Shown: in pieces, positions 1-64,000 of the stretch
How the letters are laid out: each line of letters opens with the position of its first letter
Position numbering within the stretch: the stretch's first letter is position 1
Source: Tubulanus polymorphus
Taxonomy: Eukaryota; Animalia; Nemertea
Direction of reading: 5' to 3'
Length of the DNA stretch: 64,000 nt
Assembly: GCF_964204645.1 (NCBI RefSeq)
Contig: NC_134027.1
Coordinates: 22,344,560 to 22,408,559 of the forward strand
Notes under the pieces: generated by a model
Databases searched by the model: none
What the model was told of the DNA's origin: nothing
Seen by the model: only the letters and a program-made list of their open reading frames with translations
Made by a program: the position numbers and the translations under genes

Positions 1-618
1 TGGTTTCACAAGACGGACTAGTTCTTCTCGAAATGACTTCAAATTCACTATATAATGAAAAAAATTCACAGCGCTATTCGTGATCCTTAAAACACCCCCA
101 ATAAGGTCCATCATCCTGTTGTATTTGATATGGTAGATACTTCAGTACGTCCAAACGAAAAAAAACGTCCAATTTTCTCTGAAAGTTCGTTTTGGCGTTC
201 TGGCGTTCTGGCGTTCTGGCGCCCTCATTTTCATACCAGGAATTTTACACTATGGCCCTTATCAGCCACCATACCATGCAGAAATGTATGTAGATATTGA
301 ACCCGTACCAAACACCGTTCTGCCAAGTACGAGAATGATGAAACATGCGATAAACTGTAAGGGTGTCGTCTGTTGAGTTTGTACTGGTAACTGCCATCTC
401 ACAGAGGCTACAGTATCCCACGATGCGTAAGTATCACTACTTTGTTACCCAATGGTTCTAGCACTTTTCGAATTCCAATCCAATTAGTTATCGAAACAGG
501 TTCCGTTAAAAAAGCAGAGTATACTGTGTGTGTGCATAAATCCCACACTTATATAACGAAAGATATTAAGTCCGAAATGTTTGATTTCAGCTATGAATTT
601 ATTCATCCGACGTTTAGA

Positions 619-1117
619 CTACTGTCTGTCACACCTCCTCTCCATGCAACGTTTTGGTCCGTTATTTCGTTAATAATCGGTTTATCTCTTAATATAATAC
701 ATCAGTTTGTTCAGTGAAGAATTTAAATTCAGAAATAAACTGGCATAGATTTGTTTGTATTGTCATCTATCAGCGATATTTTACCTAGCATACGCTCGCG
801 TAATGCTGAAAAACGGATTTTATGGCCCGTCACGGGGCGCCACCTACTGCATTTTGATATGCTAATGAGCAGGTGATGACGTCACAGTAACGTTTCTGAG
901 CGTCCGCGGAGCGGATTTTTCAGCATTACGCGAGCGTATGCTGAGTAAACTATCGCTCATAAATGAAAACAAAAACACCTTAAGTAAAAATTGTTGTTTA
1001 TTTCTGAATGCAAATTCCTCACTGAACAAATTGATGCATAATGAAGGTAGATAAACCGATTATTAACGAAATTACGGACCAAAACGTCGCACGGAGAGCA
1101 GGTGTAACAGGCAGTAG
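619..1117. mobile_element. Palindromic MITE / fold-back element (~500 bp)
   Basis: Long imperfect terminal inverted repeats: CTACTGTCTGTCACACC...GTTTTGGTCCGTTATTTCGTTAATAATCGG at 619 and its reverse complement ending ...GGTGTAACAGGCAGTAG at 1117. Inner IR AGCATACGCTCGCGTAATGCTGAAAAA. A diverged copy lies at 36166-36623. Confidence 0.75.
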
Positions 1118-1197
1118 AGCAATTCTATGATGTAATACCCCTAGGTTTGCTTCAATTGTAACTACTTAAACTGTCGCTTTGTTTCACTCAGTGCTCG

Positions 1198-1231
1198 CCG
1201 AAGATGACTATTAGGATAAAGTCGAAACATC

Positions 1232-1234
<3 letters not shown>
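1198..1234 (+). other. Degenerate Penelope-type minimal hammerhead motif (solo remnant)
   Basis: CCGAAGA-T-GACT(ATTAGGATAA)AGTC-GAAAC-ATC-GTT, nearly identical to the motif at 29206 in the Penelope 3' region. The CUGA core reads CCGA here. Confidence 0.45.
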
Positions 1235-1612
<378 letters not shown>

Positions 1613-1949
1613 ACCATAAACGTCGCTATGTCAACTATCTACTGGTTGACTCCAACCAACCTTTCAGCAACTAGAGCCAGGGAGGCATTTTCTTTTAATC
1701 TCTGTCAATAGTGTGATTTTGACCAACGCGCCAGCAAAGTACTTAAATGCCCACTGGCAGTATATAAACCCAATCAATGTCAGACATGGCAGAATCTTTG
1801 AAACCGATGGAGCAGTAGAGTGCTCAGGGTACAGGCTGTAAATAGATTTTAGTAGTTTCGATGTTTTGAAATCTTTTTCGATCCTGTGATTGTGGGGGAA
1901 GATATCGAATGTCAAATCTGGTGGTTTACATTCTTGGATTCTCTCAGGT

Positions 1950-2290
1950 TCAACTGCATAACGAATTTGCTTGTTCCGACTTTATTTTGCCATTCGAGAA
2001 AATGTTCATTACTTTCGAATCGAATTCGAATTTGGCCGCGATAGACTCATCTACAGTGTCCAGGACACTGATTAATTTTCCAACGTGCTTGGTCGGGTTA
2101 GTTTTGACTTTGGCGGTCTTCAGTTGGCCGTTTGTAGTGTTGTAGATGATTTGAAAATTAGCCGATCCGTGAGCTGATACGACTGTTTGAACGACATCCG
2201 GCGAAGAAGAGGAAAATGTGAATTCGATCGGGCCCTGTTCAAATGTCGTCGCCGAATTATTAGCTCTGCTGAACTCGAACAGTTTGGAAC
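1950..2290 (-). CDS. Terminal exon 3 of predicted secreted PAN + hemopexin-like protein
   Basis: Acceptor ttttcatttcag|GT (phase 1). Frame stays open for 113 codons: (G)SKLFEFSRANN...KVMNIFSNGKIKSEQANSLCS*. It continues exon 2 as CYLISG|SKLFEF and ends with a Cys, as hemopexin domains do. Confidence 0.65.
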
Positions 2291-2789
2291 CTGAAATGAA
2301 AACGGATGAAAATATTTTTACATTTTACTCAATTAACATACCTGTAATCTAATCTTAAAGTTTTGTATTACGAAAAAAAAAATCTTGATTGCAAAATAAT
2401 CGTAGAAAAATGGAAATACTATACAAAAAATGATATAATTTCACCATTCAACGCCATCTGGTGAACACTTGAAGAAGCCAATGACCGTGAAAATCCTCAA
2501 ATCATAGAAATCGTCACGATCTTCAACTTTGGTTTTGATTGGGGATTATTGAATATGCATTGATGCCAATATGAATTAAAACATTCCAATGTTTAACTGC
2601 ACCAGTGGTTAGAACAGTCCATGGGTATTCAAAGTTCCATATCAGGAGATGTTTCCTCTTGCAGCGCTAACTATCATCGCATGTTTTAAGACTACACGCC
2701 TCAGTTAAAACCTGTTGATGTTTTTTAAAATAAAAGATCATTCTCGAAATATACGAACGAGAACTGATGAAACTAAGATGGCCCGCAGA

Positions 2790-3778
2790 AAATCAGCGTT
2801 CACATGTACATTTTCTTTTACGGACCCGTCACTATATCGGGCATCACTTTGAATGTCATAACGATTTTAGTCTTGAAAAAGATGAACAAAGATGTTTACT
2901 ATTTACTCAAAGCTCTCGCTATTTTCGACGTATGTTCTTCGTCAAGCGTGTTCGTCATATACCCTCTACGCGCCATCCACCTCTACATACATTTAGGGGA
3001 TATCATTTTGCGTATAGATGACTGGCATTATAGCGGGGAATTTATAATAGTCGCGTTAGACCCGTTCTATATGTTCCGACAGATCAGAAACTGGTGCGTT
3101 ATTCTTATCAGTTTAGAAAGACTCGTAGTTACTATTTTGTCGTTAAGATCGAGATTGTTCTGGACACGAAAAGTAGTGAATCGTATCATATTATTGATAA
3201 ATATCTATGATATTTGTTTGTACCTGCCATTGTTTTTGTCGGATCGAGTTCTTGAACCTATGCGTTGTTTTCACAGAATATTCTACGCTGGGATTTTGGA
3301 TACTTCTCTCCTCTTCTATATGGAAGGGTTTTGCATCAACTGGCAGGGCACTGCATCGAGTATCATCGCTCCAATAATTGCACTTATTACTTTAAACGCC
3401 ATTTTGATCGTGGTTTTGATTGTGATCAAATTTTCACGAATTGGTAAAGTCGTTCAGCAATAAAAAATCAAACTTCCAACATGTGAGTTACGCGCATTGA
3501 GAATGTCGTTTGCTCCTGTTACTGTTTTCGCCGGTTGTGAATCATTGATATTTTTGGAAAAATTTCAGTATTCGGATTTTCCGGGTATCCGAAACATTTT
3601 TTTTTAGGTAATTTCAATGCTTTTTGACACGCTGATGTTTCGCGAGACTCGCTATCGGTTTAACCGACTTAGATTCATGTATGAACTTTTAAGTCTATTT
3701 TTTGTCTAACAGTCAATTCAGACTCGCTGTTGTTCAACCAGGGACGCAGAAATGTAAAACCTATCGCGTTCGAAACAA
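2790..3778 (+). pseudogene. Rhodopsin-class GPCR pseudogene, paralog of 4478-5599
   Basis: High similarity to 4478-5599 (MYIFFYGPVTISGI...LERLVVTI). Lacks the N-terminus, has a frameshift at ~3445 (ggtaaagtc vs ggtaaaagtc) and further indels/stops toward the degraded TM7 region. Confidence 0.85.
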
Positions 3779-4477
3779 TGCATTTGTCAACTATCCACTG
3801 GTTAACTCTAAGCAACCTTTGAATGTCATAACCCTAGAACCTGAACTAGTTTCTACTTTTATGAAATATCGAGCTTTTTGAATCGACCAAGGCAGAGGAT
3901 TTAGTTACGTATATCGCAAAATCTGCATTCAGAAAACATCGTTATTTTCCGTTTCGAACTGGATGCAGCATGCGCCTAAACTGAGTCTATTTTAACCTGA
4001 AACGGCTTTTTACGGCTTTCGTGAATCAAGAGTATCAGAATCTAATGTCTGTTTTAACTAGACTTTAGAGCATTTCAGATAGAAGGACATTTCAGAGATT
4101 AAAAATCAATGTTTAAGTTCAACACTGCCAATCCGTTCTAGTCCTAATAAGACTTCTATCAGGTATATGTACTACCAAAACTGACCGAGCTAATCCACCA
4201 AGTCAAGTCGAAACAGACAGTTTACCGTTATAGCATGAGCTGAATGAGAAAATATTCATATATAGTTTTTAAAATATCGAGCTTTCATATTCCATACAGT
4301 TATAGGCTCAACTATAAATTTGCCGCGGGGTGTGACGAAATATACCAACGCCTTACAGTCGTCTGACAAATTACTACCTGCTACTGAAAATTGGTGGGTA
4401 CAACTGACGCCGTGAAGTTTAGGCGGTTGATATTTCAGTGAGTCGAGTAGAATCGCGAGTGAGTAGCCGCTTGACGA

Positions 4478-5599
4478 ATGATGAGCTATTCAAACATTAC
4501 TGATCTGTCAATTACTGTTACCACTACAAAACCAGTCTATCATGGAGTTTGCATGTTCGCCTCGGTCAACATGCCAATCCGTTTGGAATACCAAATCAGT
4601 GTTTACATGTACATTTTCTTTTACGGACCCGTCACCATATCGGGTATCGTTTTGAACATCATAACGATTTTAGCCTTGAAACAGATGAACAAAGATGTTT
4701 ACTATTTACTCAAAGTTCTCGCTATTTTCGACATATGTTATTCGTCAAGCGTGTTCGTCTTGTACCCTCTACGCGCCATCCACCTCTATATACATTTAAG
4801 GGATATTATTCTGCGTATAGATGACTGGCATTATGGCTGGGAATTTATAGTAGTCGCGTTAGGACCGTTCTATATGTTCCGACAGATCAGAAACTGGTGC
4901 GTTATTCTTATCAGTTTAGAAAGACTCGTAGTTACAATTTTCCCGTTAAAATCGAGATTGTTCTGGACACGAAAAGTAGTGAATTGTATCATATTATTGA
5001 TAAATGCTTTCAGTCTTTGTTTTTTCCTGCCATTCTTTTTACCTTATCGAACTCTTGAACCTTTGCGTTGTATTGACAAATATCCTACTCTTTGGCGAGG
5101 CGGGTATTATGCTTACTTCTATCCTTTTTTCAATAATTGGCTGATTTATGCAGAAAGCTGGCAGGGCACTGTATCAGGTGTCATCGCCCCAATGTTCGCA
5201 CTTCTCAGTTTGAACGTCATTCTAATCTTGTCTTTAATTGTGATCAAATTTTCAGGAATCGGTAAAAGTCGTTCAGCAATAAAGAATCAAACTTCCAACA
5301 CGTTGGAGTTACGCGCATTGAGAATGTCGTTTGCTCTTGTAGTTGTTTTCATCGGGTGTGAATCATTGTTATTTATGGAGAAATTTCAGTATGCGGGCTT
5401 TAAGGGTATCCCCGTCACTCCTATAGGTAGTTTAAGTAATTTTGAGACACTGTTGGTTCAGCGAAAAATCGCTAACGGTTTAACTGTGGTAGATTCGTGT
5501 ATGAACTTTTTAATCTATTGTTTGTCCAACAGTAAATTCAGACTTGCTGTTGATGAATTGAAGAAGCAAAAATGTAAAGCCTGTCGCGTTCGGAAATGA
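4478..5599 (+). CDS. Single-exon class A 7TM GPCR (peptide-receptor-like / chemoreceptor-type), 373 aa
   Basis: N-terminal NIT sequon, seven hydrophobic segments, TM2 LAIFD, TM3 SLERLVVTIFPL, TM7 DSCMNFLIYCLSNSKFR. Confidence 0.92.
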   Translation: MMSYSNITDLSITVTTTKPVYHGVCMFASVNMPIRLEYQISVYMYIFFYGPVTISGIVLNIITILALKQMNKDVYYLLKVLAIFDICYSSSVFVLYPLRAIHLYIHLRDIILRIDDWHYGWEFIVVALGPFYMFRQIRNWCVILISLERLVVTIFPLKSRLFWTRKVVNCIILLINAFSLCFFLPFFLPYRTLEPLRCIDKYPTLWRGGYYAYFYPFFNNWLIYAESWQGTVSGVIAPMFALLSLNVILILSLIVIKFSGIGKSRSAIKNQTSNTLELRALRMSFALVVVFIGCESLLFMEKFQYAGFKGIPVTPIGSLSNFETLLVQRKIANGLTVVDSCMNFLIYCLSNSKFRLAVDELKKQKCKACRVRK

Positions 5600-5674
5600 A
5601 TGATAAACCACCATATAAACCGAACTTTTAATGGGAAGCTTCGAGGGGGAGCTACTGGAATACACAGGTCGGTC

Positions 5675-6170
5675 GGTTTCTATAACCAATTTAAGAATTT
5701 AACACCAGTCTCCAGCTCATTCTAGTTATATAACCTATCTAACAACTCAAGACTTGTCTGAGCTCATTTTGGTTATAAAACCAACCAAAAAACTTAAGAC
5801 CGATCTAAGCTCGTTTCAGTTCTATAGCCAATCTAACAACTTACGACCAGTCTAAGCTTCTTTCAGTTCTATAGCCAATCTAACAACTTACGACCAGTCG
5901 AAGCTCGTTTCAGTTCTATAGCCAATCTAACAACTCACAACCAGTCGAAGCTTCTTTCAGTTCTATAGCCAATCTAACAACTTACGACCAGTCGAAGCTT
6001 CTTTCAGTTCTATAACCAATCTAACAACTTACGACCAGTCGAAGCTCGTTTCAGTTCTATAGCCAATCTAACAACTCACAACCAGTCTAAGCTCTTTTCA
6101 GTTCTATAGCCAATCTAGTAACTTAAGGCCAGTCAAGGACAAACTTAGTTCTAAAGCCGATCTAGCAATG
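5675..6170. repeat. 47-bp minisatellite, ~10 copies
   Basis: Unit CAGTTCTATAGCCAATCTAACAACTTACGACCAGTCGAAGCTCGTTT starts at 5817, 5864, 5911, 5958, 6005, 6052, 6099; edge copies are degenerate. Confidence 0.93.
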
Positions 6171-6960
6171 TAAGATGGATGTCCAACCACTGAACACCGC
6201 CCGTTTGGTAATCAGAACTTACCCAAATTGGCAACCATTTCGTTCACATGATATGAACATCGATAGTAATATCGATTTACATCAAAAGACCTGACAGTTT
6301 TGTAAAAACTGCTGGTCGCCTGGGATAACCGTTTCATTTAAGAGTTCATATCATATCGAAAACAAATCTCAATTCTGGAAGCGAACTTTCGGAGTTTTTA
6401 AAACATGAACCCACTGTTGTCTACTTGTTGTCAGTCTTATCTTTACAACCAAGGCTGCGTGAAAATCGACTGATCCAAAAAGCCGTGAGGATGTGAAACC
6501 CAATTTTCAATATAATATGGCTAACAATGTAGAAGCTAGGGGCCAAAGAATTCACACCTAAAATGACTTTTTTAAACCAAAGACATTTTGATCGAAACGT
6601 TTTTCAACCCAATTGGGGGATTTCGCCGTATAACAATTGCCACAGTTTTGCAATCGTAATTCCGATCGGGTCAGCCTTTTGGGCTGTGATAGATCATGCG
6701 TCTAGGATAGATATATTCATAACCCCAAAATCAAGAGTTTACATCTAAGCGTGTCAAAAACTTCGAAATAAAACGACGGACGGAAGGACGACGGATAAAA
6801 ATGAACACGTAGCTGAACAGATTCAAGGAAATAATTTTATATTTCTTAGTTGCAGAAAAAAAATGGGATAAATTGGCGTGCTGGATCGGGTATTTTCCTG
6901 AGAGTGCCGCGACTAGATAAAGATGACTTTCTTTAAATCTGTTTCCTATAGCAATCCCCT

Positions 6961-7073
6961 GGGCTCGGTTTTATAGACTGGTATTATACCCTTACCCGGG
7001 GGGCTAGCTTAATCGATAACGAATTGAGTTAGTCCCCGGGTTAAAGGTAATACCAGTCTATAAAAACGAACCC
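6961..7073. mobile_element. Short hairpin MITE (GGGC termini, possibly PIF/Harbinger-like)
   Basis: TIR GGGCTCGGTTTTATAGACTGGTATTA / TAATACCAGTCTATAAAAACGAACCC; related copy at 9461-9575. Confidence 0.65.
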
Positions 7074-7090
7074 AGGACGCTTTAATTTAC

Positions 7091-7331
7091 CTGAAATAAG
7101 ATAGCAGGTAATTGTATCTTTACAAGCGGCTGCATCCACGCGTGACAGATTCCAGTTCAGGAAAACTTCACCGATGCTCGAATTACTGAGTATATCTCCT
7201 CGTATCAGCGCCGTTAGATTGTCGAATACCAAAAGCCGTTGCTCGCGAAATATGAAAATCTGTTCGACGAGGTCTTGTCCAAGGAAAGATATCCCCAAAG
7301 CGGCATCGACTGTATAGTTAATACTACACTC
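7091..7331 (-). CDS. Exon 2 of predicted PAN + hemopexin-like protein
   Basis: Acceptor actttgtag|GAG (phase 0), donor TCAG|GTAAAT (phase 1). Translation ECSINYTVDAALGISF...IFIFREQRLLVF...WNLSRVDAAACKDTITCYLISG contains two VDAA...(F/Y)hh hemopexin-type blades after a leading Cys. Confidence 0.65.
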
Positions 7332-8683
7332 CTACAAAGTACAACGACATTTAGAACATTGAATAAAACCAATCCTCCCTCGACAGGGATCGAACCTGAT
7401 GGCATCGAGACTCGCCACGGAACGATACATTTCTACACTACATGCGCAGCTTAGGCGATGTCATTATTAACCAAGCAGAAATCCTATTGCATCTCAGCCT
7501 AGGTTTTCCTTTTATAGTCCTTGAAATCTGCCAAAGGCGATTATGCAACAAGCAATCTCATCGGTGCCGCAAGTCGTTTTTTGTGCGGCAAACCTGCGCA
7601 TGCACCTGCGCACCCGGTCTAGTGTGGCAGGGATTCGTTCCGTGGCTGAGTGAAATGAAACTAAACAATTTGATGGTGTAATTTGTGGCCATTGTTTCTG
7701 TGCTGGACCTTGTTCGGTTATAGATGTAAACACTATATATCTTAAATCAGTTCTATTTCGAATGGCAGGGACAGGATGATCCTTTTTTTAGGTACGTACA
7801 TGTTCTGACTAGTGCACGCTATCCTGCTAGACGTATCGGCCCCACTCCACGCGGTTGCGCCACCGCGCGGGATTTACGCGAAGCAGCAGAACACACAAAC
7901 ATGGCCACTCTCTCAATTTTCAATGATAGAAATCGTGTGTGCATTTCAATTATTTCGGCTGTAAGGGTTTTAAGGCACAATATAAGTTGATGATGTGATA
8001 TGGCGATGTTAGTTAATGATAATTCCGCAGTGAAGCTAGTCACGAACGGTGCCGATTGAGCGTACAGCTGCCAAAAACACTGAAATGTGCGTAGTTGCGT
8101 AACTATTTGCAGTGAATTGCAGACGAAACATGAAGCCTTAACGGCCGTTTAAAAAAAAATTTATACCAATCCCAATTGTAAAATAAAAATGAGATAGAAC
8201 CTAAGTTAAAATTCTGGCCATTTCTAAAATGTTATTACTAATTTTTAAGTTTAATAGTCAGTTAATTTAATAGTCAGTGCGGAACGTTTAGTTTTCCAAC
8301 AATAATGAGGGGTGGTAGGTAGTCATGAAATTCAAGTCATCATTTATTACACGTTACTTCCGTGTTGTTGAAAATCTCGTGAGTCCTGGACCAAACCCCA
8401 ATGAACAATGTGATTTGTGTGCTGGCCACAAATGCACACAGATCACACTACACTACCCATTACACACTCCAGTACCCCCAGCTTTCATATATCCATCTAA
8501 ATATTTAGTGTCTTTCTTCCTGGATTTAATTCGTATATGTTTAGTTATGGATTTTGTCTTATCAATTACCGATTCTTTTACAAGTACACACATTTATAGT
8601 TCATGGATGAACGTGGAGTACTTCACAAAAAGACTCTTGGTAATCATTATATTCAAAGGTACCAGTACCTACGACATCATCAT

Positions 8684-8893
8684 TTCAGGTGGTCATTTTT
8701 TTCTGCGTGTAAAAATGGCCGAGAAGTACAGATATTCATTTTCTATTCATGCCTTTCATTGATTTTTGTCCTTTCCAGCTAGCCATTTTTGCTGCCGTGG
8801 ACCAATCACGCAGTAGAAAATATATATTTAGGTTTATCATTTCTCTCAATGGCGGCCATTTTTCTTTTTACGCAGAAAAACGGCCGCCAGAAA
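8684..8893. mobile_element. MITE-like inverted-repeat element (mirror ~62600-62809)
   Basis: TTTCAGGTGGTCATTTTTTTCTGCGT...AAAATGGCCG pairs with CGGCCATTTT...ACGCAGAAAAACGGCCGCCAGAAA. Confidence 0.5.
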
Positions 8894-8965
8894 GAAACAA
8901 TCGTAAAATGATCTTTTAAAGAATAATACCGTAAGTAGCTACAACAGAAATGCGGGCGTACTTAC

Positions 8966-9268
8966 TTGCGTTCGTATCGACGAATAACAACGTCTCCCAT
9001 TCTTTGAGTCAGGCGCTGGGCAGTGTTCAGTCCAAAGTATGCACTGCGACGAGACGTAAGAAAACGACTGGCAATGCTCCGTTTTGGAACAACGGTTAGC
9101 GCATTCAACTTTGCTTCTGGTCGCCAACGATGCCAGTTGTGCAGACCCTCCTGATTCCGGCTGCGACGCCACGAGCTTATACGACGACGTCACACCGTCG
9201 ATGCTAATCACCGAAGTGGATTGCAGTAACACGGCTACATTAATCATCATAAGTTCCATTGCTTTCAT
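8966..9268 (-). CDS. Exon 1 (signal peptide + PAN/apple domain) of PAN + hemopexin-like gene
   Basis: Hydrophobic leader MKAMELMMINVAVLLQSTSVIS; PAN pattern SKVECANRCSKTEHCQSFSYVSSQCIL; perfect donor CAA|GTAAGT (phase 0). Confidence 0.8.
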
Positions 9269-9460
9269 TTTTTCCACCGAAAAACCAGTCCGGGTATAGT
9301 CGAAGCGCACAGAGTTGAATCGGCGTTTTCGACAAAAAAATGACTAAAGAATTCAAACTAAAGTTATTCAGCGTACTTTTTCGATCCAACTTTATGGTTT
9401 AAGTCCGACGACTCAATTTTTCAACTCTCCAACCGGCTCCAGCGGTTTGATTAATAACTT

Positions 9461-9575
9461 GGGCCGGGTTTTGTAGACCGGTTTAGACAATGAATCGGCG
9501 GCTAACTCGAACTAGTTGAAAGTTTATCGAGTTAACCCCGGGTTAAAGTTAATACCAGTCTATAAAACGTGCCCC
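9461..9575. mobile_element. MITE, same family as 6961-7073 (mirror ~61918-62032)
   Basis: GGGCCGGGTTTTGTAGACCGGT...CCCCGGGTTAAAGTTAATACCAGTCTATAAAACGTGCCC. Confidence 0.6.
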
Positions 9576-11027
9576 TGGTGTTTGAATAGGATTGACATTG
9601 GAATGCATCGACATCCTCATCAGCCTATGTAATTCTTGGTTGTCGTGTTTTGTTACGTACATGAAATGCGTGCGCGCGACATTGGCGAATTATTTCGGAG
9701 AATATTGTTCCCAAGAATAAAGTATAAGCCTGCGTGACGATTAGATAGCGTTCGAAACATGGACGCCGATGAACTTCACGGCCCATTTTTAGCGATCCAT
9801 TAAACACGGATGAACTTTAAAGAGAAAATTAGTTAGATGCAAATAGACTAATACGATGATGGTGCCCAACACGCGATGCGCTAGTAACACGAAGCATTGT
9901 TCCCCGCAAGGATTATTCATCGCATTAACAGCTTCTAAACCGCCTTAAATCCACAAAACTTGGAATAATTAATGGATCGAATTAGAATTTGTCACACGAG
10001 TTCTTTTCATTAACTTCAGCGGTTCGGTGTAAGTTGATCAAAATGAAGTGTTCGAGGTTATCGATTATTTTAAACCTCTTATGTGTGTAGTACATGAACT
10101 GGATCATCGGCCTGGCATATCTTACTATATGTGACTACTTGAGACATAACGTACCAAATAATGGATTATACGAAAAATCAAATTCCTTTTAAGAACATTC
10201 ACTGAAAATTCGCCAGAAAAAGATATGGGGCCAATTGCTCAAAAGCTGGTTAGAGTTAACTAGTGGATATATTACATAATTGAAATTTACCCTTTACTAT
10301 AGTATTTATCCAACCGTTATCTTTAACCTAACTTTGAGGAGCTCTTGAATAAGAAAAATAATGGAAAAAATGTAGTTTTCTGTTGGTAAAGCAAATTTCG
10401 ATGTTTTTATCATTCCCCGATTAATCTTTTTATTATGTGGATAGAGAGCTAGCGCCAAATCATAACATCTTTTTGACATGTACAAAAGTTGATATGAAAG
10501 ATTTTAGACACGTCAAAGCTTTTTTAAATATTAGTATGGGTGAAGTAACAATCATTTCTATTGCTTTTTTAAAGTTCATACCACGTTTTAAAACAACTTC
10601 TACCATGTTGCTAATTGGTCAGGTTTTCCAATAAATTCATTGAATTAAAGCATCACTCCCTACAGTCAGCCTTTGTGAGGAGTCAACATCGTTTGTTAAA
10701 GGACTACTGAACAATTTTGTTTTTTTCCCTTGAATCAATCCAGTAAGATGTAATAAATGATAATCTAATGACCTTAGGTATATTTGTTTTCATTTCGAAT
10801 ACTTTTAAGAGGTTTTTTCTTGCTACGGCAAACCAAAATATACGTAGTCGCGATGCTCAGCAATCTCGGGTAATCCCCTGTGGTGACGTCAGCGCGAGAT
10901 GTTGAGAACCCGGAAGTATTATCAGCCTCGTTCAGATTGCGATAACAACAGGAGATAAAGTGATTATAAAAAGATTTTAAAACGATTTTAAACTATGCCA
11001 CGGCGTTGTGTGTACTACAATTGTGAC

Positions 11028-11161
11028 TTATTTGCTATTTTGCAGAAAACCCCTCTGCAATTCTCATGATTATTCTTTACTACGGTACTATGCATCTTCT
11101 AATCTTTGAAAGTCTCCGAGGAACCAATTTCAACAATAATGGTCGATCGCCACGATGAAAT
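11028..11161 (+). repeat. 134-bp direct repeat of the GPCR 3' flank (identical to 12620-12753)
   Basis: TTATTTGCTATTTTGCAGAAAACCCC...CGCCACGATGAAAT occurs at both positions, 1592 bp apart. Confidence 0.95.
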
Positions 11162-11621
11162 TGCATTTTGTGGAACTGGATGCAGAATTAGATTAAACCC
11201 AAGCAACATGGAAGTAAAGTGAATTCAGAGACAAATTGAACCCGTGAATACATAGTAAAATCATTAACTAAACTTATACAACTGTGGACTTTGCTCACAA
11301 TCTATATCAAATTTGATAACATCATATCCTATCAAACCGGATTCAGAATTTCTTCATGTGAAATTCTTTACCGTATGCTTTTTGGCAAGATTCTAAAATG
11401 CTGCCCCTATTAATTTCTCCCATGACGCCATTATCTCAGAGCTCAACAAACTCTGAAATAGAGGATCATTCTGGAAGTATATATTGAATACTACGCTTTC
11501 TCTTGTCTATAATTTTTAAGGAAGCGCATCGGGTAGTTTATAATTCTCAACACTCTACAATGTATAATCAAATTCTTTTCGAGTACCATAGACGTGTTCC
11601 AGCATCGCGCACTCGTCAGTG

Positions 11622-12602
11622 ATGTTAAAGGCTTCAGTTGTGCTGAAATGTTTCCCCCACGATCGCGTCATTTGGAATATTATCGCAGTAACTGTCGTAG
11701 GACCGATTGGTTGGTTTGGTCTTGTTTCCAACTCAGTTACTATTATCGTGCTTTATCGGCTGCATAAAAGGAGTACCCTCGCGACTTCGTATTTTGTCTT
11801 GTTGTTACTGGCCTTTTTTGACATTGTCTGTTGCATCGCCGCCATTATTTACAACCATTTCGTTTGGGTTTTGAAACTTATTCGCCACGGAAAGACCGGA
11901 CTGTATTTAGACGTGGGTTTGGGAGCCCCTGAGCTTTATATAGCGGGTAATCTAATCTCAAAATGGGGTTCTTACGTTCGGAACGGCCTGACGCTTTTAG
12001 TGACGTTCGATCGAGCATTTAACATTTGTTTTCCGCTCAAAGCTAAACGATATTGGAAGTTAAAACATTGTTATATACTTTCTGCGGTTTGTGTAATCAT
12101 GTGGACTGGCTTGATTTCTTACCGCGCGCAGGATCGAATTGTTGCGTACGTCAACACGACATGTACGTACGGCTCGTCTATCCGCGATGCAAAAACAGTT
12201 TCCAGTGCTCCCACGTATTCGTATTTGTTAGAAAACATATCCACGACGTATTTACCGTTCGCACTTATCCCACTACTGAATACGATTATGATAATTCAAC
12301 TACGAATTCACGCTAAAAATAGGAAACAACTGACCGGCGCCGACTCGACTAAACAAACTAAACAAGAGGGAACCGGCAACAGAATGGTATTTGTTGCATC
12401 CGCCTTATTCATGGTGTCTGTTTTTCCAGAAATGGCATTCAATATTCTGATCACATCCTTTTCATGGGCTGTCATCTGGCCGGTTTTACTTTTGAATGAC
12501 ATTTTTCAAGCCCTAAATTCGTCTGTGAACGGTATATTTTATTATGTGTACAGTAAAAACTTTCGACAAGAAATGAAGTCGTTGCGCTATCGAAGTACAT
12601 AG
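11622..12602 (+). CDS. Single-exon class A GPCR (family B, copy 1), 326 aa from ATG
   Basis: TM1 GWFGLVSN, TM2 LAFFD, TM3 TFDRAFNICFPL, TM7 NSSVNGIFYYVYSKNFR. The ORF track starts at GTG 11619; the first ATG is 11622. Confidence 0.92.
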   Translation: MLKASVVLKCFPHDRVIWNIIAVTVVGPIGWFGLVSNSVTIIVLYRLHKRSTLATSYFVLLLLAFFDIVCCIAAIIYNHFVWVLKLIRHGKTGLYLDVGLGAPELYIAGNLISKWGSYVRNGLTLLVTFDRAFNICFPLKAKRYWKLKHCYILSAVCVIMWTGLISYRAQDRIVAYVNTTCTYGSSIRDAKTVSSAPTYSYLLENISTTYLPFALIPLLNTIMIIQLRIHAKNRKQLTGADSTKQTKQEGTGNRMVFVASALFMVSVFPEMAFNILITSFSWAVIWPVLLLNDIFQALNSSVNGIFYYVYSKNFRQEMKSLRYRST

Positions 12603-12877
12603 TTTGATGTTCATTAGGGTTATTTGCTATTTTGCAGAAAACCCCTCTGCAATTCTCATGATTATTCTTTACTACGGTACTATGCATCTTCTAATCTTTG
12701 AAAGTCTCCGAGGAACCAATTTCAACAATAATGGTCGATCGCCACGATGAAATGAACTTCACAAGAACTAATTATAGTTGCAATGTTAAGAAACTGATTT
12801 TATTGAAACCTTCACTAGAGGGCGGTATACCACAAACACCATTAGCTAACACTATAGATAGCTCAATAAAAAATAAA

Positions 12878-13094
12878 CAGGGTGTCCCAAAAACGTGTTA
12901 CCGTAGGTTTAAGATTAGTTGTTCATTATTATTGAAAAAAAGAAATTTGGGAGGTAAGGTAACGGTAAGGGTAAGGGGGTAGGACCTGGGTGTTCGCTCG
13001 AGGATGAAATTTTGATGTGCAAAAGAGTCATGCACGGCTAAGCCCTAAATAATTAATTCTAAAAATTGGGTAACACATTTTCTGAGACACCCTG
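12878..13094. mobile_element. Tc1/mariner-type MITE (CAGGGTGTC termini)
   Basis: CAGGGTGTCCCAAAAACGTGTTACC ... GGTAACACATTTTCTGAGACACCCTG followed by TA. Split halves recur at 26913-27085 and (inverted) 25191-25259. Confidence 0.7.
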
Positions 13095-15648
13095 TATGAG
13101 TTCAAGGATTCTAATCAAAGTCCAGCAGCTCCGATCCGAGACGCCATTTTGTATTCAGTCAGCGGAGCAAGAATGGGGTGGCTCCGCAAATAAACAAATC
13201 AATTTAAATCATTTGAAACTTTTTTGGTCATTTTGTTTACAAATACGCATCAGATTGCATATACTAGATTTCTAGCCACGGAAAACTCGGATTGCTAATA
13301 GCTGTTTAATTTAGCAAAAGGCAATGTGTTTTACACTTGATCGCTATATGGTCTTAAATCCCCGTTTCCTGTAATCGTTCAACTAATTCTCTATTAGGTC
13401 AATAAAATCCGATTGTCATCTATTGCAACAATGAAACATTTTATCATTGAAATCAACGTAAAACCTTAGCTGTCGGGTGGAAATAATCATCCGTTACTTT
13501 ATCAACGACAAAATGGATAGATGACAACACCAACTCGATTGTTCAACTAACTTTTCCTTTTTTGCGATTTTCTTACAGGATCATGAGAAGTATTTGCAAA
13601 AACTATGGTTTTCCTTGGATAACCTACAGAAGGTGTCACGGTGACAGAGGATGCTGACGAACTGCGACCTGCTGGCTGGGTATAATGATATATAATCCAT
13701 ATTCAAGCTTCGCTAGACGAATACATTCAATTCTTACAAAGGAACGCTGTAAAACCCGGGCAGTTATCAACACAATATTATCATCCATAAAGCCTTTCCA
13801 AGCCTGTACAAATCATTCTATAGCATTCAAAAACATATACGAACCGAGGGCTCAATCAAAATAAAGACTTGAAATCTGCAAAAGCCGAAAATACAGTTTT
13901 AATGTTCAAAATGCGCCCCACCTCATAGAGAAGGCAAACCGGGGGGAAATCCATTCTAGCATGCCAATATACTGCACTTGCCTCTGTTGACTTATTCACC
14001 AAAAAATGTCTCGTGTTTTTCGATCGAAATTTAATTCTTATGAAGAAATTATTTTCACTCACGAATATTTTTCTGTGGAAATTTTTATGACGATTTCATT
14101 TTTTTGTCAGGAAACATTTTCACGGCCCTTATCAGCCACTATACTTTTCACTACAGAATGTGTATAGGCTCCATACGTCGACGTTGAATCTACAAAAGCT
14201 CTTATTCGATATCGAAAAAGCCCGAACAACGCGCAGATAAAGTTTGTCTTTACAAATCTTAACAAGACAATTTATAATCGATACAAGATACACTATTTGG
14301 CACCTCGACAACATGTACATTAGATTGAGCCACAGGCACTTGTCTTATATAATGGGTTTTGACCTTGCTGACGTGATAAATTTTACCGTAATCTACGATA
14401 AAAAATTCACCGGGTTCGCGCCATCTTAGTTATCTATGATGCAACTGTTTTACCCACGATCCAATGCGCCCCCTTTCATTTATCTATAATATAGGCCCAC
14501 AGAGAGGTAAGAAACGACCCTTAAACTTCTCCGTATAACAACATAATTGGATTGCGGGGTTTCGCGATCTGCCAATGACGACAAATGTAAACATAACCAC
14601 GTGCATCGCGCTCATGCGCAATACGAACATGAAAACAAAAACTCTCGTTAGCGCCGAACCTAATTTGAATATTCAAATTCAACCGACAGCGAATAAAAAA
14701 ATTGGCTTTTCCCCATTGATTATTTCAACGAAAGCCAGCTAGACCTTCAAATTGTGGATGGAACGAAATCAGCAAATTCATTCTAGTCGTCACATACGTA
14801 CGGAAGCGTCCTTGGTCACTGGCGTTCTAGTGTGCGCTATCGTCCGCACACTACCCATATACACATTAAACTATTGACTCTACAAAGTTGATGAGATGTC
14901 CAAACGTGACTGGGCCAACTACAAATATATAGAGTCGACCGGATGCCTTGAAGTTAACCCTTCAATCGATCACCTGATAATCTTGTCGTTTCCGGATTCC
15001 CCATTTTGGCGAGATGGTTTAGTTACTGAGTGGAACCGTGCGGTGAAGAAGAAACACATTTTATTAACTACACCAACCCGTTTCAACTGTAGATGGATGG
15101 AGCCCCACAATCGAATTTCAATCGGCAAAATTTATTAAAAACATGACCACAAAATTTCGGCTGTTGACGAAACGATATCATCAGTTGGAATGACTTGAAG
15201 CAGACAAACTCCACATCGACCTAGCCAAGAGAAACGCATTTTTGAAATCGAATTAACCAAAAAGGGTTTAGACTAGGACACAAGGCTTTTTCCTCTATCC
15301 CGCTCCCCCGTACTGTTCATTTTTACCAAATATTGAAAGCCCCCCCCCCCCCAACAGGTACGTATCAATTGAACAATAGAACTCAGAAACAACTGCCTTT
15401 GAGAACTCCTAGGTACTGGCCCGTGTATTCTTGTTTATATTCAATTTACGCAGTTACATTCACATTTCGCACGATATAGACTTTTATAAAAGTGAATTGA
15501 GTGAATTGCAATGGATCATCTTCATTGGCTGCAAACTGCAAACAATAAATCTAACAAATTAATTTTAGCTACGTGTTGGATTGAATTGAAAGTTACAGTG
15601 GCGTATCAGATATCATGTAAATGATATTATATAGTTATATAGTTATGA

Positions 15649-15855
<207 letters not shown>

Positions 15856-16440
15856 AGTTCGATGCATTTCAATTAATTTCATACACAAAGTGAAATTGGA
15901 TTCGTGCAAATTCGCAGTTCTTCTACCGATTAATGGCCACCATCAACCAGTGAAGAATTTTGCCATCGATAAGCTTTTATGCTTAGTATGTTTTTTCTTT
16001 TTGAAACTTGGCCGAGTGTGTCGTAATCTGAGTTGGGGGGATTTGCTATTTTTTATAAGTCTAGATTTGTTTCTGTTAGTCTCCCTTATCATCTCATTTT
16101 ATAGAACAAATTGCTATGTTGTGATGTCTTGTAGAATGCGGCAAACTGGCAGAAGTTCCAATCGAGACGCTATACGTGCTGCATTCTACGGAGTCGGAGA
16201 TATGGTAAATGTGTGAAATACGCTCTGCAACTCATTTGGTCGGTTTTCGAATACAGGTCTAGCTATTGGACTGCAACCTTCACCTTGTAGACATGCCAAA
16301 CCGGGGGAAAATCCATTTAAACGCGCCATTATACTTCACCCGCCTCTTTGACTTATTCACCAATAAAAATGCCTGGTGATGTTCCGTATCCAGGACTAGT
16401 TAGTTCATCCCGGCATCATCTAATAACCGAAACTGCTGAA

Positions 16441-19045
16441 ATGCAATTGAAATTTGTATATTTTACATTTTTGCTGAAAATCTGCGAATACACTCTTAGA
16501 ACAAATGGTTCTTCGGGGGTTCTTCGAAGAACCTTGGGGTTCTTGGTGAGGCTTTAAGGTGCTTCAACAATATGGAATGCAGATTGGGGTTCTTCGAGAC
16601 ATAAGGGTTCTTATAAGAACCCTAGAGTGGTCACAATTGTCAATTAAGAATTAAGTACACCTGCACCAGGGAATAATTAGTATAGCTGATGAATATAACT
16701 GATTTTCTATGTGGTGTAGGTTATATACAAAACATTTTGACTGGAAATTAGAATTGGGTTAACTTTGAAAACAATTTACTATGTATCATCACAATATCTT
16801 AGAATTGGTGACCGTGTGCGACAAGGATGCATTTTTTAAATTAATGAACCTTTATTTTAATTCGTCCTTTAAGATTTAAAAAGTCGTATGTTCAAAATGT
16901 GTGTTGAACGCCTTTAATGTGTGATAATTATATGTAGAGACTGAATAACTTGATTTGCTAGTCTGAGACATCGACTAGGTTTTATGGAGAGACGGCAGAG
17001 AAAAGAACAAATGCTTTTTAATGCTTTAAAAAAACAATTAAACTCTTCTAAACTCTAAGCGTTTCTGAATGGACTGTGCAGTTTAAAAAGAACTAGTAAA
17101 TTCAAAGTTCTAATGCAACTCAAAAATGAGAATTGTGTGTATTTTCGGCTCAATTTCTATCAAAACATTCAGTCGAAGTCATTGTACATTTTTTGTTGAA
17201 TAAAAACATAGAGTATAGTGGAAATTCAAAGTAACGTAATGCTTTGGGCCTAATAAGTATCATGCTATTGTAGTTCGTGCCTATAGGGCCATGTGTACAT
17301 GATCAGGCAATTATTCCTTTGTTCATGCAACTAACTGTTGTATAATTATCTGTCACCACGACTCATACAAACTTCGCTCAGTGCATAGTGCATATAGTAT
17401 ATCGACTTGTTCTTTTCGTTGTTTTGTAAGATGAATATCTGGAGCTTGGAAATGTGAATTAATTCTGGTAAGTAGTATTCAATGAATGTATATAACATTT
17501 GTGATATTTGAAATATATGAAATATAGGCCATAAAGCCGGAGTGACTCGGAATCGGATCAGTCATAACTATTATTTAAAACTTTCCCATTACTTTTGTAT
17601 TATAGAAATTGTTCCATGGAAGTTGACCATATTGTGAGACCGCGGTGCAAAAGATGTTTTTTCCAATCTCGGACCTAAGGCGGAAAGAATTAAAGAAATG
17701 GTACGAAGTCTGTACATTTGGCAATCGTGTCGCTTCCTTCCTTCGAAGTAGCGAAATTGCAGAAACAGGTTAGTAAATCTTGACTCAATGAGCCTTTACT
17801 GTGTGACTGTATTTTGGTAGAAGATAATCATTTTCAATCTACATATTCACTGGTTTTCAGATATGATGAGAACAGCAGAGCTTCACGTATTACCAGGGAT
17901 TTTGAGAGAAGATGCGAAAGACCTGAAAACCATTAAAAAGGTTCGTATTTTTCTGAATCTAATCACACTGTTAACTTTAACCGTTTGTCTTTTCTATTGA
18001 TAAATGTATTTGGAACTTATGCATGTAATACAAGAAAGTGTTTAGATTTACTTGCAGAGTGTGCATTATTGCAAAACATAATCGATTTTATTACACCATT
18101 AATTGTTCTCAATATTATTTATATTTCAGGAAATATACGACTATAATCCGGACGTTGCGGTTGAAAGGTTGCGAGGGTGGCAGCGCGTTGAAACAAACTT
18201 ATTTAGAAGATGGCTTATAGTTAATTGAAAGTGGACAGATTCTTAATAAGCGGAGTGGCCTGCCATAAGTCGGCCTATTATACGTTTAGCATATCATCTT
18301 ACATCTTATCCCACTTCCTCAATCTTATTGTACATGTAACCAATTAGTGAAACTATTTTTGTATCATTTATTGTAAACATATTTATCATTAATATTTCAA
18401 TTCATGAGATTTTATAATAAAAAGGTTTATATGATATAAATTTTAAGCGATTCTTATCATCAGTTTTTTTATCCACATGAGGATTAAGGGAGCAGTCAAA
18501 CATAACAGAGGATGGACAAATCATGAACAGCTTGAGCAGTCAAAAAATGAATGAGGAACCCTAAAAATAAATTACCTTTAAATGGCTCTCCCAAGAACCC
18601 TGTCAAGAACCATTTGATAATATTGAAAGGGTTCTAACAAGAACCCTTTATACGAAATGGTTCTTCAAAGAACCTTTACCAGGGGTTCTTCAAGGAACCC
18701 TGCAAAAAAGGTTCTTTGAAGAACCTTTAGGGGTTCTCCCTGGGAGGCAAGCCCAAGAACCCCTAAAGGTTCTACGGTAGAACCCTTTGTTCTAAGAGTG
18801 TATTTCGAAACGTGCTCGGTATATTTCGCAGAAGTAGCGACCAGAGGAAACGATTACTCGATAGATGGACCGTATCTGTCTATTGATAAGAATTCAGCCT
18901 CTTTGATCAGTTGCAGCGCCGCGTGTTCACTGGATACTAAATGCAAATCGTTCAATTATCACGGAGATTCCAGCGTTTGCAATTGAGTGACAAGTTTCCA
19001 ACTGGTCCGACGTTCAGGCAGAGAAATGGCACAGCATTTAGATAC
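16441..19045 (+). pseudogene. PAN-exon pseudogene interrupted by a DNA transposon
   Basis: MQLKFVYFTFLLKICE at 16441 resumes as YFETCSVYFAEVATRG... at 18801. Carries a 1-bp deletion (tgcaattg vs tgcgaattg) and loses the splice donor at 19045. Paralog of 32667-32963. Confidence 0.9.
16491..18800. mobile_element. Non-autonomous CMC/EnSpm-like DNA transposon, 2310 bp
   Basis: TIR CACTCTTAGAACAAA(T/G)GGTTCT / AGAACCCTTTGTTCTAAGAGTG, TA duplicated on both sides, many subterminal GGTTCTT/AAGAACC repeats. The empty site is visible at ~32715. Confidence 0.88.
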
Positions 19046-19162
19046 ACGTTTTAAAACAACTTCTACCTGTTGCTAATTGGTCAGGTTTTCCAATAAATTC
19101 ATTGAATAAAAGCATCACTCCCTACAGTCAGCCTTTGTGAGGAGTCAAAATCGTTTGTAAAG

Positions 19163-19640
19163 TTGCATTTTGTGGAACTGGATGCAGAATAAGATTAAAC
19201 CCAAGCAATATGGGAGTAAAATGAATTCAGAGACAAATTGAACCCATGAATACATAGTAAAATCATTAACTAAACTTATACAACGGTGGACCTTGCTCAC
19301 AATATATATGAAATTTGATAACATCATATCCTATCAAATCGGATTTAGAATTTCTACATGTGAAATTCTGTATGCTTTTTGGCAAGATTATAAAATGCAG
19401 CCCCTATCAATTGATGTAATTTCTTCCATCGCCATTATCTCAGAGCTCAACAGACTCTGAATTAGTGGATCATTCTGGAAGTATATATTGAATACTACGC
19501 TTTCTCTTGTCTATCATTGTTTTTAAGGAAGCGCATCGGGTAGTATATAATTTTCAACACTCTATAATCAAATCCTTTTCGAGTATCATAGACGTGTTCC
19601 AGCATCGCGCACTCGTCAGTGATGTTAAACGCTTCAGTTG
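19163..19640 (+). pseudogene. 5' flank and first ~6 codons of a third family-B GPCR copy, truncated by the Bel/Pao fragment
   Basis: Matches 11161-11640 and 25257-25675, ending at ATGTTAAACGCTTCAGTTG. Confidence 0.85.
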
Positions 19641-20996
19641 CATTCATTCTTTTGTAACGAAATATGATCGGGCGTCGTTCTAAACCTTCTGAGATATTTA
19701 GTGTAATGGAACGAATCTAGTGGGTGCTGAAAAAGATTTGCGTGAAACTTTATTGCAATTAAATCAGCATCAAATACACAATTTTCTACTTCAGCGTGGA
19801 ATTAAATGGCATTTTTTCACCTCCCTGTGCACCTCACTTTGAGGGTGCATGGGATAGACTCGTTAAATCAACAAAACGAGTACTTAAACAGGTTCTCAAA
19901 GAATAATTGGTAACAGAATCCGTATTAAGAACGGCTTTGATTGAGACCGAAGCTGTTATCAACAGTAGGCCTATTTACATATGATAGTAGTGATCCAACA
20001 GATTTCACCCCTATCACTCCGAATCATTTTTTGTTGGGAGGTTCCTGTAATATTGAATGTCCAGGTGTATCTTGCGAGAAAGAAATCAACAGTCGAAAAC
20101 GGTGGCGTCAAAGCCAAGTGATCGCTGACCATATCTGGCGTCGGTGGTGTAGAGAATATCTACCCAATATAACGGTACGAAAAAAATGGTTTAAAGACAG
20201 CCGTGTAATGAAAACTGGTGATTTAGTTGTGCTCGTTGACACCAACCTACCTCGTAGCCAGTGGCTTTTAGCTAGAGTGATTGAAGTTTGCCCGGGTGCG
20301 GATGGTTGTTAGAGTTTTTGAGACCGGTAACAAAGGTTGCTGTTCTTGAAGAAAGTGTGGATTAATTGAATCATTTCTTGGTTACTGCATTTTGCATTAT
20401 GAAATTAATATGAATTGTATTGATATTTCTATTCAGAGTGTTTGAGTAATGAAATAACGTTTTGACGTAATCAAGTATCAGACGTCAAGGGGGCGCCGTG
20501 TTACATATTAAACTTGTTTTTCTTTTTTTTATTTGTTTGCTTTGCTTAGATACTCATACTTTGTGTTTCTAGGGCTTGATTTGTTTGAATTATTCTACTG
20601 CATTTCTATATTCTGTTTAGATTTCTTGCTTCATTGAATTAAGCTTCCAGAATTTACATGCATGCTATACATATCACATTCACGTCTGTATGGTTTTCTG
20701 TCTGTAGAACTTTATTTAAAGTCATGTCGTAGAATATTTCGGGGCTTTTTGCCAGCATTAGACGTACACTCGACATGGTTCTTGTAAGTAGAAATCTGTT
20801 GGAATTGGAATTTAGGAAATATTTAGGCCTACAATGTACATTACAGATAATTCTTCGATTTATTTTTGTTAATTTTGTTAATTTGAATACTGTATTATTT
20901 GTTTATTTGTAGTTAACCACACATCTTCGTATGTCGGAAATAGAACTTGTGCGTTAAAGAACCGTCGTAATTTTCTTTATGTCGCTCTCGTCGACA
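19641..20996 (+). mobile_element. Bel/Pao LTR retrotransposon 3' fragment: degraded integrase/DUF5641, PPT and 3' LTR (20499-20996)
   Basis: Frameshifted peptides NGTNLVGAE, GIKWHF, APHFEGAWDRLVKS, INSRP, PITPNHFLLG, RKRWRQSQVIADHIWRRWCREYLP, GDLVVL, WLLARVIEVCPGADG. AAGGGGGCGCCG precedes TGT at 20499; ...ACA at 20996 is where host homology resumes. Confidence 0.9.
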
Positions 20997-21182
20997 AAAT
21001 GCATCAAACTTAAAATCAAGCAGAAACTGAAAACTATAAAGAAAATGAGCATTCAAATTATTCATATCTTTCGAATGAAATTTCAACAAAATACAGTTAA
21101 AATTTTAAGTATATATGATATATGCTTATAACATATGCGCTAAGTAACTGGCGTATCAGATATCAATATCGTAAGATCTACA

Positions 21183-21379
<197 letters not shown>

Positions 21380-21908
21380 TGATCGTCTAACGTAAAATAA
21401 CAGAAAGAAACTGACCAAACAGTTATAGTATCAATTACTGTGTATGCTGCATGAATGTATTTCTATAGCAATCTTGTACTTAATTCAATGTCAGAATAAA
21501 CTTTACTTACTTACTTACTTACTACATTACGTATTTCTTTCTCTAAGAAAAATTGTGAAACAAAATGCTATATTGTACTGTGAGAATTTTGTATGTTTAC
21601 ATTTTCGTTTGTTGCTGAACATTCTTGAGTGTTTTTCCGACTGATATATTCTTCATATTCTTAAATACTTTCCCTTTAAACTGAAACTCTTCAAAATGAA
21701 ACTGTTTGTTCCTTTATGGATTTTTAATTTTTCCTTTACATCAGCTTGATCATCAGCCCCTGGTAGTCCATTAAAAGAATGTCTGTCGAATCCTTGACAA
21801 TTTGATATAATCTTGCATAATATAGGGTGTATATAGATTCGTTAATTGTAAATCTCTATTAACCATTTTCTTGAGTTTATGATGGGTAAACTTGAAATCA
21901 ATGGTTAT

Positions 21909-22859
21909 CTATCTGACTGATTTTCTACAGCGGATTTTCATACAGAAATATTCGCGAATTTCTCGTCCCAGTAGAAGATATATGTAGAAATTTACCGCAT
22001 AGTTACCGACTTGAAACTGGACAAATATGTCATATAGAAATTCTCCCTGTTCCGGTGAGATGGGTAACAATGAAGTGATAGCGGACGGAAGTAGGAATAT
22101 TGCAAATGCGAGTGAAACTGTTATAAGCATTATTGTTATACGTTTTGATTTTGTAGTTTTCTGATCAGACGAAACTATTTTTGAACCTCTAAATAACTCA
22201 ACTATTATAACCGAATTTGATGTGATAATGAAAGTTAAAGGCACCACATAAACATGTACGACGAATACTATGAAATATGTGATTTGATCACTTAGCTTAT
22301 AGAAACATCCAAAGAACTGGTCAGCAAAATGGATCGACAAACCAGGTGTGAGAGATAGAACCAGTACATTCACTGCAGTAATTATTAATGTAGCAAATCT
22401 AGCGAATCTCGGTGTACATATCAAACGAGATGTGAACGGGAAGAGCACAACTGCCGCACGTTCTTGAGATATTGCTACTATCAACCACGAACTATTGCAG
22501 GCTGCAAGCGCCATAAGAAATTCATATATTTGACAACTGATCACTGAATCTATGATAAATATTGGGCCAGTGTCTAGACGATAGAGAACAAACTGTAAAA
22601 CAGGCATCAGTGCAACATTGATACAGTATATGGAATCACTGACTGACAGAACGATCAGATAGTTAGCGTAAGATAAACTGCGGAATCTACGACTTATCAT
22701 TATCAGGAAAGTAGCTGAGTTCCCAAACGCTCCAAACAGGAACAAAGTAGGCAGAATGACCACTGACACAGTACGATAAATTCCAGACCTGTTCACCACA
22801 GACATGAGCACGATGTAACTGTTATAAGTTCTGCCGATTTGCGTCTGAGTAGAATTCAT
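21909..22859 (-). CDS. Single-exon class A GPCR (family C), 316 aa
   Basis: NST/NRS sequons, TM1 GAFGN, TM2 LSVSD, TM3 Cys plus SQERAAVVLFPF, TM6 FAIFLLP, TM7 NYAVNFYIYLLLGREIR. Confidence 0.92.
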   Translation of the reverse strand: MNSTQTQIGRTYNSYIVLMSVVNRSGIYRTVSVVILPTLFLFGAFGNSATFLIMISRRFRSLSYANYLIVLSVSDSIYCINVALMPVLQFVLYRLDTGPIFIIDSVISCQIYEFLMALAACNSSWLIVAISQERAAVVLFPFTSRLICTPRFARFATLIITAVNVLVLSLTPGLSIHFADQFFGCFYKLSDQITYFIVFVVHVYVVPLTFIITSNSVIIVELFRGSKIVSSDQKTTKSKRITIMLITVSLAFAIFLLPSAITSLLPISPEQGEFLYDIFVQFQVGNYAVNFYIYLLLGREIREYFCMKIRCRKSVR

Positions 22860-25656
22860 GATTCATGAGGTACAAATCAGAATGTACTGATTGTCTGAGA
22901 GTTTACTGCACCGAGCGTGTCTTCTCGCGTATTGGAAAACGAATCAACAATTCAACACGTAACTACAATTAATTTGTTAGATTTATTATTTGCAGCGAAT
23001 GAAGATGATCCATTGCAATTTACTCAATTTATGAAAATCTATATCGTGCGAAATATGAATATAACTACGTAAATTGAATATAACCATTCATTACACAAGA
23101 ATTCATTGTAAATGGTGAAATGTGTTTTAGTAAAACATTTGAACAGGTCGCAAAATGTACGGTCCTTTACAGAGAATATGCATGAGGAAAAAATAGGCGG
23201 CATCAGGTCATTATCTAATCACGGTAAATACACGGGCCAGTACCTAGCAGTTCTCAAAGGCAGTTGTTTCTGAGTTCAATTGTTACGTACCTGTTTGGGG
23301 GGGGGGGGGGTTCTCAATATTTGGTAAAAATAAACAGTACGGGGGAGCGGGATTGAGGAAAAAGCCTTGTGGTCAGTCTAAACCCTTTTTGGTTAATTCT
23401 ATTTCAAAAATGCGTTTCTCTTGGCTAGGTCGATGTGGAGTTTGTCTGCTTCAAGTCATTCCAACTGATGATATCGGTTCGTCAACAGCCGAAATGTTGT
23501 GGTCGTGTTTTTAATAAATTTTGTCGATAGAAATTCGATTGTGGGGCTCCATCCATTTACAGTTGAAACGGATTGGTGTAGTTAATAAAATGTGTTTCTT
23601 CTTCACCGCACGGTTCCACTCAGTAACTAAACCATCTCGCCAAAATGGGGAATCCGGAAACGACAATATTATCAGGTGATCGATTGAAGGGTTAACTTCA
23701 AGGCATCCGGTCGTCTCTATATTTGTAGTTGGGCCATTGAGGTTTGGGCATCTCATCAACTTTGTAGAGTCAATAGTTTAATGTGTATATGGGTAGTGTG
23801 CGAACGATAGCGCACACAAGATAATATACCAAGAAATAATAAATTTTCTCTGATGTCCCAAGGACGCTTCCGTACGTATGTGACGACTAGAAAGACAAGT
23901 GCCTGAGGCTCAATCTAATGTACATGTTGTGAAGATGCCAAATAGTTTATCTTGTATAGATAATAAATTGTCTTGTTAAGATTTGTAAATACAAACTTTT
24001 TCTGTGCGTTGTTCATGCTTTTTCGATTTCGAATAAGAGCTTTTGTAGATTCAACGTCGACGTATGGAGCCTATACACATTCTGTAGTGAAAAGAAAGGT
24101 GGCTGATAAGGGCCGTGAAAATATTTCCTGACAAAAAAAATGAAATCGTCATAAAAATTTCCGTAGAAAAATATTCGTGAGTGAAAATAATTTCGTCATA
24201 AGAATTAAATTTCGATCGAAAAACACGAGACATTTTTTAGTGAATAAGTCAACAGAGGCAGGTGCAGTATATTGGCATGCTAGAATGGATTTCCCCCCGG
24301 TTTGCCTTCTCTATGAGGTGGGGCGCATATTGAACATTAGAACTGTATTTTCGGCTTTTGCAGATTTCAAGTCTTTTTTTTTGATTGACCCCTCGGTTCG
24401 TCTCCCAGGCAGTCTAGAGTAATTCGTATATGTTTTTGAATGCTATAGAATGATTTGTACAGGCTTGGAAAGGCTTTATGGATGATAATATTGTATTGAT
24501 AACTGCCCGGGTTTTACAGCGTTCCTTGTAAAAATGAATGTATTCGTCTAGCGAAGCTTGAATATGGATTATATATCATTATAGCCAGCCAGCAGGTCGC
24601 AGTTCGTCAGCATTCTCATCGAAATATGAAGAATATATTGTCACCGTGACACCTTCTGTAGGCTATCCAAGGAAAACCATTGTTTTTTGAAAATACTTCT
24701 CATGATCCTATAAGAAAATCGAAAAAAAGGAAAAGTTAGTTGAACAATCGAGTTGGTGTTGTCATCTATCCATTTTGTCGTTGATAAAGTAACGGAGGAT
24801 ATTTCATCCGACAGCTAAGGTTTTACGTTGATTTCAATGATAAAACGTTTCATTGTTGCAATAGATGACTCTCGGATTTTATTGACTCAATACAGAATTA
24901 ATTGAACTAAAACAGGAAACGGGGAAGACTATATAGCGATTAAGAGTAAAAACACATTGCCGTTTGCTTAATTAAAAAGCCATTAGCAATCCGACTTTTC
25001 CGTGGCTAGAAATCTAGTAGATGCAATCTGATGCGTATTTGTAAACAAAATAACCAATGAAGTTTCAAATGATTTACATTGATTTGTATTTGTGGAGCCA
25101 CCCCATTCTTGCTCCACTGACTGAATACAAAATGGTGTCTCAGCATCGGATCGGAGCTGTTGGACTTTGATTAGAATCCTCGAACTCATACAGGGTGTCT
25201 CAGCAAATGTGTTACCCAACTTTAAGAATTAATCATTTAGGGCTTGGGCATGCATGACTGGATGCAGAATTAGATTAAACCCAAGCAACATGGAAGTAAA
25301 GTGAATTCAGAGACAAATTGAACCCGTGAATACATAGTAAAATCATTGACTAAACTTATACAACTGTGGAACTTGCTCACAATCTATATGAAATTGATAA
25401 CATCATATCCTATCGAACCGGATTTAGAATTTCTTCATGTGAAATTCGCTATGCTTTTTGGCAAGATTCTAAAATGCAGCCCCTATCAATTGAAACGCCA
25501 TTATCTCAGGGCTCAACAAACTCTGAAATAGAGGATCATTCTGGAAGTATATATTGCATACGCTTTCTCTTGTACTAGTATATAATTTTCAACACTCTAT
25601 AATCAAATTCTTTTCGAGTATCATAGACGTGTTCCAGCATCGCGCACTCGTCAGTG

Positions 25657-26637
25657 ATGTTAAACGCTTCAGTTGTGCTGAAATGTTTCCCCCGCGATCG
25701 CGTCATTTGGAATATTATCGCAGTAACTGTCATAGGACCGATTGGTTGGTTTGGTCTTGTTTCCAACTCAGTTACTATAATCGTGCTTTATCGGCTGCAT
25801 AAAAGGAATAGCCTCGCGACTTCGCATTTTGTCTTGTTGTTACTGGCCATTTTTGACATTGTCTGTTGCATCGCCGCCATTATTTACAACCATTTCGTTT
25901 GGGTTTTGAAGCTTATTCGCCACGGAAAGACCGGACTGTATTTAGACGTGGGTTTGGGAGCCCCTGAGCTTTATATAGCGGGTAACGTAATCTCAAAATG
26001 GGGTTCTTACGTTAGGAACGGCCTGACGCTTTTAGTGACGTTAGATCGAGCATTTAACATTTGTTTTCCGCTCAAAGCTAAACGATATTGGAAGTTAAAA
26101 CATTGTTATATACTTTCTGCGGTTTGTGTAATCATGTGGACTGGCTTGATTTCTTACCGCGCGCAGGATCGAATTATTGCGTACGTCAACACGACATGTA
26201 CTTACGGCTTGTCTATCCGCGATGCAAAAATAGTTTCCAGTGCCCCCACGTATTCGTATTTGTTAGAAAACATATCCACGACGTATTTACCGTTCGCTCT
26301 TATCCCACTACTGAATACGATTATGATAATTCAACTACGAATTCACGCTAAAAATAGGAAACAACTGATCGGCGCCGACTCGACTAAACAAACTAAACAA
26401 GAGGGAACCGGCAACAAAATGGTATTTGTTGCATCCGCCTTATTCATGGTGTCTGTTTTTCCAGAAATGGCATTCAATATTCTGATCAGATACTTTTCAT
26501 GGGCTGTCATCTGGCCGGTTTTACTTTTGAATGAAATTTTTCAAGCCCTAAATTCGTCTGTGAACGGTATATTTTATTATGTGTACAGTAAAAACTTTCA
26601 ACAAGAAATGAAGTCGTTGCGCTATCGAAGTACATAG
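25657..26637 (+). CDS. Single-exon class A GPCR (family B, copy 2)
   Basis: Same length as 11622-12602 with 18 amino-acid differences; TLDRAFNICFPL, NSSVNGIFYY. Confidence 0.92.
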   Translation: MLNASVVLKCFPRDRVIWNIIAVTVIGPIGWFGLVSNSVTIIVLYRLHKRNSLATSHFVLLLLAIFDIVCCIAAIIYNHFVWVLKLIRHGKTGLYLDVGLGAPELYIAGNVISKWGSYVRNGLTLLVTLDRAFNICFPLKAKRYWKLKHCYILSAVCVIMWTGLISYRAQDRIIAYVNTTCTYGLSIRDAKIVSSAPTYSYLLENISTTYLPFALIPLLNTIMIIQLRIHAKNRKQLIGADSTKQTKQEGTGNKMVFVASALFMVSVFPEMAFNILIRYFSWAVIWPVLLLNEIFQALNSSVNGIFYYVYSKNFQQEMKSLRYRST

Positions 26638-27083
26638 TTTGATGTTCATTAGGGTTATTTGCTATTTTGCAGAAAACCCCTCTGCAATATTCATGATTAT
26701 TCTTTACTACGGTACTATGCATCTTCTAATCTTTAAAAGTCTCCGAGGAACCAATTTCAACAATAATGGTCGATCGCCAGGATGAAATGAACTTCACAAG
26801 AACTAATTATAGTTGCAATGTTAAGAAACTGATTTTATTGAAACCTTCACTAGAGGGCGGCATACCACAAACACCATTAGCTAACACTACAGATAGCTCA
26901 ATAAAAAATAAACAGGGTGTCCCAAAAACGTGTTACCGTAGGTTTAAGATTAGTTGTTCATTATTGTTGAACAAAAAAATTGGGAGGTAAGGGGTAAGGG
27001 GTAAGGGGGTATGACCTGGGTGTTCGCTCGAGGATGAAATTTTGAAATGCAAAAGAGTCATGCACGGCTAAGCCCTAAATAAT

Positions 27084-27143
27084 TAGGGTTTTCCGTTACA
27101 TCACAGAAAACCCTATTGATATTCGCGTGTTTATTATTATTAT
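27084..27143 (+). mobile_element. Helentron/HINE-like element end, starting a ~2.7-kb insertion (27085-~29840) absent from the paralogous unit
   Basis: TAGGGTTTTCCG...AGAAAACCCTATTG subterminal IR followed by (TTA)n, starting at a TT site exactly where homology to ~13055 breaks. The other end was not identified. Confidence 0.5.
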
Positions 27144-28348
27144 TTGACAATTGACGTCAAAACCGCAAAGGCTTTCTTACCTAAGGGCGCTTTCCGATAC
27201 AATCAGTTTTATTTAATTTAGCTCACTTCGATCTACAGATACTGCTTAGGTATTTTGATGAATCAACGTTACAATAGCACTGTAAACATCGAAAATTGAG
27301 CCCCATTCATTGAGGCGACATGTTTTTTAGAGTCGTCATCCCGAAATCATCCGCCGGCTGGCCCTCACTTCGATTATCAATTCAAGTGTAAATAAACAAA
27401 TTTATTGCCGCAAGCCTTCACATTCAGTTGCGGTCTTCGAGCAGTAATCTTAACAATTACCCATTTTTTTCATCGGTACACTTTACCGATCACCATGATA
27501 TTAACTACTCTGAATATTATAAATATTATAAGCACTATTGAGCTGTAAAGATCGATAATCAACGTGTGTCTTTACGTCGTCGTTCCGCGGATCTGCTGCG
27601 AGTTTTCCTCGCCATAAGAATCAAATCAAGTACAAATAAATTTATTACTCCCAGTGATTTGCCTGTGGGCTTCAAACAGTTAGTTTTACAATATTCTATT
27701 TCCCTATACAAAATTTACCGGATATTTACTAAGGTAAATCATTTAAGTCCCGGCGAGTCGTGGGCCTAAACTAAACGACCAAACTAAACAGGCCGAACAG
27801 ATACAGCAGAGAAAAGCTGTAGTGTTGACGTTGTATCAAAATAAATGAATTTATTACTACAGTGATTTGGCCCCGGGCGTCAAACATGCATCAGTATTCT
27901 ACTTTTCCTACCGTACACACCGAGCTTTTCCAAATCCACGGGATATTTACTAAATACAGGTATATGACACACTCTCATCCGTAAGCTGGACTCACGCTTA
28001 TAATCGGAGTAAGTGTTCGCCGCGGGGGTACGTGACCTTTAGGTCTACCGGTAGTGAGCTTTACTGTCTCAAACAAACACATGTAATTTTTGTGATGATT
28101 AACGGACTCATGGATTGAACTCCAAAACAAAATTTGCAAAAAAAAATCTGGCAACATTGCTGCGATGTACAAAAGATTTCTTTCTTCATAATCCGAAAAT
28201 AAAATCGATGTTACGAATTGAATATCCCAGAGACCTATCCCTGTTAAATAAGGTGTAGGAATAAAATGTTTAGGAGGGTTGAAATTCAATAGGCCTGAGA
28301 CCCAATCCGTCCGGATGTTAGGCATACGCATATACATAGGCCTACGTA

Positions 28349-29290
28349 TTTCCTATTGAAAAAGGCTCTACTTAAAGCTCGTACTACGCATTTTAGAAAT
28401 AACAACCTTAGAACTCCTACGTTGGCTACCGATAAACAGCCTATCATTGTACCGTATGTACCTTTCCTCGAGAATTCTAAAGTTTCTCTTCGGTCACTAA
28501 ATAAACAACTTATCTTTAAATACAATAATAAACTTAGTAACATATTGATTAATAACAAACCGAAAACCGAATCCCTAAACTGTGGAATTTATAAAATACC
28601 TTGTAAAGTTTGCGACAAAGTATATATAGGAGAAACAGGTCGGAATCTTAATCAACGCATAAAAGAGCATAAATTAGATGTAAAAAACTTTAAACCTGAA
28701 AGCGGAGTTGCTAGTCATGTTTTTCAGACTTCACACAATTTTGATTTTGCTAATGCTGAATTAATTTACCCTTGCAGCGATAAAACTAGAAGACATATTT
28801 TGGAATCTGCATTAATTATTGAAAATTCGAACAACGTTGTAAACCTTAACAATTGTTTTTCACCCCATAATAAACTAAGATCAAAATTCCTCTGTAAACT
28901 GGTTAAACTCAACACTTGATTTCCCCTTTGATTATTTGTTATTTGTTCTCTCATCAATTTCGTCTCTGACTTAACTTGTATTCACCTTTGTTTTAATTTA
29001 AGTGCCCCCTAGTTTGTCTTTCTTTTTACTACTGACTTTAAGTTTCATTTATATTTATAGTCACTATTGTTGTTTATAATTACCCCTTAGTTTGCTTCCC
29101 TTTAATCTATTTTAGCGTGTAACTGTTTCTACGTTAATTTTCCTTTAGTCTCTTTGTCTCTGGATTGTATATATATCTCATAATTTCTGTAGTATCTCAT
29201 TATTCCTGAAGATGACTATTAGGATATAGTCGAAAACTATCTCGAAGTTTCATTTTCGGACTTTTTATTATCATTGTGGGATTCTCTCCT
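28349..29290 (+). mobile_element. 5'-truncated Penelope-like retroelement with 14-bp TSD
   Basis: GIY-YIG endonuclease ORF 28356-28919 (GIYKIPCKVCDKVYIGETGRNLNQRIKEH...SGVASH...ILESALI). Flanked by CATAGGCCTACGTA at 28335-28348 and 29291-29304. Confidence 0.93.
29206..29251 (+). ncRNA. Hammerhead-ribozyme-like motif in the Penelope 3' region
   Basis: CTGAAGA-T-GACTAT(TAGGAT)ATAGTC-GAAA-ACT(ATCTCGA)AGTTTC: core boxes plus stems II and III. Stem I is not evident. Confidence 0.55.
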
Positions 29291-31887
29291 CATAGGCCTA
29301 CGTAGGCTAGTAGCCTCTACTAGGTTAAAGCTAAGTTCACTATAAAGGAGGAATCAGATTTATTAAAATAAATGTATTAGTGATTAACTGGTTCTGACTT
29401 CCAATGATCAATCATAATTATTAACGATATTCTATTAGCAAAAATGAGGAATTAATTCCTAATGACTTAAGTTATTGCGGATCCCGAGAAAAAGATCTTT
29501 TTTATTCAAAAAACCTTTCGCTCGAAATTTTTCGTCGAAACAAAATATTTTTTCGTTCCAACCAATAAAATCTCATTTGATAGAACCAATTTGAAAAAAC
29601 TCATTAGGACAAAGCTGTTTTCGTTCTTTTTCTTATCCATACGAAATGTTTTTAGTTCGAACAATTGTTCGATCGAACAGAATCGTTTTCATTCTCTCGC
29701 CAGAATGTTAAGTTTTCCGTTCGAACAAGTATATTGTAAAAAGTTTTTAAACCGAACAGAATTATTTTCATTCAAACATTTGTTCGAAACAAAATTGTTT
29801 TCACTGGACAAAATTTTTTGTCGGGACGAAAAGTTTTTCCATTTTTTGTCAGGAAATATTTTCACGGCCCTGTTCAGGCACCATACTTTTCACTACAGAA
29901 TGTGTATAGGCTCCATACGTCGACGTTGAATCTACAAAAGCTCTTATTCGAAATCGACAAAACCCAAACAACGCACAGATAAAGTTTGTCTTTACAAATC
30001 TTAACAAGACAATTTGTTATCGAACCAAGATACACTATTTGGCACCTTGACAACATGTACATTAGATTGAGCCACAGGCACTTTTCTTATATAATGGGTT
30101 TTGACCTTGCTGACGTGATAAATTTTACCGTAATCTACGATAAAAAATTCACCGGGTTCGCGCCATCTTAGTTACCCATGATGCAACTGTTTTACCTATG
30201 ATCCAATGCGCCCCCTTTCATTTATCTATAATATAGGCCCACAGAGAGGTAAGAAACGACCCTTAAACTTCTCCGTATAACAACATAATTGGATTGCGGG
30301 GTTTCGCAATCTGCCAAAGACGTCTAATGTAAAGATAACCACGTGCATCGCGCTCATGCGCAATACGAACATGAAAACAAAGACTCTTGTTAGCGCCGAA
30401 CTTAATTTGAATATGCAAATTCAACAGACAGTGAATAAAAAAATTGGCTTTTCCCCATTGATTATTCCAACGAAAGCCAGCTAGGCCTTCAAATTGTGGA
30501 TGGAACGAAATCAGCAAATTCATTCTGATCGTCACATACGTACGGATACGTCCTTGGGACATGAGAGAAAATTGATTTTCTCGATATAATAATAATTAAT
30601 TATAATTAATATATTATCTAGTGTGCCTTATCGTCCGCACACTACCCATATACACATTAAACTATTGACTCATGCCCAAACCTGACTGGGCCAACTACAA
30701 ATATAGAGACGACCGGATGCCTTGAAGTTAACCCTTCAATCGATCACCTGATAAACTTGTCGTTTCCGGATTCCCCATTTTGGCGAGATGGTTTAGTTAC
30801 TGAGTGGAACCGTGCGGCGAAGAAGAAACACATTTTATTAACTACACCAATCCGTTTCAACTGTAAATGGATGGAGCCCCGCAATCGAATTTCTATCGAC
30901 AAAATTTATTAAAAACATGACCACAACATTTCGGCTGTTGACGAACCGCAATCATCAGTTGGAATGACTTGAAGCAGACAAACTCCACATCGACCTAGCC
31001 AAGAGAAACGCATTTTTGAAATCGAATTAACCAAAAAGGGTTTAGACTAGGACACAAGGCTTTTTCCTCTATCCCGGTCCCCATACTGTTTATTTTTACC
31101 AAATATTGAAAGCCCCCCCCCAACCGGTATACGTATAAATTGAACTCAGAAACAACTGCCTTTGAGAACTCCTAGGTACTGGCCCGTGATTAGGTATTTA
31201 CCGTGATTAGGTAATGACCTAGTGACAAGAATGGCATTCACTTAAACGAACTCGGGAAATCTGCACTCGTATCACACTTCTACAACATTTTGATAGTCAA
31301 GCTGAAGTCTTCAGTACTCCCGTCACGAATAAACGGAAGGATCGCTCACTAACACAGACACCACCAAGTACCGAAAAAGCAACCAAGAAACAAAATGTTG
31401 ATAGAAACTAAACTGTATTGTATAGTGGGATATCAAATTATTTGTTCCCCAAATATGCTTAAAGTCTCTATAATCTTATTCGATCTGAATAAGTTATTCA
31501 ATCTAAACATATCTATCGAATGGATATACCTGAGTGTGTCAATTGTAGTTACCATACTTCTACGGATTTCAATCTGAAAGCCCTCCCCCCCCCCCAACAG
31601 GTACGTATCAACTGAACTCAGAAACAACTGCCTTTGAGAACTCCTAGGTACTGGCCCGTGTATTTACAGTGATTAGATAATGACCTGATGCCACCTATTT
31701 TTTCTCATGCGTATTTTCTGTATAGAGCCGAACATTCTCTGTATAGAGCCGAACATTTTGCGACCTGTTCAGATGTTTTACTAAAACACATTTCACCATT
31801 TACAATGAATTCTTGTGCAATGAATGTTTATATTCAATTTAAGTTATTAAAGTAAGTTATTAAGTAATTTAAGTTACATTCACATTT

Positions 31888-31890
<3 letters not shown>

Positions 31891-31964
<74 letters not shown>
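31891..31964. repeat. (TA)n microsatellite (mirror 39570-39643)
   Basis: Directly visible. Confidence 0.98.
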
Positions 31965-31969
<5 letters not shown>

Positions 31970-32666
31970 TCTTACGTACGTATCTGATATATCATTTGCA
32001 TGATATCTGATACGCCACTGTAACTTTAACTGTATTTTGTTGGAAGTTCATTCGAAAGATATGAATATTTTGATTTTGAATGCTTATTTTCTTAATAGTT
32101 TTCAGTTTCTGCTTGATTTTAAGTTCGATGCATTTCAATTAATTTCATACACAAAATAAAATTGGATCCGTGCAAATTCGCAGTTCTACCGATTAATGGC
32201 CACCATCAACCAGTGAATGATTTTGCCATCGATAAGCTTACATGCTTAGTATGTTTTTTCTTTTTGAAACTTGGCCGAGTGTGTCGTAATCTGAGTTGGG
32301 GGATTTGCTATTTTTTATAAGTCTAGATTTGTTTCTGTTAGTCTCCCTTATCATCTCATTTTATAGAACAAATTGCTATGTTGTGATGTCTTGTAGAATG
32401 CGGCAAACTGGCAGAAGTTGGTATCGAGACGGAAGCTCGAAATACGCTCTGCAACACATTTAGTCGGTTTTCGAATATAGCTATTGGACTGATATCGTAT
32501 TCCACCTTCACCTTATAGAGATGCCAAACCGGGGGAAAAATCCATTTAAACGCGCCATTGTACTTCACCTGCCTATTGACTTATTCACCAATAAATGCCT
32601 TGTGATGTTCCGTAGTCAGAACTCGTTAGTTCATCCCGGCATCATCTAATAACCGAAACTGCTAAA

Positions 32667-32963
32667 ATGCAATTGAAATTTGTATATTTTACATTTTTGC
32701 TGAAAATCTGCGAATGTTTCGAAACGGGCTCGGTATATTTCGCCGAAGTAGCGACAAGAGGAAACGATTACTCGATAGATGGACCGTATCTGTCTATTGA
32801 TAAGAATTCAGCCTCTTTGATCAGTTGCAGCGCCGCGTGTTCACTGGATACTAAATGCAAATCGTTCAATTATCAAGGAGATTCCAGCGTTTGCGAATTG
32901 AGTGACAAGTTACCAACTGGCCCGACGTTCAGGCAGAGAAATGGGACAGCATTTAGATACAAG
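32667..32963 (+). CDS. Signal peptide + PAN exon 1, left-arm copy (no sense-strand GON exon downstream)
   Basis: MQLKFVYFTFLLKICEC leader; SLISCSAACSLDTKCKSFNYQGDSSVCELS PAN motif; donor AAG|GTTGGT. Confidence 0.75.
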
Positions 32964-33154
32964 GTTGGTGCAAAGTAGAGCTTATTTCACAGACACGTTT
33001 TCATTGAATGTGACTTACCAATTTCGATTACAACTGATTGATAAGACCCCCATCGATTAAGTAATAACTTTTTAAGCGTACAGAAACTTACTTCTGATGT
33101 GGTCTCGGGGTCGTGAGAACCATATACGCGTGAATACATATTGCATACATTATA

Positions 33155-33518
33155 TAGTGGCCGATTCGGGCCATGTAAAAATATTACACACCTTGCAATT
33201 TTTTCTACCAAAGCCTAAACGCGTGATGAAATGTTGAATTATTACCACGTTAACAGACGAAAAACTAGCGCAATAAAAGGAGAGCGTGATAAAAAGAGTT
33301 TATCCCGTTCCTTTTCGTTTTAACGCAGCAATGAAACGACCAATTTAGTTTCATCGTGCAACGAGTTTTCTTCGTTTTATCCAATTGGTTTTGGTTAGTT
33401 TTTCATCCTAACGTGGCAATAATCGTTATATCCCACAATGAAACGAATTATAGGCGTTGATCAAAAAAAGGTTGCAATCAAGCGATTTTTTTTCACACGG
33501 CCCGAATCTCCTACCATA
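33155..33518. mobile_element. Palindromic MITE-like element (mirror ~38016-38379)
   Basis: GATTCGGGCCATGTAAAAA / TTTTTCACACGGCCCGAATC, with inner IR ATTATTACCACGTTAA..GAAAAACTA / TAGTTTTTCATCCTAACGTGGCAATAAT. Confidence 0.6.
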
Positions 33519-34433
33519 TATTACATATCTTATGCGTTTGGAACTGCTTTTTGAAAAACGTTGTGTATTTTTACATCCAGTGTACATCCAGTTAAACGTC
33601 TCTGAAACATTGCAAACCATTCTAAATAGGACAAAATTGTTTACTTAAAGATATTGGCACGGTACAATGAGCTTTTTCTCAAAACGGTGTGTAAAATGAA
33701 CCCGATAGATGAAATTCATCATCTATGTCGGTCGGACGGTTCATCGGTCTCACTATGCATACATTTTCCCCAATATGCGAGAAAGCTTTAAACTAGAACA
33801 TTAGTTTTCTCATTATTTATTAACCAGTAACGCTGAACGTTGATGGTCGGTCGATACGTTAAAACCATTTCATCTAAAAATCGTTTAAGAGTCGTTGCAC
33901 TTGTAATATTATTGTCATTACTAATTGAGGTGAATGTACGTAAATGCCTCGTCCAAAATTGGAGTTTTAACGTCAAGATCGCGATGTAGGTTAAAAGACT
34001 ATCTTCAACGATGTGTCGACAGAGCTACGAGTGATGTCTCTACTGGCAAGTGAGGATCCACCAGGTTCGCTAGTAGTAACTCGGTCCTCTGTGTTCAATT
34101 TATACAATTCAGTTGAAAAATCCAAATGAACTTTTCTCAGAAAAATCAGTTATCAATGAATACAAACAAATGAATTTATTTTACATTTCATATCAAACTA
34201 CCTTATCTCTTCAGAAAATTGATAATTGATAACAGCTATACCAAGCAGCATAGCATCCGCGTGGTATCATTTATGATCTGCAACCTTGAAATACAGTTGT
34301 AGATTGATCGAAAATGACCTGTACCGCCATACCGTCGTACCATTGGTCGTATCGCCAGATCGGCTGGTTAGTGGTACCCCACACAGAAGTGTATATTCTT
34401 ACGATTTCTTTTCTTTTTCTATTAAAATTTTAG

Positions 34434-34467
34434 TGTCAGGACCTCGATGGAGATTGCCTCCGATACG
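34434..34467 (+). CDS. Micro-exon 2, left-arm copy (CQDLDGDCLRY+G)
   Basis: Pyrimidine tract + ttttag| (alternative cag| 6 nt later), strong donor CG|GTAAGT; phase 0 to phase 1. Confidence 0.55.
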
Positions 34468-35560
34468 GTAAGTTGAAAACATGCATCCTTTATTGCTTTG
34501 ATATATGATTTTTAATAGACGCAGGCTTTTTTATGTCATATGATGTAAACACAAAGTCAAAACGATAGCGATGTAATATAAACTTAACAATCGAGATAAA
34601 AACCTCGGGAGTAAATCGTATTCATCGTCCGGCATTAATACGGCACTCAAGAATGTGGCTGCGCTCACACGACATTCACAACTCAAATCAATTCGAAGGA
34701 TTGAAATCCGTCACCGAGTAAATAAATAAAGTTTCTTAATAACCATTATGCACATGTAAAGATACTGGTATGGTATCCATTTTTGATCATTTAAATATGC
34801 CTGAATAGGGGATGGGCAAATACAGCTCCAGAAAACTTAAGCGAGAATTGATGTATTCACTCAATCAAAACGAATTCTAACCAATTTTGTGGTATGGATT
34901 TTCAATAGAATTACAATTTCAAGCGTGGCGATGTTCTACCATCATTAATATTTCAAATATCTTATTCGCAATCGGTCGGTTAAAAGAAGATCGACAGTCA
35001 CGACGAATTCGGATCACGAATTTGCATATTTCATGCATGTGTCATTAGTTATGCACGATTACGATACGGAACTGGGTCAGATGTTCGGTGCATATCTGAA
35101 GAACGGGCAATTTGCATATCCGAATTCGATTGGACAAAGTTGTTTCAGAACAAAGACAAACATTCTCTAATCCATAAACGTGTGCGCGGTTTTAAAGTTG
35201 CTGGCATCGTTAAACAGCGCAGCACGCAAAACGTCGGAAAGGAATCCGTGCTTCATTAGTTACAAAGTTGACAATTTATACAAATAAAAAATGACGTCAA
35301 ACCATAACAAATCAAAAAGCTATTATTCATGACTACCAGTAGACTTGCAACATTGTGATCCCAGTCCATACTTTTAATTTAGTTATCAATGGGTTGAATG
35401 GATTGGAAATGAATTGATTGTGATGCAACAACTGACAAGTGCTAGAATTGTTGAATCATTCATATGAGGATAAAATTGTTTTTTTTATAATTTTTGTTAT
35501 TGTTTTCCGCCAAACTGAAGGGCAGAATGTTTAAAAGAGTAAGAACATAAATGCAAATAC

Positions 35561-35823
35561 CTCAATAGTGAAACGAACTCGCCGAAAATTTACGTAACAC
35601 CATTCGCCCCACACTCTGTATATACCATATTTCGCAGCCTGGCTGAAGTTGTTCGTCGGTCCGGCCGGAAGCGGAAGAAACTCTTTAGGCAATAATGACG
35701 TCATCCCGTGACAGAAGATATCGAATTTTCGTTTATAAGCGCTTTTGATCGGGTATAGAGCGTAAACTTTGTCTTCGGTATTGCCATTGATCAAAACGTC
35801 AGTACAAGTGGCCGGACGAATGC
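35561..35823 (-). CDS. GON-domain exon (N-terminal half of ADAMTS9/20/gon-1-type GON domain), exon 3 of PAN-GON gene
   Basis: RPATCTDV...TEDKVYALY...FDIFCHGMTSLLPKEFLPLPAGPTNNFS...VNFRRVRFTIE matches the GON pattern (C..DGEY..IFC.GM....PKEY..L......NFS..F.KIRI). Acceptor ttttatttcatttacag| (phase 1), donor GAG|GTATTT. Confidence 0.8.
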
Positions 35824-36165
35824 CTGTAAATGAAATAAAAGGATTGCATATGCATCGGTTTTTATGCTCTTCGGTTCCTGACACACCGCCCCCTCACCTC
35901 AATTGTCTTTTTTTATGCATTCACAACAACGATGGTCTATTTAAAGGGTTTAAATTTCATCATTATTACGGATACTTTATTTTGGCCTAAATTTTGCAAT
36001 CAAATATAATTCATGACTCGTATTTTTATTTCATACGTAGGTTTTCAGACTTTCATGTTTTAGTAATGAAGTTTTTACAGCAGTATTCATGTCGATAATG
36101 TGATATTTATCCTTAAGGTGCCAATATACCTCCAAGTTGGTTTTCTTCTTCTTCTTTCTTATCTC

Positions 36166-36623
36166 CTACCTGTCTGTCACACAATGTTCTCCGTGAGACA
36201 TTTTGATCCGTAATTTCGATAATAATCTGTTGATCTTCGTTTATTGTGCATCAATTTGTTCGGTAAGGATTTAAACCTTCGGAAATGAACTTTGATTTCA
36301 TATAAACTTGTTTTTGTTTTCATTAATCAGCGATAGTTTACTCAGCATACGCTCGCCGAGAAAGGGCTTTCGTGGTACGTAATGTGGCGCCGCCTACATT
36401 GTTACGCATAGCATAGCATTGTTTATTTTGCATGATATACTGATACAAAGATATGTAATTACTATATGTTACAGTAGTTACCCATCGCTGATTAAGGGAA
36501 ACAAAATCAACTTTAGGAAAGATTCGTTGTTTATTTCTGAATGCTAAATCCTCGCTGAACGAAGTGATGCATTATAATGAAGGTAGATCAAGCTATTATT
36601 GACGGATTCTAAACGTCCACAGG
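36166..36623. mobile_element. Diverged copy of the 619-1117 palindromic MITE
   Basis: CTACCTGTCTGTCACAC...CAGCGATAGTTTACTCAGCATACGCTCGC...TTGTTTATTTCTGAATGC...ATAATGAAGGTAGAT. Confidence 0.7.
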
Positions 36624-37066
36624 TTGACCATGTGACATACGTAGATTCTATGAAACATCGTACGTCGGGGTAGAGTGATTTGTTTTGTAGGCCATCGGCT
36701 GTTAGACACGATTTAAGATATGCCTGCGCAGACGAAAGCTAAGTACCTAAACTATATTTCAATTCGTACTGGGTAGAACCCTGTACTAACCGTGGTCTTA
36801 CCAAATACTTAAACATCTCAAACTGAGGGGTGATCCTTCGAATTGATTTGAGTTGTGAATGTCGTGTGAGCGCAGCCACATTCTTGAGTGCCGTATTAAT
36901 GCCGGACGATGAATACGATTTACTCCCGAGGTTTTTATCTCGATTGTTAAGTTTATATTACATCGCTATCGTTTTGACTTTGTGTTTACATCATATGACA
37001 TAAAAAAGCCTGCGTCTATTAAAAATCATATATCAAAGCAATAAAGGATGCATGTTTTCAACTTAC

Positions 37067-37100
37067 CGTATCGGAGGCAATCTCCATCGAGGTCCTGACA
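37067..37100 (-). CDS. Micro-exon 2 of PAN-GON gene (right arm)
   Basis: Mirror of 34434-34467. Its phase-1 donor matches the phase-1 acceptor of the spacer GON exon. Confidence 0.6.
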
Positions 37101-38570
37101 CTAAAATTTTAATAGAAAAAGAAAAGAAATCGTAAGAATATACACTTCTGTGTGGGGTACCACTAACCAGCCGATCTGGCGATACGACCAATGGTACGAC
37201 GGTATGGCGGTACAGGTCATTTTCGATCAATCTACAACTGTATTTCAAGGTTGCAGATCATAAATGATACCACGCGGATGCTATGCTGCTTGGTATAGCT
37301 GTTATCAATTATCAATTTTCTGAAGAGATAAGGTAGTTTGATATGAAATGTAAAATAAATTCATTTGTTTGTATTCATTGATAACTGATTTTTCTGAGAA
37401 AAGTTCATTTGGATTTTTCAACTGAATTGTATAAATTGAACACAGAGGACCGAGTTACTACTAGCGAACCTGGTGGATCCTCACTTGCCAGTAGAGACAT
37501 CACTCGTAGCTCTGTCGACACATCGTTGAAGATAGTCTTTTAACCTACATCGCGATCTTGACGTTAAAACTCCAATTTTGGACGAGGCATTTACGTACAT
37601 TCACCTCAATTAGTAATGACAATAATATTACAAGTGCAACGACTCTTAAACGATTTTTAGATGAAATGGTTTTAACGTATCGACCGACCATCAACGTTCA
37701 GCGTTACTGGTTAATAAATAATGAGAAAACTAATGTTCTAGTTTAAAGCTTTCTCGCATATTGGGGAAAATGTATGCATAGTGAGACCGATGAACCGTCC
37801 GACCGACATAGATGATGAATTTCATCTATCGGGTTCATTTTACACACCGTTTTGAGAAAAAGCTCATTGTACCGTGCCAATATCTTTAAGTAAACAATTT
37901 TGTCCTATTTAGAATGGTTTGCAATGTTTCAGAGACGTTTAACTGGATGTACACTGGATGTAAAAATACACAACGTTTTTCAAAAAGCAGTTCCAAACGC
38001 ATAAGATATGTAATATATGGTAGGAGATTCGGGCCGTGTGAAAAAAAATCGCTTGATTGCAACCTTTTTTTGATCAACGCCTATAATTCGTTTCATTGTG
38101 GGATATAACGATTATTGCCACGTTAGGATGAAAAACTAACCAAAACCAATTGGATAAAACGAAGAAAACTCGTTGCACGATGAAACTAAATTGGTCGTTT
38201 CATTGCTGCGTTAAAACGAAAAGGAACGGGATAAACTCTTTTTATCACGCTCTCCTTTTATTGCGCTAGTTTTTCGTCTGTTAACGTGGTAATAATTCAA
38301 CATTTCATCACGCGTTTAGGCTTTGGTAGAAAAAATTGCAAGGTGTGTAATATTTTTACATGGCCCGAATCGGCCACTATATAATGTATGCAATATGTAT
38401 TCACGCGTATATGGTTCTCACGACCCCGAGACCACATCAGAAGTAAGTTTCTGTACGCTTAAAAAGTTATTACTTAATCGATGGGGGTCTTATCAATCAG
38501 TTGTAATCGAAATTGGTAAGTCACATTCAATGAAAACGTGTCTGTGAAATAAGCTCTACTTTGCACCAAC

Positions 38571-38867
38571 CTTGTATCTAAATGCTGTCCCATTTCTCTG
38601 CCTGAACGTCGGGCCAGTTGGTAACTTGTCACTCAATTCGCAAACGCTGGAATCTCCTTGATAATTGAACGATTTGCATTTAGTATCCAGTGAACACGCG
38701 GCGCTGCAACTGATCAAAGAGGCTGAATTCTTATCAATAGACAGATACGGTCCATCTATCGAGTAATCGTTTCCTCTTGTCGCTACTTCGGCGAAATATA
38801 CCGAGCCCGTTTCGAAACATTCGCAGATTTTCAGCAAAAATGTAAAATATACAAATTTCAATTGCAT
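38571..38867 (-). CDS. Exon 1 (signal peptide + PAN) of PAN-GON gene (right arm)
   Basis: Mirror of 32667-32963; same strand as the spacer GON exon. Confidence 0.8.
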
Positions 38868-39564
38868 TTTAGCAGTTTCGGTTATTAGATGATGCCGGGA
38901 TGAACTAACGAGTTCTGACTACGGAACATCACAAGGCATTTATTGGTGAATAAGTCAATAGGCAGGTGAAGTACAATGGCGCGTTTAAATGGATTTTTCC
39001 CCCGGTTTGGCATCTCTATAAGGTGAAGGTGGAATACGATATCAGTCCAATAGCTATATTCGAAAACCGACTAAATGTGTTGCAGAGCGTATTTCGAGCT
39101 TCCGTCTCGATACCAACTTCTGCCAGTTTGCCGCATTCTACAAGACATCACAACATAGCAATTTGTTCTATAAAATGAGATGATAAGGGAGACTAACAGA
39201 AACAAATCTAGACTTATAAAAAATAGCAAATCCCCCAACTCAGATTACGACACACTCGGCCAAGTTTCAAAAAGAAAAAACATACTAAGCATGTAAGCTT
39301 ATCGATGGCAAAATCATTCACTGGTTGATGGTGGCCATTAATCGGTAGAACTGCGAATTTGCACGGATCCAATTTTATTTTGTGTATGAAATTAATTGAA
39401 ATGCATCGAACTTAAAATCAAGCAGAAACTGAAAACTATTAAGAAAATAAGCATTCAAAATCAAAATATTCATATCTTTCGAATGAACTTCCAACAAAAT
39501 ACAGTTAAAGTTACAGTGGCGTATCAGATATCATGCAAATGATATATCAGATACGTACGTAAGA

Positions 39565-39646
<82 letters not shown>

Positions 39647-42255
39647 AAATGTGAATGTAACTTAAATTACTTAATAACTTACTTTAATAACTTAAATTGA
39701 ATATAAACATTCATTGCACAAGAATTCATTGTAAATGGTGAAATGTGTTTTAGTAAAACATCTGAACAGGTCGCAAAATGTTCGGCTCTATACAGAGAAT
39801 GTTCGGCTCTATACAGAAAATACGCATGAGAAAAAATAGGTGGCATCAGGTCATTATCTAATCACTGTAAATACACGGGCCAGTACCTAGGAGTTCTCAA
39901 AGGCAGTTGTTTCTGAGTTCAGTTGATACGTACCTGTTGGGGGGGGGGGGAGGGCTTTCAGATTGAAATCCGTAGAAGTATGGTAACTACAATTGACACA
40001 CTCAGGTATATCCATTCGATAGATATGTTTAGATTGAATAACTTATTCAGATCGAATAAGATTATAGAGACTTTAAGCATATTTGGGGAACAAATAATTT
40101 GATATCCCACTATACAATACAGTTTAGTTTCTATCAACATTTTGTTTCTTGGTTGCTTTTTCGGTACTTGGTGGTGTCTGTGTTAGTGAGCGATCCTTCC
40201 GTTTATTCGTGACGGGAGTACTGAAGACTTCAGCTTGACTATCAAATAGAATGTTGTAGAAGTGTGATACGAGTGCAGATTTCCCGAGTTCGTTTAAGTG
40301 AATGCCATTCTTGTCACTAGGTCATTACCTAATCACGGTAAATACCTAATCACGGGCCAGTACCTAGGAGTTCTCAAAGGCAGTTGTTTCTGAGTTCAAT
40401 TTATACGTATACCGGTTGGGGGGGGGGGGGGGGCTTTCAATATTTGGTAAAAATAAACAGTATGGGGACCGGGATAGAGGAAAAAGCCTTGTGTCCTAGT
40501 CTAAACCCTTTTTGGTTAATTCGATTTCAAAAATGCGTTTCTCTTGGCTAGGTCGATGTGGAGTTTGTCTGCTTCAAGTCATTCCAACTGATGATTGCGG
40601 TTCGTCAACAGCCGAAATGTTGTGGTCATGTTTTTAATAAATTTTGTCGATAGAAATTCGATTGCGGGGCTCCATCCATTTACAGTTGAAACGGATTGGT
40701 GTAGTTAATAAAATGTGTTTCTTCTTCGCCGCACGGTTCCACTCAGTAACTAAACCATCTCGCCAAAATGGGGAATCCGGAAACGACAAGTTTATCAGGT
40801 GATCGATTGAAGGGTTAACTTCAAGGCATCCGGTCGTCTCTATATTTGTAGTTGGCCCAGTCAGGTTTGGGCATGAGTCAATAGTTTAATGTGTATATGG
40901 GTAGTGTGCGGACGATAAGGCACACTAGATAATATATTAATTATAATTAATTATTATTATATCGAGAAAATCAATTTTCTCTCATGTCCCAAGGACGTAT
41001 CCGTACGTATGTGACGATCAGAATGAATTTGCTGATTTCGTTCCATCCACAATTTGAAGGCCTAGCTGGCTTTCGTTGGAATAATCAATGGGGAAAAGCC
41101 AATTTTTTTATTCACTGTCTGTTGAATTTGCATATTCAAATTAAGTTCGGCGCTAACAAGAGTCTTTGTTTTCATGTTCGTATTGCGCATGAGCGCGATG
41201 CACGTGGTTATCTTTACATTAGACGTCTTTGGCAGATTGCGAAACCCCGCAATCCAATTATGTTGTTATACGGAGAAGTTTAAGGGTCGTTTCTTACCTC
41301 TCTGTGGGCCTATATTATAGATAAATGAAAGGGGGCGCATTGGATCATAGGTAAAACAGTTGCATCATGGGTAACTAAGATGGCGCGAACCCGGTGAATT
41401 TTTTATCGTAGATTACGGTAAAATTTATCACGTCAGCAAGGTCAAAACCCATTATATAAGAAAAGTGCCTGTGGCTCAATCTAATGTACATGTTGTCAAG
41501 GTGCCAAATAGTGTATCTTGGTTCGATAACAAATTGTCTTGTTAAGATTTGTAAAGACAAACTTTATCTGTGCGTTGTTTGGGTTTTGTCGATTTCGAAT
41601 AAGAGCTTTTGTAGATTCAACGTCGACGTATGGAGCCTATACACATTCTGTAGTGAAAAGTATGGTGCCTGAACAGGGCCGTGAAAATATTTCCTGACAA
41701 AAAATGGAAAAACTTTTCGTCCCGACAAAAAATTTTGTCCAGTGAAAACAATTTTGTTTCGAACAAATGTTTGAATGAAAATAATTCTGTTCGGTTTAAA
41801 AACTTTTTACAATATACTTGTTCGAACGGAAAACTTAACATTCTGGCGAGAGAATGAAAACGATTCTGTTCGATCGAACAATTGTTCGAACTAAAAACAT
41901 TTCGTATGGATAAGAAAAAGAACGAAAACAGCTTTGTCCTAATGAGTTTTTTCAAATTGGTTCTATCAAATGAGATTTTATTGGTTGGAACGAAAAAATA
42001 TTTTGTTTCGACGAAAAATTTCGAGCGAAAGGTTTTTTGAACAAAAAAGATCTTTTTCTCGGGATCCGCAATAACTTAAGTCATTAGGAATTAATTCCTC
42101 ATTTTTGCTAATAGAATATCGTTAATAATTATGATTGATCATTGGAAGTCAGAACCAGTTAATCACTAATACATTTATTTTAATAAATCTGATTCCTCCT
42201 TTATAGTGAACTTAGCTTTAACCTAGTAGAGGCTACTAGCCTACGTAGGCCTATG

Positions 42256-43197
42256 AGGAGAGAATCCCACAATGATAATAAAAAGTCCGAAAATGAAACT
42301 TCGAGATAGTTTTCGACTATATCCTAATAGTCATCTTCAGGAATAATGAGATACTACAGAAATTATGAGATATATATACAATCCAGAGACAAAGAGACTA
42401 AAGGAAAATTAACGTAGAAACAGTTACACGCTAAAATAGATTAAAGGGAAGCAAACTAAGGGGTAATTATAAACAACAATAGTGACTATAAATATAAATG
42501 AAACTTAAAGTCAGTAGTAAAAAGAAAGACAAACTAGGGGGCACTTAAATTAAAACAAAGGTGAATACAAGTTAAGTCAGAGACGAAATTGATGAGAGAA
42601 CAAATAACAAATAATCAAAGGGGAAATCAAGTGTTGAGTTTAACCAGTTTACAGAGGAATTTTGATCTTAGTTTATTATGGGGTGAAAAACAATTGTTAA
42701 GGTTTACAACGTTGTTCGAATTTTCAATAATTAATGCAGATTCCAAAATATGTCTTCTAGTTTTATCGCTGCAAGGGTAAATTAATTCAGCATTAGCAAA
42801 ATCAAAATTGTGTGAAGTCTGAAAAACATGACTAGCAACTCCGCTTTCAGGTTTAAAGTTTTTTACATCTAATTTATGCTCTTTTATGCGTTGATTAAGA
42901 TTCCGACCTGTTTCTCCTATATATACTTTGTCGCAAACTTTACAAGGTATTTTATAAATTCCACAGTTTAGGGATTCGGTTTTCGGTTTGTTATTAATCA
43001 ATATGTTACTAAGTTTATTATTGTATTTAAAGATAAGTTGTTTATTTAGTGACCGAAGAGAAACTTTAGAATTCTCGAGGAAAGGTACATACGGTACAAT
43101 GATAGGCTGTTTATCGGTAGCCAACGTAGGAGTTCTAAGGTTGTTATTTCTAAAATGCGTAGTACGAGCTTTAAGTAGAGCCTTTTTCAATAGGAAA
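42256..43197 (-). mobile_element. Penelope-like fragment (mirror; hammerhead-like motif 42295-42340)
   Basis: Identical GIY-YIG ORF 42627-43190 and the same TSD. Confidence 0.93.
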
Positions 43198-44908
43198 TAC
43201 GTAGGCCTATGTATATGCGTATGCCTAACATCCGGACGGATTGGGTCTCAGGCCTATTGAATTTCAACCCTCCTAAACATTTTATTCCTACACCTTATTT
43301 AACAGGGATAGGTCTCTGGGATATTCAATTCGTAACATCGATTTTATTTTCGGATTATGAAGAAAGAAATCTTTTGTACATCGCAGCAATGTTGCCAGAT
43401 TTTTTTTTGCAAATTTTGTTTTGGAGTTCAATCCATGAGTCCGTTAATCATCACAAAAATTACATGTGTTTGTTTGAGACAGTAAAGCTCACTACCGGTA
43501 GACCTAAAGGTCACGTACCCCCGCGGCGAACACTTACTCCGATTATAAGCGTGAGTCCAGCTTACGGATGAGAGTGTGTCATATACCTGTATTTAGTAAA
43601 TATCCCGTGGATTTGGAAAAGCTCGGTGTGTACGGTAGGAAAAGTAGAATACTGATGCATGTTTGACGCCCGGGGCCAAATCACTGTAGTAATAAATTCA
43701 TTTATTTTGATACATCGTCAACACTACAGCTTTTCTCTGCTGTATCTGTTCGGCCTGTTTAGTTTGGTCGTTTAGTTTAGGCCCACGACTCGCCGGGACT
43801 TAAATGATTTACCTTAGTAAATATCCGGTAAATTTTGTATAGGGAAATAGAATATTGTAAAACTAACTGTTTGAAGCCCACAGGCAAATCACTGGGAGTA
43901 ATAAATTTATTTGTACTTGATTTGATTCTTATGGCGAGGAAAACTCGCAGCAGATCCGCGGAACGACGACGTAAAGACACACGTTGATTATCGATCTTTA
44001 CAGCTCAATAGTGCTTATAATATTTATAATATTCAGAGTAGTTAATATCATGGTGATCGGTAAAGTGTACCGATGAAAAAAATGGGTAATTGTTAAGATT
44101 ACTGCTCGAAGACCGCAACTGAATGTGAAGGCTTGCGGCAATAAATTTGTTTATTTACACTTGAATTGATAATCGAAGTGAGGGCCAGCCGGCGGATGAT
44201 TTCGGGATGACGACTCTAAAAAACATGTCGCCTCAATGAATGGGGCTCAATTTTCGATGTTTACAGTGCTATTGTAACGTTGATTCATCAAAATACCTAA
44301 GCAGTATCTGTAGATCGAAGTGAGCTAAATTAAATAAAACTGATTGTATCGGAAAGCGCCCTTAGGTAAGAAAGCCTTTGCGGTTTTGACGTCAATTGTC
44401 AAATAATAATAATAAACACGCGAATATCAATAGGGTTTTCTGTGATGTAACGGAAAACCCTAATTATTTAGGGCTTAGCCGTGCATGACTCTTTTGCATT
44501 TCAAAATTTCATCCTCGAGCGAACACCCAGGTCATACCCCCTTACCCCTTACCCCTTACCTCCCAATTTTTTTGTTCAACAATAATGAACAACTAATCTT
44601 AAACCTACGGTAACACGTTTTTGGGACACCCTGTTTATTTTTTATTGAGCTATCTGTAGTGTTAGCTAATGGTGTTTGTGGTATGCCGCCCTCTAGTGAA
44701 GGTTTCAATAAAATCAGTTTCTTAACATTGCAACTATAATTAGTTCTTGTGAAGTTCATTTCATCCTGGCGATCGACCATTATTGTTGAAATTGGTTCCT
44801 CGGAGACTTTTAAAGATTAGAAGATGCATAGTACCGTAGTAAAGAATAATCATGAATATTGCAGAGGGGTTTTCTGCAAAATAGCAAATAACCCTAATGA
44901 ACATCAAA

Positions 44909-45889
44909 CTATGTACTTCGATAGCGCAACGACTTCATTTCTTGTTGAAAGTTTTTACTGTACACATAATAAAATATACCGTTCACAGACGAATTTAGGG
45001 CTTGAAAAATTTCATTCAAAAGTAAAACCGGCCAGATGACAGCCCATGAAAAGTATCTGATCAGAATATTGAATGCCATTTCTGGAAAAACAGACACCAT
45101 GAATAAGGCGGATGCAACAAATACCATTTTGTTGCCGGTTCCCTCTTGTTTAGTTTGTTTAGTCGAGTCGGCGCCGATCAGTTGTTTCCTATTTTTAGCG
45201 TGAATTCGTAGTTGAATTATCATAATCGTATTCAGTAGTGGGATAAGAGCGAACGGTAAATACGTCGTGGATATGTTTTCTAACAAATACGAATACGTGG
45301 GGGCACTGGAAACTATTTTTGCATCGCGGATAGACAAGCCGTAAGTACATGTCGTGTTGACGTACGCAATAATTCGATCCTGCGCGCGGTAAGAAATCAA
45401 GCCAGTCCACATGATTACACAAACCGCAGAAAGTATATAACAATGTTTTAACTTCCAATATCGTTTAGCTTTGAGCGGAAAACAAATGTTAAATGCTCGA
45501 TCTAACGTCACTAAAAGCGTCAGGCCGTTCCTAACGTAAGAACCCCATTTTGAGATTACGTTACCCGCTATATAAAGCTCAGGGGCTCCCAAACCCACGT
45601 CTAAATACAGTCCGGTCTTTCCGTGGCGAATAAGCTTCAAAACCCAAACGAAATGGTTGTAAATAATGGCGGCGATGCAACAGACAATGTCAAAAATGGC
45701 CAGTAACAACAAGACAAAATGCGAAGTCGCGAGGCTATTCCTTTTATGCAGCCGATAAAGCACGATTATAGTAACTGAGTTGGAAACAAGACCAAACCAA
45801 CCAATCGGTCCTATGACAGTTACTGCGATAATATTCCAAATGACGCGATCGCGGGGGAAACATTTCAGCACAACTGAAGCGTTTAACAT
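44909..45889 (-). CDS. Class A GPCR family B copy 2 (mirror)
   Basis: Protein identical to 25657-26637. Confidence 0.92.
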   Translation of the reverse strand: MLNASVVLKCFPRDRVIWNIIAVTVIGPIGWFGLVSNSVTIIVLYRLHKRNSLATSHFVLLLLAIFDIVCCIAAIIYNHFVWVLKLIRHGKTGLYLDVGLGAPELYIAGNVISKWGSYVRNGLTLLVTLDRAFNICFPLKAKRYWKLKHCYILSAVCVIMWTGLISYRAQDRIIAYVNTTCTYGLSIRDAKIVSSAPTYSYLLENISTTYLPFALIPLLNTIMIIQLRIHAKNRKQLIGADSTKQTKQEGTGNKMVFVASALFMVSVFPEMAFNILIRYFSWAVIWPVLLLNEIFQALNSSVNGIFYYVYSKNFQQEMKSLRYRST

Positions 45890-48686
45890 CACTGACGAGT
45901 GCGCGATGCTGGAACACGTCTATGATACTCGAAAAGAATTTGATTATAGAGTGTTGAAAATTATATACTAGTACAAGAGAAAGCGTATGCAATATATACT
46001 TCCAGAATGATCCTCTATTTCAGAGTTTGTTGAGCCCTGAGATAATGGCGTTTCAATTGATAGGGGCTGCATTTTAGAATCTTGCCAAAAAGCATAGCGA
46101 ATTTCACATGAAGAAATTCTAAATCCGGTTCGATAGGATATGATGTTATCAATTTCATATAGATTGTGAGCAAGTTCCACAGTTGTATAAGTTTAGTCAA
46201 TGATTTTACTATGTATTCACGGGTTCAATTTGTCTCTGAATTCACTTTACTTCCATGTTGCTTGGGTTTAATCTAATTCTGCATCCAGTCATGCATGCCC
46301 AAGCCCTAAATGATTAATTCTTAAAGTTGGGTAACACATTTGCTGAGACACCCTGTATGAGTTCGAGGATTCTAATCAAAGTCCAACAGCTCCGATCCGA
46401 TGCTGAGACACCATTTTGTATTCAGTCAGTGGAGCAAGAATGGGGTGGCTCCACAAATACAAATCAATGTAAATCATTTGAAACTTCATTGGTTATTTTG
46501 TTTACAAATACGCATCAGATTGCATCTACTAGATTTCTAGCCACGGAAAAGTCGGATTGCTAATGGCTTTTTAATTAAGCAAACGGCAATGTGTTTTTAC
46601 TCTTAATCGCTATATAGTCTTCCCCGTTTCCTGTTTTAGTTCAATTAATTCTGTATTGAGTCAATAAAATCCGAGAGTCATCTATTGCAACAATGAAACG
46701 TTTTATCATTGAAATCAACGTAAAACCTTAGCTGTCGGATGAAATATCCTCCGTTACTTTATCAACGACAAAATGGATAGATGACAACACCAACTCGATT
46801 GTTCAACTAACTTTTCCTTTTTTTCGATTTTCTTATAGGATCATGAGAAGTATTTTCAAAAAACAATGGTTTTCCTTGGATAGCCTACAGAAGGTGTCAC
46901 GGTGACAATATATTCTTCATATTTCGATGAGAATGCTGACGAACTGCGACCTGCTGGCTGGCTATAATGATATATAATCCATATTCAAGCTTCGCTAGAC
47001 GAATACATTCATTTTTACAAGGAACGCTGTAAAACCCGGGCAGTTATCAATACAATATTATCATCCATAAAGCCTTTCCAAGCCTGTACAAATCATTCTA
47101 TAGCATTCAAAAACATATACGAATTACTCTAGACTGCCTGGGAGACGAACCGAGGGGTCAATCAAAAAAAAAGACTTGAAATCTGCAAAAGCCGAAAATA
47201 CAGTTCTAATGTTCAATATGCGCCCCACCTCATAGAGAAGGCAAACCGGGGGGAAATCCATTCTAGCATGCCAATATACTGCACCTGCCTCTGTTGACTT
47301 ATTCACTAAAAAATGTCTCGTGTTTTTCGATCGAAATTTAATTCTTATGACGAAATTATTTTCACTCACGAATATTTTTCTACGGAAATTTTTATGACGA
47401 TTTCATTTTTTTTGTCAGGAAATATTTTCACGGCCCTTATCAGCCACCTTTCTTTTCACTACAGAATGTGTATAGGCTCCATACGTCGACGTTGAATCTA
47501 CAAAAGCTCTTATTCGAAATCGAAAAAGCATGAACAACGCACAGAAAAAGTTTGTATTTACAAATCTTAACAAGACAATTTATTATCTATACAAGATAAA
47601 CTATTTGGCATCTTCACAACATGTACATTAGATTGAGCCTCAGGCACTTGTCTTTCTAGTCGTCACATACGTACGGAAGCGTCCTTGGGACATCAGAGAA
47701 AATTTATTATTTCTTGGTATATTATCTTGTGTGCGCTATCGTTCGCACACTACCCATATACACATTAAACTATTGACTCTACAAAGTTGATGAGATGCCC
47801 AAACCTCAATGGCCCAACTACAAATATAGAGACGACCGGATGCCTTGAAGTTAACCCTTCAATCGATCACCTGATAATATTGTCGTTTCCGGATTCCCCA
47901 TTTTGGCGAGATGGTTTAGTTACTGAGTGGAACCGTGCGGTGAAGAAGAAACACATTTTATTAACTACACCAATCCGTTTCAACTGTAAATGGATGGAGC
48001 CCCACAATCGAATTTCTATCGACAAAATTTATTAAAAACACGACCACAACATTTCGGCTGTTGACGAACCGATATCATCAGTTGGAATGACTTGAAGCAG
48101 ACAAACTCCACATCGACCTAGCCAAGAGAAACGCATTTTTGAAATAGAATTAACCAAAAAGGGTTTAGACTGACCACAAGGCTTTTTCCTCAATCCCGCT
48201 CCCCCGTACTGTTTATTTTTACCAAATATTGAGAACCCCCCCCCCCCCCAAACAGGTACGTAACAATTGAACTCAGAAACAACTGCCTTTGAGAACTGCT
48301 AGGTACTGGCCCGTGTATTTACCGTGATTAGATAATGACCTGATGCCGCCTATTTTTTCCTCATGCATATTCTCTGTAAAGGACCGTACATTTTGCGACC
48401 TGTTCAAATGTTTTACTAAAACACATTTCACCATTTACAATGAATTCTTGTGTAATGAATGGTTATATTCAATTTACGTAGTTATATTCATATTTCGCAC
48501 GATATAGATTTTCATAAATTGAGTAAATTGCAATGGATCATCTTCATTCGCTGCAAATAATAAATCTAACAAATTAATTGTAGTTACGTGTTGAATTGTT
48601 GATTCGTTTTCCAATACGCGAGAAGACACGCTCGGTGCAGTAAACTCTCAGACAATCAGTACATTCTGATTTGTACCTCATGAATC

Positions 48687-49637
48687 ATGAATTCTACTCA
48701 GACGCAAATCGGCAGAACTTATAACAGTTACATCGTGCTCATGTCTGTGGTGAACAGGTCTGGAATTTATCGTACTGTGTCAGTGGTCATTCTGCCTACT
48801 TTGTTCCTGTTTGGAGCGTTTGGGAACTCAGCTACTTTCCTGATAATGATAAGTCGTAGATTCCGCAGTTTATCTTACGCTAACTATCTGATCGTTCTGT
48901 CAGTCAGTGATTCCATATACTGTATCAATGTTGCACTGATGCCTGTTTTACAGTTTGTTCTCTATCGTCTAGACACTGGCCCAATATTTATCATAGATTC
49001 AGTGATCAGTTGTCAAATATATGAATTTCTTATGGCGCTTGCAGCCTGCAATAGTTCGTGGTTGATAGTAGCAATATCTCAAGAACGTGCGGCAGTTGTG
49101 CTCTTCCCGTTCACATCTCGTTTGATATGTACACCGAGATTCGCTAGATTTGCTACATTAATAATTACTGCAGTGAATGTACTGGTTCTATCTCTCACAC
49201 CTGGTTTGTCGATCCATTTTGCTGACCAGTTCTTTGGATGTTTCTATAAGCTAAGTGATCAAATCACATATTTCATAGTATTCGTCGTACATGTTTATGT
49301 GGTGCCTTTAACTTTCATTATCACATCAAATTCGGTTATAATAGTTGAGTTATTTAGAGGTTCAAAAATAGTTTCGTCTGATCAGAAAACTACAAAATCA
49401 AAACGTATAACAATAATGCTTATAACAGTTTCACTCGCATTTGCAATATTCCTACTTCCGTCCGCTATCACTTCATTGTTACCCATCTCACCGGAACAGG
49501 GAGAATTTCTATATGACATATTTGTCCAGTTTCAAGTCGGTAACTATGCGGTAAATTTCTACATATATCTTCTACTGGGACGAGAAATTCGCGAATATTT
49601 CTGTATGAAAATCCGCTGTAGAAAATCAGTCAGATAG
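48687..49637 (+). CDS. Class A GPCR family C (mirror)
   Basis: Protein identical to 21909-22859. Confidence 0.92.
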   Translation: MNSTQTQIGRTYNSYIVLMSVVNRSGIYRTVSVVILPTLFLFGAFGNSATFLIMISRRFRSLSYANYLIVLSVSDSIYCINVALMPVLQFVLYRLDTGPIFIIDSVISCQIYEFLMALAACNSSWLIVAISQERAAVVLFPFTSRLICTPRFARFATLIITAVNVLVLSLTPGLSIHFADQFFGCFYKLSDQITYFIVFVVHVYVVPLTFIITSNSVIIVELFRGSKIVSSDQKTTKSKRITIMLITVSLAFAIFLLPSAITSLLPISPEQGEFLYDIFVQFQVGNYAVNFYIYLLLGREIREYFCMKIRCRKSVR

Positions 49638-50166
49638 ATAACCATTGATTTCAAGTTTACCCATCATAAACTCAAGAAAATGGTTAATAGAGATTTACAA
49701 TTAACGAATCTATATACACCCTATATTATGCAAGATTATATCAAATTGTCAAGGATTCGACAGACATTCTTTTAATGGACTACCAGGGGCTGATGATCAA
49801 GCTGATGTAAAGGAAAAATTAAAAATCCATAAAGGAACAAACAGTTTCATTTTGAAGAGTTTCAGTTTAAAGGGAAAGTATTTAAGAATATGAAGAATAT
49901 ATCAGTCGGAAAAACACTCAAGAATGTTCAGCAACAAACGAAAATGTAAACATACAAAATTCTCACAGTACAATATAGCATTTTGTTTCACAATTTTTCT
50001 TAGAGAAAGAAATACGTAATGTAGTAAGTAAGTAAGTAAGTAAAGTTTATTCTGACATTGAATTAAGTACAAGATTGCTATAGAAATACATTCATGCAGC
50101 ATACACAGTAATTGATACTATAACTGTTTGGTCAGTTTCTTTCTGTTATTTTACGTTAGACGATCA

Positions 50167-50226
<60 letters not shown>

Positions 50227-50241
50227 GTATATATATAATAT

Positions 50242-50272
<31 letters not shown>

Positions 50273-50468
50273 ATATATAATATGTAGATCTTACGATATT
50301 GATATCTGATACGCCAGTTACTTAGCGCATATGTTATAAGCATATATCATATATACTTAAAATTTTAACTGTATTTTGTTGAAATTTCATTCGAAAGATA
50401 TGAATAATTTGAATGCTCATTTTCTTTATAGTTTTCAGTTTCTGCTTGATTTTAAGTTTGATGCATTT

Positions 50469-51824
50469 TGTCGACGAGAGCGACATAAAGAAAATTACGA
50501 CGGTTCTTTAACGCACAAGTTCTATTTCCGACATACGAAGATGTGTGGTTAACTACAAATAAACAAATAATACAGTATTCAAATTAACAAAATTAACAAA
50601 AATAAATCGAAGAATTATCTGTAATGTACATTGTAGGCCTAAATATTTCCTAAATTCCAATTCCAACAGATTTCTACTTACAAGAACCATGTCGAGTGTA
50701 CGTCTAATGCTGGCAAAAAGCCCCGAAATATTCTACGACATGACTTTAAATAAAGTTCTACAGACAGAAAACCATACAGACGTGAATGTGATATGTATAG
50801 CATGCATGTAAATTCTGGAAGCTTAATTCAATGAAGCAAGAAATCTAAACAGAATATAGAAATGCAGTAGAATAATTCAAACAAATCAAGCCCTAGAAAC
50901 ACAAAGTATGAGTATCTAAGCAAAGCAAACAAATAAAAAAAAGAAAAACAAGTTTAATATGTAACACGGCGCCCCCTTGACGTCTGATACTTGATTACGT
51001 CAAAACGTTATTTCATTACTCAAACACTCTGAATAGAAATATCAATACAATTCATATTAATTTCATAATGCAAAATGCAGTAACCAAGAAATGATTCAAT
51101 TAATCCACACTTTCTTCAAGAACAGCAACCTTTGTTACCGGTCTCAAAAACTCTAACAACCATCCGCACCCGGGCAAACTTCAATCACTCTAGCTAAAAG
51201 CCACTGGCTACGAGGTAGGTTGGTGTCAACGAGCACAACTAAATCACCAGTTTTCATTACACGGCTGTCTTTAAACCATTTTTTTCGTACCGTTATATTG
51301 GGTAGATATTCTCTACACCACCGACGCCAGATATGGTCAGCGATCACTTGGCTTTGACGCCACCGTTTTCGACTGTTGATTTCTTTCTCGCAAGATACAC
51401 CTGGACATTCAATATTACAGGAACCTCCCAACAAAAAATGATTCGGAGTGATAGGGGTGAAATCTGTTGGATCACTACTATCATATGTAAATAGGCCTAC
51501 TGTTGATAACAGCTTCGGTCTCAATCAAAGCCGTTCTTAATACGGATTCTGTTACCAATTATTCTTTGAGAACCTGTTTAAGTACTCGTTTTGTTGATTT
51601 AACGAGTCTATCCCATGCACCCTCAAAGTGAGGTGCACAGGGAGGTGAAAAAATGCCATTTAATTCCACGCTGAAGTAGAAAATTGTGTATTTGATGCTG
51701 ATTTAATTGCAATAAAGTTTCACGCAAATCTTTTTCAGCACCCACTAGATTCGTTCCATTACACTAAATATCTCAGAAGGTTTAGAACGACGCCCGATCA
51801 TATTTCGTTACAAAAGAATGAATG
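50469..51824 (-). mobile_element. Bel/Pao fragment with LTR (mirror)
   Basis: Reverse complement of 19641-20996; ORF 51153-51524. Confidence 0.9.
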
Positions 51825-52419
51825 CAACTGAAGCGTTTAACATCACTGACGAGTGCGCGATGCTGGAACACGTCTATGATACTCGAAAAGGATTTGATTA
51901 TAGAGTGTTGAAAATTATATACTACCCGATGCGCTTCCTTAAAAACAATGATAGACAAGAGAAAGCGTAGTATTCAATATATACTTCCAGAATGATCCAC
52001 TAATTCAGAGTCTGTTGAGCTCTGAGATAATGGCGATGGAAGAAATTACATCAATTGATAGGGGCTGCATTTTATAATCTTGCCAAAAAGCATACAGAAT
52101 TTCACATGTAGAAATTCTAAATCCGATTTGATAGGATATGATGTTATCAAATTTCATATATATTGTGAGCAAGGTCCACCGTTGTATAAGTTTAGTTAAT
52201 GATTTTACTATGTATTCATGGGTTCAATTTGTCTCTGAATTCATTTTACTCCCATATTGCTTGGGTTTAATCTTATTCTGCATCCAGTTCCACAAAATGC
52301 AACTTTACAAACGATTTTGACTCCTCACAAAGGCTGACTGTAGGGAGTGATGCTTTTATTCAATGAATTTATTGGAAAACCTGACCAATTAGCAACAGGT
52401 AGAAGTTGTTTTAAAACGT

Positions 52420-55024
52420 GTATCTAAATGCTGTGCCATTTCTCTGCCTGAACGTCGGACCAGTTGGAAACTTGTCACTCAATTGCAAACGCTGGAATCT
52501 CCGTGATAATTGAACGATTTGCATTTAGTATCCAGTGAACACGCGGCGCTGCAACTGATCAAAGAGGCTGAATTCTTATCAATAGACAGATACGGTCCAT
52601 CTATCGAGTAATCGTTTCCTCTGGTCGCTACTTCTGCGAAATATACCGAGCACGTTTCGAAATACACTCTTAGAACAAAGGGTTCTACCGTAGAACCTTT
52701 AGGGGTTCTTGGGCTTGCCTCCCAGGGAGAACCCCTAAAGGTTCTTCAAAGAACCTTTTTTGCAGGGTTCCTTGAAGAACCCCTGGTAAAGGTTCTTTGA
52801 AGAACCATTTCGTATAAAGGGTTCTTGTTAGAACCCTTTCAATATTATCAAATGGTTCTTGACAGGGTTCTTGGGAGAGCCATTTAAAGGTAATTTATTT
52901 TTAGGGTTCCTCATTCATTTTTTGACTGCTCAAGCTGTTCATGATTTGTCCATCCTCTGTTATGTTTGACTGCTCCCTTAATCCTCATGTGGATAAAAAA
53001 ACTGATGATAAGAATCGCTTAAAATTTATATCATATAAACCTTTTTATTATAAAATCTCATGAATTGAAATATTAATGATAAATATGTTTACAATAAATG
53101 ATACAAAAATAGTTTCACTAATTGGTTACATGTACAATAAGATTGAGGAAGTGGGATAAGATGTAAGATGATATGCTAAACGTATAATAGGCCGACTTAT
53201 GGCAGGCCACTCCGCTTATTAAGAATCTGTCCACTTTCAATTAACTATAAGCCATCTTCTAAATAAGTTTGTTTCAACGCGCTGCCACCCTCGCAACCTT
53301 TCAACCGCAACGTCCGGATTATAGTCGTATATTTCCTGAAATATAAATAATATTGAGAACAATTAATGGTGTAATAAAATCGATTATGTTTTGCAATAAT
53401 GCACACTCTGCAAGTAAATCTAAACACTTTCTTGTATTACATGCATAAGTTCCAAATACATTTATCAATAGAAAAGACAAACGGTTAAAGTTAACAGTGT
53501 GATTAGATTCAGAAAAATACGAACCTTTTTAATGGTTTTCAGGTCTTTCGCATCTTCTCTCAAAATCCCTGGTAATACGTGAAGCTCTGCTGTTCTCATC
53601 ATATCTGAAAACCAGTGAATATGTAGATTGAAAATGATTATCTTCTACCAAAATACAGTCACACAGTAAAGGCTCATTGAGTCAAGATTTACTAACCTGT
53701 TTCTGCAATTTCGCTACTTCGAAGGAAGGAAGCGACACGATTGCCAAATGTACAGACTTCGTACCATTTCTTTAATTCTTTCCGCCTTAGGTCCGAGATT
53801 GGAAAAAACATCTTTTGCACCGCGGTCTCACAATATGGTCAACTTCCATGGAACAATTTCTATAATACAAAAGTAATGGGAAAGTTTTAAATAATAGTTA
53901 TGACTGATCCGATTCCGAGTCACTCCGGCTTTATGGCCTATATTTCATATATTTCAAATATCACAAATGTTATATACATTCATTGAATACTACTTACCAG
54001 AATTAATTCACATTTCCAAGCTCCAGATATTCATCTTACAAAACAACGAAAAGAACAAGTCGATATACTATATGCACTATGCACTGAGCGAAGTTTGTAT
54101 GAGTCGTGGTGACAGATAATTATACAACAGTTAGTTGCATGAACAAAGGAATAATTGCCTGATCATGTACACATGGCCCTATAGGCACGAACTACAATAG
54201 CATGATACTTATTAGGCCCAAAGCATTACGTTACTTTGAATTTCCACTATACTCTATGTTTTTATTCAACAAAAAATGTACAATGACTTCGACTGAATGT
54301 TTTGATAGAAATTGAGCCGAAAATACACACAATTCTCATTTTTGAGTTGCATTAGAACTTTGAATTTACTAGTTCTTTTTAAACTGCACAGTCCATTCAG
54401 AAACGCCTAGAGTTTAGAAGAGTTTAATTGTTTTTTTAAAGCATTAAAAAGCATTTGTTCTTTTCTCTGCCGTCTCTCCATAAAACCTAGTCGATGTCTC
54501 AGACTAGCAAATCAAGTTATTCAGTCTCTACATATAATTATCACACATTAAAGGCGTTCAACACACATTTTGAACATACGACTTTTTAAATCTTAAAGGA
54601 CGAATTAAAATAAAGGTTCATTAATTTAAAAAATGCATCCTTGTCGCACACGGTCACCAATTCTAAGATATTGTGATGATACATAGTAAATTGTTTTCAA
54701 AGTTAACCCAATTCTAATTTCCAGTCAAAATGTTTTGTATATAACCTACACCACATAGAAAATCAGTTATATTCATCAGCTATACTAATTATTCCCTGGT
54801 GCAGGTGTACTTAATTCTTAATTGACAATTGTGACCACTCTAGGGTTCTTATAAGAACCCTTATGTCTCGAAGAACCCCAATCTGCATTCCATATTGTTG
54901 AAGCACCTTAAAGCCTCACCAAGAACCCCAAGGTTCTTCGAAGAACCCCCGAAGAACCATTTGTTCTAAGAGTGTATTCGCAGATTTTCAGCAAAAATGT
55001 AAAATATACAAATTTCAATTGCAT
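52420..55024 (-). pseudogene. PAN-exon pseudogene (mirror)
   Basis: Reverse complement of 16441-19045. Confidence 0.9.
52665..54974. mobile_element. CMC/EnSpm-like element (mirror)
   Basis: TA-CACTCTTAGAACAAAG...TTGTTCTAAGAGTG-TA. Confidence 0.88.
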
Positions 55025-55633
55025 TTCAGCAGTTTCGGTTATTAGATGATGCCGGGATGAACTAACTAGTCCTGGATACGGAACATCACCAGGCATTTTT
55101 ATTGGTGAATAAGTCAAAGAGGCGGGTGAAGTATAATGGCGCGTTTAAATGGATTTTCCCCCGGTTTGGCATGTCTACAAGGTGAAGGTTGCAGTCCAAT
55201 AGCTAGACCTGTATTCGAAAACCGACCAAATGAGTTGCAGAGCGTATTTCACACATTTACCATATCTCCGACTCCGTAGAATGCAGCACGTATAGCGTCT
55301 CGATTGGAACTTCTGCCAGTTTGCCGCATTCTACAAGACATCACAACATAGCAATTTGTTCTATAAAATGAGATGATAAGGGAGACTAACAGAAACAAAT
55401 CTAGACTTATAAAAAATAGCAAATCCCCCCAACTCAGATTACGACACACTCGGCCAAGTTTCAAAAAGAAAAAACATACTAAGCATAAAAGCTTATCGAT
55501 GGCAAAATTCTTCACTGGTTGATGGTGGCCATTAATCGGTAGAAGAACTGCGAATTTGCACGAATCCAATTTCACTTTGTGTATGAAATTAATTGAAATG
55601 CATCGAACTTATATATATATATATATACATATT

Positions 55634-55846
<213 letters not shown>

Positions 55847-58800
55847 TCATAACTATATAACTATATAATATCATTTACATGATATCTGATACGCCACTGT
55901 AACTTTCAATTCAATCCAACACGTAGCTAAAATTAATTTGTTAGATTTATTGTTTGCAGTTTGCAGCCAATGAAGATGATCCATTGCAATTCACTCAATT
56001 CACTTTTATAAAAGTCTATATCGTGCGAAATGTGAATGTAACTGCGTAAATTGAATATAAACAAGAATACACGGGCCAGTACCTAGGAGTTCTCAAAGGC
56101 AGTTGTTTCTGAGTTCTATTGTTCAATTGATACGTACCTGTTGGGGGGGGGGGCTTTCAATATTTGGTAAAAATGAACAGTACGGGGGAGCGGGATAGAG
56201 GAAAAAGCCTTGTGTCCTAGTCTAAACCCTTTTTGGTTAATTCGATTTCAAAAATGCGTTTCTCTTGGCTAGGTCGATGTGGAGTTTGTCTGCTTCAAGT
56301 CATTCCAACTGATGATATCGTTTCGTCAACAGCCGAAATTTTGTGGTCATGTTTTTAATAAATTTTGCCGATTGAAATTCGATTGTGGGGCTCCATCCAT
56401 CTACAGTTGAAACGGGTTGGTGTAGTTAATAAAATGTGTTTCTTCTTCACCGCACGGTTCCACTCAGTAACTAAACCATCTCGCCAAAATGGGGAATCCG
56501 GAAACGACAAGATTATCAGGTGATCGATTGAAGGGTTAACTTCAAGGCATCCGGTCGACTCTATATATTTGTAGTTGGCCCAGTCACGTTTGGACATCTC
56601 ATCAACTTTGTAGAGTCAATAGTTTAATGTGTATATGGGTAGTGTGCGGACGATAGCGCACACTAGAACGCCAGTGACCAAGGACGCTTCCGTACGTATG
56701 TGACGACTAGAATGAATTTGCTGATTTCGTTCCATCCACAATTTGAAGGTCTAGCTGGCTTTCGTTGAAATAATCAATGGGGAAAAGCCAATTTTTTTAT
56801 TCGCTGTCGGTTGAATTTGAATATTCAAATTAGGTTCGGCGCTAACGAGAGTTTTTGTTTTCATGTTCGTATTGCGCATGAGCGCGATGCACGTGGTTAT
56901 GTTTACATTTGTCGTCATTGGCAGATCGCGAAACCCCGCAATCCAATTATGTTGTTATACGGAGAAGTTTAAGGGTCGTTTCTTACCTCTCTGTGGGCCT
57001 ATATTATAGATAAATGAAAGGGGGCGCATTGGATCGTGGGTAAAACAGTTGCATCATAGATAACTAAGATGGCGCGAACCCGGTGAATTTTTTATCGTAG
57101 ATTACGGTAAAATTTATCACGTCAGCAAGGTCAAAACCCATTATATAAGACAAGTGCCTGTGGCTCAATCTAATGTACATGTTGTCGAGGTGCCAAATAG
57201 TGTATCTTGTATCGATTATAAATTGTCTTGTTAAGATTTGTAAAGACAAACTTTATCTGCGCGTTGTTCGGGCTTTTTCGATATCGAATAAGAGCTTTTG
57301 TAGATTCAACGTCGACGTATGGAGCCTATACACATTCTGTAGTGAAAAGTATAGTGGCTGATAAGGGCCGTGAAAATGTTTCCTGACAAAAAAATGAAAT
57401 CGTCATAAAAATTTCCACAGAAAAATATTCGTGAGTGAAAATAATTTCTTCATAAGAATTAAATTTCGATCGAAAAACACGAGACATTTTTTGGTGAATA
57501 AGTCAACAGAGGCAAGTGCAGTATATTGGCATGCTAGAATGGATTTCCCCCCGGTTTGCCTTCTCTATGAGGTGGGGCGCATTTTGAACATTAAAACTGT
57601 ATTTTCGGCTTTTGCAGATTTCAAGTCTTTATTTTGATTGAGCCCTCGGTTCGTATATGTTTTTGAATGCTATAGAATGATTTGTACAGGCTTGGAAAGG
57701 CTTTATGGATGATAATATTGTGTTGATAACTGCCCGGGTTTTACAGCGTTCCTTTGTAAGAATTGAATGTATTCGTCTAGCGAAGCTTGAATATGGATTA
57801 TATATCATTATACCCAGCCAGCAGGTCGCAGTTCGTCAGCATCCTCTGTCACCGTGACACCTTCTGTAGGTTATCCAAGGAAAACCATAGTTTTTGCAAA
57901 TACTTCTCATGATCCTGTAAGAAAATCGCAAAAAAGGAAAAGTTAGTTGAACAATCGAGTTGGTGTTGTCATCTATCCATTTTGTCGTTGATAAAGTAAC
58001 GGATGATTATTTCCACCCGACAGCTAAGGTTTTGCGTTGATTTCAATGATAAAATGTTTCATTGTTGCAATAGATGACAATCGGATTTTATTGACCTAAT
58101 AGAGAATTAGTTGAACGATTACAGGAAACGGGGATTTAAGACCATATAGCGATCAAGTGTAAAACACATTGCCTTTTGCTAAATTAAACAGCTATTAGCA
58201 ATCCGAGTTTTCCGTGGCTAGAAATCTAGTATATGCAATCTGATGCGTATTTGTAAACAAAATGACCAAAAAAGTTTCAAATGATTTAAATTGATTTGTT
58301 TATTCGCGGAGCCACCCCATTCTTGCTCCGCTGACTGAATACAAAATGGCGTCTCGGATCGGAGCTGCTGGACTTTGATTAGAATCCTTGAACTCATACA
58401 GGGTGTCTCAGAAAATGTGTTACCCAATTTTTAGAATTAATTATTTAGGGCTTAGCCGTGCATGACTCTTTTGCACATCAAAATTTCATCCTCGAGCGAA
58501 CACCCAGGTCCTACCCCCTTACCCTTACCGTTACCTTACCTCCCAAATTTCTTTTTTTCAATAATAATGAACAACTAATCTTAAACCTACGGTAACACGT
58601 TTTTGGGACACCCTGTTTATTTTTTATTGAGCTATCTATAGTGTTAGCTAATGGTGTTTGTGGTATACCGCCCTCTAGTGAAGGTTTCAATAAAATCAGT
58701 TTCTTAACATTGCAACTATAATTAGTTCTTGTGAAGTTCATTTCATCGTGGCGATCGACCATTATTGTTGAAATTGGTTCCTCGGAGACTTTCAAAGATT

Positions 58801-58890
58801 AGAAGATGCATAGTACCGTAGTAAAGAATAATCATGAGAATTGCAGAGGGGTTTTCTGCAAAATAGCAAATAACCCTAATGAACATCAAA

Positions 58891-59871
58891 CTATGTACTT
58901 CGATAGCGCAACGACTTCATTTCTTGTCGAAAGTTTTTACTGTACACATAATAAAATATACCGTTCACAGACGAATTTAGGGCTTGAAAAATGTCATTCA
59001 AAAGTAAAACCGGCCAGATGACAGCCCATGAAAAGGATGTGATCAGAATATTGAATGCCATTTCTGGAAAAACAGACACCATGAATAAGGCGGATGCAAC
59101 AAATACCATTCTGTTGCCGGTTCCCTCTTGTTTAGTTTGTTTAGTCGAGTCGGCGCCGGTCAGTTGTTTCCTATTTTTAGCGTGAATTCGTAGTTGAATT
59201 ATCATAATCGTATTCAGTAGTGGGATAAGTGCGAACGGTAAATACGTCGTGGATATGTTTTCTAACAAATACGAATACGTGGGAGCACTGGAAACTGTTT
59301 TTGCATCGCGGATAGACGAGCCGTACGTACATGTCGTGTTGACGTACGCAACAATTCGATCCTGCGCGCGGTAAGAAATCAAGCCAGTCCACATGATTAC
59401 ACAAACCGCAGAAAGTATATAACAATGTTTTAACTTCCAATATCGTTTAGCTTTGAGCGGAAAACAAATGTTAAATGCTCGATCGAACGTCACTAAAAGC
59501 GTCAGGCCGTTCCGAACGTAAGAACCCCATTTTGAGATTAGATTACCCGCTATATAAAGCTCAGGGGCTCCCAAACCCACGTCTAAATACAGTCCGGTCT
59601 TTCCGTGGCGAATAAGTTTCAAAACCCAAACGAAATGGTTGTAAATAATGGCGGCGATGCAACAGACAATGTCAAAAAAGGCCAGTAACAACAAGACAAA
59701 ATACGAAGTCGCGAGGGTACTCCTTTTATGCAGCCGATAAAGCACGATAATAGTAACTGAGTTGGAAACAAGACCAAACCAACCAATCGGTCCTACGACA
59801 GTTACTGCGATAATATTCCAAATGACGCGATCGTGGGGGAAACATTTCAGCACAACTGAAGCCTTTAACAT
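58891..59871 (-). CDS. Class A GPCR family B copy 1 (mirror)
   Basis: Protein identical to 11622-12602. Confidence 0.92.
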   Translation of the reverse strand: MLKASVVLKCFPHDRVIWNIIAVTVVGPIGWFGLVSNSVTIIVLYRLHKRSTLATSYFVLLLLAFFDIVCCIAAIIYNHFVWVLKLIRHGKTGLYLDVGLGAPELYIAGNLISKWGSYVRNGLTLLVTFDRAFNICFPLKAKRYWKLKHCYILSAVCVIMWTGLISYRAQDRIVAYVNTTCTYGSSIRDAKTVSSAPTYSYLLENISTTYLPFALIPLLNTIMIIQLRIHAKNRKQLTGADSTKQTKQEGTGNRMVFVASALFMVSVFPEMAFNILITSFSWAVIWPVLLLNDIFQALNSSVNGIFYYVYSKNFRQEMKSLRYRST

Positions 59872-62224
59872 CACTGACGAGTGCGCGATGCTGGAACACG
59901 TCTATGGTACTCGAAAAGAATTTGATTATACATTGTAGAGTGTTGAGAATTATAAACTACCCGATGCGCTTCCTTAAAAATTATAGACAAGAGAAAGCGT
60001 AGTATTCAATATATACTTCCAGAATGATCCTCTATTTCAGAGTTTGTTGAGCTCTGAGATAATGGCGTCATGGGAGAAATTAATAGGGGCAGCATTTTAG
60101 AATCTTGCCAAAAAGCATACGGTAAAGAATTTCACATGAAGAAATTCTGAATCCGGTTTGATAGGATATGATGTTATCAAATTTGATATAGATTGTGAGC
60201 AAAGTCCACAGTTGTATAAGTTTAGTTAATGATTTTACTATGTATTCACGGGTTCAATTTGTCTCTGAATTCACTTTACTTCCATGTTGCTTGGGTTTAA
60301 TCTAATTCTGCATCCAGTTCCACAAAATGCAATTTCATCGTGGCGATCGACCATTATTGTTGAAATTGGTTCCTCGGAGACTTTCAAAGATTAGAAGATG
60401 CATAGTACCGTAGTAAAGAATAATCATGAGAATTGCAGAGGGGTTTTCTGCAAAATAGCAAATAAGTCACAATTGTAGTACACACAACGCCGTGGCATAG
60501 TTTAAAATCGTTTTAAAATCTTTTTATAATCACTTTATCTCCTGTTGTTATCGCAATCTGAACGAGGCTGATAATACTTCCGGGTTCTCAACATCTCGCG
60601 CTGACGTCACCACAGGGGATTACCCGAGATTGCTGAGCATCGCGACTACGTATATTTTGGTTTGCCGTAGCAAGAAAAAACCTCTTAAAAGTATTCGAAA
60701 TGAAAACAAATATACCTAAGGTCATTAGATTATCATTTATTACATCTTACTGGATTGATTCAAGGGAAAAAAACAAAATTGTTCAGTAGTCCTTTAACAA
60801 ACGATGTTGACTCCTCACAAAGGCTGACTGTAGGGAGTGATGCTTTAATTCAATGAATTTATTGGAAAACCTGACCAATTAGCAACATGGTAGAAGTTGT
60901 TTTAAAACGTGGTATGAACTTTAAAAAAGCAATAGAAATGATTGTTACTTCACCCATACTAATATTTAAAAAAGCTTTGACGTGTCTAAAATCTTTCATA
61001 TCAACTTTTGTACATGTCAAAAAGATGTTATGATTTGGCGCTAGCTCTCTATCCACATAATAAAAAGATTAATCGGGGAATGATAAAAACATCGAAATTT
61101 GCTTTACCAACAGAAAACTACATTTTTTCCATTATTTTTCTTATTCAAGAGCTCCTCAAAGTTAGGTTAAAGATAACGGTTGGATAAATACTATAGTAAA
61201 GGGTAAATTTCAATTATGTAATATATCCACTAGTTAACTCTAACCAGCTTTTGAGCAATTGGCCCCATATCTTTTTCTGGCGAATTTTCAGTGAATGTTC
61301 TTAAAAGGAATTTGATTTTTCGTATAATCCATTATTTGGTACGTTATGTCTCAAGTAGTCACATATAGTAAGATATGCCAGGCCGATGATCCAGTTCATG
61401 TACTACACACATAGGAGGTTTAAAATAATCGATAACCTCGAACACTTCATTTTGATCAACTTACACCGAACCGCTGAAGTTAATGAAAAGAACTCGTGTG
61501 ACAAATTCTAATTCGATCCATTAATTATTCCAAGTTTTGTGGATTTAAGGCGGTTTAGAAGCTGTTAATGCGATGAATAATCCTTGCGGGGAACAATGCT
61601 TCGTGTTACTAGCGCATCGCGTGTTGGGCACCATCATCGTATTAGTCTATTTGCATCTAACTAATTTTCTCTTTAAAGTTCATCCGTGTTTAATGGATCG
61701 CTAAAAATGGGCCGTGAAGTTCATCGGCGTCCATGTTTCGAACGCTATCTAATCGTCACGCAGGCTTATACTTTATTCTTGGGAACAATATTCTCCGAAA
61801 TAATTCGCCAATGTCGCGCGCACGCATTTCATGTACGTAACAAAACACGACAACCAAGAATTACATAGGCTGATGAGGATGTCGATGCATTCCAATGTCA
61901 ATCCTATTCAAACACCAGGGGCACGTTTTATAGACTGGTATTAACTTTAACCCGGGGTTAACTCGATAAACTTTCAACTAGTTCGAGTTAGCCGCCGATT
62001 CATTGTCTAAACCGGTCTACAAAACCCGGCCCAAGTTATTAATCAAACCGCTGGAGCCGGTTGGAGAGTTGAAAAATTGAGTCGTCGGACTTAAACCATA
62101 AAGTTGGATCGAAAAAGTACGCTGAATAACTTTAGTTTGAATTCTTTAGTCATTTTTTTGTCGAAAACGCCGATTCAACTCTGTGCGCTTCGACTATACC
62201 CGGACTGGTTTTTCGGTGGAAAAA

Positions 62225-62527
62225 ATGAAAGCAATGGAACTTATGATGATCAATGTAGCCGTGTTACTGCAATCCACTTCGGTGATTAGCATCGACGGTG
62301 TGACGTCGTCGTATAAGCTCGTGGCGTCGCAGCCGGAATCAGGAGGGTCTGCACAACTGGCATCGTTGGCGACCAGAAGCAAAGTTGAATGCGCTAACCG
62401 TTGTTCCAAAACGGAGCATTGCCAGTCGTTTTCTTACGTCTCGTCGCAGTGCATACTTTGGACTGAACACTGCCCAGCGCCTGACTCAAAGAATGGGAGA
62501 CGTTGTTATTCGTCGATACGAACGCAA
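62225..62527 (+). CDS. Exon 1 (signal peptide + PAN) of mirror PAN + hemopexin-like gene; exon 2 would start at ~64162, outside the window
   Basis: Mirror of 8966-9268 with donor CAA|GTAAGT; one synonymous difference (Ile codon). Confidence 0.75.
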
Positions 62528-64000
62528 GTAAGTACGCCCGCATTTCTGTTGTAGCTACTTACGGTATTATTCTTTAAAAGATCATTTTACGATTGTTTCT
62601 TTCTGGCGGCCGTTTTTCTGCGTAAAAAGAAAAATGGCCGCCATTGAGAGAAATGATAAACCTAAATATATATTTTCTACTGCGTGATTGGTCCACGGCA
62701 GCAAAAATGGCTAGCTGGAAAGGACAAAAATCAATGAAAGGCATGAATAGAAAATGAATATCTGTACTTCTCGGCCATTTTTACACGCAGAAAAAAATGA
62801 CCACCTGAAATGATGATGTCGTAGGTACTGGTACCTTTGAATATAATGATTACCAAGAGTCTTTTTGTGAAGTACTCCACGTTCATCCATGAACTATAAA
62901 TGTGTGTACTTGTAAAAGAATCGGTAATTGATAAGACAAAATCCATAACTAAACATATACGAATTAAATCCAGGAAGAAAGACACTAAATATTTAGATGG
63001 ATATATGAAAGCTGGGGGTACTGGAGTGTGTAATGGGTAGTGTAGTGTGATCTGTGTGCATTTGTGGCCAGCACACAGATCACATTGTTCATTGGGGTTT
63101 GGTCCAGGACTCACGAGATTTTCAACAACACGGAAGTAACGTGTAATAAATGATGACTTGAATTTCATGACTACCTACCACCCCTCATTATTGTTGGAAA
63201 ACTAAACGTTCCGCACTGACTATTAAATTAACTGACTATTAAACTTAAAAATTAGTAATAACATTTTAGAAATGGCCAGAATTTTAACTTAGGTTCTATC
63301 TCATTTTTATTTTACAATTGGGATTGGTATAAATTTTTTTTTAAACGGCCGTTAAGGCTTCATGTTTCGTCTGCAATTCACTGCAAATAGTTACGCAACT
63401 ACGCACATTTCAGTGTTTTTGGCAGCTGTACGCTCAATCGGCACCGTTCGTGACTAGCTTCACTGCGGAATTATCATTAACTAACATCGCCATATCACAT
63501 CATCAACTTATATTGTGCCTTAAAACCCTTACAGCCGAAATAATTGAAATGCACACACGATTTCTATCATTGAAAATTGAGAGAGTGGCCATGTTTGTGT
63601 GTTCTGCTGCTTCGCGTAAATCCCGCGCGGTGGCGCAACCGCGTGGAGTGGGGCCGATACGTCTAGCAGGATAGCGTGCACTAGTCAGAACATGTACGTA
63701 CCTAAAAAAAGGATCATCCTGTCCCTGCCATTCGAAATAGAACTGATTTAAGATATATAGTGTTTACATCTATAACCGAACAAGGTCCAGCACAGAAACA
63801 ATGGCCACAAATTACACCATCAAATTGTTTAGTTTCATTTCACTCAGCCACGGAACGAATCCCTGCCACACTAGACCGGGTGCGCAGGTGCATGCGCAGG
63901 TTTGCCGCACAAAAAACGACTTGCGGCACCGATGAGATTGCTTGTTGCATAATCGCCTTTGGCAGATTTCAAGGACTATAAAAGGAAAACCTAGGCTGAG

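Follow-up and report, generated by a model that had tools for sequence, protein, structure and literature searches.

The window, a stretch of 64,000 nucleotides of the Tubulanus polymorphus genome, contains two mirror arms that are 99.97% identical, far above chance, around a 2.1-kb spacer. We consider this palindrome to be, probably, a real, young, and individual-specific fold-back inverted duplication carried by one chromosome copy, by which three GPCR genes were doubled and a PAN-GON gene was likely truncated. The mechanism is already known, and the case is a further example of short-spacer fold-back inverted duplication.

Architecture and gene content of the palindrome

Minus-strand self-BLAST aligns 7493-21300 with 64000-50166 (99.71% identity) and 21257-34701 with 50283-36833 (99.84% identity), bearing out the palindrome that a sequence-only reading had placed at 7493-34701 and 36833-64000. 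The outer end at 7493 is a consequence of the end of the window, and the arm length, at least 27.2 kb, is a lower bound. Arm-against-arm alignment with MAFFT recovers exactly the eight substitutions listed in that reading (8415, 9242, 10079, 13188, 13459, 17058, 27831, and 29504), locates its 4-bp indel (given as ~31289 versus ~40247) at 31288/40250, and contains the length changes that it had noted in homopolymer and TA runs (C runs at 15340, 31112, and 31584, by 2, 7, and 1; TA runs at ~15747 and ~21241, by 30 and 81). The identity of proteins between the arms likewise holds in all seven ORFs compared, within which the only nucleotide difference (9242, in a PAN gene) is silent. The main features are as follows.

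7493-34701: left arm, taken from self-BLAST, MAFFT, and gene-order polarity to be the new, inverted copy
34702-36832: unduplicated spacer (2,131 bp), native intron and exon DNA of the PAN-GON gene
36833-64000: right arm, taken to be the native copy; continues past the window
36221-36600: high-copy MITE-like element with inverted ends (72% inverted repeat), in the spacer
11622-12602 (+): Srw-type class A GPCR 1 (326 aa), mirror at 58891-59871 (-); PF10324, 33.8 bits
21909-22859 (-): class A GPCR (316 aa), mirror at 48687-49637 (+); 7tm_1, 57.1 bits
25657-26637 (+): Srw-type GPCR 2 (326 aa), mirror at 44909-45889 (-); older direct duplicate of GPCR 1
19941-20312 (+): DUF5641 retrotransposon-type fragment, by profile match
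28299-28919 (+): GIY-YIG endonuclease ORF, by profile match; presumably Penelope-like

Both Srw-type genes are full-length ORFs that score above the PF10324 cutoff of 22.2 bits (33.8 and 35.0 bits), and of the codons that differ between them, 18 change the amino acid and 7 are silent. GPCR 1 is 54% identical to the 329-aa protein P0012 at 98% coverage, and the 316-aa receptor is 64% identical over 99% to P0001; the best protein matches of the genes in the window are to the nemertean Tubulanus polymorphus. The spacer element has a read depth in the thousands and opposite-strand joints, and no telomeric TTAGGG arrays occur in the window. By family, and by comparison with other lophotrochozoan receptors (PMC11886862), the GPCRs are putative chemoreceptors.

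The PAN-GON gene and the two junctions

What distinguishes the new junction from the native one is the GON exon in the spacer, which the sequence-only reading had overlooked. The relevant features are these.

38571-38867 (-): PAN-GON exon 1, native (predicted signal peptide and PAN domain); 88% identity to P0010 aa 4-100
35561-35823 (-): GON exon, bounded by an AG acceptor and a GT donor and encoding the N-terminal half of the domain; GON above cutoff
36832-36835: native junction, inside PAN-GON intron 1; a GATC site is present here and none at the left junction
34698-34709: new (fold-back) junction; arm end GGAT, four extra bases at 34702-34705, then ATCC
31562-31574 (+): candidate template for the four extra bases; matches the junction-spanning sequence over 13 bp
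32667-32963 (+): orphan mirror of PAN exon 1, whose intron enters the spacer in antisense
18803-19046 (+): frameshifted third copy of PAN exon 1; 97% DNA identity to 32717-32961
8939-9268 (-): further PAN-domain ORF, perhaps a first exon, with mirror at 62225-62554 (+); holds the silent difference at 9242

P0010, a 329-aa homolog with PAN and GON domains, aligns on the minus strand to 38861-38571 through aa 4-100 (88% identity) and to 35821-35564 through aa 142-227 (69% identity); within the window, no match was found to aa 101-141 and none better than E 1.1 to aa 228-329. PAN_1 exceeds its cutoff on the mirror copy of the PAN exon. The PAN and GON exons thus follow one another in the order of the homolog across 36833/36832, with splice signals, which indicates that the right arm and spacer retain the native gene order and, hence, that the left junction (34701/34706) is the new one. 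The opposite assignment, with the right junction as the new one, was our first reading and was reversed by this gene order. The apparent PAN donor is in phase 0 and the GON acceptor in phase 1, such that a phase match would call for either a GT located 4 nt farther along or a small exon not seen here. The neighboring PAN-GON gene is likely cut short by the new junction, its last ~100 residues being missing from the window. Whereas the sequence-only reading held both junctions to need proof from independent molecules, this is so for 34701/34702, and 36832/36833 lies in a native intron.

The four extra bases at the new junction, as deduced from contig ends, form with their surroundings a 4-bp stem and a 4-nt loop (such a stem occurs at 1.9% of sites; post hoc), and no inverted microhomology is visible there. 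A match of at least 13 bp, as seen in the candidate template, was reached by 6 of 300 random cores (~2%, also post hoc).

Read depth, contig ends, and alternative explanations

The contig ends at the new junction come from X1, a run of unrecorded library type that is probably from the source animal and may be the data behind the assembly; six of its eight listed records contain no other letters, and the remaining two resemble paralogs. X1 contigs end exactly at 34701 and start exactly at 34706, and the contig at 36327-36862 spans the native junction with a 30-base overlap, unbroken at 36832. Depth is 26.1, 26.2, and 28.4 in the arm versus 18.4, 14.6, and 14.1 in the spacer, a length-weighted ratio of 1.63, between 2:1 and 3:2. 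In the bin at 34640-34804, the listed records leave 1,405 depth-bases unaccounted for, which is what a short, unlisted link contig across 34701-34706 would produce. Depth in the distal arm reaches 51-55, about twice that of the proximal arm, from which we infer that further copies of the distal arm exist elsewhere.

In raw reads from a different individual (X5), depth is 6.9 in the arm versus 8.9 in the spacer, a ratio of 0.77 drawn from 7 of 16 arm bins and 7 of 12 spacer bins. There is no arm doubling in this one individual and no joint at the new junction among those listed; depth is ~1 or less at 36620-36920, and neither junction is confirmed. Fixed differences in X5 amount to ~0.6-0.8%, roughly 20-30 times the 0.03% that separates the arms. 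The gappy runs X2 and X3 (63% and 54% of words) contain no contig over the new junction (residual ~0); instead, their arm contig continues into the native GATC and has 13 loose letters. Of six comparator record ends that carry 10-12 loose letters, five are compatible with a 12-letter linker at GATC; X2 and X3 therefore look like proximity-ligation libraries, and we discarded their depth (for X2, 22-33 in the arm and 18-38 in the spacer, with no 2:1 step in either run) as a test of copy number.

At every arm-difference site covered by a clean listed contig (three in X1, two each in X2 and X3), the contig has the right-arm allele: at 61414 and 62251 in all three runs, among the contigs listed, and at 58305 in X1. 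Four of the eight substitutions, and the indels, lie outside the stretches compared or were unreadable in them; 63078, in a high-copy element, was unreadable as well. No left-arm allele is certain in any listed contig of X1, X2, or X3, and, since such contigs drop minor alleles, this speaks neither for nor against the left alleles; the view that transitions and microsatellite differences favor a real duplication accordingly gained no support. All seven transitions have A/T in the left arm and G/C in the right (p = 0.016 for the 7:0 direction, post hoc), a pattern that the sequence-only reading had also missed. Polymerase errors in the right arm (A:T to G:C) were rejected as their source, given that the listed contigs carry the right allele at the sites just named. 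The left allele at 13188 and 13459 is that of paralogs in the window, by which the polarity of the arm substitutions appears mixed or unclear.

The main artifactual rival, which we regard as unlikely, is a false palindrome built when the assembler switched haplotypes inside the spacer at a heterozygous rearrangement, one haplotype consisting of the arm, the native spacer, and the rest of the gene and the other of the arm followed by part of the spacer in inverted orientation. Such a switch would explain both X1 breaks (34701 and 34706) without a third copy, an arm depth of 26 as two haplotypes against 14 in the 3' spacer, and the eight arm differences as ordinary heterozygous sites. It also predicts a depth of ~26 at 34706-35627, where 18.4 is seen, and requires haplotypes that are 99.97% alike over 27 kb, when another individual differs by 0.6-0.8%. 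A version with inversion of the whole spacer predicts a branch at 36832 and equal depths, neither of which is seen, and simple whole-spacer inversion is ruled out by the unbroken X1 record over 36832 together with the unequal depths. It is very improbable that the palindrome is purely an artifact, in which a single chimeric or fold-back read or an amplification chimera entered the assembly: the link contig over 34701-34706 is deduced and is absent from X2 and X3, and the X1 library type is not on record, but a lone read is not expected to break X1 contigs at both 34701 and 34706, nor would it lift arm depth above spacer depth. Words counted once are removed from Logan contigs. Fold-back artifact reads are themselves rare, with virtually none reported in HiFi data and ~0.6% in ONT genomic DNA (PMC12870357).

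Two further readings accept the structure as real. With rather low probability, the palindrome marks a single junction within a larger event (inverted triplication or multistep amplification), in which a third, native copy of the arm and spacer, in cis or on the homolog, reaches the intact end of PAN-GON; this extends the fold-back duplication more than it opposes it. At 34706, the spacer is joined by a second path, the ratio of 1.63 is near 3:2, the distal depth is twice that of the proximal arm, and the right-arm allele predominates in contigs as a 2-to-1 majority would give; against this, depth in the 3' spacer (14.1 and 14.6) is half of that of the arm rather than two thirds, no second junction lies inside the window, and the human DUP-TRP/INV-DUP rearrangements, as described in PMC11293582, have long inverted repeats as their substrates. 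That the palindrome is old, with gene conversion between the arms keeping them identical, perhaps on a sex chromosome, is most improbable. Arm size and identity exceed the 8 kb and 99% of the primate definition (PMC8327919), maintained inverted repeats have been reported in an invertebrate (PMC1803023), and the X1 spacer depth may be that of a single haplotype; however, X5 lacks the doubling, the new junction apparently cuts a gene, and an ortholog sharing this structure was not observed. The X/Y-like upkeep that the sequence-only reading had offered is thus not supported, nothing linking it to a sex chromosome either, and its other proposal, that three intact GPCRs of an invertebrate were doubled in a very recent inverted amplicon, draws support from the X1 depth step and contig breaks, the absence of doubling in X5, and full-length nemertean homologs.

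Proposed mechanism and comparison with known systems

Under the fold-back duplication, minus-strand DNA synthesis would have stopped in PAN-GON intron 2 at ~34706, at a break or stalled fork; four bases would have been added, perhaps by a short snap-back or with the 13-bp look-alike (31562-31574) as template; and re-priming 2.1 kb upstream on the opposite strand would have allowed at least 27 kb to be copied backwards. On this view, the likeness of the arms reflects a recent origin and not upkeep by conversion, and, given the distal arm copies elsewhere, the event may belong to a larger, stepwise amplification. Putative chemoreceptors would gain in dosage, and the multicopy PAN-GON family would lose one copy.

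A more elaborate reading, unlikely as a joint claim, holds that a chemoreceptor cluster in a wild ribbon worm is being amplified step by step through fold-back events. Copy number would step ~1:2:4 along the arm, the Srw pair would have many near-identical copies in one animal and be almost absent (at 97% likeness) from another, the private changes of the new arm would be mostly G:C to A:T, and the block would possibly be hemizygous or sex-linked. We know of no description of nemertean sex chromosomes.

The closest counterparts are human fold-back duplications (Hermetz et al. 2014, PMC3907307), which have long, near-identical inverted arms, one new junction, and an unduplicated (disomic) spacer of a few kilobases (766-70,466 bp, with a median of 3,428 bp). 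The present arms flank an unduplicated spacer within this 0.8- to 70-kb range, through one native and one new junction; the spacer is 2.1 kb against the median of 3.4 kb, and the four extra bases deduced at the new junction would be comparable to the short insertions at 5 of their 21 junctions. Thirteen of the 21 have 2-8 bp of inverted microhomology, whereas none is visible here, and the human cases adjoin terminal deletions, translocations, or rings, whereas the far end here is beyond the window; moreover, the carrier is a wild invertebrate with extra distal copies. The human DUP-TRP/INV-DUP (PMC11293582) and the Aspergillus TRP/INV (bioRxiv 10.1101/2025.01.14.632981) rearrangements resemble our case in their template-switch inverted copy, small junction palindrome, and stepped copy number, but as inverted triplications they have three copies, and one new junction is in view here.

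Primate X/Y palindromes, as characterized by Jackson et al. 2021 (PMC8327919), also have gene-bearing arms of >8 kb and >99% identity, and their spacers (77 bp-358 kb) include the size found here. Unlike them, the present palindrome is apparently young and gene-breaking, and nothing in these data points to its being kept across individuals or species (the one other individual, X5, shows no doubling) or to the sex linkage and testis-biased genes of primates. The conserved inverted gene pairs of Caenorhabditis (Zhao et al. 2007, PMC1803023) likewise place genes in inverted repeats in an invertebrate, but the examples considered here have one or two genes per arm and are common to several species, unlike the >27-kb arms, apparently polymorphic, found here.

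Nemertean GPCR sets are significantly large (~2,352 class A GPCRs in Notospermus; PMC11886862), and the clustered, lineage-specific receptors of the window resemble these lophotrochozoan class A expansions, which are described in the relevant parts of that report as tandem clustering, without a palindromic or junction-level mechanism. Among the matches listed, neither "large palindrome" nor "inverted duplication" occurred in open-license nemertean or spiralian papers, and, from the open-license Tubulanus literature, no listed title concerned palindromes or inverted duplication. If real, the structure is a base-level snapshot of receptor cluster growth in a little-studied phylum, capturing one junction and its direction together with a broken gene and doubled genes, in a state that varies between individuals. 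It contributes a new example and no new principle, but it supplies a PCR-typable marker with which to gauge how frequently inverted duplication contributes to lineage-specific GPCR expansions and at what rate such palindromes decay or undergo conversion outside mammals. Should the stepwise amplification hold, inverted amplification would, beside tandem crossing-over, drive the very large nemertean GPCR repertoires. For assembly curators, the case is a caution that mirror blocks need not be false duplications.

Structure and gene content of the arms

By self-BLAST, 7493-34701 pairs in inverted orientation with 64000-36833 at 99.7-99.8% identity when microsatellite gaps are counted and at 99.97% when substitutions alone are counted; the outer arm end lies outside the window, so the arm extent is a lower bound. 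Alignment of the arms returns exactly the 8 substitutions that the sequence-only reading had named, together with one 4-bp indel and length changes in three C runs and two TA runs. Proteins are identical between arms for all seven ORFs compared. A Pfam scan matched nine of 13 ORFs. Eight of these pass the curated cut-off, namely two Srw-type GPCRs, one 7tm_1 GPCR, two PAN, one GON, DUF5641, and GIY-YIG. Two further features are as follows.

34702-36832, spacer, from the arm alignment
4475-5599, further GPCR ORF, Pfam score under the cut-off

For the 7tm_1 receptor, the top five of 9 matches are Tubulanus polymorphus proteins (best, 64% over 99%), as are the single matches of the Srw receptor (54% over 98%) and of the PAN exon (88%), which makes a palaeonemertean the likely source. 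Two matched homologs, P0002 (GPCR) and P0010 (PAN-GON), come from contigs of equal length and have locus numbers 17 apart, which suggests a conserved gene neighbourhood. Passages of PMC11886862 describe nemertean class A GPCRs as large, lineage-specific, clustered sets; a chemosensory role for the present receptors is putative. The Srw paralogs at 11622-12602 and 25657-26637 are separated by 18 amino-acid-changing and 7 silent codon differences, a near neutral ratio, and are possibly under relaxed or diversifying selection.

Left of the visible arm, the GPCR ORFs at 2777-3463 (228 amino acids, no Pfam match, and perhaps broken) and 4475-5599 share 83% DNA identity, and both may belong to an arm extending past the reach of the window. 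A 47-bp tandem array of 9.7 copies occupies 5678-6134, and a long TTG/CTG-type microsatellite lies at 1234-1612.

The PAN-GON gene and the order of the junctions

P0010 is a 329-amino-acid PAN and GON protein whose residues 4-100 match 38861-38571 (minus strand) in the right arm and residues 142-227 match 35821-35564 (minus strand) in the spacer, where an AG acceptor and a GT donor flank the GON exon. PAN is thus followed by GON on the minus strand across right arm and spacer, which argues that this order is native, that 36832/36833 lies in an intron, and that the left junction (34701/34706) is the new one. Counting against this reading are the phases of the obvious PAN donor (0) and the acceptor (1) and the lack of a match in the window for residues 101-141. 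For residues 228-329, nothing in the window scored better than E 1.1. The new junction would fall ~850 bp into the following intron, cutting the gene off from its last exon(s).

One contig of sequencing run X1 jumps over 303 bp at 33181-33485, implying a related copy that lacks this segment; the 303 bp were probably inserted into the PAN-GON intron. Some 200 bp of the same intron (36620-36832) are almost missing from run X5 at 90% likeness, with a depth of about 1 or less.

Sequencing runs and competing explanations

The stretch, or part of it, is present in 4 of the 10 runs listed, those 4 from one study; four runs (X1, X2, X3, and X5) of the 10 were compared. As 6 of its 8 listed records contain no other letters, X1 probably represents the source animal rather than an independent one. 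The X1 arm contig stops at 34701 and a spacer contig begins at 34706, while another contig spans the native junction to 36862, unbroken at 36832. Because contigs break on either side of the 4 extra bases, a short link between them is implied. It is not among the 24 records listed (540 others lie outside the listing); the junction bin holds 1,405 depth-bases over what those records explain, which fits such a link. The sequence-only reading had looked to an arm depth about twice that of the spacer, and a step is present in X1 (26.1, 26.2, and 28.4 in the arm versus 18.4, 14.6, and 14.1 in the spacer; weighted ratio, 1.63, rising to 1.84 if the 3' spacer alone is the reference) but not, as a 2:1 step, in X2 and X3. 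The latter two represent one sample and resemble libraries made by proximity ligation with a linker. GATC followed by 12 letters accounts for 5 of 6 comparator ends, and beyond 34701 their arm contig carries 13 loose letters (the letters themselves are not displayed), in line with the prediction from the native GATC at 36832-36835. Neither has any record of the new junction, with words covered only 63% and 54%. X5, raw Illumina data from another study, has fixed differences of ~0.6-0.8% in unique stretches and depths of 6.9 in the arm versus 8.9 in the spacer (calculated from 7 of the 16 arm bins and 7 of the 12 spacer bins; bins inflated by repeats or paralogs were dropped, as was 36620-36784, where the depth is about 1). 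No joint at the new junction is among those listed for X5 (2 more are unlisted), and in these data no doubling is seen in this one other individual.

In the most likely course of events, a break or a stalled fork near 34706 would have led to 4 bases being added, after which synthesis would have re-primed 2.1 kb upstream on the opposite strand and copied at least 27 kb backward. The new junction has a 4-bp stem (found at 1.9% of sites), and 13 bp across it recur at 31562-31574, a match that 6 of 300 random cores also attain; each is a lead and not proof. In human fold-back duplications, as described in PMC3907307, the spacer measures 766-70,466 bp (median, 3,428), and junctions show microhomology in 13 of 21 cases and insertions in 5 of 21. 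Fold-back duplication with a spacer is an already known kind, of which the window would add another instance; among the papers listed in searches of open-licence main text, none describes such a structure in nemerteans.

A partial inversion in the heterozygous state, combined with a switch between haplotypes in the assembly, accounts for both X1 breaks, yet it requires near-identical haplotypes and predicts a depth near 26 on 34706-35627, where 18.4 is seen, and we regard it as unlikely. The 3:2-like depth ratio and a second path at 34706 agree with an inverted triplication, a known class in PMC11293582 and bioRxiv 2025.01.14.632981, but we hold this to be quite unlikely. That the palindrome is not common to X5 makes a sex-chromosome palindrome upheld by gene conversion very improbable, although the arms fall within the size and identity rule in passages of PMC8327919 and a small-scale invertebrate precedent for maintained palindromes appears in part of PMC1803023. 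A lone chimeric read behind the palindrome is likewise highly unlikely; according to PMC12870357, fold-back artefact reads seldom occur in HiFi data and make up about 0.6% in ONT genomic DNA.

Alleles, copy number, and older duplications

Arm differences had been taken to favor a real duplication, a view that finds no support here, every readable site in X1, X2, and X3 being the right-arm allele. Within 57950-63200, X1 records without other letters carry that allele at 58305, 61414, and 62251, as do X2 and X3 records at 61414 and 62251; one X1 record across 58034 has one unplaced difference, and X5 has no variant row among those listed at 62251 (depth, about 4; 4 further rows are unlisted). 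Left-arm alleles are unconfirmed because contigs drop minor alleles. In all seven transitions between the arms (8415-29504), the left arm holds A/T and the right arm G/C (P = 0.016, post hoc), with no strand coordination, and in-window paralogs agree with the left-arm allele at 13188 and 13459.

X1 depth on 60858-62999 (51.1 and 55.1) is twice that of the proximal arm, so further near-identical distal-arm copies exist. At 57950-60400 (mirror, ~11100-13540), which holds an Srw gene, X5 is almost without reads at 97% likeness while X1 depth is 57-140 in most bins, and in X5 the flanks at 1 kb distance show about 99% likeness; several near-identical copies of the region are present in X1. The Srw receptor region thus has strong copy or sequence polymorphism between X1 and X5, which suggests presence/absence or hyper-divergent haplotypes. 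The arm also bears traces of earlier events: the Srw unit has a second copy in direct orientation (94-97%), and there are inverted blocks of roughly 90%. The inverted blocks 13026-15583 and 22948-25259 (84-90% identity, with more pieces at 29836-31220 and C-run ends beside TA arrays) are explained either by an earlier inverted duplication or by a mobile element of low copy number.
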